Source: a virus
Lineage: Duplodnaviria; Heunggongvirae; Uroviricota; Caudoviricetes
Length of the DNA stretch: 36,774 bases
Virus record (IMG/VR): IMGVR_UViG_2778261162_000005
Direction: 5' to 3' (one strand)
In this document: positions 1-36,774 of the stretch, piece by piece
How the letters are laid out: each line of letters begins with the position of its first letter
Numbering within the stretch: position 1 is the first letter of the stretch
The notes under the pieces: generated by a model
Databases searched by the model: none
Told to the model about the DNA's origin: nothing
Seen by the model: only the letters and a program-made list of their open reading frames with translations
Program-made: the position numbers and the translations under genes

Positions 1-73
1 CGGCTGAACCCTGAACAATGCTACCGCCATACTGCGTCATGTCGCCCTGACGCGCCGCCGGTTTTCCGCTCAT
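1..73 (-). CDS. rhsC: Rhs family protein, N-terminal fragment (5' end only; continues beyond window start)
   Basis: Minus-strand ATG at 73-71 with AAGGA about 8 nt upstream; translation MSGKPAARQGDMTQYGGSIVQGSA is the conserved Rhs N-terminus as I recall it; adjacent to ybfA as in E. coli K-12 gene order (recalled). Confidence 0.5.
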   Translation of the reverse strand, partial: MSGKPAARQGDMTQYGGSIVQGSA

Positions 74-261
74 CTGCTCATCCTTGTTTTATCGGGTTAT
101 TTGTCTGCTGACAGGCGAAACCCTACAGATTTATAAGAAAGCCTTAAGTGAGATATCTGTCAGATAAGAACAATTAGGAAAATATTTATATATATTTCAT
201 GAATATATGTTTCGATTGGTATAACGATGTCTAAATATTCCTCTGAACATCTTCCTGATAC

Positions 262-294
262 AAAAAACCGCCAGCGTTTCCGCTGGCGGTTTTC
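262..294. terminator. Bidirectional rho-independent terminator 3' of ybfA
   Basis: AAAAAACCGCCAGCG-TTTC-CGCTGGCGGTTTT: perfect 9-bp GC-rich stem flanked by an A-run and a T-run. Confidence 0.6.
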
Positions 295-315
295 AATGTA
301 TTCAAAACTCAGCAA

Positions 316-522
316 TCAATAAAAATCACCAGTTGCCTTTTCGGCCTGATCCATCCACACCGGTTTATCGCTGGTTTTCGACCAGACGCGATGCAGGTAG
401 CTGTAAAAGCGGGCGCGGTCTTTCCAGAAAAGCATGAAAGGCAGCGCCAGAACGCCCGCTGCAACCGCATAAGTACGGCGTAAAAAGATAAGCCATGCAG
501 GATATTCTCTGTAGAGTTCCAT
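316..522 (-). CDS. ybfA: Small inner-membrane protein YbfA (DUF2517-like)
   Basis: 68-aa [19 protein letters not shown]... with one hydrophobic segment; sits divergently upstream of the kdp operon as in E. coli. Confidence 0.7.
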
Positions 523-699
523 ACTTTTCTCCCCCTTTTGTATCTACCCGGTGAATGGCACCGGAAAAATGAATTTGTTTATCTGATGAAAATAGTACCG
601 CCTTTTGTGTAATTTTACTACTCATCCGACCACTTATTTTTGCTTATTGATGGTTTATTTACATTCATCCTGTAATTAAGTTACACAAAAGTTAAATTA

Positions 700-834
700 A
701 TACTAAACATTAGTTAAATCATGGCTTTTGCCATTTTTATACTTTTTTTACACCCCGCCCGCAGATTTTTGCGAAATCTTTGCAGCCAGAATTCTACCCT
801 TCCGGTATCACTTTTAGGCCACTGGAGGTGCACT
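700..834 (+). promoter_or_regulatory. kdpFABC promoter region with putative KdpE operator
   Basis: AT-rich region directly upstream of kdpF containing T-rich direct repeats CATTTTTATACTTTTTTTTACACCCCGCCCG (about 733-765), which matches my recollection of the KdpE binding site. Confidence 0.45.
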
Positions 835-924
835 GTGAGTGCAGGCGTGATAACCGGCGTATTGCTGGTGTTTTTATTACTGGGTTATCTGGTTTATGCC
901 CTGATCAATGCGGAGGCGTTCTGA
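835..924 (+). CDS. kdpF: Potassium-transporting ATPase subunit F
   Basis: GTG start at 835; 29-aa hydrophobic peptide (M)[28 protein letters not shown]; stop overlaps kdpA start (TGATG). Confidence 0.8.
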
Positions 925-2132
925 TGGCTGCGCAAGGGTTCTTACTGATCGCCACGTTTTTACTGGTGTTAATGGTGCTGGCGCGTCCTTTAGGCAGCGG
1001 GCTGGCGCGGCTGATTAATGACATTCCTCTTCCCGGTACAACGGGCGTTGAGCGCGTACTTTTTCGCGCACTTGGCGTCTCTGACCGTGAGATGAACTGG
1101 AAGCAATATCTTTGTGCCATTCTCGGCCTGAACATGCTGGGGCTGGCGGTGCTGTTTTTTATGTTGCTCGGTCAGCACTATCTGCCGCTTAATCCACAGC
1201 AGTTGCCGGGGCTGTCGTGGGATCTGGCGCTGAATACCGCCGTCAGCTTTGTCACGAATACCAACTGGCAATCTTACAGCGGTGAAACCACGTTGAGCTA
1301 TTTCAGCCAGATGGCTGGCTTAACGGTGCAAAACTTTCTTTCTGCCGCCAGCGGGATTGCGGTGATTTTTGCCCTCATCCGTGCGTTTACCCGCCAGAGC
1401 ATGAGCACACTCGGGAATGCCTGGGTCGATCTGCTACGCATCACGTTATGGGTGCTCGTCCCTGTGGCGTTGTTGATCGCACTGTTTTTTATTCAACAAG
1501 GTGCGCTGCAAAACTTTCAGCCTTATCAGGCTGTGAATACCGTTGAAGGAGCGCAACAGCTGTTACCCATGGGGCCTGTAGCTTCTCAGGAAGCGATCAA
1601 GATGCTCGGTACTAACGGCGGTGGCTTCTTTAATGCCAACTCGTCGCATCCGTTTGAAAACCCAACCGCACTGACCAACTTCGTGCAGATGCTGGCGATC
1701 TTCTTGATCCCAACGGCGCTGTGCTTTGCCTTTGGTGAAGTGACGGGCGATCGCCGCCAGGGGCGCATGTTGCTGTGGGCGATGTCAGTGATTTTTGTCA
1801 TCTGCGTAGGCGTGGTGATGTGGGCAGAAGTTCAGGGTAATCCTCATCTGCTGGCGCTCGGCGCAGACAGCAGCATCAATATGGAAGGTAAAGAGAGCCG
1901 TTTCGGCGTGCTGGTCAGTAGCCTGTTTGCGGTCGTGACTACGGCGGCTTCCTGTGGCGCGGTGATTGCGATGCATGATTCGTTTACCGCTCTCGGTGGC
2001 ATGGTGCCGATGTGGCTGATGCAAATTGGTGAAGTGGTGTTCGGCGGTGTCGGTTCTGGTCTTTACGGCATGATGCTGTTTGTCCTGCTGGCGGTGTTTA
2101 TTGCCGGGCTGATGATTGGTCGTACACCGTGA
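924..2132 (+). pseudogene. kdpA: kdpA (potassium-transporting ATPase subunit A) truncated by prophage insertion; 402 codons retained
   Basis: ATG at 924 overlapping kdpF stop; multi-pass membrane protein [16 protein letters not shown]...MIGRTP then TGA at 2130. Intact KdpA is about 557 aa (recalled) and continues EYLGKK after GRTP; here non-kdp sequence follows. Confidence 0.85.
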
Positions 2133-2136
2133 TCAG

Positions 2137-2176
2137 ACATGAGATAAATGAAGGGGGATCTGTGAGATAAATAACG
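2137..2176. repeat. Terminal direct repeats, putative transposase-binding sites at prophage end
   Basis: ACATGAGATAAATGAAG (2137-2153) and TCTGTGAGATAAATAAC (2160-2176) share TGAGATAAAT.A, spaced 23 bp, beginning 8 nt inside an element end that starts TG. Confidence 0.5.
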
Positions 2177-2325
2177 AATTGGAGTGGGTTAACATGGGTT
2201 CTGGTGAACAGAACTGAAATTCTTTTCCGCTATACGATAGATAAGTCGGGCATTGAAATCATCCTTCCTGGCAACTTAGAATCGAGTTTGCTGAAACATG
2301 ACCCGCAACAAAAAGGATGATTCCA

Positions 2326-2487
2326 ATGACTACTCAAAACAATAAGCATGATAGCCTGGATTACTCAGAAAAGCCCAAAAGCAAGCACATCGTGACGTTC
2401 GAGCGCGATTCCGGTAGAAAAGGAGAATCGTCTTCCTCTGCCAATAAAACCACTATGCCGGCAGCCCCTGCCCCAGGGAAAAAATAA
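2326..2487 (+). CDS. Hypothetical small hydrophilic protein (53 aa)
   Basis: ATG at 2326 with AAGGA 7 nt upstream; MTTQNNKHDSLDYSEKPKSKHIVTFERDSGRKGESSSSANKTTMPAAPAPGKK; below the ORF-track length cutoff; low-complexity, so coding status uncertain. Confidence 0.25.
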   Translation: MTTQNNKHDSLDYSEKPKSKHIVTFERDSGRKGESSSSANKTTMPAAPAPGKK

Positions 2488-2490
2488 ACA

Positions 2491-3123
2491 TCATTCATCG
2501 TTCGTTGCACGAACGCGCCTGATCTCCACTCTGGCAATCTGATCTGCTGGAATATAGGTTGCCAGAGCTCCCCAGTACTTATCAACCACGCCTTTATACT
2601 CTTCCCATTCGTTACTGCCTGAAGGGCTGCTGTGCGTGACGTAAAGAACCATATCGCCTTTATTCCCCAGGGTAAACGGACCGTTAGGCCACTCTTCAAA
2701 GTTCCCTGGCAGCCGTGACATCATACCGGAACCATCGCGAAGAATCACTCTGACCTCGGTAACGCTGAAGCCTGTTTGATCAAACATTGCCTGCCATGCT
2801 GAGCTGGTATCGTCAGACCATGAAATATCATTATTCCACAGTAATCTGTACATCCATTTGCGACCGTACCTGCGCCACCACGCACCGCATGTAACGGCAC
2901 ACAGAAGTGCTGGTGGTGTTGCCAGCCAGGCATTCAGACCTGCCCACATAACAGCCTGGTAAGCCATCATTGCTGTCAGGCCAAAAATCAGCGAAGAAAA
3001 AGTCACCTCAATGGGCTTGTGGTGATCCTTCAGTCCCACATTCGCAATAAAATACCCAATATAGCCACTGGTCAGGGTCACCAGTGTTGCCCATGGCAGA
3101 TTTAACAACGAAACGTCAAACAT
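2491..3123 (-). CDS. Membrane protein with about 3 N-terminal TM helices and a soluble C-terminal domain; unknown function
   Basis: Start taken at internal ATG 3123 (MFDVSLLNLPWATL...) because GGAGA precedes it; hydrophobic N-terminal about 100 aa, soluble C-terminal about 110 aa; lies downstream of the early-operon terminator. Confidence 0.6.
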   Translation of the reverse strand: MFDVSLLNLPWATLVTLTSGYIGYFIANVGLKDHHKPIEVTFSSLIFGLTAMMAYQAVMWAGLNAWLATPPALLCAVTCGAWWRRYGRKWMYRLLWNNDISWSDDTSSAWQAMFDQTGFSVTEVRVILRDGSGMMSRLPGNFEEWPNGPFTLGNKGDMVLYVTHSSPSGSNEWEEYKGVVDKYWGALATYIPADQIARVEIRRVRATNDE

Positions 3124-3161
3124 ATTTTCTCCCTGCATCCTGAATACTAAAGAGAGAGCAT

Positions 3162-3198
3162 AAAAAAAGCACGGTAAGGGGTCTACCGTGCTTTTATA
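3162..3198 (-). terminator. Rho-independent terminator ending the early operon after mor
   Basis: Read on the minus strand: GCACGGTA-loop-TACCGTGC followed by TTTTTTTATG; plus-strand side has TTTTAT as well. Confidence 0.6.
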
Positions 3199-3237
3199 CA
3201 ATAAGGAGATTTTTGAAAGGACTTTAACAAGCAGGAA

Positions 3238-3636
3238 TTATCTGGATTTGTTAACGTCTTTCGTCTCCTCTGGCAGATCTTCATCAAACAACCTGCCCTG
3301 CATCCGATCCAGTTCTTCTTTTCTGACCCGCTTAACCACGCTGTAGACCCACTGAAGCGAAACACCAAACTTGCGGGCCAGTTCGTGGTGGTTGCGTCCG
3401 TTAAACTCCCTGAAGATTTCCCGGTCGCGCTGACTGACCTTCCATACCATGCCCATCGGGAAATAAACGTTTTGCCCGCCCCAGACCTGCATCATTCGGT
3501 TCGCGACGGCCTGACCAATCTGGTCGGCAATTGCGGGCTCAATATCAATAATCTCGCGAACGGTCTCAGAGGTATGCTGTGCCAGCTCCACCAGGAGTTC
3601 CGGCCCTTTACTTCGAAACTGATTCAGGTCGCTCAT
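3238..3636 (-). CDS. mor: Mor/C-family transcriptional activator
   Basis: 132 aa; block QNVYFPMG...RDREIFREFNGRNHHELARKFGVSLQWVYSVVKR matches the recalled Mor pattern (VYIP.G, FNGRN, ELA..YGVS, VY..I.R). Confidence 0.7.
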   Translation of the reverse strand: MSDLNQFRSKGPELLVELAQHTSETVREIIDIEPAIADQIGQAVANRMMQVWGGQNVYFPMGMVWKVSQRDREIFREFNGRNHHELARKFGVSLQWVYSVVKRVRKEELDRMQGRLFDEDLPEETKDVNKSR

Positions 3637-4060
3637 GTTTTACTCCCGCAGCTCTGTGCTGCCACTTCTTCAGTTTCTCAATAACACTGCTTGCCTGTTC
3701 AGTATTGAGCCAGCGCAGGGCGCTGATGCCCGTTTCCCGCTTGATCCACCGCGCTAATGCATTTTCTGAACGGTCACGAACAATGCCGGCAGCAGCCATT
3801 TCAAGCCATAGCGCACGGATTTTCCTGGACTGCGGATGGTTATCCAGCGGTAAACCGGAGCTGGCTTTTCCGGCAGGCTTAACGCGAAAGCCTTTCCTTT
3901 TCATGGATTCCAGCACGCAGTTTAGTTGTGTGGTATCCATTCCTTTGGTTGAGGCTTTACCGGTCAGCCCCTGTAACATCTGGCGGTAGGTGTCTTCATC
4001 CATACCCAGTTCATTACGGGCAATATGAATGAGCTGGATAAGACGTTGTTTAGTCATCAT
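3608..4060 (-). CDS. gemA: GemA-like protein (Mu gp16 / DUF1018 family)
   Basis: Start at ATG 4060 (MMTKQRL...) with AGGAG 5 nt upstream; LIQLIHIARNELGMDEDTYRQMLQGLTGKAS pattern typical of Mu gp16-like proteins; immediately upstream of mor as in Mu. Confidence 0.6.
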   Translation of the reverse strand: MMTKQRLIQLIHIARNELGMDEDTYRQMLQGLTGKASTKGMDTTQLNCVLESMKRKGFRVKPAGKASSGLPLDNHPQSRKIRALWLEMAAAGIVRDRSENALARWIKRETGISALRWLNTEQASSVIEKLKKWQHRAAGVKHERPESVSK

Positions 4061-4265
4061 CGTTGCTCCTTTTACCTGCGCCACCGATATAATCGACATA
4101 TAAAGGAAGCGCCACAGGCCAGCACAGGAACATCACCGACCAGCTAATCCAGTAGCCGGCACCACTGTAACGTGAATAAAACCCTGAACGGCGGTGCAGT
4201 TCAGCAGTACACCAACCGACAAAACAATACCAGAACAGGGCACATACAACAGATTCAGCAGTCAT
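4050..4265 (-). CDS. Small membrane protein (71 aa), hypothetical
   Basis: ATG 4265 preceded by GGGGGGA; MTAESVVCALFWYCFVGW...; two hydrophobic segments; overlaps neighbours by a few nt (translational coupling). Confidence 0.4.
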   Translation of the reverse strand: MTAESVVCALFWYCFVGWCTAELHRRSGFYSRYSGAGYWISWSVMFLCWPVALPLYVDYIGGAGKRSNDDD

Positions 4266-4485
4266 TCTGAATATCCCCCCAACTGATATGAATATTACGG
4301 GCAGCAATGACAGGGTCGTTATTCCACCATGCACCTGACATGTATTTTTCAACCTGTTCGCGTCCGGCAATAACACCAATTGTGATCCCCGGCCTGACGT
4401 TCTTAAAAAAGGCGCGGGCAAAAAGGTATCTGGCAGATATTCGGCAGGCTTTTAATTTCCGGCTGTTACCTGATAGCGTAATCAT
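4255..4485 (-). CDS. Hypothetical early protein (76 aa)
   Basis: ATG 4485 with GGAGG 5 nt upstream and ATGA overlap with the stop of the upstream gene. Confidence 0.45.
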   Translation of the reverse strand: MITLSGNSRKLKACRISARYLFARAFFKNVRPGITIGVIAGREQVEKYMSGAWWNNDPVIAARNIHISWGDIQNDC

Positions 4486-5165
4486 CTGGCCTCCAGTTTC
4501 TGTTGTTCCTGCCCACTGACCGGGCGGTGCAGTCTGACGTTCTGCCCTTCACGAAACCCCGCATAGCGCGAGGCGTCGCCATTGCGGCTTCTTCCCGGTT
4601 GACGCGCCCTGGTGGTTTGCGTTTGCGGGTATTTATGTTCCAGCCACTGTTGCATCAGTTCACGCTCATCATCGGTCAGGGCAAAGGACTGTATTTTACT
4701 GATAACGGCCAGTACCCAGCCTTCAGCAAACTGGTCTCCACGGCTGGTACGGGTGGCGTTTTTTATTCTTTTGTTCTGTGCGCTGATATACTGCTGACGC
4801 GCCTTTTTCAGCTGGCGGACCAGCACTTCCCAGGTGTACGCAGCCAGTGCCGCTCGTTCCCGGTTACCGTAGAACCCCACAGACGGATGCGTGCCGGGGT
4901 GAATGATGGAGTTAACACCAAATGCCTCGCGGATGATGTTCATCAGGCCCAGCATGTAGCGCGGTGGACGGAGACTGCCTGTCGGCCAGTAATGACTGAT
5001 GGTTTCATCAATATCACTCATAGCAATGTCGGAATGTGTGATGCCGTGAACATCCATCAGTTTACGGGCTCGGCGCAGTGCCAGAGCGGCCTCGTGCGGG
5101 TTGCCGGATGCGGCCAGCGCCAGCAACTTTTTCAGTTTCTCAATGTGTTTATTCTGGTCTGTCAT
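4482..5165 (-). CDS. Hypothetical early protein, DUF2786-like N-terminus
   Basis: Start at ATG 5165 (MTDQNKHIEKLKKLLALAASGNPHEAALALRRARKLM...) with GGAGA upstream; N-terminal motif resembles the DUF2786 family common in prophages (recalled). Confidence 0.45.
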   Translation of the reverse strand: MTDQNKHIEKLKKLLALAASGNPHEAALALRRARKLMDVHGITHSDIAMSDIDETISHYWPTGSLRPPRYMLGLMNIIREAFGVNSIIHPGTHPSVGFYGNRERAALAAYTWEVLVRQLKKARQQYISAQNKRIKNATRTSRGDQFAEGWVLAVISKIQSFALTDDERELMQQWLEHKYPQTQTTRARQPGRSRNGDASRYAGFREGQNVRLHRPVSGQEQQKLEAR

Positions 5166-5377
5166 TGTTCTGTATCTCCGGTATTTTTCTGCCGTTTCCA
5201 TGCCCGGACAGCGTCGGACAGCTCTTTCAGGCTGTATGCTGCTTTAAGCTTTTCCCATAACCACTGTGTTGTTATGTGCATCAGCAGGGCAGCCAGGGCT
5301 GCCCCCGCACTGAGGCATGTCGCCAGGCCAGTAAGAATCAGTATCCATGCGGTGATTTCCCTGAGTATGTCAGCCAT
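5162..5377 (-). CDS. Small membrane protein (71 aa), hypothetical
   Basis: ATG 5377 with GGGAGG upstream; one TM segment (WILILTGLATCLSAGAALAALLM). Confidence 0.45.
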   Translation of the reverse strand: MADILREITAWILILTGLATCLSAGAALAALLMHITTQWLWEKLKAAYSLKELSDAVRAWKRQKNTGDTEQ

Positions 5378-5391
5378 TGAATGCCTCCCGG

Positions 5392-5688
5392 TTACTCGTT
5401 CGTGTAAATCACGCCCAGTCGTGCAGCCAGACGTTCCAGTTTTTTCTGTTTGTGGAAGTCAATCAGCCGGTCCATCCCCTGAAGGCGCAATTGCTCTGTC
5501 ATGATTTCCACGTCTGCCAGCTCTGCCGCGAGGTCGCTTTCGCTGCCCTGTCTGTTCAGATTGCGGGCAGCACTGGCCGCCAGTTCAGCGGCCTCTTCTG
5601 TCAGTTTCAGGGCCTGTGCGTCCGGCCCGAAACGCTGCAGGGCCAGACGGTAGAGGGCGGTGCGGGTGAGTATGGTGTTCCGTGTCAT
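5392..5688 (-). CDS. MazG-like nucleotide pyrophosphohydrolase domain protein
   Basis: 98 aa with EEAAEL (E-E-x-x-E) followed 17 residues later by AELAD (E-x-x-D), the all-alpha NTP-PPase signature. Confidence 0.5.
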   Translation of the reverse strand: MTRNTILTRTALYRLALQRFGPDAQALKLTEEAAELAASAARNLNRQGSESDLAAELADVEIMTEQLRLQGMDRLIDFHKQKKLERLAARLGVIYTNE

Positions 5689-5697
5689 GCCGCGCCC

Positions 5698-5970
5698 TCA
5701 GTGCTTCCGGTCAACAATGATGTGCAGGTCGCCTTCTGCAGTGATTTCCATCCGGTACGGCACCTCGTGCTCTGCCGCGTGGGTGAGTGTGTTCACTAGT
5801 ATCTGCAGGGCGGCCTCCTTTCCGTTAGTCGCCACAATGGCCTGCGTGGCCATGCTGATTAACGCCGTCAGGGCGCACATGATATCGGTGAGGTCACGGC
5901 ATTCACACTCGTTGAGATACCGTTCAACAAGGGCGCGGGTGCGCTGATGTGCTTCCTGTGGGGTAATCAT
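5698..5970 (-). CDS. Hypothetical early protein (90 aa)
   Basis: ATG 5970 with GGGAGG upstream; ATGA overlap with the upstream gene stop. Confidence 0.4.
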   Translation of the reverse strand: MITPQEAHQRTRALVERYLNECECRDLTDIMCALTALISMATQAIVATNGKEAALQILVNTLTHAAEHEVPYRMEITAEGDLHIIVDRKH

Positions 5971-6161
5971 TGCGCTTCCTCCCTGTCAGGGCGGGAGAAT
6001 TCCATAACGGGCACATCTGCCGAAAAATGCTGACTGCAGTACGGACAGACCAGGGTGACGCGTACTGCAGGTACGTGGTATTTACCGGACATCACGGCGA
6101 TGGCGCTGTGAAAACGCAGGGCTGTTATATCCCTCTCGCACTGAATACATTTAAATATCAT
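5967..6161 (-). CDS. Small Cys-rich (zinc-ribbon-like) protein
   Basis: 64 aa with CIQC...CPYC pairs; GAGGAGAA upstream of ATG 6161. Confidence 0.45.
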   Translation of the reverse strand: MIFKCIQCERDITALRFHSAIAVMSGKYHVPAVRVTLVCPYCSQHFSADVPVMEFSRPDREEAQ

Positions 6162-6258
6162 AATTTAATTCTCCTCTGTTTCCGGCGTGCAGAAGCCCAC
6201 GGCGCTGACGCCGGAATAAAAAAGAAAATGTTTTTATTAAATAATTAACGTGGTGTGT

Positions 6259-6789
6259 TTACTGCACATCCTGCTCAAAAGGAATTATTGAAAAATCCTC
6301 AATATCACTTTTTATGGTAATGCCGGGAATATTTTTCACGGCCTCTTTTTCATTCAGAATGGCATCTTTATTTATTTCCTCTTTTACACGAATAAAGCGC
6401 TCAAGCCCCAGACGTCTCAGTAGTTCAATAACATTATCCGCTCCACGGATACTGACTGATGGCGGACGGTTTCGCCATTGCACCTCGCCGGTGGTGAGGT
6501 TAGCGAACTTCACCTTCCCGTTGCCGGTCAGTTCATCACGGTGTGCCTCACACCATGTCTGGATACCGGACTGCAGTTCTGACATGCGTTTTTTCAGGCT
6601 CTCGGTGAGCGGGGCATAACGTGCGGTGATATCGCCAATGGCGTCATTCATTTCTGTTTCAGCCCTGACCAGTTCACGTTGTGCGTCACCGAGCAGTCTG
6701 ATGCCCTCAATGACCTCTTCGCGTGTCCCCGGTACCCAGAGTGCCGCTGCGGACTTGATACGTTTTGCCCCTTTTGTACTTTTTGCCAT
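6259..6789 (-). CDS. gam: Host-nuclease inhibitor protein Gam (Mu Gam family)
   Basis: 176 aa; MAKSTKGAKRIKSAAALWVP...RPPSVSIRG...GITIKSDIEDFSIIPFEQ closely parallels Mu Gam as recalled. Confidence 0.85.
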   Translation of the reverse strand: MAKSTKGAKRIKSAAALWVPGTREEVIEGIRLLGDAQRELVRAETEMNDAIGDITARYAPLTESLKKRMSELQSGIQTWCEAHRDELTGNGKVKFANLTTGEVQWRNRPPSVSIRGADNVIELLRRLGLERFIRVKEEINKDAILNEKEAVKNIPGITIKSDIEDFSIIPFEQDVQ

Positions 6790-6816
6790 ATTTTATGATT
6801 TCTCCGGTTGTGCTGA

Positions 6817-7086
6817 TTACCACAAAGATTCCGGCCACACGACGCGACAGCCGTGCAGTTCGAAAACGCCCTGACGGAAATGTCCCCTGTGGTCATGACC
6901 GGTATACAGATAACTGGCTTTCCCCTGTTCAAGCATGCGCATGCAATGCGCACTCCGGGAAACGCGGATGACAGGTTTATTGCCCCTGATGGTGATGCTT
7001 TGTACATCCGTGTTCGTTGCCATAAGCGCCATAATGGCTGACTGCACTTTGCTGATTTGCTGGTTGATACCTGTGATGGATTTCAT
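6817..7086 (-). CDS. Hypothetical early protein (89 aa), same position as Mu kil
   Basis: ORF directly downstream of the B-like gene; no recognisable motif; positional analogy only. Confidence 0.35.
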   Translation of the reverse strand: MKSITGINQQISKVQSAIMALMATNTDVQSITIRGNKPVIRVSRSAHCMRMLEQGKASYLYTGHDHRGHFRQGVFELHGCRVVWPESLW

Positions 7087-7088
7087 TA

Positions 7089-8255
7089 TTAAACCCCTTT
7101 GACAACGTCAGCGTTGACCTGTGGAACCCCGATTTCAGCGGCCAGATTCATGGCGGCTATCACCAGGTTACTGACGGCCAGCGGATACAGCAGGCTGACC
7201 CTGTTTTTACGATGACTTCCCGGATTGCTCAGGCGGGCACGTATGGCATCCACTGCGCCGGCGTCCATAATGTCCGTCAGTTGTTTACCGGCCCGTTGCA
7301 GTTTGAACGTCAGAAACTCTTCAAGGTTATTGTCGAGAGGCAGAAGTTCGACCACCTCACAGCGCTGAACGACTTCACGGACTTCCATATTGCGTTCAGA
7401 CAGTTTTGTCGCCAGTTCCGGCTGGCCAATCAGCACGATGGACAGCAGTTTTTTGAAACCGGACTCCAGCTCAAAAAAGCGTTTGAGGTGTTTCAGTGTC
7501 GGAACGGGCAGACTGTGGGCTTCCTCAATCACCAGAACGTGGCTGAACCCCGCCTGGCGGCTGTCTTTCAGGACGCGATGCAGCTGGCGAAAGCGGGCGT
7601 CCTGACTGCGTCTGATGCTTTCCAGTGGTGCGATGGTACTGATAATGGCTTCGGCAATCGCTGCTGCCTTCAGGGTTTTCCCTTTCACATCGTTGTCTTC
7701 CATGGCGATGACGTATGGCTCGATAATAATTACCGGCGCATTCTCGCGGTTGATACGTTCAGTCAGGTCACGGCGCAGCGTGGATTTACCCGCACCGGAC
7801 TCACCGATGACAGCCATAAACCCGCCATGACGGGCTGTCTGGTACAGCGCCTCACGCACGTAGCGAATGTCCGGGGTGGTGAACACATCATCAGAACCCT
7901 GCATGGCTTCGTCGGCGAACGGGTCACGGAAAAGACCAAACGCTTTTTTGGTTGCTGGAAATAACACCTGTTTTTTGAGTAACATATTCTCTTCCTCACT
8001 GAGGCTCGTTTTATCTGTGGTACCCGCTGTACGGGGCGTGGCCGCGCCCTGTACAGCATCAAAACTCTTCGCTGTATCAATCCCCTGACTTTCCAGCCAG
8101 GACGCAAGACGCCGGCGCACTTCTCCGGGGCTGGTGCGGGGCCACGCGTTATGATTCACAATCTGGGCCAGCGTGGCCTCAGAAACATCGACAGCTCTCG
8201 CCACCACCGCCTGTGGAATACGGGCCTCTTTCAGTTGCTGCTTCAGTACCAGCAT
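7089..8255 (-). CDS. Transposition target-DNA activator, MuB-like AAA+ ATPase
   Basis: Start at ATG 8255 (MLVLKQQ...) with AAGGAGG upstream; Walker A GESGAGKST, Walker B-like HVLVIEEAH; immediately downstream of the transposase. Confidence 0.75.
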   Translation of the reverse strand: MLVLKQQLKEARIPQAVVARAVDVSEATLAQIVNHNAWPRTSPGEVRRRLASWLESQGIDTAKSFDAVQGAATPRTAGTTDKTSLSEEENMLLKKQVLFPATKKAFGLFRDPFADEAMQGSDDVFTTPDIRYVREALYQTARHGGFMAVIGESGAGKSTLRRDLTERINRENAPVIIIEPYVIAMEDNDVKGKTLKAAAIAEAIISTIAPLESIRRSQDARFRQLHRVLKDSRQAGFSHVLVIEEAHSLPVPTLKHLKRFFELESGFKKLLSIVLIGQPELATKLSERNMEVREVVQRCEVVELLPLDNNLEEFLTFKLQRAGKQLTDIMDAGAVDAIRARLSNPGSHRKNRVSLLYPLAVSNLVIAAMNLAAEIGVPQVNADVVKGV

Positions 8256-8265
8256 GTTTCCCTCC

Positions 8266-10035
8266 TTAGTTGCCGTTAACAATGCTGATAACGCTGCTGC
8301 GGGCCGGCGTGGTCAGCGTGGCCATGACTTCATCCAGTGCAGCTTCCGGTACGCCGTCCGGGTACTGTGCCGTTAACTGGCGGTAATGTTCCGGCGTCCA
8401 GGTAAGGCCGTTGGCGCTGAACTTCCCGCGCAGGGCTTTCGCGGCCTCCACATGAGTCATGGGACGCTGTTCAGTGCGCGGTCCGCGTACGTCAGAGGCC
8501 TGACCTCGCTTCGGCATATAGGCCGGAAGTGTGGCGTCATCAATATGTTTATACGGGTCAAGCCGCCCGCCGAACGGCAGCGCCTTCGCCTTGCGTGCGG
8601 CAGCTGCATCTGCGGCGTTGTCTGTACCGGTGACCAGCGCTTCGGTTTCTTTTGCCGCCGTCTGTGCCGGTGTTTCCGGCAGGGCTTTGTAACTTTCGCC
8701 AAATACCGCCGCGCCTTCAGCAAAGCCAAACTCGTTCTTTCTGACCTCTTCGACCAGGAAGAACGTCTCGTGGCCGTCCTCACCGGTCAGAACCACCTGT
8801 GCCACATCGCTGCGCCACGGGTTACGGGTAATCATCAGTTTTTCACCGACCAGTACGCCCGGTACCGTTGATACGTCAAATTCAGTGCCCCGGAACGAGA
8901 CACGAAGTTTTGGCGTGACTTTGCGGAGTTCTGGTGCCGCCACAGCCAGTTCACGGCATACCTCAACGGAAGGCGCTTTTTTCAGCTGCTCAGCAGTAAT
9001 CTTCAGCCAGATATCCGTGCGGGTTTTACCGTGGCGGCTGTGAACAGCCGTGGCGTTAAAGTGGCTGCGCCATTTCGCGGCCAGCGCGTTGAGTTCTTCC
9101 AGACTGTGAACCGGCCGGAACTTCAGACCCGGCTCCAGCTTGCGTTCGATAATGTCACGCGCCTTTTCCACCTGTCCGGTGGCGCGGGCGTTATGCGGCT
9201 TGTGCGCTATCAGGTCGATGCCCAGTGAGCGACACATGTTTTTCGTCATACCCGCGGTGTTTGCCGAGCCGGGGTCGAGATAGAGTATTTTCGGCACGCC
9301 GTGCAGCACGTCTGCGCCGCCACGCTCCTGCATGGCGTTGATAAGCACAGAACACAGGTTCTCACCGGATTCCGCCCCCGTCACATACTCAACGTAAATC
9401 CAGCCGCTGGCATGGTCGGTAATCTCGTAACTCCACACGCGGTCACTGGCGATACGGGCAAGGTTAGCGGGCTTGTTCTTGTAGAACTTCGCGCTGTCCA
9501 TCACCTGCAGCCCTTTATGTCCATTGCTCAGGTAGTAAAGCGTGCAGAGTGAGGCGTCAATCTGCCAGACATGATTGGGATGCAGACTGGCCACTTCGGT
9601 ATGTGGTGCAGGGGCATCCAGTTGTTCCGGGTGCAGGCCATAGTTACGCAGGGCACGGCTGATGGCATCTTCAGACAACGGGAAAAACTCACCGGTGGTT
9701 TCATCTGTTCTGCCTGCGGTGATAAAGCCGTTAGCCCGCAGGGTTTCCACTGCATCTGCGATGGAATAGAGACGCTTACCGTTCTTGCGGGTGGCCTCAC
9801 GCAGTGTGGCAGATATCAGCGCGGCTTCGTCGCGGGTCAGGGCGCTGCGCCCGGCATCGGCGCGTTTTTTGCGTTTATCAGTCACAGAGACCTCCTTCAG
9901 CCTGCGCAGCAGAGTGGCGCGGGACATGCCAAGTTCAGCACAGGCAGCGTCGTATACTGCACCGCGTTTACCATGCCCCGCGTCACGTGCCGCGCGGGCG
10001 ACATAAACCAGTCGTTCAGTCAGGGCAGCATTCAT
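8266..10035 (-). CDS. DDE transposase (Mu A-like, rve integrase core)
   Basis: 589 aa; N-terminal HTH region; catalytic-core candidates HVWQIDAS, YLDPGSANT and GQVEKA (D, D, E); GGAGG upstream of ATG 10035. Confidence 0.8.
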   Translation of the reverse strand: MNAALTERLVYVARAARDAGHGKRGAVYDAACAELGMSRATLLRRLKEVSVTDKRKKRADAGRSALTRDEAALISATLREATRKNGKRLYSIADAVETLRANGFITAGRTDETTGEFFPLSEDAISRALRNYGLHPEQLDAPAPHTEVASLHPNHVWQIDASLCTLYYLSNGHKGLQVMDSAKFYKNKPANLARIASDRVWSYEITDHASGWIYVEYVTGAESGENLCSVLINAMQERGGADVLHGVPKILYLDPGSANTAGMTKNMCRSLGIDLIAHKPHNARATGQVEKARDIIERKLEPGLKFRPVHSLEELNALAAKWRSHFNATAVHSRHGKTRTDIWLKITAEQLKKAPSVEVCRELAVAAPELRKVTPKLRVSFRGTEFDVSTVPGVLVGEKLMITRNPWRSDVAQVVLTGEDGHETFFLVEEVRKNEFGFAEGAAVFGESYKALPETPAQTAAKETEALVTGTDNAADAAAARKAKALPFGGRLDPYKHIDDATLPAYMPKRGQASDVRGPRTEQRPMTHVEAAKALRGKFSANGLTWTPEHYRQLTAQYPDGVPEAALDEVMATLTTPARSSVISIVNGN

Positions 10036-10038
10036 TGG

Positions 10039-10950
10039 TTATGCCTCCAGCCCGTTAATCTGTGGCGTCGGCTCAGTCAGCCATGAAGGCGCGACATCGC
10101 CTGTTGGCTCGTCCGGCAGGTCAAATGTGGAGCGCAGGCTACGCGCTGTGCTTTCCAGTTGACAGACCAGGCCTGCCATGAAGTCTCTGGGGGTATCAAT
10201 CATGTTTTCAGCACAATATGCGCACAGTGTCTCAAAAGCGCTGGACAGTCGAACGGCGATGGCAGATTCCGCCTCAACCGCTAATGCTGTCACTTCCGCC
10301 CGCAGCTTCTTAACCTCCTCATCAGGCTCAGGCGGCTGAATACGGGATTTCTTCTCCAGTCTGGTGGAGAGTGAGTCTATTTTTTCATTTTTGTCGGCGA
10401 GTACGCGCTGTTGTGCTGCGTTGGTTTCGCGCGCTTCGCGCAGGGCCTGACGCAATTCACGTACTGACATGCGATCAACATCGTCAAGCGTCAGTCCTGC
10501 GACTGTGCCGCCGTCGGCCAGTTCAGCAAGGTCGTCGTCATCTTCAGCAACAAGTTCAAATAATTTTGCCTTACCTAAAAGCGACAACGTTGTCGCTTTT
10601 GGCTCTAGTTTTGGTGAAAGGTATTTCAAAGATGCTTTCATCATTCGTTGTGCTGCGCGCACATGCAGACCAAGTTGTTCTTCTACAATTCCAACAAAGT
10701 CCCCGTGTGGTTCATTTTCTTTGAGAATAATAAGTCGTTTACCTGCTTCCAGCATGGCCTCAGCGCTCTGTGCCATATAAAACCGAGCCTCATGAACTAT
10801 GCGATCACGCTCATAGGGCTGACCATCGCCAAACTGCTGCATGATCTCCATGCGATGCTGTGTCATGGCGTTCAGACTGACATTGAGATCATCCGACAGC
10901 GGTACCTCGGCGTTCAGTTCAGTGTTAATCGGTGATTTGGTGCGTCCCAT
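10039..10950 (-). CDS. Hypothetical early protein (303 aa), acidic with coiled-coil-like middle
   Basis: AAGGAG upstream of ATG 10950; sits between the Ner-like gene and the transposase, a position empty in Mu. Confidence 0.5.
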   Translation of the reverse strand: MGRTKSPINTELNAEVPLSDDLNVSLNAMTQHRMEIMQQFGDGQPYERDRIVHEARFYMAQSAEAMLEAGKRLIILKENEPHGDFVGIVEEQLGLHVRAAQRMMKASLKYLSPKLEPKATTLSLLGKAKLFELVAEDDDDLAELADGGTVAGLTLDDVDRMSVRELRQALREARETNAAQQRVLADKNEKIDSLSTRLEKKSRIQPPEPDEEVKKLRAEVTALAVEAESAIAVRLSSAFETLCAYCAENMIDTPRDFMAGLVCQLESTARSLRSTFDLPDEPTGDVAPSWLTEPTPQINGLEA

Positions 10951-10960
10951 TTATTACTCC

Positions 10961-11269
10961 TTACAAACGACTACCTGAAATGACACGTTGGTTGATTTCG
11001 TTAATGCGATCCTGTGCACGTGCCATCTCGTTACTGTGGGCCATAGCGATCTGCAGTAACTGGATGCCCGGCGCGAAACGCCCGTTTTCCAGTTTCAGGG
11101 CCAACCCTTCTTCAATGAGGGTGTTGAGTGCCCGGTTGATGTTTGCCGGTGACTCGTGCAGTGCTGCCGCCAGTTCACCGTTGGAAATACCGTTCAGGGC
11201 ATGACCGCGCAGCGCTTTGAGTACCCGGAGGATGCGACTGCCGGAGCTTGAAACATTCGTCTTACTCAT
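10961..11269 (-). CDS. Winged-helix DNA-binding protein (IclR/MarR-like HTH)
   Basis: Start at ATG 11269 with AGAGG 8 nt upstream; ILRVLKALRGHALNGISNGELAAALHESPANINRALNTLIEEGLA resembles an IclR-type N-terminal HTH. Confidence 0.45.
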   Translation of the reverse strand: MSKTNVSSSGSRILRVLKALRGHALNGISNGELAAALHESPANINRALNTLIEEGLALKLENGRFAPGIQLLQIAMAHSNEMARAQDRINEINQRVISGSRL

Positions 11270-11321
11270 CTGCATACCTCTTTTGCGATATGTGATAACC
11301 TTTTACAAAGACTCAAAATCT

Positions 11322-11510
11322 TCAGGCTGCCTGAGCTGTTGATTTCAGCCCCAACTTCACGGCGATTTCATGGGATTTACCGTAACGGGCTTTGGTCTGC
11401 CCATTGAGAACGCGGTATACCTCATTGCGGTTGTAGCCGTTTTCTTCTGCCCAGCGGGTGAAAGTGATCCCGCGCTGGCGGAAGAGAGCTTTGACTTGTT
11501 CTGCAGTCAT
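11322..11510 (-). CDS. Ner/Cro-like small DNA-binding protein, first gene of the early operon
   Basis: 62 aa; AAGGAGA 6 nt upstream; divergent from the repressor gene, the position Ner occupies in Mu. Confidence 0.5.
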   Translation of the reverse strand: MTAEQVKALFRQRGITFTRWAEENGYNRNEVYRVLNGQTKARYGKSHEIAVKLGLKSTAQAA

Positions 11511-11610
11511 CGTTGTCTCCTTTGTTGATGCAATGATGTTTGCCTTATGTGTGATAGATTATGGTGCAGATTATCTCACCAGTCAACTTAAAGAGTGCAG
11601 AAAAACTCAC
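11511..11610. promoter_or_regulatory. Divergent early/repressor promoter-operator region
   Basis: 100-bp gap between divergent starts; contains direct repeats AGATTAT (x2) within TGATAGATTATGGTGCAGATTATCTCA. Confidence 0.45.
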
Positions 11611-11949
11611 ATGATCGGGTTACGTATTAAAGAAGAAAGAGAGCGTCTATCTCTTACACAGCAAGGGTTGGCTGATGCTATAGGTGTGGCAAAGAGAACT
11701 TTCATTGATTGGGAAAAAGATCGCACTTCTCCTACTGCAGTGCAGTTATCTGCACTATCAGAAATCGGTGTAGATATTTTGTATGTAGTTACTGGGGTGC
11801 GGAGTCAGCCTGTTGTTGCACCTTATGTGTCACAAGAAAAGAAAGAGTTAATGGATGCATTCGACGAAATGAGCCCCGAACAACGGAGGGCAATTCTTGA
11901 GGTCGGCAAAGTCTTCATTCAACCCAAACCAAGCAAACTCGCAGGCTGA
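11611..11949 (+). CDS. XRE-family HTH repressor (c-like)
   Basis: MIGLRIKEERERLSLTQQGLADAIGVAKRTFIDWEKDRTSP is a typical XRE HTH; divergent from the early operon. Confidence 0.6.
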   Translation: MIGLRIKEERERLSLTQQGLADAIGVAKRTFIDWEKDRTSPTAVQLSALSEIGVDILYVVTGVRSQPVVAPYVSQEKKELMDAFDEMSPEQRRAILEVGKVFIQPKPSKLAG

Positions 11950-12035
11950 TTTTGACCTGGACACAAAGGGCGCGTGGTTGATCTGGATGCTTTCAGAAAA
12001 CATCGCCAGTGACATAGTGGAAGTTGTTTGGTTTA

Positions 12036-12065
12036 CCGGAAAGCATTGTGCTTTCCGGTTTTGTT
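12036..12065 (+). terminator. Rho-independent terminator after the repressor gene
   Basis: CCGGAAAG-CATTGTG-CTTTCCGG followed by TTTTGTT, between convergent repressor and Dam genes. Confidence 0.55.
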
Positions 12066-12829
12066 CAGAAGTTGCAGATTACCAGTTCACGGCGTGGCGT
12101 GGGTTTCCCCGCCAGACTGTAGTTGATATTCACCGTCTGTATGTTCAGTTCAGTGAACACCCGACGCATCTGCGGAATGTCATTCACCGAGATAATCATC
12201 TTTCCTCTGATGCACCGTGCCAGTTCTGCGAGTAGTGTGTAGTTCTCTTCAGGAAAATCCACACCATAGCCTTCCGTCCCCAGATAGGGCGGATCACAGT
12301 AGAACAGCGTGTGCGGACGGTCATAACGCTTAATGCACTGGTGCCAGTCCATGTGTTCTATCACCGTTCTGGAAAGCCGCAGGTGTGCCGCTGACAGTTC
12401 TTCTTCAATCCGTAGCAGGTTGAAGCGTGGCGGGGAGGTGGTGGAGGTGCCGAAGCTGTGCTCTGCCACCTTGCCCCCAAACGCCTGCTTCTGGAGGTAG
12501 TAGAACCGTGCCGCACGCTGGATATCCGTCAGTGTTTCTTCCGGGGTGATCTGCAGCCATTTGTAGATCTGCCGGCTAACCAGCGCCCATTTGAATTGGC
12601 GGACAAATTCTTCCAGATGATGCTTTACTACCCGATACAGATTTACCAGTTCACCGTTGATATCGTTAATGACTTCGATCTTGCTGGGAGTCTTGAGAAA
12701 ATAAAGTGCTGCTGCGCCGCAGAATGGCTCCACATAGCAGGTATGGAGTGGGAACTGAGGCAGAATGTGTTTGGCCAGACGACGTTTTCCCCCAATCCAG
12801 GGGACGATGGGTAAAGATTGTTCTTTCAT
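12065..12829 (-). CDS. DNA N6-adenine methyltransferase, Dam-like (D12 class)
   Basis: Start at ATG 12829 (MKEQSLPIVPWIGGKRRL...); FCGAAAL AdoMet motif and DPPY catalytic motif. Confidence 0.8.
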   Translation of the reverse strand: MKEQSLPIVPWIGGKRRLAKHILPQFPLHTCYVEPFCGAAALYFLKTPSKIEVINDINGELVNLYRVVKHHLEEFVRQFKWALVSRQIYKWLQITPEETLTDIQRAARFYYLQKQAFGGKVAEHSFGTSTTSPPRFNLLRIEEELSAAHLRLSRTVIEHMDWHQCIKRYDRPHTLFYCDPPYLGTEGYGVDFPEENYTLLAELARCIRGKMIISVNDIPQMRRVFTELNIQTVNINYSLAGKPTPRRELVICNF

Positions 12830-12935
12830 TATCTGTAAGCCTTTTTCATTAGATGAAAATGCGATAGGCTTCCCTTGTTCTCGAGAACGGAAGAGCCTCG
12901 GTTGACTCACAGCTCATACCTGTAAGTTGATGACT
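12786..12935. repeat. Direct repeat copy 1 (Dam 5' end plus upstream region)
   Basis: Aligns by hand with 13419-13565; shared blocks CCAATCCA.GG.ACGATGGGTAA, TTTCAT.ATCTGTAA and CCTCGGT.G.CTCACAG..CAT.CCTGT. Confidence 0.6.
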
Positions 12936-12964
12936 CGCCTTGTGTTCGCTGCACAAGGTGAGTC
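12932..12964. promoter_or_regulatory. Imperfect palindrome upstream of P1 (hairpin or operator)
   Basis: GACTCGCCTTGTG-TTCGCTG-CACAAGGTGAGTC followed by GCTCTTTTC; GACTC/GAGTC motif occurs three times in 12903-12964. Confidence 0.4.
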
Positions 12965-13023
12965 GCTCTTTTCATGTTATTTGCATATTTCATGGGCGAC
13001 AATTAAAGGGAGTTACTAATACC

Positions 13024-13404
13024 ATGGCCCCAAAAAATATTGAGCGGTTTAATGAAATAGTTGGTGAGATATTTGGGAGACTCTACGAATCTTTCCCCGT
13101 CAAAATTGATATAAAGGCAGTTGATATCGTTAGACAGAATGAACTTACTTTTTTTCTTGATACCGTAGACTGGCTTAAAAACAGTGGCTATTTAATCGGG
13201 GCGCGTAGTTCTGGGGGGATCCACAACGCAGTGCTAACGGCTAAAGGTCTTGAGGTATTAAACGCTACGCCTGGAAGTCTGGAAAAACCGTTGGGGGCCA
13301 GAATATCTGACTCTATAAAAATTGAAGGGAAAGAAGCGTTGCGATCACTGGTTAGCCAGACTCTAGGAATAGGTCTGCAATATATGTCTCGTGGTCTTAT
13401 GTAA
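13024..13404 (+). CDS. Hypothetical protein P1 (126 aa), paralog of 13868-14272; unknown family
   Basis: ATG 13024 (MAPKNIERFNEIVGEIFGRL...); body visibly AT-rich; shares GxIFxRL, F(L/I)DTxxWL and VLTxKxLxxLNAxP motifs with P2. Confidence 0.6.
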   Translation: MAPKNIERFNEIVGEIFGRLYESFPVKIDIKAVDIVRQNELTFFLDTVDWLKNSGYLIGARSSGGIHNAVLTAKGLEVLNATPGSLEKPLGARISDSIKIEGKEALRSLVSQTLGIGLQYMSRGLM

Positions 13405-13464
13405 TATCGCAAGGCAGCGTTTGCCACCAATCCATGGAACGATGGGTAATGTCTGCGTTTTCAT
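13363..13464 (-). pseudogene. Truncated Dam 5' fragment (copy 2)
   Basis: Minus-strand ATG 13464: MKTQTLPIVPWIGGKR matches the Dam N-terminus, then the frame runs into the antisense of the P1 3' end and stops after 33 codons. Confidence 0.55.
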
Positions 13465-13565
13465 AATCTGTAAACATTTTACAATTATTAAAAATATGGC
13501 AGGCTAGTCTGGTCTCACGAGACTGACTGAACCTCGGTCGGCTCACAGTGCATTCCTGTGGGACG
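13419..13565. repeat. Direct repeat copy 2 (Dam 5' fragment plus upstream region)
   Basis: See copy 1; same orientation, immediately 3' of P1. Confidence 0.6.
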
Positions 13566-13609
13566 ATGGCCAGCCCGGCTTTCGGGTGCCGGGCTGGTCG
13601 TTCTTTCAT
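13562..13609 (-). pseudogene. Dam 5' fragment (copy 3) interrupted by a 28-bp palindrome
   Basis: Minus strand ATGAAAGAAC...CCATCGTCCC matches the Dam start, with CCAGCCCGG-CACCCGAAAG-CCGGGCTGG inserted between; on the plus strand the palindrome is followed by TCGTTCTTTC (terminator-like). Confidence 0.5.
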
Positions 13610-13653
13610 GATGCGGCAGGGATAGTGGGATTTCTGTTAATGCGGTTTAGGGA

Positions 13654-13869
13654 TTATCCGGGGTGATTTTCTGACCTTATCTGGTCCAGGGCGTAAGTGA
13701 GCCCTTCTGCAAAAACAGAAGTATCAAACTGCTTTTGTATTTCCTGAAAATGAACAGTGGCACGACAGATACTCAGTTCTCCGCGATGTAACCGGATAAT
13801 ATCTTCCAGAACATTGTTCACTGCTTCAGCACGGCGCTGATGTTCTGTTAACGTTAATCGGGGATTCAT
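13654..13869 (-). CDS. Hypothetical small protein (71 aa)
   Basis: ATG 13869 with AAGGAG 7 nt upstream; charged, helix-prone; its start overlaps the P2 start on the opposite strand. Confidence 0.35.
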   Translation of the reverse strand: MNPRLTLTEHQRRAEAVNNVLEDIIRLHRGELSICRATVHFQEIQKQFDTSVFAEGLTYALDQIRSENHPG

Positions 13870-14272
13870 GATGCACTCCTTAAATGATGATTTTTATGTA
13901 CTCACCGGCAAAATATTCTGCCGATTACTGAACACGCATCCGGTACCTCAGGTTTTGATTTATTCTGGTTTTTTCGATATCCCGGACCAGGTTGATCACG
14001 ACCAGAAAAAGTGCCGGTATTTTATTGATACGCTGATATGGCTTCGGGATAACAGCTATATTCGTTACTCTCAGTTGCTGGCTGTGGGAGCGGCTGATGT
14101 CGTCCTCACGGAAAAAACGCTCTGTCTGCTCAATGCCATGCCGACCTTTCTGCAGCCCCGGCCCGTGCCATTTAAAGAGTCGCTTCTGGATGCAGTAAAA
14201 ACCGGTGAAAATGCAGTCATCGCTGAATGCGTATCCCGGATTATGCGTTACGTGTTTAATGAACGTAAGTGA
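13868..14272 (+). CDS. Hypothetical protein P2 (134 aa), paralog of 13024-13404; unknown family
   Basis: N-termini of P1 and P2 align without gaps from the first Met (F9, G14, I16, F17), supporting this start. Confidence 0.55.
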   Translation: MMHSLNDDFYVLTGKIFCRLLNTHPVPQVLIYSGFFDIPDQVDHDQKKCRYFIDTLIWLRDNSYIRYSQLLAVGAADVVLTEKTLCLLNAMPTFLQPRPVPFKESLLDAVKTGENAVIAECVSRIMRYVFNERK

Positions 14273-14991
14273 GGTTTATCCGTTGTCTGCATAATCCCGA
14301 TAGCCAGTGCGAGGGGAAGCAATTCCGGGGAAACTTTTTCAAACAGCGATTCCCATTCTCCTCTCGCCATCACTCTGTCCAGCCCGCCCTCCAGCTGCAT
14401 TTCAGCAATCTTCCTGATTTCCCGGAACAACGCCGCTTTGATCTCTTCATGCTCAGCTTTATTTTCCGGTGTCAGAATGTATTCGTCGAAGAACCGGGGA
14501 GGCTGGTTAACGGGGATTGTGTTCACCGGGATGTGTTCCTGCTTCCCGTACTTCGGGGCCGAAAAACATTCTGTTGGCTGACCAGCGAGTTTACGTAACT
14601 CCTTCATGAGCAGCTCCTGATCGTAAACTGTCATCAGTGCCGCAATGGTGGCATGCAGTGCATCGGGCAGTATCCAGGGTTGCCGGCCCGTGGGGCATAT
14701 AACATCCAGCAGCTCATTCGTCCGACAGATACGCTCCTCGCCGTATGACAACAGGCCCTGTCCCGTGTATTCCTCCAGCCTGATCACTGTGCCAGCCCGT
14801 GGCTTCTGCCAGGTCGTCAGATCATCGCCACTCATACGGCGCTCATTCTCCACGTCAGCAGCATCGACAATGACGCTGTTTCCGAGTTCCTGTTTCACCA
14901 TCTCTTCTATCCGCGCCAGTACGTAACTTTTACCGCTGCCCACAGGACCGGACACAGTGACAGTGATGACCGGATTCAGTGTGTGCGTCAT
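14248..14991 (-). CDS. P-loop NTPase / kinase-like protein of unknown type
   Basis: 247 aa; Walker A GPVGSGKS at residues 15-22, Walker B-like VIVDAAD; C-terminal about 170 aa without recognisable motif. Confidence 0.6.
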   Translation of the reverse strand: MTHTLNPVITVTVSGPVGSGKSYVLARIEEMVKQELGNSVIVDAADVENERRMSGDDLTTWQKPRAGTVIRLEEYTGQGLLSYGEERICRTNELLDVICPTGRQPWILPDALHATIAALMTVYDQELLMKELRKLAGQPTECFSAPKYGKQEHIPVNTIPVNQPPRFFDEYILTPENKAEHEEIKAALFREIRKIAEMQLEGGLDRVMARGEWESLFEKVSPELLPLALAIGIMQTTDKPHLRSLNT

Positions 14992-15121
14992 ATCGTATTC
15001 TCCTCTGTGAATAATTCATCGTTTATCCTGCACACCCCGTATCCCCGGCTCTCTTAACGCGCTTTAAAATCCTTCGCGCCCTGTATTTGTGATGCTGTCT
15101 CCACCAGACAAGGAGACACAC

Positions 15122-15472
15122 ATGAAAAGCCTGAAAAAATTCATTCCCCCTGTTAAAAAACCTCGCCTCAGCGGCTGGCTGCTGACCTCAGTGCTGTTGC
15201 TGGGCACCATCGCTCTGGTCTCGCCACAGCAGTTGCCTGTTGTGATCTACAAGCTGGCACTCATCACGCTGGCAGCAGTGCTGGGTTACTGGCTTGACCG
15301 TTCGCTCTTCCCCAAAGCCCGTCCCGGTCAGTACCTGAAACATGACGACAGGCTGATGGCTGAAGGGCGTTTCCCTGTGCAGACCGGCCTTCACCTTGTG
15401 TTTGCTGCTGCGTTAATCCGCCGTGCACTGATTGTTGCAGCGATCTGTCTGGCTGTGGCAACAGGACTGTGA
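15122..15472 (+). CDS. Putative holin (3 predicted TM segments)
   Basis: 116 aa, GGAGA RBS; three hydrophobic helices; first gene of the lysis cassette. Confidence 0.5.
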   Translation: MKSLKKFIPPVKKPRLSGWLLTSVLLLGTIALVSPQQLPVVIYKLALITLAAVLGYWLDRSLFPKARPGQYLKHDDRLMAEGRFPVQTGLHLVFAAALIRRALIVAAICLAVATGL

Positions 15473-15474
15473 CC

Positions 15475-16200
15475 ATGAACTGGCCTCAAATCACCCTCAT
15501 TATTCTGTTCGCCTTTGGTCTGGGCGTAACCGCCATCAGACACGGAGAACCACGTAACGATAAATACAGCTTCTGGTGGCAACTTACTGGCAACCTGGTG
15601 ATTGTCTGGCTGCTCTGGTGTGGCGGCTTCTTCAGTCAGGCCCGCGCAGCGCAGCCTCCGCAGGCTGCGCTGCAGTATCGCGATGATGTGATCCGTAATG
15701 CCCGGCTTGAATGGGGACTGTCTGCGCCGGTGGCTGATTTCGCTGCGCAACTGCATCAGGAAAGCGGCTGGCGACCTGATGCGATCTCGCCGGCTGGCGC
15801 TCAGGGACTGGCGCAGTTTATGCCTGCCACTGCCGACTGGATAAGCCAGTTGATGCCGGCGCTGAGCAGTCGAGAGCCGTTTAATCCGGCATGGGCTATC
15901 CGGGCGCTGGTCAGTTATGACCGCTGGCTGTGGCAGCGCGTCAGCGCCGCCAACGACTGCGAGCGTATGGCCATGACACTGTCGGGCTATAACGGTGGTC
16001 TGGGCTGGGTACAGCGGGACAGGCAACTTGCATCACAGAAAGGGCTGGACCGTACCCGCTGGTTCGGACATGTCGCCACGGTGAATGCCGGACGCAATGC
16101 TGCCAGCTGGCGGGAGAACCGTCATTATCCCCAGCGCATCCTGTTCACGCTGGCCCCGCGTTATCTCTCATGGGGAGGGGCAAGCTGTGTGGGTACGTAA
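15475..16200 (+). CDS. Lytic transglycosylase endolysin (SLT domain) with two N-terminal TM segments
   Basis: ESGWRPDAISPAGAQGLAQFMP is the SLT catalytic signature; about 55 aa of two hydrophobic helices precede it. Confidence 0.7.
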   Translation: MNWPQITLIILFAFGLGVTAIRHGEPRNDKYSFWWQLTGNLVIVWLLWCGGFFSQARAAQPPQAALQYRDDVIRNARLEWGLSAPVADFAAQLHQESGWRPDAISPAGAQGLAQFMPATADWISQLMPALSSREPFNPAWAIRALVSYDRWLWQRVSAANDCERMAMTLSGYNGGLGWVQRDRQLASQKGLDRTRWFGHVATVNAGRNAASWRENRHYPQRILFTLAPRYLSWGGASCVGT

Positions 16201-16840
16201 GTTACGGTCGCTGCCGTGGCGGGTCATTATGCTGGCCATTCTCCTGAACACCTTCCTGCTGGCGATCTGGTGGCTGGGATACAGCACAGGCCACGACCGG
16301 GCCTCCGCTGACGGTCAGGCGGCGCTCAGCCGCCTGCAGGCGGATTTTGACGGATACCGGGCAGAACAGGCCCGGCGTGAGGTGGCGGCGTTGCGCGCAT
16401 GGTCTGAGCGTTATCAGGAGCAGGTAGCCGCCGGGCAACGGGCTGAAGCTGGTTATCTTGAGCAGATTGCTCAACTGGAGGACCAGAACAAACAACTACA
16501 GGGGCAAATTAACGATGTCACACAGCGCTGGATTGATGAAAAAGGTAAGAGCCATCCCATTGAGTGCGTGTTTACTCGCGGTTTCGTGCGCCAGTACAAC
16601 GCCGCACTCGGATACGACAACGCATCCGTCGACACCGGTCATTCAGACTCAGTTGCCGCCGCTGGCACCGGCACTGGCGCAGCGACCGGGCAACCTGAAA
16701 CCGCTGACGCCCGGTTACGCAATTCGGGTGTCTCCCAGCTTGACGTCCTTGCCAACATCATCGACAACGCAGGGCAATGTCGTCGCTGGCGAAACCAGAT
16801 AAACGCGCTACTGGATGAACGGGAAGGATTACAGAAATGA
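16187..16840 (+). CDS. i-spanin (Rz-like)
   Basis: GTG 16187 with GGGGAGGGG upstream; basic N-terminus, one TM (IMLAILLNTFLLAIWWLGY), then coiled-coil-like periplasmic domain. Confidence 0.6.
   Translation: MWVRKLRSLPWRVIMLAILLNTFLLAIWWLGYSTGHDRASADGQAALSRLQADFDGYRAEQARREVAALRAWSERYQEQVAAGQRAEAGYLEQIAQLEDQNKQLQGQINDVTQRWIDEKGKSHPIECVFTRGFVRQYNAALGYDNASVDTGHSDSVAAAGTGTGAATGQPETADARLRNSGVSQLDVLANIIDNAGQCRRWRNQINALLDEREGLQK
16536..16802 (+). CDS. o-spanin (Rz1-like lipoprotein) embedded in +1 frame within Rz
   Basis: MKKVRAIPLSACLLAVSC... signal with lipobox-like Cys, then proline-rich body; fully nested inside the Rz-like gene. Confidence 0.5.
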   Translation: MKKVRAIPLSACLLAVSCASTTPHSDTTTHPSTPVIQTQLPPLAPALAQRPGNLKPLTPGYAIRVSPSLTSLPTSSTTQGNVVAGETR

Positions 16841-17163
16841 CACTGCAGGTTGAATTCTGGACGGTGGTGAGTTTTTTGCTCACCTTCATGGGGTTTGTGG
16901 GAGGGCTCGCCAAATGGTTGTTCAGTAAAACAGAAGAACGCCAGGCGGCACGATTCGCCTCCCTTGAGCAGGCCCTGCAACAGTCCGCCTCCAACTGGGG
17001 CGAACTGGAAAAAGAATTTATGCGATTTAAAGCGGATTTACCGCTGAATTATGTCCGTCGCGAGGATTATATCCGTGGCCAGACAGTCATCGAGGCCAAA
17101 CTGGACGCGCTCTACAACAAACTGGAAGTGGTACAGCAGTACCGCAATACCGGAGGTCAATAA
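16837..17163 (+). CDS. Hypothetical membrane-anchored protein (108 aa)
   Basis: GGAAGG RBS, ATGA overlap with Rz stop; one N-terminal TM. Confidence 0.45.
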   Translation: MTLQVEFWTVVSFLLTFMGFVGGLAKWLFSKTEERQAARFASLEQALQQSASNWGELEKEFMRFKADLPLNYVRREDYIRGQTVIEAKLDALYNKLEVVQQYRNTGGQ

Positions 17164-17474
17164 TGGTCGATATTACCCGGGTACGCCGTGAATCCCTGCG
17201 CTGGAGTCTGCTGGTTGCCCTGAACAAAACCCGCCCTTATACCGCCAGCGAGACGCTGCTGCTGGAAGTGTCCCGCGCCATCTACCCGGACACCACGCAA
17301 CTGGAGCTGCGCCGTGAGCTTGATTACCTGGCAGATCGCAAGATGGTGGAACTGGAGAAGAGGCCTTCCGGTGACTGGTTTGCCGATCTGAGTCGCCTTG
17401 GTGTGGATATTGTGGAATACACCGTGGAATGCGGCCCCGGTATTGCCCGCCCGGAAAAATACTGGAGTGAGTGA
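17163..17474 (+). CDS. Hypothetical protein (103 aa)
   Basis: GGAGG RBS; precedes the terminase genes. Confidence 0.45.
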   Translation: MVDITRVRRESLRWSLLVALNKTRPYTASETLLLEVSRAIYPDTTQLELRRELDYLADRKMVELEKRPSGDWFADLSRLGVDIVEYTVECGPGIARPEKYWSE

Positions 17475-17476
17475 TT

Positions 17477-18019
17477 ATGGGACGTCGCAGCAGCATTGAT
17501 TCTCTGCCGAAGGAGGTCCGTCGCTGGCTTGAGCGGGCACTGACGGAGAATAATTTCACCGGCTATGCAGAGCTTGAAAGTCTGTTGAAGGAAAAGGGGT
17601 ACAGCATCACCCGCTCTTCCCTGCAGCGGTTTGGCTACAAAATGGAGCAGCAACTGGCCCGGGTGCGGGCGGCAACCGAGGCAGCGCGTCTGCTTGCCCG
17701 GGAGGCCGGAGACGATCCTGATGACCGTTCAGCCGGGCTGATAACCCTCGTCCAGACCGAAATGACGGATATCCTGATGCGCCTGCAGGAGTCGCGGGAA
17801 AACGACGATCCCTTCGCCCGGGCAAAACTGCTGGCAACGGCTTCAAAAAATATCGCCACACTGACCCGCGCCTCGGTCAACCTCAAGCGCTATCAGGCAG
17901 AAGTCAGAGAGAGGGTTGAACGTGCTGCCGCTGCCGCCGAGAAAATTGCCCGTAAGGGCGGGCTCTCTGCGGAAGCCGTACAGGCACTGCGCCGGGAAAT
18001 TCTGGGGGTGGTATCATGA
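17477..18019 (+). CDS. Terminase small subunit, Mu gp27-like (DUF3486-like)
   Basis: ATG 17477 after upstream stop; position directly 5' of the large terminase; family assignment recalled. Confidence 0.55.
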   Translation: MGRRSSIDSLPKEVRRWLERALTENNFTGYAELESLLKEKGYSITRSSLQRFGYKMEQQLARVRAATEAARLLAREAGDDPDDRSAGLITLVQTEMTDILMRLQESRENDDPFARAKLLATASKNIATLTRASVNLKRYQAEVRERVERAAAAAEKIARKGGLSAEAVQALRREILGVVS

Positions 18020-19539
18020 CGGAGCTGCCGCCGCACATTCCTGACACCGCGAGTTATAAGGCCCCTCCCGTTCTGTTGCCCTACCAGCAGCGCTGGGTGG
18101 CAGATGCCTCTCCGCTTAAGGTGATAGAAAAGAGCCGTCGTACCGGTATTACATGGGCTGAGGCATCCGATAACGTACTGACCGCCGCCTCTTCTGCGCC
18201 AGCAGGCGGGATGAATGTGTATTACATCGCTTATAACCAGGACATGACCGTCGAATACATTCAGGCGTGTGCGATGTGGGCACGGGCATTCAACTATGCG
18301 GCCAGTGAAATTGAAGAAGGATTCTGGGAAGAGGACGACGACGACAAACACATCAGGACTTACACCATCAAATTTCCTGACTCCGGCTTTCGTATTGTTG
18401 CGCTCTCCAGCCGCCCGTCTAACCTGCGTGGCCGTCAGGGTATTATTGTTATCGACGAAGCGGCGTTCCATGAGCAACTGGACGAACTGCTGAAAGCGGC
18501 GCTGGCGATGCTTATCTGGGGGGGAAAGGTACGCGTTATCTCCACCCATGACGGTGACGACAATCCGTTCAATACGCTTATCGGGGATATCCGTGCCGGA
18601 CGTCAGGGAGGCAGCGTACATCGCATCACTTTCCGGGAAGCCGTATCTGAGGGGCTGTTCCGGCGCGTTTGTCTGCGCACCGGGAAGGAATGGTCGGAGG
18701 CATCCGAGCAGGCCTGGATGGCGTCAGTGTACAAATTCTACGGTGCCGGTGCATCCGAAGAGCTTGACTGTATTCCGGCCAACGGTGGCGGTGCCTGGCT
18801 GTCCCGAGCCCTGATAGAGTCCCGCATGTCCGCTGATACGCCGGTATTGCGTCTGACCTGCAAGGAAGGTTATGAGCTGCTGTCTGATGAGGTTCGCTTC
18901 CGCGAGACGCAGGACTGGCTTGATGAGCATCTGAAACCCTTGCTGGAGGCGCTCCCCGCTGGTGCCCGCTCTTTTCTGGGGCGCGACTTTGGCCGTAGCG
19001 GTGATTTGTCGGTGGACTATCCCCTGCTGCAGGAGAAGAACCTGATACGACGCGTGCCATTCGTACTGGAGTTGCGTAACGTGCCGTTCAGGCAGCAGGA
19101 GCAAATCACCTGGTATCTGATGGATGGCCTGCCCGGTCTGCTGGGTGCTGCGTTTGATGCCCGTGGTAATGGTGCCTATCTGGCTGAATACGCCATGCAG
19201 CGCTACGGCTCCAGCCGGGTTCAGCAGGTGATGCCAACCGAAGGCTGGTACCGGGAGCATATGCCTCCGGTCAAAGCTGCACTGGAAGACGGTAACCTGG
19301 TGGACTTACCAAAGGATGAAGACACACTGGATGACCTGCGGGCCGTTCAGGTGGTGAACGGTGTCCCCCGCGTGCCGGAGCAACGCTCAAAAGCAAAGGC
19401 TGATGGTGGTAAACGCCACGGGGATTCAGCCATCGCACTGGCGCTGGCGTATTTCGCCAGCCGTGAAATTAACAAAGGGCCGGTGAAGGCAAGCTCACGC
19501 CGTCGTCGTCAGGCGGCCCGTATGCTGGAGGGATTCTGA
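18016..19539 (+). CDS. Terminase large subunit, Mu gp28-like
   Basis: 507 aa; ATPase region with acidic IVIDEAAF Walker B-like motif; start overlaps upstream stop. Confidence 0.75.
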   Translation: MTELPPHIPDTASYKAPPVLLPYQQRWVADASPLKVIEKSRRTGITWAEASDNVLTAASSAPAGGMNVYYIAYNQDMTVEYIQACAMWARAFNYAASEIEEGFWEEDDDDKHIRTYTIKFPDSGFRIVALSSRPSNLRGRQGIIVIDEAAFHEQLDELLKAALAMLIWGGKVRVISTHDGDDNPFNTLIGDIRAGRQGGSVHRITFREAVSEGLFRRVCLRTGKEWSEASEQAWMASVYKFYGAGASEELDCIPANGGGAWLSRALIESRMSADTPVLRLTCKEGYELLSDEVRFRETQDWLDEHLKPLLEALPAGARSFLGRDFGRSGDLSVDYPLLQEKNLIRRVPFVLELRNVPFRQQEQITWYLMDGLPGLLGAAFDARGNGAYLAEYAMQRYGSSRVQQVMPTEGWYREHMPPVKAALEDGNLVDLPKDEDTLDDLRAVQVVNGVPRVPEQRSKAKADGGKRHGDSAIALALAYFASREINKGPVKASSRRRRQAARMLEGF

Positions 19540-21032
19540 TGGCGAGGGGTATCTGGGTTTCACCCGATGAATTTGTTGCTTTTTCTGAGCCTCAGAAATC
19601 ACTGACCGCGCAGATTGCCTCCCGCAGCCGCGCGATCGACTTTTACGGACTGGGCATGTATCTGCCCAATCCTGATCCCATTCTCAAGGCTCAGGGACGG
19701 GATATCCGTATCTACCGCGAACTGCGCACCGACCCGCTGGTCGGGGGCTGTATCCGCAGACGTAAAGCAGCGCTCAAATCGCTGGAGCGTGGACTGGAGC
19801 GCGGTCACGCTTCTGCCCGGGTCTTCCGTTTCATCCGCGACATGCTCGACGATCTGGATCTGTCCCGCATCATCGGTGAGATGAGCGATGCCGTGCTCTA
19901 CGGGTATCAGCCCTGTGAAATCATGTGGGGCCGTTCGGTCAGGGCGTGGGCGGTGACGGATATTGTCGGCAAACCGCCTGAGTGGTTTCAGTTTGATACG
20001 GACAACTGCCTGCGCTTCCGGGCGCGTGATGCGGGTGTGGAGGGTGAGCTGCTGTCACCGTCAAAATTCGTGGTGCCGGCACAGGATGCCTCGTATGACA
20101 ATCCTTACGGTTTCCCTGACCTGTCCATGTGCTTCTGGCCGGTCGCCTTCAAGAAAGGCGGGATGAAATTCTGGCTCCGCTTTGCCGAAAAGTTTGGCTC
20201 CCCGTGGGTGATCGGTAAGCACCCGAGGGGTGCAAATGATGCAGAGATTGAAAAACTGCTGGACTCCATGGAGCAGATGGTGGAGGACGCGGTGGCCGCC
20301 ATCCCCGATGACAGCAGCATCGAACTCAAAGCCGCGGATGGTAAGGCGGACAGCAGCGAGGTATTCCGCGAGCTGATCACACTGTCACGCAGTGAGATCT
20401 CCATTGCATTACTTGGTCAGAATCAGACCACGGAAGCGAACAGTAACAAGGCCTCTGCACAGGCCGGGCTGGAGGTAACGGCTGATATCCGCGATGCGGA
20501 TGCGGACATCATTCAGGCAGCAGTGAATCAGGTTATCAGAACGGTGGTCACCCTGAACTTCGGCGATGTGCCGTGTCCGGTCTGGGCCATGTGGGAACAG
20601 GAGACCATTGATGACACCCGCGCCACCCGCGACGAAAAACTCACCCGCGCGGGACTGCGCCTGACCCCGCAGTACTTCATGCGGGAGTACCAGCTGCAGG
20701 AGGGGGATATTGACCTCTCTGATGCACCGGTTGCGGACGGGGCAGTGCCTGCGGAATTTGCCGAGGCGATAAGCGCCGATCATGATGCACAACAGCAGCT
20801 TGACGACGCGCTGGACATTCTGATGAACGGAGGTGTGTTAAATGGCACGCTGGAACCCGTCCTGGCACCTCTGTTTAAGCGGGTCGAAAATGGGGTTAAC
20901 CCGTCTGAGCTGCTGGGCGAACTGGCGGAGCTCTACCCTCAGATGAACACGGACGATCTGCAGGAACGGTTGGCCCGCATTCTCTTTGTGGCAAATATCT
21001 GGGGGCGTCTGCATGAGCGTGACAACGGCTGA
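19539..21032 (+). CDS. Portal protein, Mu gp29-like (DUF935)
   Basis: 497 aa directly after the terminase; order and size typical of Mu-type portals. Confidence 0.7.
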   Translation: MARGIWVSPDEFVAFSEPQKSLTAQIASRSRAIDFYGLGMYLPNPDPILKAQGRDIRIYRELRTDPLVGGCIRRRKAALKSLERGLERGHASARVFRFIRDMLDDLDLSRIIGEMSDAVLYGYQPCEIMWGRSVRAWAVTDIVGKPPEWFQFDTDNCLRFRARDAGVEGELLSPSKFVVPAQDASYDNPYGFPDLSMCFWPVAFKKGGMKFWLRFAEKFGSPWVIGKHPRGANDAEIEKLLDSMEQMVEDAVAAIPDDSSIELKAADGKADSSEVFRELITLSRSEISIALLGQNQTTEANSNKASAQAGLEVTADIRDADADIIQAAVNQVIRTVVTLNFGDVPCPVWAMWEQETIDDTRATRDEKLTRAGLRLTPQYFMREYQLQEGDIDLSDAPVADGAVPAEFAEAISADHDAQQQLDDALDILMNGGVLNGTLEPVLAPLFKRVENGVNPSELLGELAELYPQMNTDDLQERLARILFVANIWGRLHERDNG

Positions 21033-21834
21033 ACTGGCGTACTGCATGACGCTTCCCCCGAAGCGGGCAATCAGCTACCTGAAGTCCAAAGGGTATCAGA
21101 TTACCTGGGACTGGGAAGAAATGTGGCAGGAAGCCCATGCCCGCGCCTTTACCGTCGCTAAAGTGACCCGCCTGGATATCCTGGAAGATATTCGTGGGGC
21201 ACTGCAGCAGGCTGTCGATGAAGGAAAAACCGATCGCTGGTTCCGACAGGAGCTGGAGCCGGCGCTGAAGCGCAAGGGATGGTGGGGACCGCGTGACACG
21301 ACTGACCCGGTAACGGGTGAGCCGGTCACCATTCAGCAGGGCAGTCCGTGGCGGCTCGATACCATCTTTCGCACCAATATGTCCGTACTCTACAGCGCCG
21401 GTCGTTGGGCGGAACAGATGGAAAACGTCGACGACAGGCCGTACTGGATGTATACCGGCATCAACGACAGCCATACCCGCAGGAGCCATCTGGCGCTGCA
21501 TGGTCTGGTGCTGCGCTGGGATGACCCGTTCTGGCAGGCATTTTACCCGCCGAACGGCTGGCGCTGCCGCTGTAGTGTGATTGCCCTGAGTGCGGCGGAT
21601 GTCCGTGCCCGTGGCCTGAAGGTTATCAGCTCCGGCTCTGCCATGGGCCGGGAACTGAAACTGGTCTCAGAGAAAACCGGCGAAATGCGGAACGTGGCCA
21701 CCTTTAATACCGGCACCACGAAGGTGACCACCGACGTCGGCTGGTCTTATGCTCCGGGGGCAGCATACCGTCCCGACCTGGCCCGCTATCAGGGTACGCT
21801 TCAGCCACTGGCACAACAGGAACTGAGAGGATAA
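21013..21834 (+). CDS. Head morphogenesis protein, Mu F-like (gp30)
   Basis: Follows the portal; RRSHLALHGLV and WRCRCS region is typical of F-like minor head proteins (recalled). Confidence 0.65.
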   Translation: MSVTTAELAYCMTLPPKRAISYLKSKGYQITWDWEEMWQEAHARAFTVAKVTRLDILEDIRGALQQAVDEGKTDRWFRQELEPALKRKGWWGPRDTTDPVTGEPVTIQQGSPWRLDTIFRTNMSVLYSAGRWAEQMENVDDRPYWMYTGINDSHTRRSHLALHGLVLRWDDPFWQAFYPPNGWRCRCSVIALSAADVRARGLKVISSGSAMGRELKLVSEKTGEMRNVATFNTGTTKVTTDVGWSYAPGAAYRPDLARYQGTLQPLAQQELRG

Positions 21835-21836
21835 CA

Positions 21837-22295
21837 ATGGCTTCCGATAACCTGGTCAGTATCACCATTAACGATAAATCCCTGCGCCGGAGCCTCCGTG
21901 CGCTGGATCTTGCTGCCACAGACCTGGAGCCCGCGATGCGCAAAATCGCCGGAACCCTGCTGGCGGAAACACAGTTTAACTTTCTTGATGAGGGGCGTCC
22001 GGGGTGGATGCCCTCGCTGGCAGCGGAAGAACGTGACGGGCAGACACTGCAGGATACCGGGCGTCTGATGGGGTCAGTATCAACCGACCATGACGACCGG
22101 CAGGCTGTTGTGGGGACCAACGTTGTTTACGGTGCCATTCACCAGTTCGGGGGTAAAACGGGGCGTAATGAGTCTGTTGAACTTCCGGCCCGCCCGTTCC
22201 TGCCGGTGACGGGGGATGGAGAACTACAGCCTGAAGTGGTAATCCCCATCCTAGATACCATTGTCCGCCATCTTGAATCAGCGGCCCGTCGCTGA
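21837..22295 (+). CDS. Virion morphogenesis protein, Mu G-like (gp31)
   Basis: 152 aa after the F-like gene; GAGAGG RBS. Confidence 0.55.
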   Translation: MASDNLVSITINDKSLRRSLRALDLAATDLEPAMRKIAGTLLAETQFNFLDEGRPGWMPSLAAEERDGQTLQDTGRLMGSVSTDHDDRQAVVGTNVVYGAIHQFGGKTGRNESVELPARPFLPVTGDGELQPEVVIPILDTIVRHLESAARR

Positions 22296-22509
22296 GTTTT
22301 CTCTCTTCAGGCGGGTGATTTATCATTGCCAGCGAATGAGGGGCTGTATTACCTTTATAAAGGCTTTACAGCCTCTGTTTTATAACCGCCTCCGGTTCAC
22401 CGCATTGCTTTCCCTGTCCTTCTCCCCTGATGTTTTCTAAAGCAGATTAAAATCGCCGGGCCTGCATTTCTCACAAACTGTCTCCGACAACATAACGCGG
22501 GACAGCAAA

Positions 22510-23625
22510 ATGTCAGCCATTCACATTTTTAAAGCCGGTACTCATACCGATATGCACGGCAAAAAACTGCCGTTCACGCCAGACGATCTTGCCGCCTGCG
22601 TGAAAGCCTATGACCCGTCCGTCCATGAAGCACCACTCGTGATTGGTCATCCCAGAACGGAAGACCCGGCGTGGGGCTGGGTGAAAGCCCTGTCGCTCAG
22701 CGGCGTCGATCTGATGGCAGAGCCTGCCCAGCTGGACCCGCAGTTTGCTGAGATGGTCACCGACGGACGATTCAAAAAAGTGTCCGCCTCTTTCTACCTC
22801 CCGGATTCACCGTCCAATCCGAAGCCCGGCGTGCTCTACCTTCGCCATGTGGGCTTTCTCGGTGCACAGCCACCTTCCGTCAAGGGGCTGAAACAGGTGT
22901 CCTTCAGTGAGCAGGAAGAAGGTGTGGTGGAGTTCGCCGACTGGCAGGCCATCACGAATGCCTCCCTGTGGGGAAAGCTGCGCGATTTTCTGATCGCCCG
23001 CTTCAGTCTGGACGAAGCAGAAAAAGTCCTGCCGGAATGGCAGCTCAACAATCTGCGCGAAGAGGCGTACCGCGACACACCGTCGCAGGATGCAGCAGGT
23101 GCACAATTCAGTGAGACAGGCCAGGTGCCGTCTTCCGCAAGTAACGAGGAATCATCGATGACAAAAGAAGAGATTGAAGCCCTTCAGGAGGAGAACCGCC
23201 GCCTGAAGCAGCAGGCTGCTGATCGCGATGCGCGTGATGCACAGGCCAGACAGGAGCAACTGCATAAGGACAATGTGGCCTTTGCAGAAAAACTGGTCGC
23301 AGAGGGGCGTCTGGCTCCCCGCGCCTCCTCCGTGGTGGTTGCCCTGCTGGATGCCGTCGCCGGTGGCGACAAGCCGGTGGAGTTTGCTGAGGGGGAAAGC
23401 CGCACGCCGCTGGCCACCGCCTTCCGTTCATTGCTCTCCGACGGGGAGCCGGTGATGAATTTCGCCGAACAGGCCACAAAGGAGCGTGTCGGCGACACGG
23501 TGAAGGTGGATGTGGCGGAGTTTGCGGAAGCCGATCCTGAGCGTCTGGCCCTGCATCAGAAAGCAGTGGCCCTGTCCAAAAAAGAAGGCATCAGCTATGA
23601 GGCTGCTGTCGCACGCTGCCTGTAA
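22510..23625 (+). CDS. Head protease/scaffold, Mu I-like (gp32)
   Basis: 371 aa immediately upstream of the major capsid gene; N-terminal protease-like region, acidic and coiled C-terminus. Confidence 0.6.
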   Translation: MSAIHIFKAGTHTDMHGKKLPFTPDDLAACVKAYDPSVHEAPLVIGHPRTEDPAWGWVKALSLSGVDLMAEPAQLDPQFAEMVTDGRFKKVSASFYLPDSPSNPKPGVLYLRHVGFLGAQPPSVKGLKQVSFSEQEEGVVEFADWQAITNASLWGKLRDFLIARFSLDEAEKVLPEWQLNNLREEAYRDTPSQDAAGAQFSETGQVPSSASNEESSMTKEEIEALQEENRRLKQQAADRDARDAQARQEQLHKDNVAFAEKLVAEGRLAPRASSVVVALLDAVAGGDKPVEFAEGESRTPLATAFRSLLSDGEPVMNFAEQATKERVGDTVKVDVAEFAEADPERLALHQKAVALSKKEGISYEAAVARCL

Positions 23626-23639
23626 TTTAAGGAGAAATC

Positions 23640-24593
23640 ATGTCTGATTACTTAAAAGGTAAACGTGTCGTTGATCCGGTACTGACCAGTATCGCCCGAG
23701 GCTATAAAAATGCCGCATTCATTGGCGAACGTATTTTCCCCGTCGTGCTGACGGACAAGGAAGGCGTGCGTGTGCCGACCTTCGGGAAAACCGCCTTTGT
23801 GGAATATGACACTGAGCGTGCCGTCGGGGCGGACAGCAATGTTCTGGTCCGTGAGAAAACCGGCACGCTTGATCTGGTGCTGGGTGAGCACGATCTGGCT
23901 GCGCCGGTGGACTATCGCGAGCAGGCGGAGTCCATGTTTAACGAGGAGAGCAAGGCCATCCGTCGCGCCACGAATGGCGTGAATCTGCGCCGTGAACTTA
24001 TCGCCGCCCGTCTGGCTCAGGATGAAAAGGTCTACCGTACCGGGCACGTTAAAAAACTGACAGCCAGTGATCGCTGGGCCGGTGGTAAGGGGGACCCCAT
24101 CGGGGTGATTGAAGCCGGTATGGAAGCGGTCCGTACGGCCACGGGGCTGCGTCCTAACCTGATGACCATGGGTGCCAGCGTGATGGCGCTGCTGAAGTTC
24201 CACCCGGCGATTCAGGCTGCCATCGGAGCCAACGAACGCAAGCGCATCACTACGGAGATCCTGCAGGACCTCTTTCAGATCGAAGAGATCGTCATCGGTG
24301 CCCCTGTCTCCCTGCCATCCATGAAAGCGGCAATGGATAGGGACAGCGTGCCGGCGGATATCTGGGGAGACAACCTGATGCTGCACTACGTCGGCAAGCC
24401 GCAGCCGGGGGCGGACAGCGCGGACGAGAACGAGCCGTCCTTCGGCTACACCCTGCGCCGTAAGGGGATGCCTGTTGCAGACAAATACGACGGTGCCGGT
24501 GGCAAGGTGAAGTACTGCCGTTATACCGATATCTACAAAGTCGCCGTGGTTGGTGGCGATGCCGGGTATCTCATCACCGGTATCAGTAAATAA
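23640..24593 (+). CDS. Major capsid protein, Mu T-like
   Basis: 317 aa with strong AAGGAGA RBS; position after protease/scaffold. Confidence 0.7.
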   Translation: MSDYLKGKRVVDPVLTSIARGYKNAAFIGERIFPVVLTDKEGVRVPTFGKTAFVEYDTERAVGADSNVLVREKTGTLDLVLGEHDLAAPVDYREQAESMFNEESKAIRRATNGVNLRRELIAARLAQDEKVYRTGHVKKLTASDRWAGGKGDPIGVIEAGMEAVRTATGLRPNLMTMGASVMALLKFHPAIQAAIGANERKRITTEILQDLFQIEEIVIGAPVSLPSMKAAMDRDSVPADIWGDNLMLHYVGKPQPGADSADENEPSFGYTLRRKGMPVADKYDGAGGKVKYCRYTDIYKVAVVGGDAGYLITGISK

Positions 24594-24602
24594 GGAGGCG
24601 TT

Positions 24603-24941
24603 ATGGGAACCACTCAGCAGGTCATTCTGATTACAACCGTAACGGCAGGGGCAGAACTGGCACAGCAGCGTTTTGTCGGGGCAGATAATACCCCCTGTAA
24701 AGCCGGTGCCGCAGCGCTCGGGGTTGCCGAAGTGGATGCTGTTACCGGCGACAGCACGCCGGTGAGCGTTCTGGGCATTATTGCTGTTGAGGCCGGTGCT
24801 GCGGTCAGCCGTGGTGTGGCTGTTCAGTCAGATGCTCAGGCCAGAGCCGTGCCGCAGTCCGGCGACGGTAAATCCTGTGGTATTGCACTTGATGAAGCCG
24901 GGGGTGAAGGCGACGTCATTCGTATCCTGCGCGGGGTGTGA
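24603..24941 (+). CDS. Small Gly/Ala/Val-rich head protein (DUF2190-like)
   Basis: 112 aa, AAGGAGG RBS; composition typical of small capsid-associated proteins. Confidence 0.45.
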   Translation: MGTTQQVILITTVTAGAELAQQRFVGADNTPCKAGAAALGVAEVDAVTGDSTPVSVLGIIAVEAGAAVSRGVAVQSDAQARAVPQSGDGKSCGIALDEAGGEGDVIRILRGV

Positions 24942-24942
24942 C

Positions 24943-25389
24943 ATGTACTGCACCCTGGAGGATTTGCTTGAGCAGGTGCCGGAACGAACGCTGATCGAGC
25001 TCACCAGTGAAGAGATGGACTTCGACTCGCCTGCGACAGTGAATACCCGTGTGGTGGAGAGCTGTATCCGCTATGCCGACGAGCTGATTGATGCCCATCT
25101 GCGCGGACGCTATATCCTGCCGCTGGCGGAGATACCGACCGTTCTGCGGGACATTGCCATCACGCTGGTCCGTTACCGGCTCTACGCCCGCCGCCCGGAA
25201 GGTGACCTCCCGGATACGGTGAAGGATGACCACAAAGAAGCGCTGCGGCAACTGAAGGAGTTACGTGATAACAGGCTTACGCTGGGGCTGCCGTCCACTC
25301 AGAAAGATATGCCTGAGCCAGGAGAGTTTCGTGTACGCAGCCGCCCGGCCACTTTCGGCGGTCGTGACGGCTTACTGGAGAAATACTGA
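24943..25389 (+). CDS. Head-tail connector-region protein, Mu gp36-like
   Basis: ATG 24943 (MYCTLEDLLEQVPERTLIELT...); position; family recalled as DUF1320. Confidence 0.45.
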   Translation: MYCTLEDLLEQVPERTLIELTSEEMDFDSPATVNTRVVESCIRYADELIDAHLRGRYILPLAEIPTVLRDIAITLVRYRLYARRPEGDLPDTVKDDHKEALRQLKELRDNRLTLGLPSTQKDMPEPGEFRVRSRPATFGGRDGLLEKY

Positions 25390-25853
25390 TGAATGTTCTG
25401 CCCGTCCTTGATGCGGTGCTGGCCCGGTTGCGCGAGAAGCTGCCTCAGCTGCAGGTTGAGTACTTCCCGGAAAAGCCGTCCGAATACCGCCTCAATCATT
25501 CTGTCGGGGCGTTGCTGCTGAGCTATGCAGGATCGCGTTTCGACAGGCCGGATGATACCGGTGCGGTGATCCAGCCTCAGACTATCCAGCTCTGCGTCAC
25601 GGTGGTCTTCCGACAGCTCAACGGTAAAAAAGGGGCGATTAATGTCCTGGATGCTGTCCGCCGCATTCTTGGTGGCTACACCCCGCCCGGGTGCCGCCGC
25701 CGTATCTGGCTGACCCGCGAGGTGTTTATCGGTGAAGTCAGGGGGCTGTGGCAGTACGCCCTCGACTTCGCGACTGAAAGCGTCTTTATCGAAGACAGCG
25801 ATTTACCGTCCGGCCCGCTGTTAACTGAAGTGAACTATGAGGAAAGCGAGTGA
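25389..25853 (+). CDS. Head-tail connector-region protein, Mu gp37-like
   Basis: 154 aa; ATGA-coupled to neighbours. Confidence 0.45.
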   Translation: MNVLPVLDAVLARLREKLPQLQVEYFPEKPSEYRLNHSVGALLLSYAGSRFDRPDDTGAVIQPQTIQLCVTVVFRQLNGKKGAINVLDAVRRILGGYTPPGCRRRIWLTREVFIGEVRGLWQYALDFATESVFIEDSDLPSGPLLTEVNYEESE

Positions 25854-26104
25854 TGAAAGAATACCGCTATTCCGGCCCGGCCAGCGGCGTCACGCTGTCG
25901 GACGGAACCGAAATCCTGCTCTGGCCGGGGAAGACTGTTTCCCTGCCGGAGGAGCATGACTACGTGAAGGTACTGGTGGCGCTGAAGCATCTGACGCCGG
26001 TATCTGAAGAAATTAAACCCGCCGGCACACCGGCTGTGCAGTCACCAAAGCGCAGGAACGGCGGTGACAGCGAGGTGAAAACGGAGGACGCCCATGTCAG
26101 CTAA
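25853..26104 (+). CDS. Hypothetical structural-module protein (83 aa)
   Basis: ATGA overlap with upstream stop; precedes the sheath gene. Confidence 0.4.
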   Translation: MKEYRYSGPASGVTLSDGTEILLWPGKTVSLPEEHDYVKVLVALKHLTPVSEEIKPAGTPAVQSPKRRNGGDSEVKTEDAHVS

Positions 26105-27521
26105 CTATCTGCATGGTCCGGAAACCATTGAAGTGGAAAACGGTGCCCGCCCGGTTAAAACGGTGAAATCTGCCGTTATTGGCCTGATTGGTACCGCACC
26201 AATGGGGGATGTCAATACGCTGGTACAGTGCCTGTCTGAGAAAGACGCTGCGGCATTTGGCAGCCAGTTCACCGGCTTTACCATTCCACAGGCGCTGGAT
26301 GCGATTTATGACCATGGTGCAGGCACCGTTCTGGTCATTAACGTACTCGATCCGTCTGTGCATAAAACCGCTGTGGTCAGTGAGAATGTGTCGTTCGACA
26401 AGGCGACAGGCAGAGCCCGGCTGGCTAATCCGGTGGTCGCGCAGCTGGTACTGAAACCGGACAGCGACGGTCAGCCTTATGTTGAAGGTCAGGACTACTC
26501 GCTTGATGCACAGACCGGGGTGATTACTAACCTGGGTAAAAGCATTGCTGCAGATGCAACGGTGAAGGCCAGCTATAACTATGCTGATCCGACCAAAGTC
26601 ACCCCGGCTGATATCATCGGTACCGTTAACGCTGCAGGCAACCGTACCGGCATGAAGCTGCTTAACGACAGTTTTAACCTGTTTGGCTACTTCGCCAAAA
26701 TCCTGATTGCTCCGGTATTCTGCACCCAGAACAGCGTCTCGGTTGAGCTTATCGCCATGGCTGAGAAACTGGGAGCAGTAACCTATATTGATGCGCCGGT
26801 TGGTACCACTTTTGCGCAGGCTCTGGCGGGACGAGGCCCGGAAGGCACCATTAACTTTAATACCAGCTCTGACCGTGTCCGCCTGTGCTACCCGCATGTG
26901 AAGGTATATGACCCGGTGACGAACACGGAACGTCTGGAGCCACTGAGCCAGCGTGCGGCGGGCCTGCGTGCCAAAGTCGACCTGGACAAAGGGTACTGGT
27001 GGTCATCCTCCAATCAGGAAATTCTGGGGATCACCGGCGTGGAGCGCCAGCTGTCGGCAATGATTGACGATCCGCAGAGCGAGGTGAACCTGCTTAACGA
27101 ACAGGGGATCACCACGGTATTCAGCAGTTACGGCAGCGGCCTTCGTCTGTGGGGTAACCGGACGGCAGCATGGCCAACGGTCACCCATATGCGTAACTTT
27201 GAGAACGTTCGCCGCACCGGTGATGTGATCAATGAGTCCATTCGTTACTTCAGCCAGCAGTACATCGACATGCCGATTACTCAGGCGCTGATTGATGCAC
27301 TGACGGAGTCGGTCAACGCCTACGGTCGCAAAATGACTGGTGATGGCGCGGTACTGGGCTTCCGTTGCTGGTTTGATCCGGCCCGCAATCCGGAAACGGA
27401 GCTGGCCGCCGGGCACCTGTTGCTGAGCTACAAATATACGCCACCACCGCCGCTGGAGCGACTGACGTTTGAGACTGAGATCACCTCGGAATACCTGTTA
27501 ACCCTGAAAGGGGGCAACTGA
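26094..27521 (+). CDS. Tail sheath protein
   Basis: 475 aa immediately upstream of the tube gene; typical size for a contractile sheath. Confidence 0.75.
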   Translation: MSANYLHGPETIEVENGARPVKTVKSAVIGLIGTAPMGDVNTLVQCLSEKDAAAFGSQFTGFTIPQALDAIYDHGAGTVLVINVLDPSVHKTAVVSENVSFDKATGRARLANPVVAQLVLKPDSDGQPYVEGQDYSLDAQTGVITNLGKSIAADATVKASYNYADPTKVTPADIIGTVNAAGNRTGMKLLNDSFNLFGYFAKILIAPVFCTQNSVSVELIAMAEKLGAVTYIDAPVGTTFAQALAGRGPEGTINFNTSSDRVRLCYPHVKVYDPVTNTERLEPLSQRAAGLRAKVDLDKGYWWSSSNQEILGITGVERQLSAMIDDPQSEVNLLNEQGITTVFSSYGSGLRLWGNRTAAWPTVTHMRNFENVRRTGDVINESIRYFSQQYIDMPITQALIDALTESVNAYGRKMTGDGAVLGFRCWFDPARNPETELAAGHLLLSYKYTPPPPLERLTFETEITSEYLLTLKGGN

Positions 27522-28042
27522 TGTCAAAGATTGAGATAAACCGAATCACGAATGCCAACATCTATCTGGATGGTACTAACCTGCTGGGACGGGCTGAGGA
27601 GGTTAAACTCCCCGATGTCTCCATGATTATGCAGGAACACAAGGCACTGGGGATGGTGGGTAAGGTGGAACTCCCGGCTGGTTTTGACAAACTGGAAGGC
27701 GAAATCAAATGGAACAGCTTTTACCGCGATGCGATGCTGTCTGCCGCGAACCCGTACAAGTCGCTGGCGCTGCAGTGTCGCTCCAGCGTCCAGCGCTACA
27801 GCTCGCAGGGGCTGATCGACGAAATCCCGCTGGTCACCTTCCTGACAATTATGTTCAAGAAGAACCCGCTGGGGACGTTTAAACAGCACGAGAACGCCGA
27901 GTTCTCCAGTAGCTTCACCTGCACGTATATCAGACAGGTACTGGATGGTGAAGAGTTGCTGCAACTGGACTATCTGGCCAACATCTTCCGCGTCGGTGGC
28001 GTTGATCAACTGACTGACTATCGGATCAATATCGGGGGCTGA
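27521..28042 (+). CDS. Tail tube protein
   Basis: 173 aa following the sheath; ATG overlaps sheath stop. Confidence 0.7.
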   Translation: MSKIEINRITNANIYLDGTNLLGRAEEVKLPDVSMIMQEHKALGMVGKVELPAGFDKLEGEIKWNSFYRDAMLSAANPYKSLALQCRSSVQRYSSQGLIDEIPLVTFLTIMFKKNPLGTFKQHENAEFSSSFTCTYIRQVLDGEELLQLDYLANIFRVGGVDQLTDYRINIGG

Positions 28043-28044
28043 CG

Positions 28045-28326
28045 GTGAGTGTTGAACTGACTGACAAAGGAGGGCGATGTGCGTCACTGGGCATGTCAAA
28101 TGGTACGTGGTTTACCCTCCTTGATATTCCGGGGGTGGAAACCCTTTTTAATACCCGTAAAACCAATGACCCGATTGACTGCACACGTTCAAAGGCCCGC
28201 AAACTGGCCGATTTGATTGAAGCATGGGAGCCGCCCGACCACTGGTTCTCCGGCATCGGCAAATCTGAGGGAAAGGCGCTTCTCATCGCTTTCCTGCGTA
28301 ACTGCAAGGGTTTTCGCACTTGCTGA
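28045..28326 (+). CDS. Hypothetical protein (93 aa) between tube and chaperone genes
   Basis: GTG 28045 after GGGGG; no recognisable motif. Confidence 0.35.
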   Translation: MSVELTDKGGRCASLGMSNGTWFTLLDIPGVETLFNTRKTNDPIDCTRSKARKLADLIEAWEPPDHWFSGIGKSEGKALLIAFLRNCKGFRTC

Positions 28327-28423
28327 CATCACAGGGGCTCCGGCCCCTTCTTCTTAATCTCCTTTAATATCCGTCACGTCCACCGCCAGACATACTGCTC
28401 TGAATTTACAAAGGAGTATGATC

Positions 28424-28759
28424 ATGTCACAGACCCAGTCCGATACTTTTACGCTGTCTTATCCTTTCACCACTGCTGCAGGTACCAGAATTGAACAGAT
28501 TGAACTGAAACGCCTGACAGTAAAAGACCTGAAGCAGGTGCGCAAAATCAACAAAGACCCGGCAGACTGGGACGAACCACTGATTGCCCGTAGCACCGGT
28601 ATCCTCCCGGAAGACCTCGATAACATGGATCTTGCCGACTATATGGAGCTGCAGAAACGATTTCAGAAAATCACTGGGCTGGGCAAGAGCGACAAAAACA
28701 CTGATGCAGGCGCAGGGCCTGCTGGCGAGATGGTTCAGGTTTCAGCCGGGGGAGATTGA
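28424..28759 (+). CDS. Tail assembly chaperone (upstream frame)
   Basis: ATG 28424, 7 nt after AAGGAG; located just upstream of the tape measure gene. Confidence 0.6.
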   Translation: MSQTQSDTFTLSYPFTTAAGTRIEQIELKRLTVKDLKQVRKINKDPADWDEPLIARSTGILPEDLDNMDLADYMELQKRFQKITGLGKSDKNTDAGAGPAGEMVQVSAGGD

Positions 28760-28841
28760 TGCCCTCGATACTGACGATCTGGAGATGTGGCTGGAGCAGG
28801 CTGAAGAGCAAATCAAAAGCGAGTTCGGCGACAATCAGTAA
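28424..28841 (+). CDS. Frameshift-extended tail assembly chaperone (shift near 28748-28753)
   Basis: A second ORF open in the frame offset by +1 overlaps the 3' end and extends to 28841; G5 run GGGGG 5 nt before the in-frame UGA. Confidence 0.45.
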
Positions 28842-28933
28842 CAACGTATCACTTAACAGCCGCCAGTCGCGGCTGTTCTGCATGGGGTTCAGACACTTCC
28901 CTTCCGTTTTTTTGCTTTCAGAGGATAGCCACC

Positions 28934-31399
28934 GTGGCCAGTGAATTTTCAGTCGGCGTCATTATTGGCGGCATTGTCGGGAGCAGCTTCCGCTCAGCCG
29001 TCAGTGGCACCCGACGCGCCCTTGATTCCCTTGGTGATACCTCCCGCCGTCTGCAGGAACGCCAGAATGCCTTAACCCGGGCAACAGAACGTTATGGTCA
29101 ACTGGGTTCTTCCCGGATGCAGCATCTCAACAGCGAGTTGCTGCGGGTAAGCCGCACCATGGAGCAAATTGAACGTCAGCAGCGCCGTCTGTCAGCAGTA
29201 TCAGCCACCGGTGATGCGTTGAAGGCTAACCGCCTGGCGCTCTATGGTCAGGGTGCAGAAACCTATGCTATTGGCAGAACGCTGGGCGCACCGGTCATGG
29301 CCTCGGTTAAACAATATGCCTCGTTTGAATCACAGTTACGGGATATCAGTGTCACAGGAGACCTGGATGCAAAACAGGAACGTGCAATTGGCCTGGCTAT
29401 CAGACAGGCCTCGCTGAAGGTTAACCAACTGCAGGAGTCTCTGTTAGGGGGAGTCGGACAATTAGTTGCTGATGGTATGGCCCCCGAACGGGCAGCAACG
29501 TTTGCAGAGATGCTTGGAAAGACCGCTACAGCAACCAAAGCCGATATGACCGACCTTGCCAAAATGACTTATGCCTTCAGCGATGCACTCAGAATCACTG
29601 ATGCGAAAGAACTTGAACAGGCATTTGGTATTGCGGCAACAGGAGCCAAACTTGGGTCATTTGAGCTGAAGGATATGGCAAAAGCATTACCCGGTATGGC
29701 TAAAGCCTTCGCTGCCCGTGGCATTTATGGAAAAGATGCGATTACCCAGATTGTTGCCAGTCTGGAGGTCGGTAAAGGTAGTGGCTCTGCAGAGGAAGCG
29801 GTCACCAATATGTCCAACTGGCTGGCAGCAATGGGCCGCGGAGATACCATCCAGAAATATGCTAAAGCCGGGGTGGATTACCAGGGGTCAATGCAGAATT
29901 ACGTCGCTCAGGGTTTTTCGCAGTACGAAGCTTCACTGATGATTGCCAACCGTTTTATCGACAGTAAAGGCAAAGCGTTTTTGCAGCAATGGAAAGCTGC
30001 AGGAGCAAGAGGCGATCAGGAAGGTCAGCAGAAACTCATGGAGTCATTTGGTCTGGCTGAGGTCTTTACCGATATTCAGACTGTCAACCATTTACTGTCA
30101 ATGCGACAGGGCTGGGATAAATACCTTTCCAGTAAGCAGGAAATGAATGCTCCGGCTGCAATGTCTACCCTGGATAAGGATGCTGCAAAGCAGAATGATA
30201 CGCTTGAAGGTCGCTGGCGCAGAATGCAGATCGGCTTTAATGATTCTGCTATCAGCATCGGGCAATCCTTGCGTCCGGCTTTGCTCCAGTTGGGTGAAAC
30301 ATTTATTCCTTTAATGGACAGCGTCGGCAAATGGATAGCGGCAAATCCGCAGCTCGTCAGCAGCACCATAAAGGTTGTGGGCGCATTACTCGCTTTCAGG
30401 ATGGCCACTATCGGTCTCAAGCTTGGGCTGAATCTCCTTATTTCCCCCTTTGTAAGCGTCTGGAAAAATGCTGTTTTACTGCGGACCAACTGGCGTCGAC
30501 TGACTACCGCACTCGGAGAAGGTGGCAAATTACGCTGGCTTGTCACTGGATTCAGCCGGCTGGCCAGCGGAGGACTGAAACTCAGCAAAGTTCTGGCGGG
30601 CAGCCTCGTTCGCGGTTTTATGATTGCTGCACGTGCCCTTCTCTGGATTGGCCGGGCGCTGATGATGAATCCCATCGGTCTCGCTATCACCGCCGTCGCG
30701 GCAGCAGCTTACCTTATCTACCGCAACTGGGGCGCAGTCAGTAGCTGGTTTAAACAGCGCTGGGCTGACATTCAGGAAGCCTTTAACGGCGGCATCGCGG
30801 GAATTGGTAAACTGCTGGTTAACTGGTCTCCGGCGGGTCTGCTTTATAAAGCCTTTGCGGCTGCGCTGAAATATCTCGGCGTTGATTTGCCGGCGAAGTT
30901 CACCGACTTCGGTGGTCATCTTATCGACGGGCTGATAAATGGCATCAGAAACAAATGGGAGTCACTGAAAACCAGCATAACCGGAATGGGTGACAGCATC
31001 AGTGACTGGTTCAGCGAAAAGCTGGGCATCCATTCACCGAGTCGCGTGTTTATAGGCTTTGGTGACAATATCGCGCAGGGTGCCGCCATTGGCCTGCAAC
31101 GGACCACTCCGCTTGCTGCACTGGCCGGGCAGCGCCTGGCCGCTGAAATGACACCGGATGTTCCCCGTATCCCGTCGCCGGAAATCATGGCTGCCGGATA
31201 TTCAGGCCGTGGCGCAACTGCAACCGGCGGTGGAGCGTCTGGCGGTATCCAGGTCAGCTTTAATCCTCAGTTTTTCCTCAATGGTAAGGAAACCGCAGCG
31301 CCTGCCGGGCTGGCTGGTGCCCTGAATATGAGCCTGCATGAGCTGGAAAAAATGCTGGAGCGTCTGCTGGCTCAGAAACAACGTAAGGAGTACAGCTGA
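28934..31399 (+). CDS. Tail tape measure protein
   Basis: 821 aa, GTG 28934 after GAGGA; long helical N-terminal half, C-terminal TM-like segments. Confidence 0.8.
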   Translation: MASEFSVGVIIGGIVGSSFRSAVSGTRRALDSLGDTSRRLQERQNALTRATERYGQLGSSRMQHLNSELLRVSRTMEQIERQQRRLSAVSATGDALKANRLALYGQGAETYAIGRTLGAPVMASVKQYASFESQLRDISVTGDLDAKQERAIGLAIRQASLKVNQLQESLLGGVGQLVADGMAPERAATFAEMLGKTATATKADMTDLAKMTYAFSDALRITDAKELEQAFGIAATGAKLGSFELKDMAKALPGMAKAFAARGIYGKDAITQIVASLEVGKGSGSAEEAVTNMSNWLAAMGRGDTIQKYAKAGVDYQGSMQNYVAQGFSQYEASLMIANRFIDSKGKAFLQQWKAAGARGDQEGQQKLMESFGLAEVFTDIQTVNHLLSMRQGWDKYLSSKQEMNAPAAMSTLDKDAAKQNDTLEGRWRRMQIGFNDSAISIGQSLRPALLQLGETFIPLMDSVGKWIAANPQLVSSTIKVVGALLAFRMATIGLKLGLNLLISPFVSVWKNAVLLRTNWRRLTTALGEGGKLRWLVTGFSRLASGGLKLSKVLAGSLVRGFMIAARALLWIGRALMMNPIGLAITAVAAAAYLIYRNWGAVSSWFKQRWADIQEAFNGGIAGIGKLLVNWSPAGLLYKAFAAALKYLGVDLPAKFTDFGGHLIDGLINGIRNKWESLKTSITGMGDSISDWFSEKLGIHSPSRVFIGFGDNIAQGAAIGLQRTTPLAALAGQRLAAEMTPDVPRIPSPEIMAAGYSGRGATATGGGASGGIQVSFNPQFFLNGKETAAPAGLAGALNMSLHELEKMLERLLAQKQRKEYS

Positions 31400-32283
31400 T
31401 GTTTGCCGTACTGGGTGATATTGAGTTTGAACTGATTACCTACTGGGACGGCTTCGAGGCCACGTTTGGCGTCGATTATGCGGAGCATGCCCGCATCGAG
31501 GGTAAACCCGGCCTGCAGTTTGTCGGCGACAGGCTGGACGAAATCCAGATAAGCCTGGTCTTCCATCAGCATTATTGTGTGCCCGACGTGGAGCTGGCGA
31601 GAGTGCGAACAGCCATGAAGGCCCATCAGGCACTGGCGCTGGTCTTCGGCAACGGTGACTATCGCGGCTGGTTCGTGATTACCGATGTGACCGCAACCAG
31701 CGAGCAGACAGACAGCACCGGTAACGTGCTGGCTGTCAGTGCCACCGTGTCTCTCCGGGAATACACCGGTGACCCGAAAAATCCTCTGCAACCGCCGGCA
31801 ATACGCAGGCAGGTTCCCGGTGCCGGAGCTGTATCGGGTGCTGTTCCATCGCCTTCCGGGGTGGCGCAGTTCGTCCGTAACGGCGTCAACTATGCGAAAC
31901 AGGCGCAGTCTGTACTCCAGACCACTATCAGTGCCGTTCGGGTGGCGCAGAAAATGAAGGGTAACCCCGTTGTCGCGCTGACCCGTGTGCCGGGACTGAT
32001 GAGCGGACTGGGTAATATATCCGGCGCTCTGGGGAAAAGTATTCCGGCGTTTAATGCACTCTCTGAATCCATGCCCGATGCCATCAGTCTGGCCAGAACA
32101 GCCAGTGAGGCAGCCACGTATGTACAGCAGGCGCAGTCGGCGCTGAGTGGTGTGGACAAAAGAAATATTGCAGGTGCTCTGGATACCGTTTCCGGGCAGC
32201 TTAACGCCGCCGGCACAGCATTCAACCGCATGTCTCCGGGATTAAGTGCAATGGCCGCCAGAATACTGACGAGGAGTGTGTGA
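31399..32283 (+). CDS. Tail protein, P2 gpU-like / Mu N-like
   Basis: N-terminus MFAVLGDIEFELITYWDG...GKPGLQFVGDRLDEIQISLVF resembles the gpU pattern (recalled). Confidence 0.55.
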   Translation: MFAVLGDIEFELITYWDGFEATFGVDYAEHARIEGKPGLQFVGDRLDEIQISLVFHQHYCVPDVELARVRTAMKAHQALALVFGNGDYRGWFVITDVTATSEQTDSTGNVLAVSATVSLREYTGDPKNPLQPPAIRRQVPGAGAVSGAVPSPSGVAQFVRNGVNYAKQAQSVLQTTISAVRVAQKMKGNPVVALTRVPGLMSGLGNISGALGKSIPAFNALSESMPDAISLARTASEAATYVQQAQSALSGVDKRNIAGALDTVSGQLNAAGTAFNRMSPGLSAMAARILTRSV

Positions 32284-32495
32284 TGTTTCTTGAACATATT
32301 ACCCGTGACGGAGAGCGCTGGGATTCGCTGGCATGGCAGTACTACGGTGACCCGCTGGGCTATCCCCGGATTATTGCAGCCAATCCGCACGTGGCCATTA
32401 CGCCGGTGCTGCCCTCCGGGTTGTTGTTACTGATCCCGGTTATTGAGGCTGAAGATGCCCGTACAGAAGAGGATATTGCCCCATGGCTGAGATAA
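32283..32495 (+). CDS. Tail protein X-like (LysM-like)
   Basis: 70 aa; RWDSLAWQYYGDPLGYPRIIAANPHVAI...LPSGLLLLIP matches the P2 gpX pattern (recalled). Confidence 0.6.
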   Translation: MFLEHITRDGERWDSLAWQYYGDPLGYPRIIAANPHVAITPVLPSGLLLLIPVIEAEDARTEEDIAPWLR

Positions 32496-33637
32496 ACAGT
32501 ACTGCGCAAGCCACATCAGCGTTAACCGGCGTCAGCGATGTGCTGACGCCGGTATTCACTCTGTGGTATCTGCAGAAAAACATCACCTCTGATATCGCGC
32601 CTTATGTCACCCGTGTGGTCTGGAGCGATAACATCAAAAATGAGTCCGATACCATTGAGGTGGAGCTGGACGACACCGATGGCCGCTGGCTGGATAAGTG
32701 GTATCCGGGCAAGGGTGACACGCTGACGCTGAAAATGGGTTATCAGGGCGAGAAACTGCTGTCCTGCGGTACATTCTCAATAGACGAGATCGAAGTGAGT
32801 TCGCCCGCGTCCGTTGTCGCTATCCGTGGGGTGGCCACCTCGGTTAACAGTGCTCTGCGGACTAAATCCAGCCGTGGTTTTGAGAACACCACGCTGGCAG
32901 CTGTTGCGGGGCGGATTGCCAGAAAGCACCGGCTGAAACTGGTGGGCAGCATTGAGTCCATCAGAATCGACCGGGTGACCCAGTATGCTGAAACCGACGT
33001 GGGTTTTCTGCGCCGGCTGGCCAGCGAGTATGGTTATGCAGTGAAAGTGGTCAGTGACCAGTTGATTTTTTCTCATCTGGCCACACTGCGCAGTCAGGAG
33101 CCGGTCAGGCAGTTAAAACCGCAGGATGTGGCCTGCTTTTCCCTGCGTGACACCATCAACCGGGTCTATAAATCTGCAAAGGTAAAACACCAGAAAAGCA
33201 GCAGTAAAAAACTGATCGTCTACGAAGCTGATGGTGGTACCCGTGAAAGCGACAAAAAGCTCAAAGGCGGTAAGGTTACCAGCGCTGACTCACTTAAAGT
33301 TAACAGCCGCGTCAGCGACCCGGACAGTGCCCGGATTAAAGCGGATTCAGCACTGGCCAGACATAACGAATACCAGCAGAACGGCTCCCTGACGCTGACG
33401 GGAACGCCTCAACTGACAGCAGGCAACAAAATTGAACTGGTGGGCTTTGGACAGTTATCCGGTCCATGGCTGATAATCACTGCCCGCCATGCGTTTGAGC
33501 GTAACAGCGGCTACACCACAGAGCTGGAAGTGGCACGGGGGCCAGTCACAAGAGGGAAAAAACAAAAAACTCAGAAACTCACGGTTTATCACCCGGATGG
33601 CAGTACATCGACGGTGATTAAGGAGAAGAAAAAATGA
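32483..33637 (+). CDS. Baseplate hub / late control D-like tail protein
   Basis: 384 aa following the X-like gene. Confidence 0.65.
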   Translation: MAEINSTAQATSALTGVSDVLTPVFTLWYLQKNITSDIAPYVTRVVWSDNIKNESDTIEVELDDTDGRWLDKWYPGKGDTLTLKMGYQGEKLLSCGTFSIDEIEVSSPASVVAIRGVATSVNSALRTKSSRGFENTTLAAVAGRIARKHRLKLVGSIESIRIDRVTQYAETDVGFLRRLASEYGYAVKVVSDQLIFSHLATLRSQEPVRQLKPQDVACFSLRDTINRVYKSAKVKHQKSSSKKLIVYEADGGTRESDKKLKGGKVTSADSLKVNSRVSDPDSARIKADSALARHNEYQQNGSLTLTGTPQLTAGNKIELVGFGQLSGPWLIITARHAFERNSGYTTELEVARGPVTRGKKQKTQKLTVYHPDGSTSTVIKEKKK

Positions 33638-34161
33638 CTGGTGTCACCCGTCAGATCGGTACGGTCAGTGCCGTTGATGCCGACAGGGTTCAGGCCCGCG
33701 TTCGTCTGCCTGAATGCGATAATCTGCGCACAAACTGGCTTAACGTGCTACAGCGCAATACCCAGGATAACAAGGATTACTGGCTCCCTGACGTGGGGGA
33801 GCAGGTTGAGGTGCTGCTCGATGCCAACGGCGAGGATGGTGTTATTCTGGGCGCGGTGTACTCAGACGTCGATAAACCGCCGTTCAGTGATAAAAACGTC
33901 CGGGGTACGAAATACGCTGATGGCGCGGAGTTCAGTTATAACCGCGCGACCCATACGCTGACGGTCAGAGGAGGTATTGAGCGTATCGTGGTGGAGGTTG
34001 CCGCTGATATCTCTCTCAAAGGGAAAAACCTCGACCTCACGGGAGTTACCACGATCAACGGCCCCGCGACACTCAATGGTGATCTGGAAATCAACGGAAG
34101 CGCCCATGCAACGGGTAACATATTTGCTGATGGTCAGAACTCTAATCACCATTCCCATTGA
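33634..34161 (+). CDS. Baseplate spike protein, gpV-like
   Basis: 175 aa with OB-fold-like N-terminus and Gly-rich repeat C-terminus. Confidence 0.65.
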   Translation: MTGVTRQIGTVSAVDADRVQARVRLPECDNLRTNWLNVLQRNTQDNKDYWLPDVGEQVEVLLDANGEDGVILGAVYSDVDKPPFSDKNVRGTKYADGAEFSYNRATHTLTVRGGIERIVVEVAADISLKGKNLDLTGVTTINGPATLNGDLEINGSAHATGNIFADGQNSNHHSH

Positions 34162-34217
34162 ACCTTCTTAAACGCCTTTAATATCGGCGCTTACTTCCCG
34201 GGGGCAATACTGCCTCC

Positions 34218-34565
34218 ATGAAAACGACCTCAGTATTCTGGCAACCAGCTCTGCAGGCTCCCGGCGAAATCGTCCGGGGGCTGGATGATATCCGGCAGTC
34301 CATCCAGATCATCCTGCGGACTCCCCGCGGCAGCGACCCGCATCGCCCGGAGTTCGGCAGCAATCTGCACCTTTATATCGACTGGCCTGTCGACCGGGCC
34401 ATTCCGCATGTGGTTCGCGAATCCGTCGATGCCATCAGGCGCTGGGAACCCCGCTGCCAGCTTATGTCGGTTAAACCCGCCGTCGACGGCGAACATCTTA
34501 CGCTCCGGGTGAGCTGGAAAGGCTCAGACGGACAACCCCGTACTCAGGAACTGCTATGGCGCTGA
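34218..34565 (+). CDS. Baseplate protein, gpW / gp25-like
   Basis: 115 aa in the canonical position between V-like and J-like genes. Confidence 0.65.
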   Translation: MKTTSVFWQPALQAPGEIVRGLDDIRQSIQIILRTPRGSDPHRPEFGSNLHLYIDWPVDRAIPHVVRESVDAIRRWEPRCQLMSVKPAVDGEHLTLRVSWKGSDGQPRTQELLWR

Positions 34566-35659
34566 CAGAACCCGATTTTATTGAACGCGATGCCGATAAA
34601 ATCACGGCAGAAATGATTGCGAAGTATGAAGAGGATACCGGAAAAACGCTGTACCCGGCACAGGCTGAACGTCTGCTGATTGACCTGTGGGCCTATCGCG
34701 AAATGCTGGTCAGGGTGGCAGTACAGGAGGCGGCGAAGCAGAATCTGGTCGCTTTTTCCCGTGAGCCGATGATTGATTACCTCGGTGAACTGGTCGGTGT
34801 ATACCGCCTTGCTGCGCAGCCTGCCACCACCACACTTCAGTTCTCTGTGGATGAGGCACTGGCCATTGATGTGCTGATCCCGGCAGGCACCCGCGTCAGC
34901 GCTTCCGACAGTATTATTTTTGCCACCGATACAGATGTGGTGCTGAAGGCCGGATTGCTGCTGGTCAATGTCACGGCCACCTGTACCGAGCCGGGTACCG
35001 CTGGCAACGGCTGGCAACCGGCGCAGGTCAGTCAGTTACTCGATGAGATTGATAACATTGACCTGCTGGTGACCAATCTGACGGCCAGCTCTGGCGGTTC
35101 AGAGCAGGAAGACGATGACCGGCTCCGGGAGCGTATCAGGCTGGCCCCGGAGTCATTCACCAATGCCGGAAGCCGTGGTGCATACCGTTTTCATGCTATG
35201 GGGGCGCATCCCGGCATTGTCGACGTTGCTGTTCTTTCTCCCGCTCCCGGCACTGTCGAGCTGTATCCGCTGCTCAGCACTGGTCTGCCGGACAGCAGTA
35301 TCCTCACTCTGGTAGAGAGTTTCTGTTCTGACGAAAAAGTCAGACCACTCACTGATACCGTGCGGGCTAAAACACCTGTTCAGGTGGATTACACCATTGA
35401 AGCCAGGATTACGATCTATCGTGATCAGGATGCAAGGTTGGTAAAGGACAACGCTAACAGCGCCATACAGAACTGGGTGGCATCCCGTACCGCCACGCTG
35501 GGGCGCGATATTGTTCCCAGCCAGATTATCAGCGTGTTGTCCGTTTCCGGGGTGTACCAGGTCGAACTGGTGACACCGGCACTGAGGGTGGTGGCAGAAA
35601 ACGAATGGGCAAACTGTACGGCGATCACTCTTAACATGACCGGGGTGTCCGATGGCTGA
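34556..35659 (+). CDS. Baseplate wedge protein, gpJ-like
   Basis: 367 aa following the W-like gene. Confidence 0.7.
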   Translation: MALTEPDFIERDADKITAEMIAKYEEDTGKTLYPAQAERLLIDLWAYREMLVRVAVQEAAKQNLVAFSREPMIDYLGELVGVYRLAAQPATTTLQFSVDEALAIDVLIPAGTRVSASDSIIFATDTDVVLKAGLLLVNVTATCTEPGTAGNGWQPAQVSQLLDEIDNIDLLVTNLTASSGGSEQEDDDRLRERIRLAPESFTNAGSRGAYRFHAMGAHPGIVDVAVLSPAPGTVELYPLLSTGLPDSSILTLVESFCSDEKVRPLTDTVRAKTPVQVDYTIEARITIYRDQDARLVKDNANSAIQNWVASRTATLGRDIVPSQIISVLSVSGVYQVELVTPALRVVAENEWANCTAITLNMTGVSDG

Positions 35660-36230
35660 GGTGCTACAACTCCCGCCACCGCTTGAGGGTGATATCAGTC
35701 TCAGAACGCTGGGAAGACTGGCCGGACGGCTGGATAACATCGACCTGAGCGTACTGATGGTCGGTCTCGTCGATATTGTCGACAGTTCCGCGCTGCCATG
35801 GCTTGGCGAGCAGTTCTCGCTGTTCGGCGATGGCTGGGAACTGGCGGAATCGGACGATGTACGCCGCATGCTTATCAAATCCGCTATCGAGCTACACCGC
35901 TATAAAGGAACACCGTGGTCAATCCGGGAAATTATCCGCCGTTTTGGCTTCGGCGAAGTGGATCTGATTGAAGGTACGGGGCAGATTGGCTATGACGGCA
36001 GACACACGTACAACGGGCTTTTCGTCCATGGTGATGCACAAGCCTGGGCAGTCTATCGCGTCATCCTTCAACAACCCATCACTAACGATCAGGCGGCGCT
36101 GTTACGTCAGACGCTTGCTGCCTTTGCTCCGGCTCGCTGTCATCTGGCAAGTCTGGAATATCAGTCTGTCGCCATTCGATACAACAGTACTACCCGTTAT
36201 GACGGTAGTTACAACCACGGGAGCAGTTAA
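35652..36230 (+). CDS. Baseplate/tail protein, gpI-like
   Basis: 192 aa between the J-like and fibre genes. Confidence 0.6.
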   Translation: MAEVLQLPPPLEGDISLRTLGRLAGRLDNIDLSVLMVGLVDIVDSSALPWLGEQFSLFGDGWELAESDDVRRMLIKSAIELHRYKGTPWSIREIIRRFGFGEVDLIEGTGQIGYDGRHTYNGLFVHGDAQAWAVYRVILQQPITNDQAALLRQTLAAFAPARCHLASLEYQSVAIRYNSTTRYDGSYNHGSS

Positions 36231-36232
36231 TT

Positions 36233-36774
36233 ATGGCAAATCTACCCGAAACCCCGCAGTGGGAAAGCGGCATATACCAGATTGAGGTCTCTGACCCCGT
36301 TCTGGGCGGACCTGACGGAATTTCTAACCGCCAGGCTAAACAACTGGCCAGCCGAACGTCATACCTCAAACAGAAGGTCGAAAAAAGCGGAACAGACCTG
36401 GCTGCACATATCGCGGCAGTTGACCCGCATACCCAGTACGCGACGAAAGCCAGTCCGACATTCACCGGCACACCAACAGCACCTACACCTGCAAATGGTG
36501 ATAACAGCAAAAAGCTGGCGACGACGGAGTTTGTGGCCAAAGCACTTGCGGCACTTGCAGGCAGCGCCCCTGAGACACTGGATACGCTTAAAGAGCTGGC
36601 TGACGCTCTCGGTAATGATCCAAACTTTGCGACTACGGTACTGAACAAGCTGGCGGAAAAGCTGGCTAAAGACCAGAACGGCGCAGATATTCCTGAGCCT
36701 GCGCTGTTTGTCAAAAACCTTGGTTTGGGGGAAGGCTCTGCACTACCTGTTGGTGTGCCTGTTCCATGGCCGTC
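36233..36774 (+). CDS. Tail fibre protein, N-terminal part (3' end beyond window)
   Basis: ATG 36233; MANLPETPQWESGIYQIEVSDPVLGGPDGISNRQAKQLASRTSYLK is the conserved tail-fibre N-terminal domain (recalled); ORF still open at 36774. Confidence 0.65.
   Translation, partial: MANLPETPQWESGIYQIEVSDPVLGGPDGISNRQAKQLASRTSYLKQKVEKSGTDLAAHIAAVDPHTQYATKASPTFTGTPTAPTPANGDNSKKLATTEFVAKALAALAGSAPETLDTLKELADALGNDPNFATTVLNKLAEKLAKDQNGADIPEPALFVKNLGLGEGSALPVGVPVPWP

Follow-up and report, generated by a model that had tools for sequence, protein, structure and literature searches.

What interrupts the potassium uptake gene kdpA at this Escherichia coli locus, and by what route did the interrupting DNA arrive there? 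The window analyzed here, 36,774 nucleotides in full, corresponds to the full length of one contig, NTPL01000037.1, from the draft assembly GCA_002463795.1; it opens in bacterial chromosomal DNA and breaks off at 36774 inside a phage tail-fibre gene. We consider it very probable that the intruder is a phage of the BcepMu group, a temperate and transposable myovirus, that integrated into kdpA by DDE transposition.

The host side of the junction is straightforward. From the start of the window, the gene order is the end of rhsC, ybfA, kdpF, and kdpA, and many complete E. coli chromosomes match this whole interval (1-2129) with 100% nucleotide identity. The kdpFABC operon begins with kdpF (835..924, plus strand), which is intact; it matches Pfam Potass_KdpF and carries that name in the 100%-identical locus of strain GE3 (L004). 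Translation of 924-2200 shows that kdpA starts with the ATG at 924 and runs through 402 sense codons to ...AGLMIGRTP, followed by a TGA stop at 2130-2132 (plus strand). The segment 924..2129 (plus strand) is the 5' portion of kdpA and comprises codons 1-402, the full-length reference having 557. In GE3, where kdpA is uninterrupted, the same ...ACACCG is followed by GAATATCTGGG (EYLGKK...), the product is 557 amino acids long, and kdpB, kdpC, and kdpD lie downstream. The first-pass annotation of this DNA had read kdpA as open for 402 codons, stopped by a TGA at 2130, and continued by unrelated sequence, and it had suggested aligning 1-2129 with an uninterrupted kdp locus. Both the translation and that alignment, with 100% identity up to 2129 and divergence thereafter, bear this reading out.

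From 2130 onward, the DNA is foreign and begins TGATCAGAC, TGATCAGACATGAGATAAATG. When an 801-base query spanning the junction was compared with 5,426 complete E. coli genomes, matches to its phage half started at query position 400/401, which corresponds to window position 2129/2130, and the host genes adjoining these matches were unrelated to one another (yfaV, gcl, flgA, fliC, and clbG among them). The kdpA-phage junction itself was found in none of the 5,426 genomes with this query. The first 201 bases of the element, used as a query, were matched with at least 80% coverage in 124 complete E. coli genomes, and the left-end neighbors again differed from genome to genome, including irp1, kefF, yfaV, yejF, fepE, otsA, and an amino-acid permease gene. 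Since the matches beside unrelated host genes start at this nucleotide, 2130 is the true terminus of the element. It follows that KdpA ends after Pro402 because the phage supplies the stop codon, the TGA being made of the first three bases of the prophage.

The left terminus (5'-TGAT..., 2130..2180, plus strand) carries two repeats that resemble transposase sites, TGAGATAAAT at 2140-2149 and at 2163-2172, spaced 23 bp apart. A complete 38,313-bp copy of the phage contains the 9-mer GAGATAAAT in three places only, two near the left end (+12 and +35) and one, in inverted orientation, 35 from the right end; at 12 from the right end, there is a degenerate version, GCGATAAAC. The earlier statement that the foreign DNA starts with TG and carries terminal repeats therefore stands, the repeats being real and present at both ends of the complete copy.

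Closely related copies of the phage in complete genomes reveal what the window can show only in part. The prophage portion of the window (2130-36774) differs from the copy in fepE of strain JNEC-KY180 by 3 mismatches in 34,645 bases and from the copy in otsA of strain M-17 by 6 mismatches, in both cases without gaps. These two prophages, each 38,313 bp long, are thus collinear with ours and 99.98 to 99.99% identical over the 34.6 kb in the window, and only the insertion site differs (fepE or otsA versus kdpA). Because at most 6 bases in 34.6 kb set the copies at the three loci apart, the phage is evidently still moving among E. coli lineages, as judged from these near-identical genomes.

All seven complete copies that we delimited, each in a different host gene, are flanked by an exact 6-bp direct repeat of the target (TCCTGT, TCCAGC, GCTTTT, CATTGT, ACGACC, TCTGGC, and ATGCAT). 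In each of the seven, both halves of the target have been kept and the ends read 5'-TGAT...GCGCATCA-3', that is, 5'-TGAT...ATCA-3'. For copies inside annotated genes such as fepE, otsA, and rlmI, both halves of the interrupted gene are marked partial by PGAP. On the strength of these seven copies, ACACCG at 2124..2129 (no strand assigned) is predicted to be the left copy of the target-site duplication in kdpA. The target-site duplication of Mu is 5 bp and that of Tn552 is 6 to 7 bp. The first-pass annotation had expected a 5-bp duplication; given that the duplication of this phage family is 6 bp, a search for a 5-bp repeat would target the wrong thing. A variant of that idea, a 5-bp duplication plus one variable terminal base, was taken from the first copy and dropped when all seven copies gave an exact 6-bp repeat. 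A text search of the literature for a published duplication length in the BcepMu group, the original BcepMu and B3 genome papers lying outside its range, gave nothing useful.

The right side of the insertion lies beyond the window; the phage right end is expected about 3.7 kb further on, together with a predicted second ACACCG and kdpA codons 403-557, and our description of this end is taken from the 99.99%-identical copies. The constant N-terminal part of the tail-fibre gene (36233..36774, plus strand) is cut by the contig end, and the last 26 bases of the contig (36749-36774) fall within an approximately 55-bp repeat (GTTGGTGTGCCTGTTCCNTGGCCNTC-AGCCACACCGCCAACAGGGTGGCTGAAATG). Each prophage contains 5 to 6 copies of this repeat, which occur in either orientation and head the alternative C-terminal cassettes of the tail fibre. 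The cassettes and, beside the repeat, a 190-aa Gin-like invertase with Resolvase and HTH_7 domains are found at 37681-40628 and 40724-41296 of record L001, and the order of the cassettes differs among strains JNEC-KY180, M-17, A31, and 12089. This arrangement is that of a multi-cassette tail-fibre inversion system. The assembler stopped at 36774 because the contig end falls in a multi-copy repeat.

A simple insertion into kdpA is the outcome we predict, because the seven sister copies behave in this way. It would join the phage right end ...CGCGCGGCGCATCA to ACACCGGAATATCTGGG, giving ...GCGCATCA-ACACCG-GAATATCTGGG. An exact search for the predicted right junction, GCGCGGCGCATCAACACCGGAATATCTGGG, returned no match in species-representative genomes, a collection that very probably does not contain this draft assembly. 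A less tidy history, in which a deletion, an inversion, or recombination between copies removed or relocated the distal part of kdpA together with kdpBC, is conceivable given that the right junction lies outside the window and that some E. coli genomes carry 2 to 4 copies of this phage family, which could recombine. Replicative transposition of Mu yields adjacent deletions and inversions, a precedent that speaks for such rearrangement, whereas stable Mu lysogens come from non-replicative integration, which speaks against it. More directly, all seven complete copies are simple insertions with both target halves and the 6-bp duplication, and the window shows no sign of a second copy. We consider a rearranged locus unlikely.

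The high-affinity K+ pump Kdp is probably lost in the lysogen, as judged from the gene structure. The first-pass annotation had taken the high-affinity K+ uptake system to be inactivated; kdpA itself, the growth phenotype aside, is almost certainly inactive as a direct result of truncation at residue 402 of 557. The missing residues, 403-557, presumably include the fourth pore repeat. Furthermore, with about 38 kb of phage DNA in between, the kdp promoter would no longer serve kdpB and kdpC. In solved KdpFABC structures, such as 5mrw and 6hra, it is the full-length KdpA that serves as the K+-binding subunit. Read-through into kdpA'-kdpBC from the invertase gene, which is the rightmost gene of the phage and points outward, is possible but would not yield a working KdpA. 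For K+ uptake, E. coli has two further systems, Trk and Kup. A lysogen without the Kdp pump would depend on these two, and because they remain, a growth defect would be expected at very low K+ only.

Conversely, the kdp promoter, which is induced by K+ limitation and is located upstream of the phage left end, might act on the prophage in a lysogen no longer able to overcome K+ starvation by means of Kdp, by making an accessory gene or the activation of the late genes K+ responsive, a form of host-promoter capture. Transcription from the kdpFABC promoter would enter a 53-aa open reading frame (ORF) on the plus strand (2326-2487) and then run antisense to a 210-aa ORF (2491-3123, minus strand), mor, and gemA. 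A scan for promoters and terminators around the junction did no better than on shuffled sequence and yielded only weak terminator-like hairpins, at chance level. We regard promoter capture as improbable. For the two left-end accessory ORFs, of 53 and 210 aa, Pfam and PADLOC gave nothing, and the PHROGs that they match have no assigned function. Their absence from the phage variants in A31, M114, and MS20655 (L003, L023, and L024) gives them the look of cargo genes.

To the right of these ORFs lies the distal part of a leftward early/middle operon (3238..7086, minus strand). Besides small ORFs and the gene for a DUF2786 protein, it contains the genes for Mor, GemA, and Gam, with Pfam matches to Mor, GemA, and Phage_Mu_Gam. 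It is followed, on the same strand, by a transposition ATPase of the AAA_22/ExeA type with a role analogous to that of MuB (7089..8255) and by a DDE transposase of 589 aa in which the rve core is the only recognized domain (8266..10035). The lysogeny switch region (10039..11949) comprises a DUF3102 protein and two small HTH regulators (10039-11510, minus strand) that face a divergent HTH_3 repressor-like gene (11491-11949, plus strand). A Dam-type N6-adenine DNA methyltransferase (12065..12829, minus strand; Pfam MethyltransfD12, E = 1e-27; PADLOC MTase_II) was the sole match in a PADLOC scan of the accessory ORFs. The interval between repressor and lysis genes (11950-15100) varies among similar prophages: here it holds Dam and four small hypothetical ORFs, and in other copies (L003 10280-11570, L024 26004-28219, and L015 950-3165) it is occupied either by the gene for an NA37 nucleoid-associated protein together with a 401-aa ORF or by different hypothetical genes.

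The late genes (15122..36230, plus strand) were assigned from the annotation of the 99.99%-identical copy and from Pfam. They start with holin, SLT endolysin, and spanin and continue with a Mu gp27-like small terminase, the large terminase, a Mu-type portal, Mu F and Mu G homologues, protease, and capsid. The tail genes specify a P2-type contractile tail (sheath, tube, tape measure, gpU, X, D, V, W, J, and I). The window contains no tRNA gene, and the annotation of the identical copy contains no tyrosine integrase, its sole recombinase being the 190-aa Resolvase and HTH_7 invertase. The absence of an integrase and of a tRNA site, noted in the first-pass annotation, thus holds, and insertion sites vary. 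A site-specific temperate phage that uses an integrase and an attachment site was rejected on these same three grounds.

What kind of transposable phage this is can be read from its transposition proteins. The transposase is 68.5% identical to BcepMu gp9 (over 98% of the protein), 69.4% identical to its counterpart in phiE255, and 98.1% identical to that of Escherichia phage PhiKM; in an alignment with the transposase of Pseudomonas phage B3 that covers the entire protein, the identity is 56.6%. In profile searches, it matches Pfam rve only, with none of the Mu-transposase Pfam domains in its 589 aa, and PHROG 310 ("transposase"). The ATPase is 59% identical to BcepMu gp8 (E = 3e-167) and matches AAA_22 (E = 2e-20) and PHROG 296 ("DNA transposition protein"). 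By BLASTP, the transposase has no similarity to MuA (E = 0.45) and the ATPase none to MuB (E = 1.6), and Mu is not among the 69 phage records matched by the transposase in a tblastn search. Among species-representative genomes, 204 from Enterobacterales, Betaproteobacteria, and Pseudomonas encode a relative of the transposase. By these sequence criteria, the element belongs to the BcepMu group, not to Mu.

The proposal that it might nevertheless be a true Mu-family prophage (Muvirus, with MuA/MuB and a 5-bp duplication) draws on a considerable list of likenesses to Mu (NC_000929). Both transpose at random by means of a DDE enzyme with an ATPase partner, have TG...CA termini, and use no attachment site. 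Homologues of Mor, GemA, Gam, gp27, the portal (Portal_Mu), F, and G are present, and complete copies carry an invertible tail-fibre segment with a Gin-like serine invertase at the right end. However, these shared modules do not extend to the transposition proteins themselves, which are not detectably related to MuA and MuB, and the rve core is the only Pfam domain in the transposase. In addition, the early operon is inverted relative to that of Mu, the sequences of the ends are unrelated to those of Mu, including the Mu left end, the layout of the left end is different, and the duplication is 6 bp in seven of seven copies instead of 5 bp. We find membership of the Mu family very unlikely. Accordingly, two statements of the first-pass annotation hold in part. 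It had described a DDE transposase with a MuB-like ATPase: an rve DDE transposase with an AAA+ partner is indeed there, but the ATPase, at 59% identity to gp8 and E = 1.6 to MuB, is a functional analogue of MuB and not a homologue that sequence comparison can detect. It had also named Mu-type transposition as the natural explanation: as to mechanism this stands, with a predicted Mu-like DDE strand transfer, and the element is transposable, has TG...CA ends, and occupies many sites, but with MuA and MuB unmatched and a 6-bp duplication, its transposition machinery is not related to that of Mu.

Assignment to the BcepMu group, in contrast, accounts for both proteins and genome plan. BcepMu (NC_005882) and phiE255, of the genus Bcepmuvirus, share with our prophage the transposase (68.5 to 69.4%) and the ATPase (59%), and also a bottom-strand early operon (Mor, GemA ... 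ATPase, transposase) that runs toward the left end and faces a divergent repressor, followed on the top strand by lysis genes, Mu-type head genes, and a P2-type tail. The ends of BcepMu are alike as well, reading 5'-TGA...TCA-3' with paired GAGATA(A/T)(A/T)T sites 23 bp apart (TGAAGAGAGGTGAGATATTTCC...GCGCGATATTTCC). This is consistent with published accounts of BcepMu, which describe a bottom-strand early operon, a transposase of the Tn552/IS1604 family, TG...CA ends, and a P2-like tail (PMC2771037, PMC2628397, PMC2920897). Differences exist too. Our prophage resides in an enterobacterium, its DNA is too dissimilar to that of BcepMu to be matched by megablast, and the left-end and central accessory genes are not the same. 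It also possesses a Gin-like invertase and a set of alternative cassettes for the tail fibre, whereas BcepMu was reported to lack any inversion system (PMC2771037).

The B3 group of Pseudomonas phages is more distant. The B3 transposase is related along its full length (56.6%, as given above), and the B3 early operon is inverted relative to those of Mu and D3112 (PMC5977238), but phages of this group are siphoviruses with different structural genes (PMC2771037). Further away, the likeness to Tn552 and IS1604 consists of an rve-type DDE core and an adjacent gene for an ATP-binding partner, in keeping with the placement of the BcepMu transposase as a distant member of the Tn552/IS1604 family (PMC2771037, PMC2628397).

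By homology to BcepMu, B3, and the Tn552 family, the insertion into kdpA would have proceeded as follows. The transposase would bind the paired GAGATAAAT-like sites, 23 bp apart, at both phage ends, and the rve catalytic core would expose a 3'-OH at each terminal CA. With help from the AAA+ partner ATPase, these ends would then be joined to the target with a 6-bp stagger, and repair of the stagger would leave the phage flanked by a duplicated ACACCG.

We attach almost no weight to the idea that the junction is an artefact, either a chimera produced in assembly, the window being a contig of a draft assembly, or host DNA carried on packaged virion DNA, as transposable phages do package flanking host DNA (PMC2920897, PMC2771037): the join falls on the exact terminal nucleotide that more than 100 genomes set independently, which a chimera would not respect, the host part is 2.1 kb of one unique locus, whereas packaged host DNA is heterogeneous and would not be expected to give a single junction, and the record is a bacterial genome assembly.

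The insertion of such a phage into kdpA is in itself an ordinary event. Public genomes already contain prophages that are essentially the same as this element, an isolated phage is closely related to it, and E. coli prophages of this kind have already been labelled Bcepmuvirus by prophage predictors (bioRxiv 10.1101/2022.05.07.487787). The closest isolate is Escherichia phage PhiKM (PQ738613), whose transposase, as noted, is 98.1% identical and whose DNA matches 65% of the first 20 kb with 94% identity; two further phages, Escherichia phage Phi06_2974 B and Klebsiella phage KP12, are also among the closest known. As a natural case of insertional mutagenesis caused by a transposable phage, the locus is a clean one; it opens no new biological question. 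For annotators, it is of practical use that "Mu-like" prophages of this kind in E. coli use an rve transposase of the BcepMu/B3 type and that their insertions should be delimited by the TGAT...ATCA ends and the 6-bp duplication, not by the 5-bp rule of Mu.

Several observations on the wider distribution of the phage can be added. In the public collection, 10,922 blocks contain the exact 192-aa tail protein I of the prophage. In several chromosomes of about 4.7 to 4.8 Mb (L013-L018 and L020), the phage has one common right flank, with genes for an amino-acid permease, GlpM, a response regulator, and a porin, which suggests a copy that has become fixed in one widespread lineage. A solo relic of the left end, about 145 bp long and 89.7% identical, occurs in about 140 E. 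coli records. It starts TGCATCAATGAGATAAATG, and in one example 4001-4144 of L029 (plasmid pFY26-1) matches window positions 2139-2283. The relic adjoins IS remnants, with no phage genes nearby. Among all left-end matches, 105 are on plasmids, and most of the relics listed are on plasmids of 160 to 295 kb, many of them from poultry isolates.

As to other lesions in kdpA, short contigs from Logan and ENA with an exact 402-aa KdpA product were considered as possible further cases of the same insertion and rejected: in these, kdpA is cut by contig ends, and one carries E403*. Because the collection is so large, chance coincidences of this kind are to be expected. The E403* change (GAA to TAA; 2028-2030 of L006, an ENA metagenome contig; protein P0001) is an independent null allele of kdpA that affects the codon right after the phage insertion point, and the 144-aa distal KdpA ORF that derives from it is recorded on 204 contigs. 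On account of this independent allele and the spread of its distal ORF, disruption of kdpA appears to be recurrent in E. coli.

Follow-up and report, generated by a model that had tools for sequence, protein, structure and literature searches.

A divergent early and late gene order in an Escherichia coli prophage follows the standard layout of BcepMu-like transposable phages

Background

The window, i.e. the whole stretch of 36,774 nt analyzed here (IMG/VR record IMGVR_UViG_2778261162_000005), contains a Mu-related phage genome whose early and late genes are located on opposite strands. This raises the question of whether the arrangement is genuine and whether it is new. A sequence-only reading had described it as a non-Mu gene order and had pointed to a similar layout in BcepMu-type phages. 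For BcepMu, two gene clusters have been reported, with the lysogeny control at their interface, followed by lysis, head and P2-related tail genes (Lavigne et al. 2009, PMC2771037), and the early operon of B3-like phages has been described as inverted (PMC5977238). The divergent order proved to be real but ordinary: BcepMu-like and B3-like phages have it as their standard layout, which is published and already known. Since this layout is standard for a described phage genus, the observation is correct but not novel.

Results

Insertion site and prophage ends

Positions 1..2129 (+) are host E. coli DNA that matches the kdp region of E. coli chromosomes at 100 % identity. They cover the end of rhsC, then ybfA and kdpF, and finally kdpA up to its nt 1206. 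The prophage interrupts kdpA after nt 1206 (position in the intact kdpA, based on the annotation of strain GE3). Position 2130 is its exact left end, as the host identity ends at 2129 and the identity to a second copy, located in the complete chromosome of E. coli M-17, begins exactly at 2130. The span of 2130-36774 given by the earlier reading therefore holds for its left limit, while 36774 is merely the window edge and not a prophage end. Judged by the M-17 copy, the full prophage has 38,313 bp, of which the window contains the left 90 %. The ~3.7 kb beyond the window cover the remaining tail fibre, fibre cassettes, an invertase and the right end. The right end, and with it the target duplication of the kdpA copy, is thus outside the window, and the duplication was read from the M-17 sister copy, which is inserted in otsA between repeats of the target sequence TCCAGC, a duplication of 6 bp (possibly 7 bp).

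The prophage termini are TG...CA, which is typical of BcepMu relatives (PMC2628397). The left terminus (2130..2172, +) begins with 5'-TG and contains the terminal repeat (A/G)TGAGATAAAT twice, at 2139-2149 and 2162-2172. This motif is confined to the two ends of the 38.3-kb prophage and is inverted at the right end. BcepMu, too, has TG...CA ends, each with two repeats at identical offsets. The terminal repeats are presumed to be transposase-binding sites. Next to the left terminus, beyond the early terminator described below, are two accessory ORFs, a small one at 2326-2487 (+) and one of 210 aa at 2491-3123 (-). They matched phrog_15726 and phrog_12870, two families without an assigned function in PHROGs. 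Neither ORF matched Pfam, PADLOC or the BcepMu proteins.

Early operon

The layout was read from the ORF list and the RefSeq annotation of the near-identical M-17 copy. Both bear out an early operon on the minus strand and late genes on the plus strand, with a repressor and accessory region between them, and the GC skew flips its sign at the strand switch. The early genes extend from 2130 to ~11510 and read towards the left prophage end. The promoter-proximal part (10039..11510, -) encodes a Ner/Cro-like HTH protein (11322-11510; gp16-like), a winged-HTH regulator (10961-11269; gp12-like) and a DUF3102 protein (10039-10950; gp10-like), which were assigned by Pfam/PHROGs and comparison with BcepMu. 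They are followed by a DDE transposase (8266-10035, -; Pfam rve), with 68.5 % identity to BcepMu gp09 and 57 % to the transposase of B3, and by a B-like AAA+ ATPase of the ExeA family (7089-8255, -; Pfam AAA_22), 59 % identical to BcepMu gp08. BLAST found no match of either protein to Mu A or B. The subsequent semi-essential early region (4050..7086, -) contains small ORFs and, according to Pfam, a Mu-type Gam (6259-6789, -) and a DUF2786/DUF7168 protein (4482-5165, -). Gam shares 63 % identity with its Mu namesake, and no counterpart was seen among the BcepMu proteins.

The final genes of the operon are GemA (3608-4057, -; Pfam GemA 1e-40) and a late-transcription activator of the Mor/C family (3238-3636, -; Pfam Mor 1e-43), with 44 % and 56 % identity to BcepMu gp02 and gp01, respectively, and 31-36 % identity of the pair to Mu GemA, Mor and C. 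An intrinsic-terminator-like hairpin with a 13-bp stem and a T run (3165..3195, -), located 43 nt downstream of mor, may mark the end of the early transcript.

Central control region and accessory island

The region of 11.5-15 kb between the early and late genes is filled by the repressor and a mixed-strand accessory island. The Cro/CI-type HTH repressor (11491..11949, +; Pfam HTH_3, PHROG repressor families) resembles BcepMu gp17 with 36 % identity. Based on a start-codon argument, its start is more probably the ATG at 11611 than position 11491. It is followed by a putative hairpin terminator (12035-12059). A candidate early promoter, TTGACT-17-CATAAT (11558..11586, -), which is a consensus match, points leftward within this divergent control region.

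The variable island (12065..14991, both strands) encodes a Dam-type N6-adenine methylase (12065-12829, -; Pfam MethyltransfD12) and four ORFs, namely two phrog_2266 paralogues (13024-13404 and 13868-14272, +), a 71-aa ORF (13654-13869, -) and a 247-aa ORF (14248-14991, -). All four belong to PHROGs families for which no function is given. In a search of the island for defence systems, methyltransferase models alone matched, and no homologues of its ORFs were found among the BcepMu proteins.

Late region

From 15122 onwards, the rest of the window is taken up by lysis, Mu-like head and P2-like tail genes, all on the plus strand. The lysis cassette (15122..16840, +; Pfam Holin_2-3, SLT) consists of a holin, an SLT-domain endolysin and an Rz-like spanin, with 53 %, 61 % and 30 % identity to BcepMu gp21-23. 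The head module (16837..26104, +) comprises gp25/26-like proteins, TerS of the Mu gp27 family, TerL, a Mu-type portal, Mu F, G, a protease/scaffold protein, the major capsid protein and gp35-38-like connectors. Its proteins share 45-62 % identity with BcepMu gp25-38 and 27-49 % with Mu gp27-30, G and gp36. The proposed Mu-like nature of the head was confirmed by Pfam matches to Phage_Mu_Gp27, Portal_Mu and Phage_Mu_F, and by a TerL identity of 49 % to Mu gp28.

The contractile tail module (26094..36230, +), identified by Pfam and by comparison with BcepMu and P2, is P2-related and contains, in this order, sheath, tube, an ORF at 28045-28326, an E-like chaperone, tape measure, U, X, D, V, W, J and I. 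Its proteins are 28-77 % identical to BcepMu gp39-51. P2 FI, FII, D, V, W, J and I were found in the window by tblastn, and tail U matched Pfam Phage_P2_GpU. The X-like (32283-32495, +; Pfam Phage_tail_X) and D-like (32483-33637, +; Pfam Phage_GPD) genes named earlier are present, but the P2 order that had been proposed for them is only partly right. The overall order is that of BcepMu, with the blocks swapped relative to P2 and X between U and D. The 5' part of the tail-fibre gene (36233..36774, +) is open to the last base of the window, and the gene annotated in M-17 runs on past this position.

A late-promoter-like motif, TTAA-N6-TTAAWATC, was found at 15054..15071 (+), 51 nt upstream of the holin gene, and by pattern match at 22437-22454, 28354-28371 and 34168-34185 (+). 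All four matches are on the plus strand and in gaps before late gene blocks, with 0.12 expected by chance for a pattern that was derived from the very sequences in which the matches were counted. In BcepMu, three of the four syntenic gaps, those preceding gp21, gp32 and gp49, contain related elements. In the remaining gap, upstream of gp41, no related element was seen and only a terminator hairpin with a T run was present.

Distribution and colinearity of related copies

In principle, the observed layout could also stem from a misassembly, or from an inversion private to this prophage that turned round the early region of an otherwise Mu-like gene order. No evidence in favour of this was found. 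This explanation has practically no probability left, since it is refuted by colinearity across genomes. The M-17 chromosome is independent and carries the prophage at a different locus, colinear over 34.6 kb with 7 mismatches in 34,645 bp. The early region is present in 644 of 5,426 complete E. coli genomes, and in 626 E. coli genomes a single place accounts for at least 80 % of 7089-12000. Klebsiella KP12_2 and Escherichia phage Phi06_2974 B, both with 84 % nucleotide identity over the aligned parts, show one same-strand alignment through the strand-switch region to ~25 kb. Escherichia phage PhiKM, with 94 % nucleotide identity over the aligned parts, also aligns in one same-strand place from ~3.3 to 17.5 kb, and its permuted record, a partial genome, puts its other late genes in a second place. 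In addition, BcepMu and B3 share the order, and the left terminal repeats adjoin the mor end exactly as in BcepMu. PhiKM, Phi06_2974 B, KP12_2 and RefSeq E. coli prophages such as that of M-17 represent the same phage lineage with identical gene order. Nevertheless, the central island and the left-end cargo vary among these members, and PhiKM and KP12_2 differ from the window in the gene content of the island.

In a second explanation, the locus is a decaying, immobile remnant whose order is no longer that of a working phage. The window shows no more than the left 90 %, which would be compatible with a remnant. However, the homologues of essential BcepMu genes are all full length, near-identical copies are located in different genes of different strains (kdpA here, otsA in M-17, and many different genes adjoining the copies in other genomes), and the 94 %-identical sequence has been deposited in GenBank as phage PhiKM. 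A remnant is therefore highly improbable.

Comparison with BcepMu, B3, Mu and P2

Of the 53 window ORFs, 35 match BcepMu proteins with a mean amino acid identity of 52 %, strictly colinear and on the same strands, whereas 10 match Mu. [quoted passage not shown] This supports the proposed resemblance: BcepMu and phiE255 (genus Bcepmuvirus) share the two divergent clusters, with Mor next to the left terminus and the repressor and Ner-like genes at the interface. BcepMu also shares the rve transposase with an ExeA-type ATPase, and a lysis cassette followed by a Mu-like head and a P2-like tail in the order FI-FII-E-T-U-X-D-V-W-J-I-H. In contrast, the nucleotide similarity covers only ~19 % of the genome length. 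BcepMu has gp03-07 where the window phage has the Mu-type Gam in the semi-essential early region, and gp18-20 in place of the Dam methylase and the phrog_2266 paralogues. Moreover, the left-end ORFs are additional in the window phage and the BcepMu gp53 acyltransferase was not seen. Unlike BcepMu, which was reported to have no invertible segment (PMC2628397, PMC2771037), the M-17 copy has several tail-fibre cassettes and an adjoining recombinase.

The bottom strand of B3 (Beetrevirus, Pseudomonas) encodes ORFs 1-17, with Mor as the leftmost of all, and the top strand encodes the repressor (ORF18) and everything after it. B3-like phages share the inverted early operon, whose last genes, GemA and Mor, lie at the left end, the transposase family, the ExeA-type ATPase, the DUF3102 protein and the HTH regulator, as well as the repressor followed by rightward lysis and Mu-like head genes. 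They differ by a siphovirus tail without sheath, tube or P2-type baseplate genes and by a nucleotide similarity of only ~6 %.

Mu (Muvirus) is also transposable, with homologous Mor/C, GemA, Gam, TerS, TerL, portal, F, G and gp36, a repressor divergent from the early operon, and Mor as the last early gene. However, its ner-A-B...gam...gemA-mor genes and all late genes share one strand and its repressor is at the left end. Compared to Mu, gam, gemA and mor are reversed in the window, on the strand opposite to the late genes, while the late markers are colinear, which supports the claim of a non-Mu order. MuA and MuB have no detectable relation to the window transposase and ATPase, and no similarity was detected to Mu tail genes except for a weak gp47/J match (25 % identity, E 1e-4). 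P2 (Peduovirus) shares homologous sheath, tube, D, V, W, J and I (tblastn) as well as U, X and the E-type chaperone (Pfam), but has an integrase, cos ends and a different head. Its tail order is X ... V-W-J-I-H-G ... FI-FII-E-T-U-D, with X adjoining the lysis genes. The window phage keeps the order within each tail block, but the blocks are swapped and X has moved.

These mixed affinities could suggest that the genome was not inherited as a BcepMu-type unit but is a recent enterobacterial mosaic, in which an early module of B3/BcepMu type was joined to a head from Mu and a tail from P2. The Mu-like Gam without a BcepMu counterpart, the TerL match to Mu and the tail matches to P2 are in line with this. 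However, every module is nearer to BcepMu than to Mu or P2: TerL has 62 % identity to BcepMu and 49 % to Mu, the portal 59 % and 27 %, and the sheath 77 % to BcepMu and 32 % to P2. The module junctions are identical to those of BcepMu and therefore any mosaic is older than the split of the lineages. Only single genes, such as Gam and the island genes, resemble later acquisitions. A recent mosaic is thus very unlikely.

Discussion

Taken together, positions 2130-36774 very probably represent the left 90 % of an intact, recently mobile prophage of a BcepMu-like transposable myovirus, which transposed into kdpA and has the ancestral divergent gene order. The sequences directly show its gene content, gene order and strands, its ends, the target-site duplication of the sister copy and its movement between loci. 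GenBank files PhiKM under Bcepmuvirus, but strict membership of this lineage in the ICTV genus is doubtful because of the low nucleotide similarity to BcepMu.

By analogy with Mu, and with the promoter, terminator and late-motif signals taken as consensus matches, we infer the following transcription units and roles of Mor and the terminal repeats. The repressor (~11611-11949, rightward) and the early promoter (~11558-11586, leftward) would face apart in the central control region. Derepression would yield one leftward transcript of ~8.4 kb, encoding the Ner-like protein, the regulators, transposase, B-like ATPase, Gam, GemA and finally Mor, which would stop at the hairpin at 3195-3165. The transposase would act on the terminal repeats and lead to replicative transposition. 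Mor, made last, may then activate four rightward late units, each with a TTAA-N6-TTAAWATC element: lysis with packaging and portal, head with sheath and tube, the chaperone through V, and W through the fibres. Virions would be filled by headful packaging from integrated copies.

The divergent order is very probably the ancestral architecture of the phage group with a Tn552-like rve transposase and an ExeA-type ATPase, which includes BcepMu, phiE255, the B3-like phages and their enterobacterial relatives.

Results

Bases 1-2129 are E. coli chromosome, with 100% identity to the rhsC-ybfA-kdpF-kdpA region of many strains. The rhsC gene was considered as the insertion target and dropped, since comparison with an uninterrupted genome shows that kdpA is the interrupted gene, its match stopping after nucleotide 1206. 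The prophage begins at base 2130 with 5'-TGATCAGACATGAGATAAAT, and the boundary proposed by the earlier sequence-only reading is its exact start. A near-identical prophage lies within otsA in the chromosome of E. coli M-17 and differs at 7 of 34,645 positions. As the M-17 copy spans 38,313 bp, the window accounts for the left 90% of the element. The window copy's own right end lies beyond the window, and a target-site duplication was seen in the M-17 copy, where comparison with the intact K-12 otsA gives TCCAGC (6 bp, possibly 7 bp). Judging by the same copy, the sequence beyond base 36774 comprises the remainder of the tail fibre gene, extra fibre cassettes, a recombinase gene and the right end.

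The divergent strand layout claimed in the sequence-only reading agrees with the ORF map, the RefSeq annotation of the M-17 copy and the profile searches. The early genes are located on the minus strand. In transcription order, a Ner/Cro-like HTH protein (11510-11322), a winged-HTH regulator and a DUF3102 protein precede the transposition genes, which encode an rve-domain transposase (10035-8266) and an ExeA-family AAA+ ATPase (8255-7089). After these come small ORFs, a Gam of the Mu type (6789-6259), a second set of small ORFs that includes a DUF2786/DUF7168 protein, GemA (4057-3608) and, as the last early gene, a Mor-family activator (3636-3238). A Cro/CI-type repressor gene on the plus strand, ending at 11949, shares its control region with the Ner-like gene. 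It is followed by a mixed-strand island (12065-14991) with a Dam-type methylase, two PHROG 2266 paralogues and two ORFs without known function. From 15122 to the end of the window, all genes are on the plus strand: lysis genes (holin, SLT endolysin, Rz-like protein), head genes (a Mu gp27-family TerS, TerL, a Mu-type portal, Mu F and G, protease/scaffold, capsid and connectors) and tail genes (sheath, tube, E-type chaperone, tape measure, U, X, D, V, W, J, I and the start of the tail fibre). The sign of the GC skew flips at the strand switch.

An assembly error or inversion, which had been raised as a possible cause of this layout, is not supported and was ruled out by colinearity with the independent complete M-17 chromosome and with phage records. 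Klebsiella KP12_2 and Escherichia phage Phi06_2974 B each give one same-strand alignment that crosses the strand switch and reaches about 25 kb. The main same-strand alignment of Escherichia phage PhiKM covers about 3.3 to 17.5 kb and includes the switch as well; because the PhiKM record is permuted, the other late genes align in a second place.

Mu carries c at its left end, and a single strand holds ner, A, B, gam, gemA, mor, C and every late gene. Only ten window proteins match Mu in BLASTP searches. The late matches (TerS, TerL at 49%, portal at 27%, F, G, gp36 and gp47) are colinear and on the same strand, whereas the early matches (gam at 63%, gemA and mor/C) appear in reversed order on the opposite strand. 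Neither the transposase nor the ATPase is detectably similar to MuA or MuB (BLAST of the transposase against Mu A, E<=0.01). Because the early matches are inverted relative to the colinear late ones, and because the transposase and ATPase lack similarity to Mu, the earlier description of a non-Mu gene order is correct. The MuA/MuB proteins and the co-directional early and late genes from the c end that define Muvirus (Mu, D108, SfMu) are absent here. The head module is nevertheless Mu-like, as had been noted, with its gp27-family TerS, Mu-type portal, F and G.

Much closer agreement was found with BcepMu, whose proteins match 35 of the 53 tested ORFs at 28-77% identity (mean 52%). These matches form an unbroken colinear series, with gp01, 02, 08, 09, 10, 12 and 16 on the bottom strand and gp17, 21-23, 25-32, 34-41 and 44-51 on the top strand. 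The BcepMu-type layout that the sequence-only reading had mentioned is confirmed by colinearity, and it is published: two divergent clusters have been described in BcepMu-like phages (Lavigne 2009, PMC2771037). The prophage shares with this group a bottom-strand early and transposition cluster running to the left end, a repressor at the interface and top-strand lysis, head and tail genes. Its transposase is of the rve (Tn552/IS1604-like) type, recognised by Pfam rve and 68.5% identical to BcepMu gp09. A Mu-like head and packaging module is combined with a P2-related contractile tail in the order FI-FII-E-T-U-X-D-V-W-J-I-H. The BcepMu-like transposable myophage group was reportedly described by Summer in 2004.

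Pseudomonas phage B3 has a comparable arrangement, with ORFs 1-17 on the bottom strand, Mor at the extreme left, and the repressor (ORF18) and everything onward on the top strand; its transposase is 57% identical to that of the window. The B3-like phages have been described as carrying the early operon in inverted orientation (PMC5977238). Beetrevirus, taken here as the pairing of an inverted early operon with a siphovirus tail that is non-contractile, has the first feature in common with the window prophage, but the latter has genes for a sheath, a tube and a P2-type baseplate. Among deposited phages, PhiKM is the nearest, with 94% nucleotide identity, and bears the GenBank genus label Bcepmuvirus. 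Recent surveys have placed in this genus prophages found in E. coli ST131 isolates and in Pseudomonadota isolated from the human gut. Since BcepMu, B3, the literature and the Bcepmuvirus-labelled PhiKM show the same plan, the layout is the standard one of a well-described genus, an outcome that the sequence-only reading had itself named as a refutation.

The statement that the tail genes follow P2 order holds in part. Searches by tblastn found P2 counterparts of the sheath, tube, D, V, W, J and I genes, and U, X and an E-type chaperone were detected by Pfam. In P2, X is located beside the lysis genes and the V-W-J-I-H-G operon lies upstream of FI-FII-E-T-U-D, whereas both the window prophage and BcepMu have one series from FI to H with X between U and D. 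The P2 order is thus preserved inside each block, while the order across blocks is that of BcepMu. A recent hybrid of Mu and P2, which would combine such a head with such a tail, was rejected because every module is nearer to BcepMu and the module junctions are identical. The window prophage departs from BcepMu in its semi-essential early genes, where a Mu-type Gam is present, and in its central island and left-end ORFs; at its right end, the M-17 copy also has a recombinase and several short tail-fibre cassettes. Differences of this kind are ordinary mosaicism.

The termini and insertion sites are those of a transposable phage of this group. The TG at 2130 and the terminal ...CA, seen only in the M-17 copy, conform to the TG...CA termini characteristic of BcepMu relatives (PMC2628397). 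[quoted passage not shown] The repeat reads (A/G)TGAGATAAAT in the window prophage and (T/C)G(A/C)GATA(T/A)(T/A)T in BcepMu; both elements open with TGA and carry two repeats of 10-11 nt at each end, at about 10-20 and 33-43. The motif is absent elsewhere within the 38 kb of the E. coli prophage. Besides kdpA in the window and otsA in M-17, the left end adjoins flgA, clbG, yfaV, kefF and others elsewhere, and such a variety of neighbouring host genes is a signature of transposition. In all, 644 of 5,426 complete E. coli genomes (roughly 12%) carry the ATPase-to-repressor part of the early region.

The working model for regulation was built by analogy with Mu and from sequence signals. Between the start of the Ner-like gene (11510) and the repressor, the control region has a good leftward match to a sigma-70-type promoter, TTGACT-17-CATAAT (11586-11558). 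From the control region, an early unit of about 8.4 kb would be transcribed leftward, with Mor last, up to a predicted terminator with a 13-bp stem at 3195-3165, 43 nt downstream of mor. With the RefSeq-style repressor start (equivalent to 11491), the repressor ORF overlaps the Ner-like gene that diverges from it, and its 5' extension encloses the best match to a leftward promoter. For this reason, the in-frame ATG at 11611 is the more plausible start, giving a repressor of 112 aa with an N-terminal HTH at residues 6-51, and the start codon was probably mis-called in the RefSeq-style annotation. A predicted hairpin terminator follows the repressor gene (12035-12059).

The motif TTAA-N6-TTAAWATC occurs in four gaps, at 15054-15071, 22437-22454, 28354-28371 and 34168-34185, ahead of the holin, protease/scaffold, E-type chaperone and gpW-like genes, respectively. 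All four matches are on the plus strand and compare with 0.12 expected, an enrichment that is partly circular since the pattern was derived from the same sequences in which it was counted. In the BcepMu genome (L003), related elements are found at three syntenic gaps (11489-11504, 18816-18831 and about 30772-30793); an identical 16-mer precedes both gp21 and gp32, and CTTTTAGCCGGCTTTAATATCC lies upstream of gp49. By analogy with Mu, which has four C-dependent late promoters, these elements are candidate Mor/C-dependent late promoters, and Mor would activate four rightward late promoters in parallel to those of Mu. Directly ahead of the third motif, there is a G+C-rich hairpin, GGGGC-TCCG-GCCCC, with a T-rich run (28327-28352, plus strand), and a terminator hairpin and T run likewise lie upstream of gp41 in BcepMu.

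The region between G and I was also aligned across the window, BcepMu, B3 and Mu. In this gap near the genome centre, the window prophage and BcepMu have TTTATAAAGGCTTTAC in common (window 22354-22369; L003 about 18740-18760), and the corresponding gap of Mu contains its strong gyrase site (Mu 17879-17880). The 40 nt preceding I are also similar to Mu (CACAAACTGTCT vs CGCAAACTGACT). By sequence likeness, the block may be an analogue of the gyrase site or of P_I, a resemblance not sufficient to call it a gyrase-site analogue.

The central island and the left-end ORFs are lineage-specific; the island varies among PhiKM, KP12_2 and M-17, and the left-end ORFs probably do too. The PHROG 2266 paralogues (function unknown; 13024-13404 and 13868-14272, plus strand) lie on either side of a 71-aa minus-strand ORF and adjoin a 247-aa minus-strand ORF of phrog_3787; Pfam and PADLOC gave no match for any of these four. 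Between the early terminator and the left terminal repeats, a 53-aa ORF (plus) and a 210-aa ORF (minus) occupy 2326-3123, with a promoter-like site (2253-2282, plus) ahead of the former. BcepMu has only about 360 bp of non-coding DNA in this place, and other small ORFs are annotated there in PhiKM and KP12_2. The interval is probably a cargo (moron) slot. A defence role for the island and left-end ORFs was rejected: PADLOC returned methyltransferase models alone, for the Dam gene, Pfam gave no defence match in these ORFs, and PHROGs only families without known function. The 63% identity of Gam (6259-6789, minus) to Mu Gam is far above that of any other Mu match, and BcepMu has no homologue; the gene probably entered by horizontal transfer within the enterobacterial transposable phages.

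[quoted passage not shown] Next come a gene for fibre assembly, a single cassette in inverted orientation and a Gin-like gene of the recombinase family. Such a set suggests a host-range region with multiple invertible cassettes. BcepMu has been reported to be without an invertible segment (PMC2771037, PMC2628397). The final 30 bases of the window diverge from M-17 and contain four of the seven mismatches.

Discussion

The arrangement is already known as the textbook layout of BcepMu-like and B3-like transposable phages. For both BcepMu and B3, the divergence of early and late genes has been on record since 2004, and reviews have restated it; its discovery value is small. The element is a common E. 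coli prophage that is well represented in databases, with near-identical prophages and phage isolates publicly available.

For formal placement in a genus, current ICTV practice asks for nucleotide identity to the type species of about 70% or higher across the full genome. Since nucleotide similarity to BcepMu covers only about 19% of the genome (blastn coverage times identity), the prophage falls outside a strictly defined Bcepmuvirus, although its architecture still matches; megablast gave no BcepMu match. It is conceivable, if somewhat doubtful, that the enterobacterial lineage formed by the window prophage, PhiKM, KP12_2, Phi06_2974 B and the E. coli carriers is a distinct genus-level sister of Bcepmuvirus that awaits formal description. 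The traits of such a genus may include the Mu-type Gam, a variable island containing Dam, a multi-cassette fibre region beside a Gin-like recombinase and four conserved Mor-type late promoters. Even then, the divergent layout would still be the known one.

For annotation, the element should be labelled as a BcepMu-like transposable prophage disrupting kdpA and not as a Mu variant. The four late-promoter-like elements and the conserved terminal repeats provide testable handles for studying regulation and transposition in this prophage family.

Follow-up and report, generated by a model that had tools for sequence, protein, structure and literature searches.

The window, by which the whole stretch of 36,774 nucleotides analysed here is meant, carries near its left side a pair of short repeats for which a first-pass annotation had suggested a function. 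The two repeats, 23 bp apart between positions 2137 and 2176, were thought to lie a few bp inside the terminus of a prophage and to resemble the transposase-binding end sites of Mu-type elements. This raises the question of what the repeats are and to which kind of element they belong. From the comparisons described below they are very probably two docking sites for the transposase, located at the left tip of a BcepMu/B3-type prophage in E. coli kdpA.

Both copies of the repeat were found. The exact 10-mer TGAGATAAAT is located on the + strand at 2140–2149 and again at 2163–2172, 23 bp from start to start. These are its only two exact copies in the window, and the pair is the sole exact direct repeat of at least 10 nt within 40 bp in the entire 36.8 kb. 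Of the 13 positions outside the 10-mer core the two 23-bp units share 3, no more than chance would give. In simulations with a first-order Markov model of the window, exact direct repeats of a 10-mer within 40 bp numbered 1.34 on average, and 63% of the simulations had one or more. About one such repeat is thus expected anyway, as a chance duplication without function would require, and by itself the repeat is not beyond chance. Its weight comes from position and from conservation in relatives; it is significant because it lies near the element end, recurs inverted at the other end and is conserved across the family. For a repeat to fall into the outermost 43 nt of a mobile element the chance is roughly 1e-3, and for the same 10-mer to recur inverted at the identical offset of the other end roughly 1e-6. 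In addition the positions are conserved among phages whose transposases are only 50–68% identical, in spite of spacers which are not conserved. On these comparative data a chance origin is effectively refuted, with a negligible probability left to it.

The exact end of the element was obtained by comparison with 5,426 complete E. coli genomes, 118 of which contain the full left end. In every full-length match listed (13 rows, drawn from the whole ranking) the alignment begins at base 2130. The host genes adjoining the left end vary among the matches listed, ptsP and gudD being examples, and where junctions were read directly, in the window, M-17, and ABU 83972, the base preceding the TG is different each time. 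As homology starts at 2130 in the matches listed and the flanks differ, T2130 is the left terminus of the prophage, and the sequence reads TGATCAGACA from there. The position of the repeats at a prophage terminus was thus borne out by the shared start of homology; they are, however, not a few bp inside it, the cores beginning 10 and 33 nt inside T2130. The features of this end are as follows.

2124–2129, + strand: ACACCG, host kdpA bases abutting the prophage, presumed left copy of a 6-bp target-site duplication by analogy with M-17 and ABU 83972
2130–2131, + strand: left terminal dinucleotide 5'-TG, where homology starts in E. coli genomes; BcepMu, B3, and PM105 also begin with TG
2140–2149, + strand: L1 core TGAGATAAAT, predicted terminal transposase-binding site, nt 11–20 of the element, conserved in relatives
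2163–2172, + strand: L2 core TGAGATAAAT, predicted second transposase-binding site, nt 34–43 of the element, with an identical inverted 10-mer at the M-17 right end

On the host side the open reading frame 780–2132 encodes a truncated KdpA covering Pfam profile positions 2–394 of 548. The gene is cut after the codons ...GRTP, and the TGA stop is contributed by the phage terminus. High-affinity potassium uptake by Kdp should be inactive in this host. The right copy of the duplication falls beyond the window, 6-bp duplications having been read at two other insertions. For the source genome a right junction is predicted in which ...GCGCATCA is followed by ACACCG and then by the remaining part of kdpA.

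As the window ends within a tail-fibre gene and does not reach the right end, the symmetry of the two ends was read from near-identical prophages elsewhere. The prophage of E. coli M-17, which has 38,313 bp and is inserted in otsA, is 99.98% identical to window positions 2130–36771 and colinear over 34,642 bp. Its right end reads, from the terminus inward, TGATGCGCCG CGCGATAAAC GTACCTATTTCCG TGAGATAAAT, with a 13-nt spacer between the cores. The outer core R1, CGCGATAAAC, is located at nt 11–20 and matches TGAGATAAAT at 7 of 10 positions, and the inner core R2 at nt 34–43 is TGAGATAAAT itself, inverted relative to the left end. The inverted copies that the first-pass annotation had suggested looking for are thus found at the very distances seen on the left, and the motif, the absence of which from the other terminus would have spoken against end sites, is present there. 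In ABU 83972 the left end of the prophage is the same as in the window, and the right end carries CGCGATAAAT at nt 11–20 and TGCGATAAAT at nt 34–43. Both insertions have the termini TG...CA. They are flanked by 6-bp target duplications, TCCAGC in M-17 and ACAAAT in ABU 83972, which stem from two independent insertions. A duplication of 6 bp is the footprint of the B3/Tn552-family transposases (PMC8705779).

A further element, AAAAGAATTNCAA, is conserved in the right ends of the E. coli, Klebsiella KP12, B3, and PM105 elements, about 70–85 nt from the terminus, and is weaker in BcepMu. All its places lie outside the window.

L001, 39238–39255: AAAAGAATTNCAA element
L084, about 38190–38210: AAAAGAATTNCAA element
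L003 and L086, last 90 nt: AAAAGAATTNCAA element
L087, 15–30: AAAAGAATTNCAA element

How general the arrangement of the end sites is was seen from related transposable phages. The ends of BcepMu, B3, and PM105 were taken from the termini of the deposited phage genome records, which start with TG and end with CA. At both ends of all three, cores with the consensus YGMGAWAWWY are found at nt 11–20 and at nt 33/34–43, the same layout of two plus two sites. The cores are listed here with the positions of the inner ones in brackets; those of PM105 resemble those of B3.

Window and M-17: L1 TGAGATAAAT, L2 TGAGATAAAT (34–43), R1 CGCGATAAAC, R2 TGAGATAAAT (34–43)
ABU 83972: L1 TGAGATAAAT, L2 TGAGATAAAT (34–43), R1 CGCGATAAAT, R2 TGCGATAAAT (34–43)
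BcepMu: L1 TGAGATATTT, L2 CGCGATATTT (34–43), R1 CGCGATATTT, R2 CGCGATAAAT (34–43)
B3: L1 TGAGAAATAC, L2 CGCGATAAAG (34–43), R1 CGCGAAATTT, R2 CGCAATAAAT (33–42)

For BcepMu and its relatives Summer and colleagues (2004) are cited in the KS10 paper, in which consensus TnpA binding sites and TG...CA termini are referred to as previously described for BcepMu (PMC2628397).

In five sequences of 36–44 kb in which both ends are present (the complete records of BcepMu, B3, and PM105 and the 44-kb loci of M-17 and ABU 83972) the two-site pattern matches both termini and nothing else. A scan for related transposases in one genome per bacterial species yielded 80 loci, in which 36 matches occur on the expected strand 5.2–9.6 kb beyond the transposase start, compared to a single match elsewhere in 1.58 Mb with both strands counted. 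A weight matrix found further ends with a spacing of 21–23 bp, for example in Photorhabdus, Iodobacter, and Pandoraea. Related cores occur at the same offsets, with variable spacers, in some 35 other left ends from a wide range of proteobacterial genera. An identical end is found in six genera beside unrelated flanking DNA, with the break exactly at the TG. For 31 unique left ends the information content was 1.93 bits per position at nt 1–3, 0.69 at nt 4–10, 1.68 at nt 11–20, 0.51 at nt 21–33, and 1.54 at nt 34–43; as most of these ends were retrieved by a pattern which requires the motif, the conservation of the cores is partly built in, and the low values of the spacers are not. The M-17 and ABU 83972 insertions as well as BcepMu, B3, and PM105 are free of this bias.

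In BcepMu, B3, PM105, and the 31 unique left ends the L1 position reads TGAGATAWWT or TGAGAAATAC. The outer cores of the two ends differ in a conserved manner, with TGAGA in L1 and CGCGA in R1 in the E. coli prophage, BcepMu, B3, and PM105, and from this difference the four sites need not be bound equally. Within 260 nt of either terminus no third site per end was common to the lineages. The extra matches in this range, a single weak one in PM105 and two diverged, overlapping ones in BcepMu, are lineage-specific.

Some single candidates from the window were considered separately. The sequence CGATAGATAAGT at 2235–2246 was rejected as a third site, being unmatched in relatives. Copies of the core with one mismatch occur internally at 27532, 30113, and 32488, which makes five matches in total compared to 1.4 expected, a number reached in 3 of 100 shuffles; as extra sites they are within chance, and none stands in a two-site arrangement. 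The 7-mer GAGATAA is found eight times in the window compared to 2.3 expected, and 0 of 100 shuffles reached eight. Outside the ends and the operator it occurs at 12189, 16161, 18536, 27533, and 32489, at none of these places in a two-site arrangement.

Transposable phages begin headful packaging near their left end. The repeats might accordingly be regarded as a packaging (pac) site bound by the small terminase instead of the transposase, since the motif stands at the left end, where the pac site of Mu lies, and the prophage has a small-terminase-like gene of the DUF3486 type. Left-specific periodic GGGA motifs just inside L2 also bear on this. In the 31 unique left ends GGGA (or GGG) occurs near nt 46–49, 56–58, and 66–69, with a period of about 10–11 bp, a motif which was not required by the left-end search pattern; GGGA motifs are not consistently present at right ends.

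2180–2199, + strand: degenerate copies of the GGGA type, left-end-specific periodic motif (TGGAG at 2180–2184, GGGT at 2186–2189, and GGGT at 2196–2199)
GGGA-bearing left ends outside the window: L005, L011, L021, L028, L037, and L075; BcepMu, L002, 44–70; B3, L003, 44–60

These GGGA repeats may be a pac site or a site for an accessory protein, and they are a better pac candidate than the cores. The same cores are found inverted at the right end and at the same distances in every lineage examined, which fits transposase sites and is unexpected for a one-sided pac site. Packaging as the function of the cores is therefore most improbable, and the docking of a transposase remains the preferred reading.

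The protein which would bind the cores is encoded within the prophage next to a putative partner.

8266–10035, – strand: transposase TnpA, 589 amino acids, rve/DDE type (Pfam rve; phrog_310), predicted binder of L1, L2, R1, and R2
7089–8282, – strand: AAA+ ATPase, TnpB or MuB-like transposition partner (Pfam AAA_22, E 2e-20; phrog_296 'DNA transposition protein', E 2e-92)

The match of TnpA to the phrog_310 transposases has an E value of 6e-148. Over the full length TnpA is 68% identical to BcepMu TnpA (gp09) and 57% to B3 TnpA (ORF12), and it shares 50% identity with PM105 TnpA. The position of the ATPase matches those of BcepMu gp08 and B3 ORF11. When the transposase was compared to plasmids by tblastn, IS481-family transposases at about 25% identity were obtained and no staphylococcal Tn552, so that a profile comparison was needed for detecting homology to the latter. 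A profile of 28 TnpA proteins of the family aligned by hhalign to the Tn552 transposase p480 of pN315 with a probability of 96.8% and an E value of 2e-10, over 243 columns with 24% identity. This homology covers the catalytic core and the beta-barrel; the N-terminal regions of TnpA and p480 gave no alignment in hhalign. Sequence searches of PDB with the transposase yielded only retroviral integrase cores and a weak match to TnsB; up to E = 1, MuA was not among the chains matched.

For the N-terminal 150 amino acids of TnpA two small helical modules were predicted, residues 3–49 and 68–139, with a pLDDT of 76. A basic disordered linker connects them, and they show weak similarity to DNA-binding folds. 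Such a two-module N-terminus would fit, as weak evidence, a bipartite end-binding region. In the predicted structure the stretch ahead of the catalytic core leaves no space for a third domain that would bind an enhancer as in Mu, which agrees with the description of this family (PMC8705779).

The literature searched for BcepMu or B3 contained no biochemical evidence of transposase binding. For physical binding, its stoichiometry, and the order of assembly we infer the following scheme from the arrangement of the sites. Each end would offer two sites in the same register, at nt 11–20 and 34–43 from the TG/CA terminus, those of the left and the right end being mutually inverted. Each core would be occupied by one protomer of the DDE transposase, bound through the two DNA-binding modules of its N-terminus, and with a spacing of 23 bp neighbouring protomers would sit on almost the same side of the helix. 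Once the ends are paired, a transpososome of four protomers would result, in which the catalytic domains at the outer sites would cut at the terminal CA-3', a distance of 10 nt from these sites. Joining of the cut ends to the target with a stagger of 6 bp would lead to the observed duplications, and the adjacent AAA+ ATPase may help in the choice of the target.

With its Tn552-related TnpA the element is classified, by sequence, as a transposable phage of the BcepMu/B3 type. In common with BcepMu (Bcepmuvirus) it has TG...CA termini and two cores per end at nt 11–20 and 34–43. As in BcepMu, the left end, Mor, GemA, TnpB, TnpA, and DUF3102 belong to one strand, and the repressor, lysis, head, and P2-like tail genes to the other. 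In the window Mor is located at 3238–3636, and the Mor/GemA early module is transcribed toward the left end; a divergent early promoter region is located near 11500–11610. The lysis, head, and P2-like tail genes are encoded on the + strand, and an invertase and a variable tail-fibre module follow at the right end. The cores of the E. coli prophage differ from those of the Burkholderia phage BcepMu at 2–3 positions, its own two left cores being identical. It is further distinguished from BcepMu by its immunity region and operator and by the invertase/tail-fibre module. The gene order matches B3 as well as BcepMu. B3 (Beetrevirus, from Pseudomonas) and PM105 also share the TnpB partner, the TG...CA termini, two cores per end, and the L1 TGAGA and R1 CGCGA outer cores; they are, however, of the siphovirus type with a different tail module, their cores are of the kind TGAGAAATAC and CGCGAAATTT, and the spacing at their right end is 22 instead of 23 bp.

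Phage Mu has three 22-bp MuA sites at each end (L1–L3 and R1–R3) with uneven spacing, makes a 5-bp target duplication, and has an internal transpositional enhancer which overlaps its operators. Subterminal transposase sites, TG...CA termini, a DDE transposase with an ATPase, and the Mor and GemA genes are common to Mu and the E. coli prophage. The latter differs from Mu by two sites per end, the 6-bp duplication, and an inverted early region. In the structural model, moreover, the TnpA region preceding the catalytic core comprises about 150 amino acids in two modules, lacking the N-terminal enhancer-binding domain (I-alpha) of the MuA type. What the first-pass annotation had called Mu-type therefore holds in the sense of transposable-phage end sites, which the inverted right-end copies and the conservation in the family support, and does not hold for Mu proper, the transposase being of the BcepMu/B3 kind.

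Tn552 of staphylococci has, with p480, a transposase homologous to TnpA and an ATP-binding partner protein as well; unlike the prophage it is a 6.5-kb resistance transposon and not a phage. On each Tn552 end p480 reportedly footprints two adjacent, directly repeated 23-bp motifs. The 23-bp period of the prophage ends recalls these motifs and may be a parallel to them. In the Tn552 copy of pN315 no clear terminal inverted repeats were found within 7400–14300.

A second place in the prophage resembles the end sites. A related motif on the reverse strand, GAGATAATC, had been noticed in the operator region. It does exist, at 11569–11577, which is 15 bp away from 11584–11592, where it had been placed.

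11548–11580, no strand assigned: operator-like imperfect inverted repeat GTGTGATAGAT ... GATTATCTCAC, overlapping the early leftward promoter, with GTGTGATAGAT at 11549–11559
11586–11581 and 11563–11558, – strand: –35 box TTGACT and –10 box CATAAT of the early leftward promoter, separated by a 17-nt spacer

The motif GAGATAATC falls within this 17-nt spacer and is inverted relative to GTGTGATAGAT. The promoter layout recurs in B3, phiE255, BcepMu, and PhiKM, with different, lineage-specific palindromes that lack GAGATAA. The operator motif is best read as part of the immunity operator and not of the transposition apparatus.

This resemblance leads to a further explanation of the repeats, in which the end cores are half-sites for the immunity repressor, or for another early regulator, holding the ends in the lysogen, so that the operator copy reflects shared specificity. 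Two inverted matches to the L2 site, each at 10 of 12 positions, are found at 11548–11559 and 11569–11580, and compared to random windows of the same genome this end-like sequence is nominally significant (P 0.0065). In matched windows of BcepMu, B3, and PM105 no such resemblance is seen (P 0.78, 0.12, and 0.72, respectively), and it is likewise absent in PhiKM. Moreover, the end cores form direct repeats with a 23-bp period, and a dimeric helix-turn-helix repressor needs paired half-sites in inverted orientation. Lineages with differing immunity regions retain the cores, and the end motif tracks the conserved transposase and not the variable immunity region; PhiKM, with a 98% identical transposase, retains the same kind of end cores alongside a different operator palindrome and repressor. 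It is thus very unlikely that the cores are repressor half-sites in place of transposase sites. Occupancy by the repressor could add to binding of the transposase, not replace it.

For the transposase docking sites favoured here, the resemblance of the operator to the end core is probably coincidental. That the core GTGAGATAA, which forms both palindrome half-sites at 11548–11580, reflects real functional cross-talk is unlikely. If it did, the transposase might dock at the early promoter, which would then be an enhancer-like or autoregulatory site, and an enhancer-like site would occur in a phage family thought to lack the Mu enhancer system. Alternatively, the repressor might occupy L1, L2, and R2 and directly block assembly of the transpososome in lysogens.

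Two other observations concern this region. The repressor reading frame probably starts with the ATG at 11611 (ORF 11611–11949) and not with the GTG at 11458 given in the list of reading frames or the TTG at 11491 of the M-17 annotation. In many relatives the sequence ATATGTGATAATCTGT is conserved just upstream of a gene with an IclR-type helix-turn-helix domain; the version of the window is ATATGTGATAACC at 11289–11301. Sites of this type are one mismatch away from the end-site core.

ATATGTGATAATCTGT in relatives, about 1.26–1.5 kb upstream of the transposase: L004, L005, L008, L010–L017, L040–L047, L052, L053, and L066

The architecture of the element matches the descriptions of BcepMu and B3 and adds no new principle. 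For a BcepMu-like prophage which is widespread in E. coli, the results define the left boundary precisely (2130), together with the end sites that act in cis. Carriers of this prophage include ABU 83972, a strain obtained from long-term asymptomatic bacteriuria, and M-17, which was obtained from the medicine 'BIOFLOR'. Together with the TG...CA termini and the 6-bp duplication, the 43-bp ends allow precise annotation of such prophages and detection of insertions like the disruption of kdpA, and known ends would permit the design of mini-transposon tools. That two sites per end and the asymmetry of L1 and R1 are conserved throughout the family is a consolidated observation of use for studies of a second transposable-phage transpososome besides that of Mu.

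Several minor features were observed close to the left end. A terminator-like hairpin with a T-run faces inward at 2197–2215 (+ strand), 68 nt inside the left end, and might stop read-through coming out of the kdp operon of the host. Next come a promoter-like site at 2253–2282 (+ strand) and a reading frame of 53 amino acids at 2326–2487 (+ strand). A reading frame of 210–236 amino acids at 2491–3201 (– strand) has no Pfam match. The stretch between the left end and Mor looks like a small cargo region. GATC sites are found at 2131–2134, overlapping the terminal TGATC, and at 2157–2160, and a D12-class adenine methylase is encoded at 12065–12910 (– strand). Control of end usage by Dam is speculation only, GATC being unconserved in relatives with ends reading TGATTAGAC.

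Finally, a remnant of about 145 bp of the prophage left end, corresponding to nt 10–154 with about 90% identity, is found in large ColV-type plasmids (L090, 6001–6144, in pAPEC-O2-211A-ColV). It keeps both TGAGATAAAT cores and the hairpin, without the terminal TGATCAGAC and the phage genes, and in E. coli genomes remnants of this type occur on plasmids at about 105 places.

Follow-up and report, generated by a model that had tools for sequence, protein, structure and literature searches.

A candidate conflict module: a convergent gene pair carried at the end of a Mu-like prophage

At the end of a transposable prophage of BcepMu layout, two genes lie tail to tail just beyond the early operon, one for a predicted membrane protein of 210 residues and the other for a hydrophilic protein of 53. 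Judged by how they recur together in other genomes, these ORFs travel as one conserved and portable unit of two genes and are not chance convergent neighbours. We propose, giving the idea a little less than an even chance, that positions 2253-3195 form a self-contained, horizontally mobile accessory conflict module beside the early operon, in which a membrane effector would be restrained by its small partner. The window referred to below is the whole stretch of DNA analysed, 36,774 nucleotides of a tailed-virus record (IMGVR_UViG_2778261162_000005). The terminator, both ORFs and the prophage terminus are confirmed, far beyond chance, at the coordinates collected in Table 1; the terminator after mor, the 210-aa gene and the 53-aa ORF all fall within the final 1,068 bp of the prophage.

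Table 1. Coordinates of the cassette and its surroundings in the window.
Feature	Position	Strand	Remarks
Left prophage terminus	2131..2250	.	Begins 5'-TG; same end abuts other host genes elsewhere
Sigma-70-type promoter of the small gene	2253..2282	+	TTGAAA-N18-TAGAAT, 10/12; directed into the element
53-aa hydrophilic partner gene	2326-2487	+	Starts MTTQNNKHDSLDYSEKPKSK, ends PAAPAPGKK; RBS AAGGA 2313-2317; PHROG 15726
210-aa inner-membrane protein gene	2491-3123	-	PHROG 12870; predicted 3 TM + C-terminal barrel
Shine-Dalgarno of the 210-aa gene	3128..3134	-	GGGAGAA; direct sequence reading
Intrinsic terminator after mor	3158..3195	-	AAAAGCACGGTA-GACCCCT-TACCGTGCTTTT + T run; hairpin 3165-3195
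mor (last early-operon gene; context outside the cassette)	3238-3636	-	Pfam Mor E = 1e-43; 31% identity to Mu Mor

Conservation and distribution of the pair

The pair has a recurrent form, in which the gene for a three-TM barrel protein is met tail to tail by one to three genes for small proteins of the pattern '..DY.E..PK..poly-Pro..K/R' (two or three in tandem in Sphingobium, a Rhodobacteraceae plasmid, a further prophage and an ICE), and it is kept in both Enterobacterales and alpha-proteobacteria, with identity falling as low as 27%. Small-gene orthologues stand tail to tail with every intact large gene examined, the small ORF being frameshifted in one E. coli variant (L032), and the two stop codons are 0-18 nt apart or overlap in most loci, with a gap of 43 nt in one (L008). 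In Mu-like prophages of E. coli, Klebsiella, Serratia, Citrobacter, Salmonella and Symbiopectobacterium the pair occupies the ends past mor, and in P2-like elements of E. coli and Salmonella a 62%-identical pair sits with gpQ, the portal gene, and ogr on one side and gpA on the other. It is also found at siphophage tail-region sites (including a siphovirus-like contig), in Bradyrhizobium and Afipia, in surroundings that resemble defence islands, and on an ICE, a small plasmid and chromosomal islands whose examined flanks show no phage genes. At least 1000 public contigs encode the two exact proteins, and the large-protein family is nearly absent from plasmids and sequenced virions. That the two ORFs belong together had gone unremarked in the original prediction for this DNA.

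The two proteins

The longer protein had been credited with about three TM helices and a soluble C-terminal domain, and the AF2 model agrees (pLDDT 85.6), placing helices at residues 11-27, 37-60 and 65-97 ahead of a soluble, beta-rich C-terminal domain. A topology prediction and a fold search, both suggested at the outset as checks, have since given an N-out/C-in arrangement with a periplasmic N terminus, and an Sm/SH3-like small barrel; the protein also has a conserved cytoplasmic loop, ANVGLKDHHKPI, and an ISWSDD linker. The predicted domain shows the N-terminal helix and five strongly bent antiparallel strands of the Sm/LSm fold, and on this model it is a small, cytoplasmic Sm/SH3-like beta-barrel. 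Its likeness to Sm, LSm and Hfq barrels is one of predicted monomer fold, at an identity of only 4-18% and with Sm1/Sm2 motifs not established, and, unlike them, it is tethered to three TM helices.

Over residues 1-210 the protein matches PHROG 12870 (function unknown) at E = 6e-134. It has at least 280 homologues, 72 of them from a single-sequence search with E down to 1e-140; the family comprises 521 representative clusters, nearly all spanning the full profile length, and 24 positions are invariant across 37 aligned sequences, H35, D104, D157, Y161, H164 and R202 being among the invariant residues. Weak matches to DUF6338 (PF19865) occur in 17 of these 37 (best E = 1.4e-6), several homologues carry precomputed PF19865 labels and NCBI calls some of them 'DUF6338 family protein'. 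The 210-aa protein, which shares the length class and predicted architecture of DUF6338, differs in having no Pfam match of its own at E <= 1, and is probably a remote subfamily of DUF6338, a membrane-protein family of no known function; our literature search found DUF6338 mentioned in passing, in one unrelated paper. A BFVD fold search returned one uncharacterised full-length match.

The small convergent ORF, predicted to be hydrophilic and to have a good RBS, bears out both: AAGGA stands 8 nt upstream of the start, the ORF is annotated by NCBI (WP_001571575), and it is kept across genera, at the amino-acid level down to alpha-proteobacteria. Differences per codon position (0.49/0.41/0.68 overall and 0.38/0.28/0.63 in the N-terminal part) run in the order 3 > 1 > 2, and the ORF is thus protein-coding. 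Its product, which matches PHROG 15726 (function unknown) over residues 1-53 at E = 1e-41, is disordered and hydrophilic; its N-terminal part bears a conserved DY-x-E...PK motif, and its tail is basic and rich in proline. In the frameshifted E. coli variant the adjacent large gene is intact, and the tail, or the entire partner, may therefore be dispensable.

Neither protein matched a known defence, toxin-antitoxin, exclusion or holin family in PADLOC, Pfam, NCBIfam or PDB profiles: PADLOC-DB 2.0 gave 0 families for either at E <= 1, and a profile search of PDB sequences gave chance matches only. The protein accessions and PHROG ids of the pair were not found in the literature, and the terms tried on the supplementary tables of the P2/P4 hotspot study (PMC9122126) did not bring up the pair.

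Several known classes were considered and set aside. An MscS-type mechanosensitive channel came to mind for the three-TM, N-out/C-in topology joined to an Sm-like domain, and the full set of features that defines that family, which includes an alpha-beta domain and homology to MS_channel, was not found. A type II toxin-antitoxin system is a co-directional operon, whereas these genes are convergent, and the small protein matches no DNA-binding domain in Pfam or NCBIfam. Membership of type I fails on the soluble domain of the 210-aa protein and on a convergent unit that is protein-coding, convergent overlap alone being shared.

Transcription of the pair

The early operon closes behind mor, as had been predicted, with a strong terminator: 42 nt past the mor stop the minus strand forms a 13-pair stem (3195..3165) followed by TTTTTTT, with an RNA fold of dG -19.1 kcal/mol against a shuffle mean of -5.5 (z = -6.4; as stable in 0/200 shuffles). 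This terminator lies upstream of the 210-aa gene, for which the description 'separately terminated' was accurate. Eight Mu-like loci have a matching hairpin and T-run 34-46 nt before the start of the large gene, the hairpin of Serratia sp. Ag1 being identical, loop included, and in two loci (L002 and L032) an extra gene lies between mor and the hairpin. Read on the plus strand, the 3165-3195 hairpin is followed by TTTTAT and could end the small gene's transcript too. An Rfam search of 2050-3700 returned sub-threshold noise only.

Of the pair, only the small gene appears, on sequence, to have a conserved and recognisable sigma-70 promoter. This promoter recurs with its spacer core, CATCCTTC, in E. 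coli, Serratia, Citrobacter, Salmonella and Symbiopectobacterium loci, where 32-39 nt separate it from the downstream MT/MN start of the small ORF; it was recognised by eye in a Klebsiella locus, and takes the form TTGAAA-N18-TACAAT in the P2-like context. A consensus scan of the 41-nt gap between terminator and 210-aa gene found no sigma-70 promoter on the minus strand. The earlier idea of independent transcription of the membrane-protein gene in the lysogen is not supported, since this gene has no recognisable sigma-70 promoter and sits behind the activator gene mor. The good conserved promoter that had been overlooked is the small ORF's, and a weak TAGACC-17-TATGCT (8/12), noticed by eye only, overlaps the hairpin upstream of the 210-aa gene.

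The stop codons of the two genes lie 3 nt apart in the window, and no terminator separates them, so the 3' ends of their transcripts must overlap. Furthermore, the small gene is transcribed towards the 210-aa gene, and its transcript must therefore run antisense across it.

In Mu-like and P2-like contexts alike the large gene comes straight after mor or ogr, each of which codes for a late activator, and a lytic-phase role therefore fits it as well as a defensive one. The 210-aa gene might be of a 'middle' type, expressed on induction only, either because transcription runs past the terminator or because an activator-dependent promoter overlaps with the hairpin, and its product might act in lytic growth, for instance in lysis timing, membrane remodelling or the exclusion of superinfecting phage during the burst, a reading that we think unlikely. 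The layout is that of Mu, mor being followed by a hairpin whose loop is G/C-rich, a T7 run and the gene, and in the Mu record a predicted terminator at 9179-9200 lies inside the annotated Mor-dependent Pm (9163-9233), the Mor site published at -51 to -36 mapping onto the Mu hairpin (PMC4390567). If TAGTAT (3149-3144) is taken as a -10 element, the dyad centre at 3180 falls near -43 of the inferred TSS, where a Pm-type promoter would have it at -43.5, and a sigma-70 -35 element is absent upstream of the gene. In P2-like elements ogr and the start of the homologue are 22-24 nt apart and no terminator lies in that gap, and BFVD shows a weak likeness of the TM part to class III holins. Against this, the hairpin dyad is unique in the whole window (searched with up to 3 mismatches), the motif CTTAA-N5-TTTAAWAT that is common to three late operons is missing upstream of the 210-aa gene, and the distance from hairpin to ATG varies as described above, as does what lies between mor and hairpin. 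A loosened -10-region pattern matches 3151-3142; about two chance matches are expected and the pattern was made after the site had been seen, and the match is not counted as evidence. Occurrence on an ICE, a plasmid and islands without phage genes in their examined flanks, and the many sibling prophages that do without the cassette, also weigh against a part in the lytic cycle, and the phage has a lysis cassette of its own (putative holin and SLT) some 12 kb off in the late region. The holin matches are not significant (E 0.03-0.7, all above 0.02, with low TM-scores), and a holin was rejected on this and on the distance to the lysis genes.

The Mu middle operon (Pm, gp18, the membrane proteins gp19 and gp20, and C) offers a close comparison for this position. 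The cassette resembles it in lying right after mor, behind a hairpin, with membrane proteins first; it differs in that no search showed homology to gp18-20, in the lack of a following C gene and of the late-promoter motif, and in being dispensable and present also outside Mu-like phages. The phage has a single gene of the Mor/C family.

Convergent, 3'-overlapping transcripts are also a feature of prophage-borne type I toxin-antitoxin systems of Bacillus subtilis such as bsrG/SR4 and txpA/RatA, in which the toxins are hydrophobic peptides of fewer than 60 residues and the antitoxins are RNAs. The cassette shares with these a prophage-borne membrane-protein gene faced by a convergent, constitutively transcribed unit with unavoidable 3' overlap, and it is conceivable, if quite unlikely, that the transcript from the 2253-2282 promoter acts mainly as antisense RNA, silencing a toxic membrane protein and so serving retention of the element and not defence. 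Such an addiction module would suit the closely convergent, unseparated genes and the strong, conserved promoter on the antisense side, and the sole downstream terminator candidate on the plus strand is the 3165-3195 hairpin, so that the whole 210-aa gene would be covered by antisense RNA. However, the supposed antitoxin is clearly protein-coding and conserved in amino acids as far as alpha-proteobacteria, and the supposed toxin, at 210 residues and with a folded soluble domain, is unlike those of type I. The near absence of the family from plasmids and virions would make the pair unusual as a classic addiction module.

Accessory status and genomic company

The cassette had been described as accessory, and comparison among E. 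coli genomes sustains this: of 767 that have this mor-gemA region, 114 contain the whole cassette and about 650 mor-gemA only, which leaves some 85% of sibling prophages without it. The junction with cargo-less siblings falls in the last ~13 codons of mor (about 3278), where sibling megablast matches begin at query 1179-1182, and one sibling read in detail (E8) ends about 160 bp past mor with no cargo. In the sense of Hendrix, the cassette is a moron by its presence and absence among similar phage genomes; of the promoter and terminator that a moron brings with it for expression while the prophage is repressed, the promoter is found for the small gene only, the large gene having an upstream terminator and no scoring promoter.

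The P2 gpA-gpQ interval, in which the P2-like pairs reside, is a published hotspot of anti-phage defence (PMC9122126; PMC13586616). The cassette resembles the cargo of that hotspot (old, tin and the systems of Rousset et al. 2022) in having a 62%-identical pair there and in a presumed membrane effector, and is unlike it, and unlike defence systems with TM effectors, in matching no PADLOC model. Elsewhere, a Rhizobium homologue adjoins PRTase+DprA, SMEK_N, radical SAM and AAA_15/21 ATPase genes, the ICE homologue adjoins an MTase-Mrr enzyme, and that of another prophage lies near HigB. In about ten contexts, and circumstantially, the neighbours of homologues point to functions in phage conflict. 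The original proposal of superinfection exclusion or abortive infection thus gains from accessory status and hotspot company and loses from the failure to match any family known in exclusion, abortive infection or defence, and stands as a reasonable guess at the class, not a finding.

A lysogenic-conversion trait apart from phage conflict that alters the physiology of the host envelope (stress tolerance, say, or colonisation), or neutral hitchhiking cargo, would accord with the lack of any family assignment, with the frequency of the pair in commensal, uropathogenic and symbiont genomes and with decaying copies in Arsenophonus, Pantoea persica, Phlomobacter and some Bradyrhizobium genomes, but is very unlikely given the strong purifying conservation of both genes across classes and the way in which they have come to lie, repeatedly and independently, among the cargo of mobile elements and in defence hotspots.

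A possible conflict module

In the conflict module that we favour, which would be of toxin-antitoxin, abortive-infection or exclusion type, the 210-aa protein would be an effector acting on membrane integrity or DNA entry, and the 53-aa partner, made constitutively, would restrain or tune it. We infer that restraint may be exerted by the proline tail binding the barrel, by antisense or convergent transcription, or by both, and that the effector would act once the balance shifts, for instance on prophage induction (through early-operon read-through) or on infection by another phage. A more specific version, which we consider distinctly improbable, makes the pair a new two-component anti-phage or abortive-infection system that would spread among Mu-like, P2-like and siphovirus prophages, ICEs and islands, with a membrane-embedded effector whose barrel is gated by the partner's polyproline tail, in a switch of SH3-PxxP type coupled to antisense transcription; the small partner might then double as an infection sensor, either lost on host shut-off or sensitive to polyproline, EF-P-dependent translation.

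A three-helix protein with a predicted Sm/SH3-like barrel, paired with a convergent proline-tailed mini-protein, is an architecture in no catalogued system. Were the pair to protect, or to kill on demand, it would be a compact (about 1 kb) and widespread addition to the defence repertoire; a function would be gained for the DUF6338-related family and for PHROG 12870 and PHROG 15726, and the end of the Mu-like early operon past mor would rank with the P2 gpA-gpQ hotspot as a site for cargo. If the pair had no defensive role, it would still offer a clean case for control of a prophage membrane protein by a small protein and antisense transcription.

The prophage terminus

The placing of the cassette at the prophage terminus was correct. 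The prophage sits in kdpA, which is cut at 2130/2131 (its reading frame stops at 2130), and the same end, TGATCAGACATGAGATAAATGA..., joins rstB in ABU 83972 (L001/L015) and malZ in CFS3292 (L002). In ABU 83972, the genome in which both ends were readable, ACAAAT stands on both flanks of the prophage. A 38-aa ORF at 2204-2320, which has no family match and lies inside the terminal repeats, was rejected as spurious. The terminus holds repeated GAGATAAAT(G/A)A motifs at 2142-2152 and 2165-2175, together with GATAGATAAG at about 2237, and these are candidate transposase-binding sites.

The prophage and its setting

The window opens with 2130 nt of E. coli chromosome, which hold ybfA, kdpF and kdpA as far as codon 402; a transposable prophage begins at 2131 with the sequence TGATCAGACATGAGATAAATGA.... 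The same prophage end adjoins malZ in strain CFS3292 and rstB in strain ABU 83972, where the element measures 37.7 kb from TG to CA with ACAAAT on either side. As the prophage splits kdpA, high-affinity Kdp K+ uptake should be lost from the lysogen. Any minus-strand transcript exiting the prophage end would be antisense to kdpA. The layout is of the BcepMu type, not the Mu type; the early operon (transposase, ExeA-like B, gam, DUF2786, gemA and mor) runs on the minus strand toward the left end, and from ~13.9 kb the genes for lysis, head and the P2-like tail point rightward. A single Mor/C-family gene is annotated in the phage, its product 31% identical to Mu Mor.

A membrane protein and its convergent partner

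Beyond mor lie two genes that the original prediction had described as a 210-aa membrane protein and a convergent 53-aa open reading frame with a good ribosome-binding site; both were recovered, their stops 3 nt apart (table). The key feature of this region is the pairing of the two genes, which had gone unrecognised.

Features of the window and tandem small genes at homologous loci
Feature	Record	Position	Strand	Remark
ybfA	window	316-522	-	intact, upstream of prophage end
Region with interrupted kdpA	window	780-2130		frame broken at 2130, after codon 402
kdpF	window	835-924		intact, upstream of prophage end
Small-gene sigma-70 promoter	window	2253-2282	+	TTGAAA-N18-TAGAAT, 10/12 matches
Small gene, 53 aa	window	2326-2487	+	AAGGA 8 nt upstream
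Large gene, 210 aa	window	2491-3123	-	GGGAGAA ahead of ATG
Terminator after mor, with T run	window	3195..3158	-	called by scan
CTTAA-N5-TTTAAWAT	window	15053-15070	+	upstream of lysis region, ~15.1 kb
CTTAA-N5-TTTAAWAT	window	28353-28370	+	upstream of tail genes, ~28.4 kb
CTTAA-N5-TTTAAWAT	window	34167-34184	+	upstream of baseplate gene, ~34.2 kb
Tandem small genes	L031	2008-2339
Tandem small genes	L037, Rhodobacteraceae plasmid	3762-4121
Tandem small genes	L039	7609-7829
Tandem small genes	L040	7614-7941

The small reading frame lies tail-to-tail with every intact large gene examined: in Mu-like prophages of E. coli (CFS3292 and a draft genome), Klebsiella, two Serratia lineages, Citrobacter, Salmonella and Symbiopectobacterium; in P2-like elements of E. 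coli and Salmonella, where it reads MTAQNNSQDDRQYSERPR...TPPPPPDTD; on a siphovirus-like contig, where it reads MTNSDNQRDHERDDPDYRENSVQPKAPSPAPAPPPPPPSR; in Bradyrhizobium and Afipia; and, as two or three tandem copies, in Sphingobium, a Rhodobacteraceae plasmid, another prophage and an ICE. The small proteins share an MT or MS start, D-Y-x-E/R, (Q/E/R/K)-P-K and a proline-rich tail with a terminal K or R. Codon-position differences among ten enterobacterial orthologues were 0.49/0.41/0.68 (0.38/0.28/0.63 in the N-terminal part), a pattern which indicates a coding gene under purifying selection, although the protein sequences guided the alignment and this qualifies the result. The small gene is thus a real, conserved partner of the large one, and intact pairing fails only in decaying symbiont copies (L020, L021) and in the E. 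coli draft genome. There (L032, ~3640-3800) the small frame shifts after residue ~33 to give a 39-aa product without the proline tail, beside an intact, 87%-identical large gene; the shift may be a sequencing error, and if it is not, it indicates that the tail can be dispensed with. Among the alpha-proteobacterial and metagenomic loci that were examined, the small gene is repeated two or three times in tandem, each copy ending in PPPP(S/K)(K/R). Runs of proline like these are strong motifs for EF-P-dependent stalling.

The three or so transmembrane helices and soluble C-terminal domain proposed for the large protein are borne out by an AlphaFold2 model built from a 37-sequence alignment (pLDDT 85.6), with helices at 11-27, 37-60 and 65-97 followed by a short helix and five strands. 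The 24 invariant positions of the alignment cluster in the first helix, the loop ANVGLKDHHKPI, an ISWSDD linker and the C-terminal domain (PNGP, GD, YVTH, WG, IRR). Lysine and arginine number zero at the N terminus, two in loop 1 (with two histidines), zero in loop 2 and five after the third helix, a distribution that predicts an outside N terminus and a cytoplasmic soluble domain. For the window protein itself, no useful match was found among Pfam, NCBIfam, PADLOC or PDB sequence profiles, but 17 of the 37 relatives match DUF6338 weakly. An exhaustive profile search gathered 521 representative clusters, and nearly all listed members are ~200-250 aa and cover the profile from end to end; the family is compact and of a single architecture. 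Public contigs with the exact sequence number at least 1000 for either protein; RefSeq calls both 'hypothetical protein', and each falls into a separate PHROG, to which PHROG assigns no function; both are so far known just as hypothetical, DUF or PHROG entries, and our search for functional literature on the large-protein family returned nothing.

Transcription signals

The small gene has its own promoter, which with its spacer core (ATTGAAAcCATCCTTC...ACTAGAAT) sits 32-39 nt ahead of an MT/MN start in Mu-like loci of five genera, is also seen in Klebsiella when L010 is judged by eye, and recurs in P2-like elements as TTGAAA-N18-TACAAT. Since it is kept in both contexts, it is part of the cassette and not of the Mu end. 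The scan found no scoring promoter for the large gene, which starts just 41 nt from the hairpin, so that its proposed independent transcription in the lysogen is unsupported. The strong terminator predicted after mor, in turn, is well founded: AAAAGCACGGTA-GACCCCT-TACCGTGCTTTT and a T run fold at -19.1 kcal/mol (z = -6.4), equalled by 0 of 200 shuffles. Between the two stop codons the scan found no terminator, and transcripts of both genes must therefore overlap. Downstream of the small gene, the plus strand offers a single terminator candidate, namely this same hairpin (3165-3195, then TTTTAT); a small-gene transcript stopping there would be antisense to the whole large gene.

Eight Mu-like loci have a terminator-like hairpin and T run 34-46 nt ahead of the large gene; the P2-like and siphovirus contexts, where the gene directly follows ogr or an ANT/pRha region, lack one. 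In Serratia sp. Ag1 (L017, L018) the hairpin is the 33-nt E. coli hairpin, 7-nt loop GACCCCT included, whereas the flanks differ and the hairpin-to-start-codon sequence is unrelated. Termination does not require this loop to be conserved.

Accessory status and genomic company

The mor-gemA region is present in 767 of 5,426 complete E. coli genomes, the whole cassette in just 114, and the match with cassette-less genomes breaks within the last ~13 mor codons. In E8, the one sibling read in detail, the element ends ~160 bp past mor with no gene there; in CFS3292 the allele is 73% identical and has a hairpin and a small gene of its own. Some E. coli alleles hold an extra 77-80-aa gene, with no assigned function, between mor and the hairpin (L002 4085-4318; L032 2663-2905), and Serratia marcescens (L008) instead holds a 95-aa gene between hairpin and large gene. 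The site that takes up cargo after mor is thus modular in its own right.

Elsewhere, a 62%-identical copy in P2-like elements lies between the portal gene gpQ (then ogr) and gpA, an interval identified in two papers as the main P2 anti-phage hotspot (PMC9122126; PMC13586616). Distant copies sit among accessory genes in the tail-gene region of two prophage-like contigs, one of them four genes from a HigB toxin gene. The Rhizobium copy adjoins PRTase+DprA, SMEK_N, radical SAM and AAA_15/21 ATPase genes and IS66; the Sphingobium copy an IS, an integrase and an AAA/S8-peptidase pair; the ICE copy a fused MTase-Mrr enzyme; and a further copy is on a 16.6-kb plasmid. Hardly any family members occur in the plasmid collection or among sequenced phage genomes. 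Of the phage genomes in the collection, that of Synechococcus phage Ssp-JY41 alone has a homologue (29% identity), which is located at the extreme end (1-744) of a 20-kb record and is close in sequence to the Rhodobacteraceae plasmid copy.

Possible functions

The anatomy is solid: a portable ~1-kb cassette in which a membrane protein is paired with a convergently encoded mini-protein that has its own promoter. We infer its function, and a role in conflict (defence, abortive infection, exclusion or something toxin-antitoxin-like) is the best single reading, tentatively held at a little under even chances, because the cassette is portable, dispensable and found in a hotspot, and a membrane protein is a plausible effector. 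The superinfection-exclusion or abortive-infection function originally proposed is thus reasonable at the level of class, without the lysogenic transcription attached to it. The membrane protein would be the effector, restrained by its small partner. As an attractive but speculative possibility, the proline tail could bind the SH3/Sm-like barrel, or restraint might come from convergent or antisense transcription, by analogy with 3'-overlap type I toxin-antitoxin systems, from which the present pair differs in toxin size and in its coding partner.

Alternatively, the large gene could be a Mor-dependent 'middle' gene with a lytic-phase role, since its position invites comparison with Mu Pm. The Mu record has a predicted terminator (9179-9200) within annotated Pm (9163-9233); when -57G and -54A from the mutational literature (PMC4390567) are placed on the Mu sequence, the Mor site (-51 to -36) falls on that hairpin, and small and membrane proteins likewise come first in the Mu middle operon. 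In the present prophage the centre of the dyad (3180) would be ~43 nt upstream of the start inferred from TAGTAT (3149-3144). However, the hairpin dyad is unique in the window, L002 and L032 interpose a gene between mor and hairpin, and CTTAA-N5-TTTAAWAT, common to three late operons, is absent here; support from these tests is weak, and this reading is a less likely rival. Each of those three sites has a C/G-rich stretch ahead, and the motif is a candidate late-promoter signature for the phage's single Mor/C-family activator; a loosened pattern that includes the large-gene site was built post hoc, with ~2 chance matches expected. A pure addiction module under RNA-level control is less probable still, and conversion or neutral cargo marginally less again.

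Among catalogued defence and toxin-antitoxin systems, none matches the cassette in sequence or architecture. As a candidate mobile-element conflict cassette with a membrane effector and unusual features, it is concrete and cheap to test.

Remnants around the prophage end

A 144-bp left-end piece (window 2139-2283; reaching from the terminal repeats to the -10 of the small-gene promoter) occurs at 106 places on plasmids with ~90% identity. On p1ColV5155, the one plasmid examined (L038 2501-2644), its neighbours are a LysR pseudogene on one side and IS remnants on the other, and it is apparently the relic of an old insertion. Strain 504838 (L004 1108-3723) has the IS66-family element ISCro1 ~240 bp past the mor stop, and in E8 (L003 3297-3554) IS4 and cobalamin-gene fragments lie immediately outside the prophage end.

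Follow-up and report, generated by a model that had tools for sequence, protein, structure and literature searches.

A small MazG-like gene in the early operon of a BcepMu-like prophage: a predicted divergent all-alpha NTP pyrophosphohydrolase

Introduction

Does the small gene that lies among the early genes of a Mu-type prophage encode a MazG-like NTP pyrophosphohydrolase, and what might such an enzyme do for the phage? The question is raised by a locus at positions 5392-5688 of a viral sequence (IMGVR_UViG_2778261162_000005), which we analysed as one stretch of 36,774 nucleotides, hereafter called the window. A preliminary description of this locus had proposed a 98-aa protein with the EExxE...ExxD signature of all-alpha NTP pyrophosphatases, placed it inside an early operon, and attached to it a possible counter-defence or host-takeover function. 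MazG-like genes are common phage accessory genes for which roles have been proposed before, and one more of them will not surprise a phage specialist. The superfamily in question, the all-alpha NTP pyrophosphohydrolases, was reportedly defined by Moroz et al. in 2005 as uniting MazG, HisE and dimeric dUTPase.

The prophage and its early operon

The window is a BcepMu-like transposable prophage, and across positions 4400-6900 it shares 96.3% identity with Escherichia phage PhiKM, of the genus Bcepmuvirus. The prophage is inserted in the host gene kdpA: the ORF at 780-2132 encodes a shortened KdpA, cut off at position 394 of the 548 in the profile, and homology with the intact kdpA of E. coli ends at about 2129. 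The phage end begins TGATCAGACATGAGATAAATGAAGGGGGATCTGTGAGATAAAT and carries two GAGATAAAT repeats, which are probably transposase-binding sites. The junction between kdpA and phage was absent from all of the 5,426 complete E. coli genomes, which is what random transposition of the Mu type would lead one to expect. A second viral sequence (L013; IMGVR_UViG_2737471845_000031, 35,029 bp) encodes early-operon proteins that match those of the window at 100% identity, and it probably represents the same prophage lineage or source genome.

Pfam and PHROG assignments, together with promoter-like and terminator-like sites, delimit the early region as follows.

11458-11949, plus strand: repressor-like gene (HTH_3)
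3165-11586, minus strand: early/semi-essential operon, including the MazG-like gene
11586 to 11558, minus strand: sigma-70-like site (10/12), in the divergent region facing the HTH_3 repressor-like gene
10961-11275, minus strand: Ner-like HTH protein
10039-10950, minus strand: DUF3102
8266-10035, minus strand: rve transposase A
7089-8282, minus strand: AAA+ B protein
Between B and Gam, minus strand: 89-aa ORF
6259-6789, minus strand: Gam
5967-6161, minus strand: 64-aa zinc-ribbon ORF (CxxC...CxxC), unannotated PHROG family
5698-5970, minus strand: 90-aa ORF, unannotated PHROG family
5392-5688, minus strand: MazG-like gene, 98-aa ORF with ATG start and TAA stop
5162-5377, minus strand: 71-aa hydrophobic/membrane ORF, unannotated PHROG family
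4482-5201, minus strand: DUF2786/DUF7168
Between DUF2786/DUF7168 and GemA, minus strand: small ORFs
3608-4099, minus strand: GemA
3238-3636, minus strand: Mor
3195 to 3165, minus strand: terminator-like hairpin (13 bp and a T-run), just after Mor

The MazG-like gene thus follows the genes for transposase A, B and Gam and precedes those for DUF2786, GemA and Mor, every one of them on the minus strand. Analogy with Mu and BcepMu therefore bears out its placement inside an early operon, and from the same analogy we infer that it is transcribed early. The three small conserved ORFs that flank it, encoding the 64-aa zinc-ribbon, 90-aa and 71-aa proteins, travel with it in close relatives. Beyond the operon, a gene for a D12-class N6-adenine DNA methyltransferase (12065-12910, minus strand) separates the repressor-like gene from the late region and runs on the strand opposite to that of the late genes.

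The gene and its reading frame

The start of the MazG-like gene is preceded by a ribosome-binding site read from the sequence.

5695-5699, minus strand: GAGGG ribosome-binding site, 6 nt before the ATG of the MazG-like gene

This site overlaps the stop codon (TGA, 5698-5700) that ends the preceding 90-aa gene, an arrangement that suggests translational coupling of the two genes. At the other end, the gene for the 71-aa hydrophobic protein begins 14 nt past the stop of the MazG-like gene and is preceded by GGGAGG. Given the overlap of ribosome-binding site and stop codon on one side and the 14-nt gap on the other, the gene is packed into the operon.

Comparisons with the orthologues of PhiKM, of a Proteus prophage and of the metagenomic prophage L010 gave dN/dS values of 0.13-0.26, the comparison with the Dickeya orthologue being saturated at synonymous sites. 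Of the six frames, the sense frame alone remains open across all four orthologues (PhiKM, Dickeya, Proteus and L010). The MazG-like gene is a real gene under purifying selection, and the 98-aa protein that had been proposed for 5392-5688, for which the preliminary description gave no strand, was correctly called.

Motif and residue conservation

Three groups of codons carry the residues on which the enzymatic reading of the protein depends.

5584-5598, minus strand: codons for E31-E32-A-A-E35, in predicted helix 2 (residues 22-44); first part of the putative Mg2+ site
5512-5523, minus strand: codons for E56-L-A-D59, in predicted helix 3 (residues 50-68); second part of the putative Mg2+ site
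5419-5451, minus strand: codons K80...K83...R86...R90 on predicted helix 4, conserved basic stripe, putatively triphosphate-binding

The EExxE...ExxD signature spans nt 5512-5598, and the protein reads ...LKLT-E31-E32-A-A-E35-LAASAARNLNRQGSESDLAA-E56-L-A-D59-VEIM..., with a spacer of 20 residues between the two motifs. The bare pattern arises in 0.2% of shuffles of the MazG-like protein. It is also matched by chance in Gam (6643-6720, minus strand), so the pattern alone is not diagnostic; what makes the signature meaningful is its conservation across 98 relatives.

These relatives, about 30-95% identical to the window protein, make up our alignment A3. Among the acidic residues, E31, E32 and D59 occur in 98/98 sequences, E35 and E56 in 97/98, and E61 in 91/98; E32, E35, E56 and D59 are thus all present in the window protein, conserved in 97-98 of the 98, and located on predicted helices 2 and 3. 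The basic residues behave similarly, with K83 in 98/98 sequences, R86 in 97/98 and R90 in 85/98, while position 80 is K in 77 and R in 19 (96/98). The alignment also defines a set of residues conserved in the family to which the window protein belongs, namely G21, Q25, Q66 and M63.

The Arg46 allele

One position of the window protein departs from this pattern of conservation.

5551-5553, minus strand: codon 46, in the loop between helices 2 and 3; Arg here, near-invariant Gly in relatives

Gly46 is found in 92 of the 98 aligned sequences, and G46R corresponds to a single nucleotide (position 5553) relative to the copies in the nearest complete E. coli genomes. The change was considered as a private inactivating mutation. 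We rejected 'private' because the exact Arg46 protein occurs on 85 contigs, as a minor allele.

Family assignment by sequence

PHROG 2245, 'nucleoside triphosphate pyrophosphohydrolase', matched residues 1-97 of the window protein at E=7.3e-34 (118.5 bits). The profile of this PHROG has 218 columns, and the window protein aligns to columns 113-211 only. Three other MazG-like PHROGs gave weak matches.

Searches of the curated collections returned nothing above their cut-offs. The best Pfam match was PRA-PH (PF01503) at 14.6 bits against a cut-off of 21.3, and the best NCBIfam match was HisI PRA-PH (TIGR03188) at 14.9 bits against 42.7. Pfam MazG (PF03819) gave no match to the window protein even at E<=10, the consensus sequences of the family HMMs found no MazG match in Pfam, and an NCBIfam search with all 98 aligned relatives returned just two weak HisI PRA-PH matches. 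Among the 52 distant relatives, 14 match Pfam MazG PF03819 at E<0.01 (2e-4 to 1e-2).

When the protein and alignments A1 and A3 were compared with the PDB by sequence and by profile, nothing significant emerged; MazG entries appeared at E>=0.026, and the top of the results consisted of designed coiled-coils and other helical noise. The sub-significant matches of the family profile comprised BcMazG 5ie9 (E=0.026) and iMazG 2q73 (E=0.045), together with iMazG 2q5z, SSO3215 1vmg and YpjD 2gta. In the alignments with 5ie9 and 2q73, EExxEL pairs with EExxEL and (E)ExxDV with ExxDV.

The family itself is large. An exhaustive profile search recovered 10,179 clusters at E<=1e-3 (50%-identity representatives), mostly of about 90-110 aa, and a second profile search recovered more than 6,000 clusters at 90% identity, nearly all of them unnamed. 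One relative is named "nucleoside triphosphate pyrophosphohydrolase family protein" by NCBI, and several are named "NTP pyrophosphatase (non-canonical NTP hydrolase)" by JGI. Ten longer relatives with extra N- or C-terminal sequence contained no fused Pfam domain above cut-off, so fusions give no hint of function.

Predicted structure

The AlphaFold2 model derived from the 98-sequence alignment (pLDDT 94.1, pTM 0.81) consists of four helices, at residues 9-20, 22-44, 50-68 and 73-90. The EExxE and ExxD motifs lie on helices 2 and 3, the same placement as in all-alpha NTP pyrophosphatases. This model supersedes a first one, built from a 23-sequence alignment (pLDDT 83.6), in which residues 50-91 formed one long helix and which gave poorer matches.

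In a Foldseek search of the PDB, the best 14 matches of the model all belong to the all-alpha NTP pyrophosphatase superfamily. They include DCTPP1 7mu5 (prob 0.98), iMazG 2q5z, BcMazG 5ie9, AF1178 4qgp, the PRA-PH domain of HisN2 (7bgn/7bgm) and YpjD 2gta; S-2L MazZ stands further down the list, and E. coli MazG at rank 37. Each match is individually weak (E 0.07-0.4, TM 0.43-0.52). However, chance would not place one rare superfamily, without a break, at the head of 350,000 chains. Among the predicted viral structures of BFVD, the best matches reach a TM of about 0.8 at E about 1e-4, and most of the top matches are named nucleoside triphosphate pyrophosphohydrolase or NTP-PPase.

From the profile, motif and structure evidence together, we therefore accept the window protein as a member of the superfamily on a divergent branch, a position supported by sequence and model and lying outside Pfam MazG and PRA-PH as these families are delimited. 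The signature that had been described is present in full (E31-E32-x-x-E35, 20 aa, E56-x-x-D59), and a MazG-like fold is predicted, by a four-helix model whose top 14 PDB neighbours come from one superfamily. The family name itself survives in part: it stands at the level of the superfamily, where PHROG, fold and conserved residues agree, but not at the level of the curated Pfam and NCBIfam families, whose cut-offs the protein does not reach. Profile evidence accordingly confirms the protein within PHROG 2245 (E=7e-34) but gives it no membership of Pfam MazG or PRA-PH.

Distribution and genomic context

The MazG-like gene is present in 621 of the 5,426 complete E. coli genomes (about 11%), and in all 621 its product is labelled "hypothetical protein" by PGAP. 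In prophages of Dickeya and Proteus and in metagenomic enterobacterial ones, orthologues with 60-74% identity sit in an equivalent slot, with Gam (or DUF3164) on one side and DUF2786/GemA/Mor on the other. Close homologues were also found in Salmonella, Citrobacter, Enterobacter, Klebsiella phages, Yersinia and Erwinia.

For a wider comparison of context, 80 IMG/VR loci were retrieved. All 23 loci with detectable Mu-like early genes, a set that includes every locus with a relative at least 45% identical, hold the MazG-like gene in that slot (23/23). Relatives that are at most 44% identical are located in other mobile elements, for example a prophage with integrase, repressor and Bro-ANT genes, or elements containing PcfJ and RecU.

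Some orthologues differ in length. Two of them (P0012 and P0031, the latter at 5001-5510 of L010) have 169 aa and share a conserved C-terminal extension of about 70 aa (...ELLEDWCGAVPNSAFIGA...), for which there is no Pfam match on record. In another (P0036, 166 aa), the upstream 64-aa zinc-ribbon ORF is fused to the MazG-like domain and the C-terminus is scrambled; because of the latter, its sequence probably represents a degraded or mis-called gene.

Proposed function and alternative explanations

Sequence and modelled structure make it likely that the product is a small, single-domain, divergent all-alpha NTP pyrophosphohydrolase, encoded by a conserved early-operon accessory gene of BcepMu-like Enterobacterales prophages. 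Such a protein would be made early after induction, from the early promoter, and would assemble as a dimer or tetramer like other small MazG-type enzymes. Residues E32, E35, E56 and D59 would bind Mg2+ with the help of E31 and E61, by analogy with Mtb MazG and C. jejuni dUTPase, and the helix-4 stripe of K80, K83, R86 and R90 would hold the triphosphate, as the analogy with the basic residues of C. jejuni dUTPase suggests. The alpha-beta bond of a nucleoside triphosphate would then be cleaved to give NMP and pyrophosphate. The likeliest job of the enzyme would be to trim or sanitise the (d)NTP pool during replication by transposition, a role that we place first because this activity is seen for most characterised single-domain MazG relatives; on such analogies, an Atd1-like role in alarmone hydrolysis or counter-defence would come second. 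The sequence does not discriminate between substrates, and a counter-defence, host-takeover or nucleotide/alarmone-pool role of the kind named in the preliminary description is speculation.

The second of these roles keeps the fold and the chemistry and changes the substrate to an alarmone or immune-signalling nucleotide such as (p)ppGpp, which would make the protein an early anti-abortive-infection or counter-defence factor; we regard it as rather unlikely. It has a precedent in the phage protein Atd1, a single-domain MazG-like enzyme that hydrolyses (p)ppGpp and blunts TIR-based abortive infection. The position of the gene in the early operon, near other host-manipulating genes such as Gam, would suit such a factor if expression follows position, as would the occurrence of distant relatives in accessory regions of unrelated prophages and mobile elements. 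However, the closest structural neighbours of the model, DCTPP1 and iMazG, are enzymes that we take to be dNTP pyrophosphatases. Cyanophage MazG provides a counter-example, with a preference for dGTP and dCTP and no action on (p)ppGpp (PMC6850273). Also speaking against this role, PADLOC-DB models gave no match at E<=0.01 for the MazG-like protein or its six neighbours, and no defence or anti-defence genes are recognisable beside it.

It is very improbable, in our judgement, that the protein is a catalytically inert four-helix bundle, such as a regulator of transposition or of late genes or a protein-binding adaptor in these processes, and shares with MazG its shape only. Sequence-level homology to characterised enzymes is statistically weak, short helical bundles yield many low-significance structural matches, and the window copy has G46R at a conserved position, all of which would be compatible with inertness. 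However, five acidic and four basic residues, invariant or nearly so in a family of more than 10,000 clusters (50% identity), fall at the exact positions of the MazG metal and phosphate ligands, a coincidence that is hard to explain without catalysis, and all top 14 PDB neighbours are enzymes of one superfamily.

We give practically no credence to the reading in which the functional unit is an overlapping plus-strand ORF (5377-5799, 140 aa) or the region is non-coding: although the antisense frame is open over the whole MazG-like gene in the window and in PhiKM, the segment being GC-rich (59% GC), it contains 2-5 stops in the lower-GC Dickeya, Proteus and L010 orthologues, in all of which the sense frame is open, and against either version stand the dN/dS of the sense frame, the matches of its product to a PHROG at 7e-34 and to more than 10,000 protein clusters, and an Rfam scan of the whole window that returned zero matches. 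The sense-frame dN/dS and the antisense stops in orthologues led us to reject the plus-strand ORF as a true gene; because it is broken in the lower-GC orthologues, it appears to be a by-product of a GC content of about 57-59%. A second long antisense ORF (4503-5504, plus strand, 333 aa) lies opposite the early genes.

Significance

As phage accessory enzymes go, the predicted pyrophosphohydrolase is of a routine kind that has been catalogued before; it comes from a large branch, associated with mobile elements, that has no known biochemically characterised member. Because this branch is so large, is missed by Pfam and NCBIfam and has no such member, one biochemical study would inform thousands of genes. 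For a gene that is carried by about 11% of complete E. coli genomes, re-annotation as encoding a MazG-like NTP pyrophosphohydrolase family protein is reasonable. Furthermore, related transposable phages retain one or another MazG-like enzyme in the early operon, which suggests that lytic development of the Mu type benefits from a controlled nucleotide pool or from the removal of a nucleotide signal.

A bolder reading, which we consider improbable, is that the window protein stands for a very large clade of mini-MazG enzymes outside Pfam (more than 10,000 50%-identity clusters, mostly from prophages and mobile elements), and that its fixed place in the early operon of transposable phages is due to a task specific to the phage and not to house-cleaning. 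If this were true, the job might be, for example, to destroy an alarmone, an immune-signalling nucleotide or a defence-generated nucleotide and so to block abortive infection during induction. The presence of two unrelated MazG-like subfamilies in the same early-operon niche of different Bcepmuvirus phages would then indicate strong convergent selection for this activity in Mu-type replication.

Comparison with known systems

The closest comparison is with the small single-domain MazGs of solved structure, namely iMazG (2q5z/2q73), BcMazG (5ie9), YpjD (2gta), DCTPP1 (7mu5/2a3q) and AF1178 (4qgp); of these entries, 2a3q and 7mu5 are human/mouse DCTPP1, 2gta is B. subtilis YpjD, 5ie9 is a Bacillus protein, 4qgp is archaeal, and 2q5z and 2q73 are the integron-borne iMazG. 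Like them, the window protein is an all-helical domain of about 100 residues, with EExxE on one helix and ExxD on the next. The spacing between the two motifs ranges from 12 to 28 residues in the MazG family, and the 20 residues of the window protein fall inside this range. Unlike them, it belongs to a family with conserved residues of its own (G21, Q25, Q66 and M63), and its identity to the solved proteins is 19-23%.

Of the proteins gathered in PHROG 2245 and named in BFVD (e.g., A0A8S5UYQ2 and A0A2I7RBR4), the window protein is a direct member; the BFVD models match it at a TM of about 0.8 with 29-31% identity, and the names given in both resources are computational annotations. We know of no characterised member, either among these named proteins or in the family of the window protein.

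E. coli MazG belongs to the same superfamily as the window protein and has the same ExxE...ExxD metal tetrad. However, it is a protein of 263 aa with two tandem MazG domains, encoded in the chromosomal relA-mazEF-mazG operon, and its score against the window-family profile is negligible (3.6 bits). Its C-terminal domain, used in a tblastn search of phage records, found 15 records, none of them useful as an Atd1 or bridging phage MazG.

The predicted metal site has its counterparts in E119, E122, E138 and D141 of Mtb MazG and in E46, E49, E74 and D77 of C. jejuni dUTPase, in which basic residues carry out substrate hydrolysis (PMC10014863). With respect to substrates, two phage enzymes mark out opposite cases. 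Degradation of (p)ppGpp had long been ascribed to the MazG of cyanophages, but this enzyme shows neither binding nor hydrolysis of (p)ppGpp and has dGTP and dCTP as its preferred substrates (PMC6850273). In contrast, Atd1 of Pectobacterium phage PcCB7V hydrolyses ppGpp (Km about 50 uM) and not rNTPs, reduces the (p)ppGpp level of the cell, and counters the toxicity of TIR-STING and retron-TIR (bioRxiv 10.1101/2022.06.09.495361). Compared by description, Atd1 resembles the window protein in being phage-encoded, single-domain and MazG-like; a tblastn search of phage records with the window protein gave no PcCB7V match.

The comparison that bears most directly on the genomic setting is with the type Bcepmuvirus itself. 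BcepMu gp06 has been noted as MazG-related (PMC3483164), and it and phiE255 gp37 are MazG-like proteins of the early region. As with the window gene, gp06 is encoded in an early minus-strand operon between the B gene and GemA/Mor. However, gp06 (2668-3105 in L002) has 145 aa, SExxEAxEG...ELAD motifs and conserved W44 and W45, and it belongs to a different subfamily, which comprises more than 7,900 clusters and whose profile matches S-2L MazZ (E=4.6e-4) and DCTPP1 (E=0.014). In hhalign, similarity to the window family was not significant, whether gp06 was entered as a single sequence or as a 40-sequence profile; for the window family (A3) against the gp06 family (A4), P was 0.15, though the ExxE and ExxD motifs were aligned. 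HMM scores across the two families reached at most 12 bits. To judge from these scores, the relationship looks like non-orthologous occupation of the same niche by two subfamilies rather than orthology, and gp06 and the window gene may be a case in which non-orthologous genes have replaced one another in a single early-operon function.

What the first reader, a model, noticed from the sequence alone, without database searches (positions are those of the whole stretch)
11950..15121. Accessory island between repressor and lysis genes: Dam MTase, two divergent paralogs, Dam-start remnants and an unclassified P-loop NTPase
About 3 kb between the repressor terminator and the holin has no counterpart in the conserved Mu-type modules. 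It holds a Dam-like MTase (-), small ORF P1 (+), two truncated Dam 5' fragments, orf71 (-), P2 (+, paralog of P1) and a convergent P-loop NTPase (-). The P1 body is visibly AT-rich against its flanks. I cannot place P1, P2, orf71 or the C-terminal 170 aa of the NTPase in any named family from sequence alone. Prophages typically carry defence or anti-defence cargo in such positions, so this is my best candidate for an undescribed system; the function is inference only.
Basis: partly seen in the sequence, partly recalled or inferred. Interest (0 to 1): 0.85.

Follow-up and report, generated by a model that had tools for sequence, protein, structure and literature searches.

The report
Prophage variable region with regulated Dam
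This 3-kb stretch of an E. coli Mu-like prophage is a patchwork of independently swapped accessory genes, not one new system; its one interpretable unit is an anti-restriction DNA methylase preceded by a conserved, apparently undescribed RNA switch.

Summary
The genes are real: Dam methylase, P1, orf71, P2 and a P-loop protein lie between the repressor and the holin of a BcepMu-like E. coli prophage. P1 and P2 are paralogs, and the block varies while its flanks stay fixed.

They are not one system. The orf71-P2 pair, solo P1, the P-loop gene and dam each occur without the others in related phages. None of the four unknowns matches a known defence model.

P2 models as a winged-helix protein from a mostly acidic family. 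The 'NTPase' is a 75-residue mini P-loop module fused to shuffled C-terminal modules.

Dam does have a Mu counterpart. It is 63% identical to the phage B3 methylase that follows a Com gene, the analog of Mu com-mom.

Only one Dam-start remnant is genuine, a recombination scar. The 'second' is the 5' end of a conserved ~150-nt structured leader RNA.

That leader has two mutually exclusive pairings, and one covers the dam ribosome-binding site. Both are supported by covariation. It precedes dam (or com-dam) in many proteobacterial genomes and phages, and 67 of 68 pattern matches in viral contigs are followed by dam. Rfam has no match for the window copies.

A defence role for the unknown genes is untested.

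The parts
12035..12059 (+). Terminator-like hairpin after the repressor gene (11491-11949), just beyond the dam stop codon
   Evidence: Terminator scan. Repressor matches HTH_3.
12065..12829 (-). Dam-family (D12 class) N6-adenine DNA methyltransferase, 254 aa, with a DPPY motif
   Evidence: PF02086 at 97.8 bits; PADLOC MTase_II 9e-113; phrog_56. 63% identical to phage B3 ORF48. pN/pS 0.11 against other E. coli alleles.
12827..12976 (-). Structured dam leader RNA, copy A (in front of the intact dam). Multi-hairpin element with two alternative pairings of CUGUGAG: with the upstream CUUACAG, or with the CUUACAG next to the ribosome-binding site.
   Evidence: Covariance model R1 at 151 bits. Covariation counts. 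Fold z-score -3.9.
12774..13408 (.). 635-bp block absent from the common E. coli allele (ABU 83972 / PhiKM type). It holds a diverged dam 5' end, leader copy A and the P1 cassette. The unique insert is 12924-13408.
   Evidence: blastn against ABU 83972, PhiKM and Salmonella loci. The P1 cassette is in only 6 of 5426 complete E. coli genomes.
13024..13404 (+). P1, 126 aa, a solo member of the winged-helix phrog_2266 family and paralog of P2
   Evidence: A 95%-identical homolog sits at the same place in a Salmonella prophage.
13409..13464 (-). Genuine dam 5' remnant (first ~19 codons of the ABU-type allele), a recombination scar
   Evidence: Direct repeat D1. The copy-B duplicated segment that contains it (13409-13559) is 96% identical to ABU 83972.
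13462..13611 (-). Structured dam leader RNA, copy B (orphan).
   Evidence: Covariance model R1 at 131.7 bits. Leader comparison.
13654..13869 (-). orf71 (phrog_4490). Its start codon shares a CATG with the P2 start, and an AAGGAG Shine-Dalgarno lies inside the first P2 codons.
   Evidence: 36% identical to the Serratia 73-aa ORF at the same position. pN/pS about 1.2-1.5 from very few changes.
13868..14272 (+). P2, 134 aa, a winged-helix protein of a mostly acidic family. Its 3' end overlaps the 3' end of the P-loop gene by 25 nt.
14248..14991 (-). Mosaic protein, 247 aa (phrog_3787). It has an N-terminal 75-aa mini P-loop module (14767-14991) plus C-terminal modules that are shuffled among relatives.
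   Evidence: pN/pS 0.29.
15122..15472 (+). Holin, the first gene of the conserved lysis and structural operon (right flank)
   Evidence: PF13272 at 1.9e-40.

Best explanation
The interval is the hypervariable accessory region of an enterobacterial BcepMu-like (Bcepmuvirus-type) prophage. It is built from at least four independently exchanged modules, not one system.

(1) Leader plus dam. This is a phage DNA adenine methylase in the role Mu gives to mom: modifying phage DNA against restriction. Its translation is gated by a ~150-nt structured 5' leader. In that leader the strand CUGUGAG pairs either with an upstream CUUACAG, leaving the ribosome-binding site free, or with an identical CUUACAG that abuts the Shine-Dalgarno GG and the AUG, occluding it. 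Shown: the methylase family, the homology to B3 ORF48, conservation of the leader, covariation of both pairings, and the link between leader and dam. Inferred: the anti-restriction role, the timing of expression, the direction of the switch and what flips it.

(2) orf71-P2. This is a portable divergent gene pair whose start codons overlap. It is shared with P2-like phages, where it sits between the portal gene or genome end and the replication gene gpA, next to varying neighbour genes.

(3) P1. This is a solo paralog of P2. An old recombination brought it in together with a second dam 5' end and leader, leaving the dam remnant and an orphan leader copy. The same junction is also present in a Salmonella prophage.

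(4) A protein with a 75-residue mini P-loop module and shuffled C-terminal modules. It is the first gene of the leftward unit that diverges from the holin.

My best guess (inference) for P1 and P2 is that they act as small acidic winged-helix proteins that bind another protein rather than DNA. Their targets are unknown.
For: Identity and spread:
- 100% match to E. coli M-17. The region matches in 636 of 5426 complete E. coli genomes.
- Phage PhiKM, the closest phage record, is classified as Bcepmuvirus.

Independent assortment:
- Serratia prophages carry dam, a 73-aa ORF and a 139-aa P2-like ORF. In place of the P-loop protein they have only an 89-aa ORF equal to its C-terminal module.
- P0036-type prophages have the P-loop gene directly before dam.
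- Fifteen BcepMu-like viral-contig loci (L014-L028), found through the P-loop N-domain, show many different contents.
- A Salmonella prophage lacks orf71, P2 and the C-terminal third of the P-loop protein.
- A Brenneria prophage has the P2-like gene co-directional with, and downstream of, the repressor-like HTH gene.
- P2-like phages carry the pair next to Fic, DinI or a reverse-transcriptase-like gene.
- A family member is a lone Vibrio integron cassette.
- In complete E. coli genomes P1 is in 6 and orf71-P2 in 499.

Dam:
- Family assignments.
- 63% identical to B3 ORF48, which lies behind Com ORF47. PMC3299994 notes that B3 carries this Com-plus-methylase pair instead of a Mom homolog.
- com-like zinc-finger ORFs lie between leader and dam in some relatives.

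Leader:
- Found in Dam-sense orientation in about 60 of 80 unbiased dam loci from Gamma-, Beta- and Deltaproteobacteria. Also found in phages phi1026b, KS9, VP882 and B3.
- 90.5% of cells paired against 78.5% when shuffled. 22 of 32 pairs show double changes. Covariation score 0.371 against 0.171 (0 of 500 shuffles), and at most 0.08 with slid partners.
- The alternative hairpin, which was not in the model, is 96.1% paired with 26 double-change cells.
- G-U pairs exceed A-C by 60 to 17 in the helix that covers the ribosome-binding site, which points to the sense strand.
- 67 of 68 pattern matches in viral contigs are followed by dam. In 66 the dam start lies 46-80 nt downstream of the matched core; in one it lies 701 nt downstream, as expected for an orphan-copy arrangement like the window's.

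P2 and the P-loop protein:
- P2 fold and charge.
- P-loop module and mosaic structure.
Against: - No expression data exist. Promoters, transcript ends and the timing of dam, orf71, P2 and the P-loop gene are unknown.
- The promoter scan found no more sites than chance.
- The leader alignment was fitted to the model, which inflates the pairing counts. The independent hairpin test has only 5 pairs.
- Hairpin 1 shows no strand bias (25 G-U against 30 A-C). On the opposite strand it looks like an intrinsic terminator.
- The opposite strand of the phi1026b leader scores 44.4 bits against Rfam ctRNA_pGA1, whose cut-off is 45. An antisense RNA could therefore be the real or an additional regulator.
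- Independent assortment does not rule out functional cooperation where the genes do co-occur.
- orf71 shows no purifying selection among close alleles, though on very few changes.
- The sequence specificity of Dam and its anti-restriction role are untested for this subfamily.
Confidence: 0.6

Rival explanations
1. The whole block (Dam, P1, orf71, P2, P-loop protein) is one integrated, undescribed defence or anti-defence system.
For: - All the genes sit together in a variable region between conserved modules.
- Four of the five belong to families of unknown function.
- The orf71-P2 pair lies next to defence-like neighbours (Fic, a reverse-transcriptase-like gene) in P2-like phages.
Against: - Each component occurs without the others in related phages.
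- The genes are on mixed strands, with convergent and divergent overlaps.
- There are no significant PADLOC matches apart from Dam as a generic methylase.
- Dam with its leader is a self-contained module in siphophages and plasmid prophages that lack the other genes.
Confidence: 0.07
2. orf71-P2, and P1 alone, are self-standing defence, exclusion or anti-defence cassettes. The acidic winged-helix protein binds and blocks a host or phage protein, and orf71 is its partner or regulator through the overlapping divergent promoters.
For: - Family median pI is 4.8, with 47 of 53 members acidic.
- The putative recognition helix is hydrophobic, not basic.
- The genes recur in accessory positions of two unrelated phage families and as an integron cassette.
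- The 2-nt start overlap is kept even where the proteins are only about 30% identical.
Against: - There is no functional test and no match to any defence or anti-defence model.
- The fold is generic.
- The small ORFs of P2-like phages show no detectable sequence similarity to orf71.
- One viral contig keeps orf71 but has lost P2.
Confidence: 0.3
3. P1 and P2 are ordinary DNA-binding winged-helix transcription regulators, for example of orf71, the leftward unit or late genes.
For: - Weak profile similarity to FabT and YjcQ.
- The divergent layout with orf71 resembles a regulator and its target.
- The Midge homolog is annotated as a putative transcriptional regulator.
Against: - The family is acidic and the 'recognition' helix has no net positive charge.
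- There is no Pfam HTH hit, not even to DUF2513.
- The second helix of a canonical helix-turn-helix is replaced by a variable, low-confidence loop.
- There is no intergenic operator region, because the start codons overlap.
Confidence: 0.2
4. The conserved element upstream of dam works mainly from the opposite strand. In this reading it is a small antisense RNA (ctRNA-like) or a terminator of antisense transcription, rather than a sense-strand switch.
For: - On the opposite strand hairpin 1 is followed by a conserved U-rich tract, and the terminator scan calls it at 12931-12965.
- Hairpin 1 has no strand bias.
- Rfam ctRNA_pGA1 scores 44.4, 29.5 and 29.4 bits on the antisense strand of three relatives.
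- The opposite strand folds equally well, z-score -4.1.
Against: - G-U pairs exceed A-C by 60 to 17, 13 to 8 and 17 to 6 in the three downstream helices.
- The element always ends at the start codon of dam or com.
- The same strand covaries with two alternative partners.
- No Rfam hit reaches its threshold, and there is none in the window.
- The two readings can coexist: an antisense RNA could be what flips the sense switch.
Confidence: 0.25

Closest known systems
Mu com-mom operon and its methylase-bearing analog in phage B3 (ORF47 Com + ORF48 DNA adenine methylase)
   Same: - A phage DNA-modification enzyme.
- The window Dam is 63% identical to B3 ORF48.
- Relatives carry a com-like zinc-finger ORF between the leader and dam.
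- An RNA structure occludes the translation start, as at mom (established knowledge; PMC3299994, PMC6483171).
   Different: - The window has no com gene next to dam.
- The gene lies between repressor and lysis genes, not at the genome end.
- The ~150-nt multi-hairpin leader lies upstream of com where com exists, so it is not the Com-binding hairpin itself.
- According to PMC3299994 (2011), the activity of B3 ORF48 had not been shown experimentally.
Hia5 / Hin1523 / Nma1821 non-specific adenine methylases of Mu-like prophages (PMC3299994)
   Same: Adenine methylases that occupy the mom position of Mu-like prophages. They protect DNA from many restriction enzymes and are thought to be under Com-type control.
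   Different: This is a separate subfamily: the paper reports that B3 ORF48 was not among the 1000 sequences most similar to Hia5. Whether the window enzyme is GATC-specific or relaxed is unknown.
Rfam RF00236 ctRNA_pGA1 (plasmid counter-transcript RNA)
   Same: Two hairpins plus a U-tail. The antisense strand of the 5' half of the phi1026b dam leader scores 44.4 bits, E about 7e-8 for the 301-base stretch searched.
   Different: The score is below the gathering cut-off of 45. There is no hit for the window copies or for most relatives. The match is on the opposite strand from the one favoured by G-U pairs, and the context is a phage dam leader, not a plasmid rep leader.
Variable accessory ('moron' or hot-spot) loci of temperate phages, such as the old/tin region of P2 (from general knowledge, not tested here)
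   Same: Conserved flanks with interchangeable cargo. The orf71-P2-type pair sits in the corresponding region of P2-like phages, between the portal gene or genome end and gpA, next to varying neighbours.
   Different: No cargo gene here matches a described defence family.
Winged-helix domains (Z-alpha, RPA32C, Rrf2/IscR, cullin WHB) and DUF2513/YjcQ-like phage proteins
   Different: No Pfam DUF2513 match for the window proteins or P0031. The family is acidic and has two extra C-terminal helices.
Minimal P-loop proteins (designed 'phosphate-loop protein' 6c2u, de novo ATPase 9jix)
   Same: These are the best PDB sequence matches to the 75-aa module. The module has a strand, P-loop, helix, strand layout with the Walker A motif GPxGxGKS.
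   Different: Those are artificial proteins. The similarity is confined to the Walker A segment, and no natural family or activity is assigned.

Membership tests
Dam / D12-class N6-adenine DNA methyltransferase | Pfam PF02086 match above the gathering score | tested here: met
   97.8 bits against a cut-off of 22, covering residues 11-234.
Dam / D12-class N6-adenine DNA methyltransferase | Catalytic DPPY motif and AdoMet motif FxGxG | tested here: met
   The sequence shows FYCDPPYLG. Motif I reads EPFCGAAA, that is FxGxA, a variant.
Dam / D12-class N6-adenine DNA methyltransferase | NCBIfam TIGR00571 'dam' cut-off, and the E. coli Dam equivalog NF008152 | tested here: not met
   112.8 bits against 114.85, a narrow miss. 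65 bits against 441 for the equivalog. It is a phage subfamily, not the host Dam.
Dam / D12-class N6-adenine DNA methyltransferase | GATC specificity and methyl-transfer activity | not testable with these tools
   Needs a methylome or restriction-protection assay.
Mu com-mom type translational control | Small zinc-finger Com ORF immediately upstream of the modification gene | tested here: not met
   There is no CxxC...CxxC ORF near dam in the window. One is present in relatives and in B3.
Mu com-mom type translational control | RNA secondary structure that sequesters the ribosome-binding site or start of the regulated gene | tested here: met
   The helix CUGUGAGYC:GGCUUACAG abuts the AUG. It is 90.7% paired with covarying positions, and G-U pairs exceed A-C by 60 to 17.
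Rfam RF00236 ctRNA_pGA1 | Score at or above the gathering cut-off (45 bits) | tested here: not met
   No hit in the window at E up to 10. The best relative scores 44.4 bits on the antisense strand, and others score 29.5 or less.
Riboswitch (ligand-sensing leader) | Specific ligand binding that changes the fold | not testable with these tools
   Only two covarying alternative structures and conserved unpaired stretches are shown.
P-loop NTPase | Walker A motif GxxxxGK[ST] | tested here: met
   GPVGSGKS at residues 15-22. G15, G20 and K21 are invariant in the family alignment. Some relatives read GxxxxGKN.
P-loop NTPase | Walker B motif and a complete alpha/beta core assignable to a known P-loop family | tested here: inconclusive
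   - A hhhhEE-like VIRLEE lies at residues 69-74.
- All Pfam P-loop matches are below threshold and cover only residues ~4-56.
- The conserved module is 75 aa and stands alone as 70-83-aa ORFs.
- The single-sequence model is unusable, pLDDT 41.
Winged-helix DNA-binding regulators / DUF2513 | Winged-helix fold | tested here: met
Winged-helix DNA-binding regulators / DUF2513 | Sequence membership (a Pfam HTH or DUF2513 model) and a basic DNA-binding surface | tested here: not met
   No Pfam match. Family median pI is 4.8, and the helix-plus-wing segment of P2 has net charge 0.
Known anti-phage defence systems (PADLOC-DB 2.0) | Significant match of a component to a defence-system model | tested here: not met
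   P1, P2 and orf71 have no matches. The P-loop protein has only E of 0.015 or weaker on its Walker A segment. Dam matches generic methylase models.
Type II toxin-antitoxin pair (for orf71-P2) | Co-directional bicistronic operon of a small toxin and antitoxin | tested here: not met
   The genes are divergent and share a CATG at their starts. There are no matches to toxin or antitoxin families.

The most novel reading that the evidence does not exclude
The ~150-nt dam leader is an undescribed class of phage riboregulator. In this reading it is a two-state switch at the ribosome-binding site that senses a metabolite, a protein or a cognate antisense RNA. It would time anti-restriction methylation in many temperate phages of Proteobacteria. 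Alongside it, the acidic winged-helix family (P1, P2, with or without orf71) and the 75-residue mini P-loop family would be new single-gene defence or anti-defence effectors.
Probability: 0.15. Interest if true: 0.85.

Novelty: new variant of a known kind. Interest (0 to 1): 0.5.

Why it matters
Splitting the island into modules changes which experiments make sense. The cassettes should be tested one at a time, not as a single block.

The dam module ties BcepMu-like, B3-like, phi1026b-like and VP882-like phages to the Mu com-mom logic. In that logic a toxic DNA-modification enzyme is kept under tight translational control.

The module also supplies a concrete RNA element, supported by covariation and with predicted ON and OFF pairings. 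Point mutations and compensatory changes can test it directly.

If the leader proves to be a regulated switch, it would explain how Com-less phages time their anti-restriction methylation. It would also add a widespread phage RNA family that Rfam does not capture.

The winged-helix family and the mini P-loop family recur in phage accessory loci, and the winged-helix family also occurs as an integron cassette. They are reasonable but unproven candidates for new phage-host conflict genes.

Tried and rejected
- Single-sequence AlphaFold of the P-loop protein gave pLDDT 41 and was unusable.
- The afdb50 fold library was not available.
- The Foldseek search of viral structures gave nothing significant for P2.
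- PDB sequence and profile searches gave only Walker-A matches for the P-loop module and insignificant winged-helix hints for P1/P2. They gave nothing for orf71.
- Literature searches for the RefSeq protein accessions, for DUF2513, for BcepMu or Mu-like prophage defence hot spots, and for 'D12-methyl' found nothing relevant.
- Rfam scans of the window found no family for the leader.
- The idea that 13560-13609 is a second dam fragment was rejected, because its ATG is not conserved and it aligns as leader.
- The idea that the Salmonella arrangement was the donor of P1 was rejected. That locus has the same scar plus a later deletion.
- A conserved antisense promoter (TAGGCT as a -10 box) was considered by eye. 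It is not kept in all lineages, so it stays a hypothesis.
- pN/pS for orf71 and P2 among E. coli alleles rests on too few changes to be informative.

Full report
**What the window is.** The 3.2-kb interval is 100% identical to the chromosomes of E. coli M-17 and three other strains. Megablast finds a match to it in 636 of 5426 complete E. coli genomes. The closest phage record is Escherichia phage PhiKM, classified as Bcepmuvirus.

The flanking genes fit a BcepMu/Mu-type transposable prophage:
- a transposase with an rve domain;
- an AAA_22 ATPase like Mu B;
- a Gam homolog;
- a DUF3102 protein;
- an IclR-type HTH protein;
- an HTH_3 repressor at 11491-11949(+);
- then the holin at 15122-15472, an SLT endolysin and the late genes.

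**Check of the observation.** The five genes exist as described, and RefSeq annotates them the same way:
- Dam, 12065-12829(-);
- P1, 13024-13404(+);
- orf71, 13654-13869(-);
- P2, 13868-14272(+);
- the P-loop protein, 14248-14991(-).

P1 and P2 are paralogs (28% identity, E=4e-12), and both belong to phrog_2266. orf71 is phrog_4490 and the P-loop protein is phrog_3787, both of unknown function. Pfam, NCBIfam and PADLOC give nothing significant for P1, P2 or orf71. They give only sub-threshold Walker-A matches for the P-loop protein. The P1 region is 41-43% GC against 47-57% around it.

**The 'Dam-start remnants'.** Compared with the common allele (ABU 83972, PhiKM), the window carries an extra block.
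- Window 11400-12923 and 13409-15495 both align to ABU 83972. They overlap there by 151 bp, so 12774-12923 and 13409-13559 are two diverged copies (71% identical) of the dam 5' end plus its upstream region.
- The 485-bp P1 cassette lies between the two copies.
- Copy B is 96% identical to ABU 83972. Copy A is 98% identical to a Salmonella prophage.
- So 13409-13464 is a genuine remnant of about 19 dam codons, left by recombination between two phage lineages.
- The Salmonella locus has the same scar, plus a later deletion of 13666-14525 that removed orf71, P2 and the C-terminal third of the P-loop protein.
- The P1 cassette is in only 6 complete E. coli genomes. orf71-P2 is in 499.

**The genes do not travel together.**
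- Serratia BcepMu-like prophages have dam, a 73-aa homolog of orf71 (36% identity) and a 139-aa homolog of P2 (53%). Where the P-loop gene would be, they have only an 89-aa ORF that matches its residues 182-233.
- Other enterobacterial prophages have a P-loop-type gene followed directly by dam, with neither orf71 nor P2.
- Fifteen BcepMu-like IMG/VR loci (L014-L028), recovered through the P-loop N-domain, show many combinations. These include loss of dam, and loss of P2 with orf71 retained.
- A Brenneria prophage has a P2-like gene downstream of, and co-directional with, the repressor-like HTH gene, with no orf71 or P-loop gene.
- In P2-like phages (FSL SP-004, Midge, Klebsiella ST147-VIM1phi7.1 and widespread Salmonella prophages), a 143-145-aa homolog of P2 is paired with a divergent 63-64-aa ORF. 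The same 2-nt start overlap is kept. The pair lies between the portal gene or genome end and gpA, next to changing neighbours: Fic, DinI, a reverse-transcriptase-like gene.
- A family member is a lone cassette in Vibrio vulnificus superintegrons.

This pattern argues for separate modules rather than one multi-gene system.

**P1, P2 and orf71.** A 53-sequence family alignment gave a confident model of P2, with pLDDT 86.9.
- The model is a winged helix (helix 5-23, strand 28-31, long helix 42-61, wing 69-80) followed by two C-terminal helices.
- The family is acidic: median pI 4.8, with 47 of 53 members below pI 6. The helix-plus-wing segment of P2 has no net positive charge.
- I therefore favour a protein-binding role over a classical DNA-binding one. 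This is inference.
- orf71 has a perfect AAGGAG Shine-Dalgarno inside the first P2 codons, and P2 has GGGGA inside orf71. The two mRNAs must therefore overlap at their 5' ends.
- Among close E. coli alleles, orf71 shows pN/pS of about 1.2-1.5, based on only 10-12 changes. Its coding status rests mainly on the Serratia homolog and the PHROG family.

**The 'P-loop NTPase'.** An exhaustive HMMER search found 54 relatives. Beyond close E. coli alleles, nearly all share only residues 1-75.
- That module has the Walker A motif GPxGxGKS, a conserved E50, W61 and P64, and a hhhhEE-like VIRLEE at 69-74.
- It stands alone as complete 70-aa and 83-aa ORFs in other phage contigs.
- The C-terminal part is modular. 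Residues 82-135 recur at the C-terminal end of P0036 and P0038. Residues 182-233 recur alone in the Serratia ORF. A 48-aa module present in 11 relatives at different positions is missing here.
- The gene is under purifying selection, pN/pS 0.29.
- The best PDB matches are designed minimal P-loop proteins.
- No activity can be assigned. Some relatives have GxxxxGKN instead of the canonical Walker A.

**Dam and its leader.** Dam is a D12-class enzyme with a DPPY motif, under strong purifying selection.
- It is 63% identical to ORF48 of Pseudomonas phage B3, which follows the Com homolog ORF47. It is 61-68% identical to the methylases of phi1026b, KS9, VP882 and many other temperate phages.
- Published work places such methylases in the role of Mu mom, as anti-restriction modification under Com-type translational control (PMC3299994).
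- Comparing the DNA upstream of dam in unrelated hosts showed a conserved ~150-nt element whose hairpins keep their pairing while their sequences change.
- A covariance model built from 15 enterobacterial copies finds the element in about 60 of 80 dam loci that were collected without regard to it (Gamma-, Beta- and Deltaproteobacteria). It is always in the Dam-sense orientation. It ends at the dam start codon, or at the start of a com-like ORF where one intervenes, as in B3.
- In the window it occurs twice: 12827-12976(-) before the intact dam, and 13462-13611(-) before the dam remnant.

**Evidence for the leader structure.** On 51 sequences:
- 90.5% of cells pair, against 78.5% when shuffled.
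- 22 of 32 pairs show changes on both sides.
- The covariation score is 0.371 against 0.171 (0 of 500 shuffles), and at most 0.08 when partners are slid.

This alignment was fitted to the model, which favours the structure.

A second pairing that was not in the model is 96.1% paired with 26 double-change cells. It joins CACAG at columns 68-72 with CUGUG at columns 85-89. The same CUGUG(AG) strand also pairs with GGCUUACAG, which contains the Shine-Dalgarno GG and abuts the AUG. Position 88 covaries with both partners.

In the window copy the upstream and downstream partner strands are the identical heptamer CUUACAG. A similar triple involves AGGCU, AGCCU and AGGCU.

G-U pairs outnumber A-C by 60 to 17 in the helix that covers the ribosome-binding site. 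That supports a sense-strand RNA.

In IMG/VR, a degenerate core pattern has 68 exact matches. 67 are followed by dam: in 66 the dam start lies 46-80 nt downstream, and in one it lies 701 nt downstream, as expected for an orphan copy like the window's copy B.

**What flips the switch is unknown.** There are three candidates.
- A Com-like protein. None lies next to dam in the window.
- A ligand.
- An antisense RNA. Hairpin 1 has no strand bias, and on the opposite strand it is followed by a conserved U-rich tract that the terminator scan calls. The antisense strand of the phi1026b leader scores 44.4 bits against Rfam ctRNA_pGA1, just under its cut-off of 45. Two other relatives score about 29 bits.

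The window copies have no Rfam match, even at E up to 10.

**Verdict.** The interpretation as one undescribed system is not supported.

The region is a mosaic accessory locus. Its one interpretable unit is a mom-like methylase module with a conserved leader RNA, supported by covariation, that has no match in Rfam or in the literature I could search. The remaining genes belong to uncharacterised phage families whose functions are open.

I rate the whole as a new variant of a known kind. Interest is moderate and is carried mainly by the leader RNA and the two small protein families.

Noticed in passing
window 12827-12976(-) and 13462-13611(-); also L137 1195-1336, L138 1351-1494, L139 1337-1491, L140 1351-1494: A conserved ~150-nt structured leader lies upstream of dam, or of com-dam, in many proteobacterial prophages and phages. 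It has two covarying, mutually exclusive pairings, one of which covers the ribosome-binding site. The window copies have no Rfam match.
   Followed up: yes
L138 1349-1427(-), L075 1335-1410(-), L004 5707-5783(+): The antisense strand of the 5' half of the leader resembles Rfam ctRNA_pGA1 (44.4, 29.5 and 29.4 bits; cut-off 45). This hints at a counter-transcript, or at a shared two-hairpin-plus-U-tail design.
   Followed up: partly
window 780-2132(+): This ORF is KdpA, cut off at profile position 394 of 548. The prophage appears to have inserted into the host kdpA gene, as expected for a transposable phage. The left prophage end should lie between about 2133 and 2360.
   Followed up: partly
window 5955-6149(-): A small ORF with two CxxC pairs (FKCIQC ... 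VCPYC) lies in the early region beside the Gam gene. The spacing of the pairs differs from Mu Com. It was not analysed further.
   Followed up: no
L137 1067-1292 (phage B3 ORF45 and ORF46): In phage B3 the leader match (1195-1336) overlaps the end of ORF45 (1067-1198) and covers ORF46 (1212-1292). These are tiny annotated 'hypothetical proteins' of 43 and 26 aa that may be annotation artefacts.
   Followed up: partly
L010 4556-5506(-) and 5484-5792(-) (Klebsiella phage ST147-VIM1phi7.1): The gene annotated 'polymerase' next to the orf-P2-like pair carries a YVDD motif typical of reverse transcriptases. It is followed by an HTH gene, so it may be a reverse-transcriptase-based defence cargo.
   Followed up: no
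L048-L050 4001-4492 (Vibrio vulnificus): A 163-aa member of the P1/P2 family is a single-gene cassette in chromosomal integron arrays. In L049 a cassette with a true Pfam DUF2513 match lies beside it.
   Followed up: partly
L014 5746-6001 (IMG/VR contig): In this relative P2 is deleted down to an 18-codon stub, while orf71 and the P-loop gene remain intact.
   Followed up: partly
L029 4989-5240 and L030 4986-5198: The 75-aa mini P-loop module occurs as complete stand-alone ORFs of 83 and 70 aa in unrelated phage contigs. In L030 it lies near an HNH-motif ORF and a probable terminase gene (read by eye, not searched). These would be unusually small natural Walker-A proteins.
   Followed up: partly
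L078 2932-3023(-) and 3112-3202(-): Two near-threshold matches to the C4 antisense RNA family (39.7 and 39.2 bits; cut-off 45) lie downstream of dam in a Chromobacterium prophage.
   Followed up: no

Follow-up and report, generated by a model that had tools for sequence, protein, structure and literature searches.

Two diverged alleles of a phage boundary module, probably a recombination scar, bracket a moron-like gene in a BcepMu-like prophage

The direct repeats that bracket the accessory gene P1 in a BcepMu-like prophage are probably two diverged alleles of one boundary module, forming a recombination scar around this moron-like gene, and each allele contains an element that probably acts as a plus-strand RNA. 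The window, that is, the whole stretch of 36,774 nucleotides that was analysed, is a BcepMu-like transposable prophage with 100% identity to E. coli M-17, and the arrangement of the repeats in it is a case of ordinary phage mosaicism. It shares with the BcepMu-like phages (genus Bcepmuvirus) the gene order of transposase, IclR-like and Cro-like regulators, repressor, dam, holin and SLT lysin. Among deposited phages, Escherichia phage PhiKM (PQ738613) is the nearest, with a match of 93% identity, but PhiKM and most of the E. coli relatives have neither P1 nor the second boundary module. This module appears to be composed of the first ~18 dam codons, a short spacer and a ~108-nt three-hairpin, terminator-ended element on the strand opposite dam, and in nearly all relatives it occurs once per phage, with dam on one side and the late (holin) promoter on the other. 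The bracketing repeats do not indicate a new cassette mechanism; they provide a cleanly resolved case of accessory gene gain by a temperate phage, in which a shared gene anchors one end and the other end is an illegitimate join, and they show that a scar of this type can duplicate a regulatory module.

Two diverged copies of one module

The intact dam gene (12065-12829, minus strand) encodes a D12-class N6-adenine DNA methyltransferase of 254 aa, which matched PF02086 over its full length (E 1.1e-27, profile positions 1-248 of 253) and phrog_56 (E 2e-97). Its start at ATG 12829, reading MKEQSLPIVPWIGGKR, had been correctly recognized in the sequence-only reading that preceded this analysis. 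The same reading had described ~145-bp direct repeats with Dam 5′ ends around P1, and these proved to be genuine and longer: local alignment matched 12774-12976 with 13409-13610 over 205 columns at 68.8% identity, with a score of 67 against 9.0 ± 1.2 in dinucleotide shuffles (z ~47). The non-coding portion alone was aligned over 148 columns at 66.9% identity (z ~27), and therefore the similarity is not confined to the Dam codons but extends for ~150 bp outside them. The conserved block CCTCGGT.G.CTCACAG..CAT.CCTGT, reported upstream of the start copies, was also recovered in both copies by alignment.

Copy A, the incoming allele (12774-12976), consists of the first 18 codons of dam, a ~36-bp spacer and RNA-like element A, while in copy B, the resident allele (13409-13610), a stump of dam is followed by the spacer and by RNA-like element B. 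The stump, of ~18 codons (13409-13464, minus strand), is near-identical to the dam 5′ end of G749 and HN68; as had been stated earlier, there is a second Dam start, located at 13464, where MKTQTLPIVPWIGGKR is read before the sequence passes into P1 antisense. In the identity matrix, the two copies were only 66% identical to each other, and copy B presented 88-92% identity to the single copy found in G749, PhiKM, HN68 and ATCC 43896, being essentially equivalent to the dam 5′ end and upstream region of the single-copy, P1-less relatives G749 and PhiKM. Copy A, 97% identical to copy A of Salmonella L075, reached at most 77% with the element of any other lineage, the nearest outside Salmonella being that of Brenneria (77%), and was closer to the Brenneria, KP12 and Photorhabdus types. 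Among E. coli, A-type elements with >80% identity were found exclusively in six P1 carriers (three at at least 99%, three at 90-95%), and most E. coli relatives harbored one copy of the unit without P1. The dam gene is itself a mosaic, with the 3′ two-thirds resembling E. coli prophage alleles and the 5′ ~130 nt resembling KP12-type alleles; sliding identity against G749, HN68 and KP12 in 50-nt bins revealed that the profile changes allele near 12700.

P1 and the origin of the scar

P1 (13024-13404, plus strand) is a moron-like accessory gene that encodes a small winged-helix protein of 126 aa assigned to phrog_2266. The protein is composed of an N-terminal winged-helix domain, whose fold agreed with that of the class, and C-terminal helices, and Foldseek comparison with the PDB returned weak winged-helix matches only. 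Searches of P1 and its neighbours against PADLOC, NCBIfam and Pfam (E ≤ 10) yielded no usable match, and nothing informative was found in the literature on DUF2513. The earlier description of P1 as a divergent, AT-rich cargo gene was supported by its GC content (42.3%, against 52.0% in dam and 54.5% in the window) and by its rarity, since P1 DNA was detected in 6 of 5426 E. coli genomes, all six with one architecture. The related locus was found in 635 E. coli genomes, 455 of which covered at least 80% of the query, and the inspected relatives G749 and PhiKM had no P1. Homologues in Serratia and Brenneria prophages were placed at other positions of the same region, with conservation limited to the coding sequence.

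Morons and mosaic joints, known from lambdoid and P2-like phages, consist of accessory genes placed between conserved genes by non-homologous or homology-anchored recombination. P1 resembles them in its restriction to a small sub-lineage, its absence from close relatives, its lower GC content and its position between conserved modules, as well as in having a putative terminator downstream on the P1 strand and a sharp junction right past the stop codon. The first terminator-like hairpin 3′ of P1 on the same strand is hairpin 3 of element B, which rests on folding, covariation and a T-rich tail, the consensus scan having reported hairpin 3 of element A only. P1 differs from the known cases in that the joint duplicated ~205 bp of a functional boundary module and a stump of dam stayed behind, so that diverged direct repeats bracket the gene, and in that a scan of 12966-13023 revealed no sigma-70-like promoter for it.

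At the right junction (13402-13412), the P1 stop TAA (13402-13404) meets the resident dam at about its codon 18. Alignments to the G749 dam and to P1 homologues placed the breakpoint at ~13405-13409, 1-5 nt past the stop codon and with a possible ATGT microhomology, which bears out the recombination breakpoint formerly proposed near 13415. ATCC 43896 was considered as a further carrier of this breakpoint, its BLAST boundary matching the start of copy B, and was discarded, as its sequence contains a longer dam stump. The identical module with the identical junction was found in Salmonella L075, where identity was ~97% across 12750-13400 versus ~82% in the dam body. The presence of a common module within different flanks in Salmonella indicates exchange by homologous recombination.

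In the proposed history, the ancestor of this lineage would have been a resident E. coli-type phage that gained a segment of a diverged relative containing the 5′ part of dam, allele A and P1. The left join would correspond to a homologous crossover within dam, as suggested by the identity profile in 50-nt bins, whereas the right join, as the sequence shows, is an illegitimate one that leads from a few bases past the P1 stop into the resident dam near codon 18. As a consequence of this illegitimate join, the resident dam stump and allele B would have been left behind, with P1 bracketed by direct repeats, and the resulting ~900-bp module may afterwards have spread through homologous recombination. 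Since copies A and B appear too diverged for mutual recombination, the arrangement would be stable; the population variants for which a check had been proposed were not encountered, all six E. coli carriers and Salmonella sharing one architecture, and the longest run common to the two copies letter for letter is 11 nt. A comparable process, homology-facilitated illegitimate recombination, in which one end is anchored by homology and the other is joined illegitimately, has been described in E. coli (PMC3240628). The scar resembles its products in having the left end inside the shared dam, where the identity profile switches, and a right join without homology except for the possible 4-nt ATGT. 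It differs in that two phage genomes would have been involved, instead of a linear fragment and a chromosome, and in that the mechanism is read here from its product only.

Among the P1 homologues and their contigs, no donor with the order dam, allele A, P1 and late promoter was found: the Serratia contigs contained neither dam nor the element, the Brenneria ones carried a P1-like gene on the other side of dam, the Limnobaculum P1-like gene was placed beside DUF2441 outside a phage, and those of E. coli and Salmonella bore the same scar. The one-step model is therefore not demonstrated, and a two-step route, beginning with a convergent P1-dam order as in Brenneria and followed by a later deletion of the dam body, is equally possible.

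The sequence-only reading had regarded the repeats as the product of tandem duplication followed by replacement or as the flanks of cassette exchange. An in-place tandem duplication of the unit, perhaps together with a phrog_2266 gene, with later divergence and replacement of the cargo, would agree with copies that are direct, collinear and adjacent, and with the assignment of both P1 and the gene at 13868-14272 to phrog_2266. This origin is nonetheless very unlikely, and a recent duplication is contradicted by the identities, because copy B shares 88-92% identity with its single-copy counterparts in other E. coli prophages but only 66% with copy A, and copy A is closer to the Brenneria (77%), KP12 and Photorhabdus types; such values point to a scar between two diverged phages. 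Moreover, the two phrog_2266 proteins are only 28% identical, P1 has no accompanying phrog_4490 copy, and outside the six P1 carriers no A-type element above 80% identity was found in E. coli. More improbable still is a dedicated exchange system, either integron-like or site-specific, that would use the repeats as sites for swapping cargo. In favour of such a system, cargo accumulates in this region as a hotspot, P1 lies between conserved sequences, and a second cargo block is similarly bordered by copies of a conserved motif, but no integrase or site-specific recombinase is found among the neighbours, the nearest recombinase being the DDE transposase at 8266-10035. The junctions also vary by lineage, with a dam stump of ~56 nt here and a longer one in ATCC 43896, and a join at hairpin 1 in Pantoea, no crossover nucleotide being conserved so far. 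Nearly all relatives, the cargo-free phages included, hold a single functional module, and P1 is the sole content ever seen between two copies, contrary to the variable cargo expected there.

The three-hairpin element

Element A (12866-12973, plus strand, ends approximate) showed a fold z of -3.7, a terminator scan match and a covariance model score of 120.8 bits; element B (13501-13607, plus strand, ends approximate) showed the same fold z, covariation, and 146.7 bits on the plus strand versus 12.5 on the reverse. The covariance model detected only these two copies in the window, both on the plus strand. In element A, hairpins 1 (12867-12897) and 2 (12900-12931) are followed by the terminator hairpin 3 (12931-12965) and CTCTTTTCAT, and the AGGCU start is preceded, at a distance of 5 nt, by a conserved GAAAAT (12855-12860). 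Similarly, in element B, AAAAAT (13490-13495) lies 5 nt upstream of AGGCU and precedes hairpins 1 (~13506-13528) and 2 (13536-13567), the terminator hairpin 3 (13568-13599) and GTTCTTTCAT. Hairpin 3 of element B is the palindrome CCAGCCCGG-N10-CCGGGCTGG previously noticed, confirmed at 13570-13597, whereas the different hairpin at the equivalent position of copy A had been missed. The palindrome had been interpreted as splitting a third Dam start (ATG 13609). Its flanks GGGACGATGG and GTTCTTTCAT are indeed shared with the dam start, each having exactly two occurrences in the window, one at the dam start and one beside the palindrome, against ~0.07 expected per sequence, but the supposed start corresponds to the 3′ arm of hairpin 2 and the terminator tail of the element found once per phage in relatives, and its CAT is replaced there by CAA, CAC or CAG.

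Pairing was conserved in 97.4% of the pair cells on the plus strand versus 83.1% on the reverse, the former being favoured because 167 cells are G-U pairs, and slid controls reached 29-52%. Double changes were observed at 14 pairs, with values reached by 0 of 500 shuffles, although a small number of deep lineages contributed most of this covariation (effective sequence number 1.77). Hairpin 3 with its T-rich tail, the arrangement of an intrinsic terminator, was present in all lineages, with copy A reported by the consensus scan, and its sequence was wholly replaced between lineages while pairing and T-tail were kept. The sequence of hairpin 2 hardly varied, a pattern that is also compatible with a DNA or protein-binding site. 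No convincing sigma-70 promoter was found upstream of the element, where the only conserved feature was [G/A]AAAAT exactly 5 nt before AGGCU, without a -35 hexamer.

These features suggest that the element most likely acts as an RNA on the plus strand, and its covariation makes it a candidate regulatory RNA. It is widespread, having been detected at 19 loci in other species of Enterobacterales and at 43 loci in IMG/VR. The element looks undescribed: Rfam 15 covariance models gave no relevant match over 11000-16000 (E ≤ 5), and no description of it was found in the literature on BcepMu-like phages and on small RNAs of Mu-like prophages. Its product would be a short, terminator-ended transcript divergent from dam and antisense to any dam leader starting further right, and the terminator may additionally shield the lysis genes against rightward transcription. 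An intrinsic-terminator-like hairpin (12035-12059, plus strand) separates the repressor gene from the 3′ end of dam, so the immunity transcript should stop before dam and a plus-strand RNA from the element would need its own start. Given this good terminator, termination of the repressor transcript was rejected as the sole role of the element.

Lambda 6S is a short, terminator-ended phage transcript adjoining the late genes. Another such transcript, StxS of Stx phages, is cited in PMC13502914. The present element is likewise short, structured and terminator-ended, is conserved in relatives and, in a temperate phage, adjoins the lysis/late operon. In contrast to lambda 6S and StxS, its terminator is located upstream and not downstream of the late-promoter motif, it has no Rfam match and it is a candidate transcript. 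We know of no antiterminator for the element of these BcepMu-like phages. Strand-specific RNA-seq of S. Typhi Ty2 is reported to show transcription of a low-GC cargo region in prophage ST35 (PMC2704369). ST35 may be Mu-like, and if it proved to be a BcepMu-like phage with the element, the transcript might already be visible in that dataset.

The three-hairpin block could instead consist of DNA palindromes bound by phage regulators, for instance as operators of the dam promoter or of the late promoter, with the repeat kept for them. Perfect 12-bp palindromes (GTCTCGCGAGAC and GTTCTCGAGAAC) are found within hairpin 1, an inverted repeat with almost no variation (CTCACAG-N7-CTGTGAG) makes up hairpin 2, and the block lies between dam and the late promoter without a clear RNA promoter. 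This explanation is nevertheless unlikely, as the G-T pairs become mismatches on the opposite strand, lowering pairing from 99% to 75% in helix 2 and from 96.5% to 80% in helix 3, and hairpin 3 retains pairing and T-tail despite its complete change of sequence. Moreover, the variation in hairpin 1 is confined to the loop and bulge, and the distal helix covaries (GAAC:GUUC versus GAGC:GCUC). A more ambitious interpretation of the plus-strand RNA, about which we are doubtful, regards the ~108-nt element as an undescribed family of phage small RNAs in Enterobacterales BcepMu-like prophages, whose 3′ half (CCTGTGGGACGATGG, the hairpin and GTTCTTTCAT) would be an exapted older dam stump and whose RNA would be antisense to the dam initiation region. 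If true, this RNA would control dam or the switch to the late genes, and the P1 lineage would represent the same stump-forming process seen a second time. The element tail presented 9-11 nt of complementarity to the dam start in the window and in the KP12/Mixta types, and weak complementarity in the G749-type and Photorhabdus. Pairing in trans between tail and dam start would be of low probability, and the CAT would fall beyond the likely 3′ end. Pairing of hairpin 1 with a holin leader loop (ACCAGAC) was also considered and rejected, since by eye it was not conserved across lineages.

A cargo hotspot before the late genes

P1 lies immediately upstream of a slot, situated to the right of the element, whose cargo varies among the relatives; this slot was empty in 35 related loci and occupied elsewhere by about ten other classes of content, some of which are variants of one another. 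The alternative cargo foreseen in the sequence-only reading was observed in this slot, rather than between the two repeats. A late-promoter-region motif is found ~45 nt past the element in all relatives. In the window, the degenerate form of this late (lysis) motif, CTGTTAATGCGGTTTAGGGATT (13634-13655, plus strand; three motif matches versus 0.36 expected), is a relic upstream of a second cargo insertion. This second module (13654-14991) contains three genes, assigned to phrog_4490 (13654-13869, minus strand), phrog_2266 (the P1 paralogue, 13868-14272, plus strand) and phrog_3787 (14248-14991, minus strand), and is present in most E. coli relatives, being absent, replaced or partly deleted in others. 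In these prophages, which are widespread in E. coli and Salmonella and occur in ~12% of complete E. coli genomes, the repressor-to-holin stretch is mapped as a cargo hotspot whose contents differ on both sides of dam. The intact motif, CTCTTAACGCGCTTTAAAATCC (15051-15072, plus strand), lies upstream of the holin gene (15122-15472), as it does in HN68, Serratia and Brenneria.

The prophage and the repeat around P1

The window belongs to the BcepMu type of Mu-like transposable prophages. Its minus strand carries a DDE transposase (8266-10035; phrog_310), a DUF3102 protein, IclR-like and Cro-like regulators and dam (12065-12829; PF02086, E 1e-27), and its plus strand carries an HTH repressor (about 11600-11949) and the holin and SLT lysin (from 15122). 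Over 11900-15100, it matched E. coli M-17 at 100% identity and Escherichia phage PhiKM, classed in Bcepmuvirus, at 93%. Three places on the M-17 chromosome (NZ_CP068394.1) were matched in the search, so this strain may harbor, in addition to the window's own, another related prophage or a fragment of one.

The sequence-only reading, which placed the accessory gene P1 (13024-13404, plus strand) between direct repeats of about 145 bp, each with a dam 5′ end, was largely right in its observations. Local alignment revealed an even longer repeat, pairing 12774-12976 (copy A) with 13409-13610 (copy B) over 205 columns at 68.8% identity, with a score of 67 against 9.0 ± 1.2 in dinucleotide shuffles. 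The similarity extended past the dam codons, since with those codons removed 148 columns still aligned, at an identity of 66.9% and a z of about 27. The second dam start was also confirmed at ATG 13464, reading MKTQTLPIVPWIGGKR, as a stump of about 18 codons lying within five bases of the P1 stop codon (13402-13404). The palindrome described in copy B was present at 13570-13597, and the equivalent place of copy A, overlooked by that reading, holds a different hairpin (12931-12965) followed by CTCTTTTCAT.

Origin and spread of the P1 joint

The repeat had been attributed to cassette exchange or to tandem duplication followed by replacement. Over the 212-nt unit, A and B shared 66% identity, yet B was 88-92% identical to the single-copy alleles of PhiKM and of the E. 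coli relatives G749, HN68 and ATCC 43896, which argues against tandem duplication. The closest match to copy A was a Salmonella copy, at 97% identity; after it came Brenneria (77%), KP12/Mixta (74-75%) and Photorhabdus (73-74%). Because B is closer to the single-copy alleles and A to other lineages, both copies are best read as alleles of diverged phages brought together, with no recent duplication. The recombination and cargo part of the earlier interpretation was retained, and the role of the repeats as exchange sites was judged wrong. P1 sits in a mosaic joint of an ordinary kind that is well explained.

The intact dam is itself a mosaic. In 50-nt bins, its 12300-12700 portion matched E. 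coli alleles at 88-100% identity, and from about 12700 to 12850 identity was 72-82% to these and 80-92% to KP12-type alleles; this switch near 12700 suggests a homologous crossover inside dam. At the right end of the joint, no homology was found beyond a possible ATGT. A homologous left end and an illegitimate right end would correspond to homology-facilitated illegitimate recombination, documented in E. coli (PMC3240628). Two genomes resident in one cell would generate the same product through one non-allelic crossover. Alternatively, the joint may have formed in two steps: a Brenneria prophage has a P1-like gene facing a complete dam, and deletion of the dam body from such a convergent P1-dam order would yield the right half of the structure. 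A search through the P1 homologues and their contigs turned up no donor phage in which dam, allele A, P1 and late promoter follow one another.

A related locus was present in 635 of the 5426 complete E. coli genomes, 455 of them covering at least 80% of the query, and in most of the matches listed the matched span was about 635-650 bp below the query length. In the relatives inspected, G749 and PhiKM, the unit occurs once, essentially as copy B, and phrog_4490 lies 191 bp after dam without P1. P1 DNA was found in only six of the 5426 genomes, from strains of six countries and several hosts, with identical P1 sequences and one architecture common to all six loci. A and B share no identical run longer than 11 nt. 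Stretches of this length do not support efficient RecA recombination, in agreement with the stable architecture in all carriers. The P1 module has since moved as one unit. The Salmonella locus shares the identical junction, with about 97% identity over 12750-13400 and about 82% in the dam body, and has a deletion from 13667 onward.

The three-hairpin element upstream of dam

The repeated unit is a functional module, and its conserved RNA-like element upstream of dam (about 12866-12973 in A, about 13501-13607 in B) is the part deserving follow-up. The conserved-block pattern was found in 19 loci of other Enterobacterales (in Pantoea, Photorhabdus, Mixta, Buttiauxella, Trabulsiella, Intestinirhabdus, Erwinia, Limnobaculum, Pseudocitrobacter and Apirhabdus) and in 43 IMG/VR loci, which, pooled with loci fetched earlier, gave 46 distinct versions. 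All 46 presented, right of the dam start, hairpin 1, the nearly invariant hairpin 2 (CTCACAG-N7-CTGTG(G/A)G) and a GC-rich hairpin 3 followed by a T-rich tail. The A and B elements each folded better than shuffles (z about -3.7). Standard pairs occupied 97.4% of the pair cells in 33 distinct sequences (29-52% in slid-partner controls), with changes on both sides in fourteen pairs, values reached in none of 500 shuffles. A distal helix covaries by lineage type (GAAC:GUUC versus GAGC:GCUC), and hairpin 3 shifts between lineages via U-G intermediates, such as CCTGG/CCGGG to CCTGG/CCAGG. Pairing on the reverse strand fell to 83.1% of cells (75% in hairpin 2, 80% in hairpin 3) because 167 cells are G-U. 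Folding, covariation and strand asymmetry together argue for a structure under selection. Within the window, the covariance model recovered the B and A elements alone, each on the plus strand (146.7 and 120.8 bits, respectively; both were training sequences), against 12.5 bits on the reverse strand; Rfam gave no match to the element.

A terminator at 12035-12059 should halt the repressor transcript ahead of dam, so that plus-strand RNA over the element would need its own start. The sole candidate was [G/A]AAAAT, which all four lineage types keep exactly 5 nt upstream of the AGGCU opening hairpin 1. Since no –35 was present upstream of it, we only infer that the element is transcribed on the plus strand. 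In the two dam truncations seen, 56 nt or more of the dam 5′ end were kept, a pattern that would be compatible with an element promoter located there. An independent dam-loss case is E. coli ATCC 43896 (locus L007, 2480-2700), where a longer dam 5′ stump and an intact element are kept. In Pantoea stewartii, the element is fused to unrelated sequence right at hairpin 1.

The third dam start proposed earlier was upheld as a resemblance, with several points against a selected start codon. The likeness is non-trivial because GGGACGATGG and GTTCTTTCAT were each found only at the dam start and in the flanks of copy B hairpin 3. The stretch consists of the hairpin 2 3′ arm and the terminator tail of the element, its CAT reads CAA, CAC or CAG in relatives, and KP12-type and Photorhabdus elements resemble their cognate dam less closely here. 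An ancient dam stump that was exapted could account for it, as could, in part, chance similarity of a U-tail to an MK... start codon region. The 70-aa ORF that opens at the third ATG and crosses both element and dam stump (13397-13609, minus strand) can almost certainly be dismissed as a gene.

Cargo hotspot and holin leader

The slot between element and holin was empty in 35 loci (170-180 nt to the holin) and otherwise held about ten content classes, some being variants of one another, including DUF2441 with a 107-aa gene, an 84/83-aa pair, phrog_4490/phrog_3787 with or without a phrog_2266 gene, a truncated phrog_3787 and IS-disrupted versions. Insertion sequences disrupt this slot in the plant pathogens Pantoea stewartii and Erwinia tracheiphila. 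HN68, ATCC 43896, Serratia and Brenneria carry extra cargo on the other side of dam as well, to its left and downstream of the repressor gene.

The late-promoter-region motif CTATTAACGCnGTTTAAAATCC lies about 45 nt past the element in all relatives and upstream of the holin. In the window it is intact at 15051-15072 and degenerate at 13634-13655, where the TAAAAT part is lost, so that a second cargo block (13654-14991), containing phrog_4490, a phrog_2266 paralogue and phrog_3787, is flanked by copies of the conserved linker and repeats the P1 theme of cargo between duplicated linkers. This three-gene block is unusually tight. The start codons of phrog_4490 (minus) and the paralogue (plus) overlap back to back at 13866-13872 (CATGATG), leaving no room for an intergenic promoter, and the 3′ ends of the paralogue and the convergent phrog_3787 overlap by 25 nt (14248-14272). 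P1 was 28% identical to the paralogue (13868-14272), both belonging to phrog_2266.

In Limnobaculum parvum (CP029185.2; locus L085, 4001-5058), a P1-like gene (60% identity) is directly upstream of a DUF2441 gene, with type VI secretion genes nearby and no recognisable prophage around. DUF2441 is alternative cargo of the same phage slot in KP12-type phages, and this adjacency and shared slot indicate that both genes may be functionally linked.

The Shine-Dalgarno sequence of the holin lies within a leader hairpin (15092-15124), GTCTCC-ACCAGACAA-GGAGAC. Across HN68, Serratia and Brenneria the stem of this hairpin is conserved and the loop varies, suggesting that the holin is controlled at translation.
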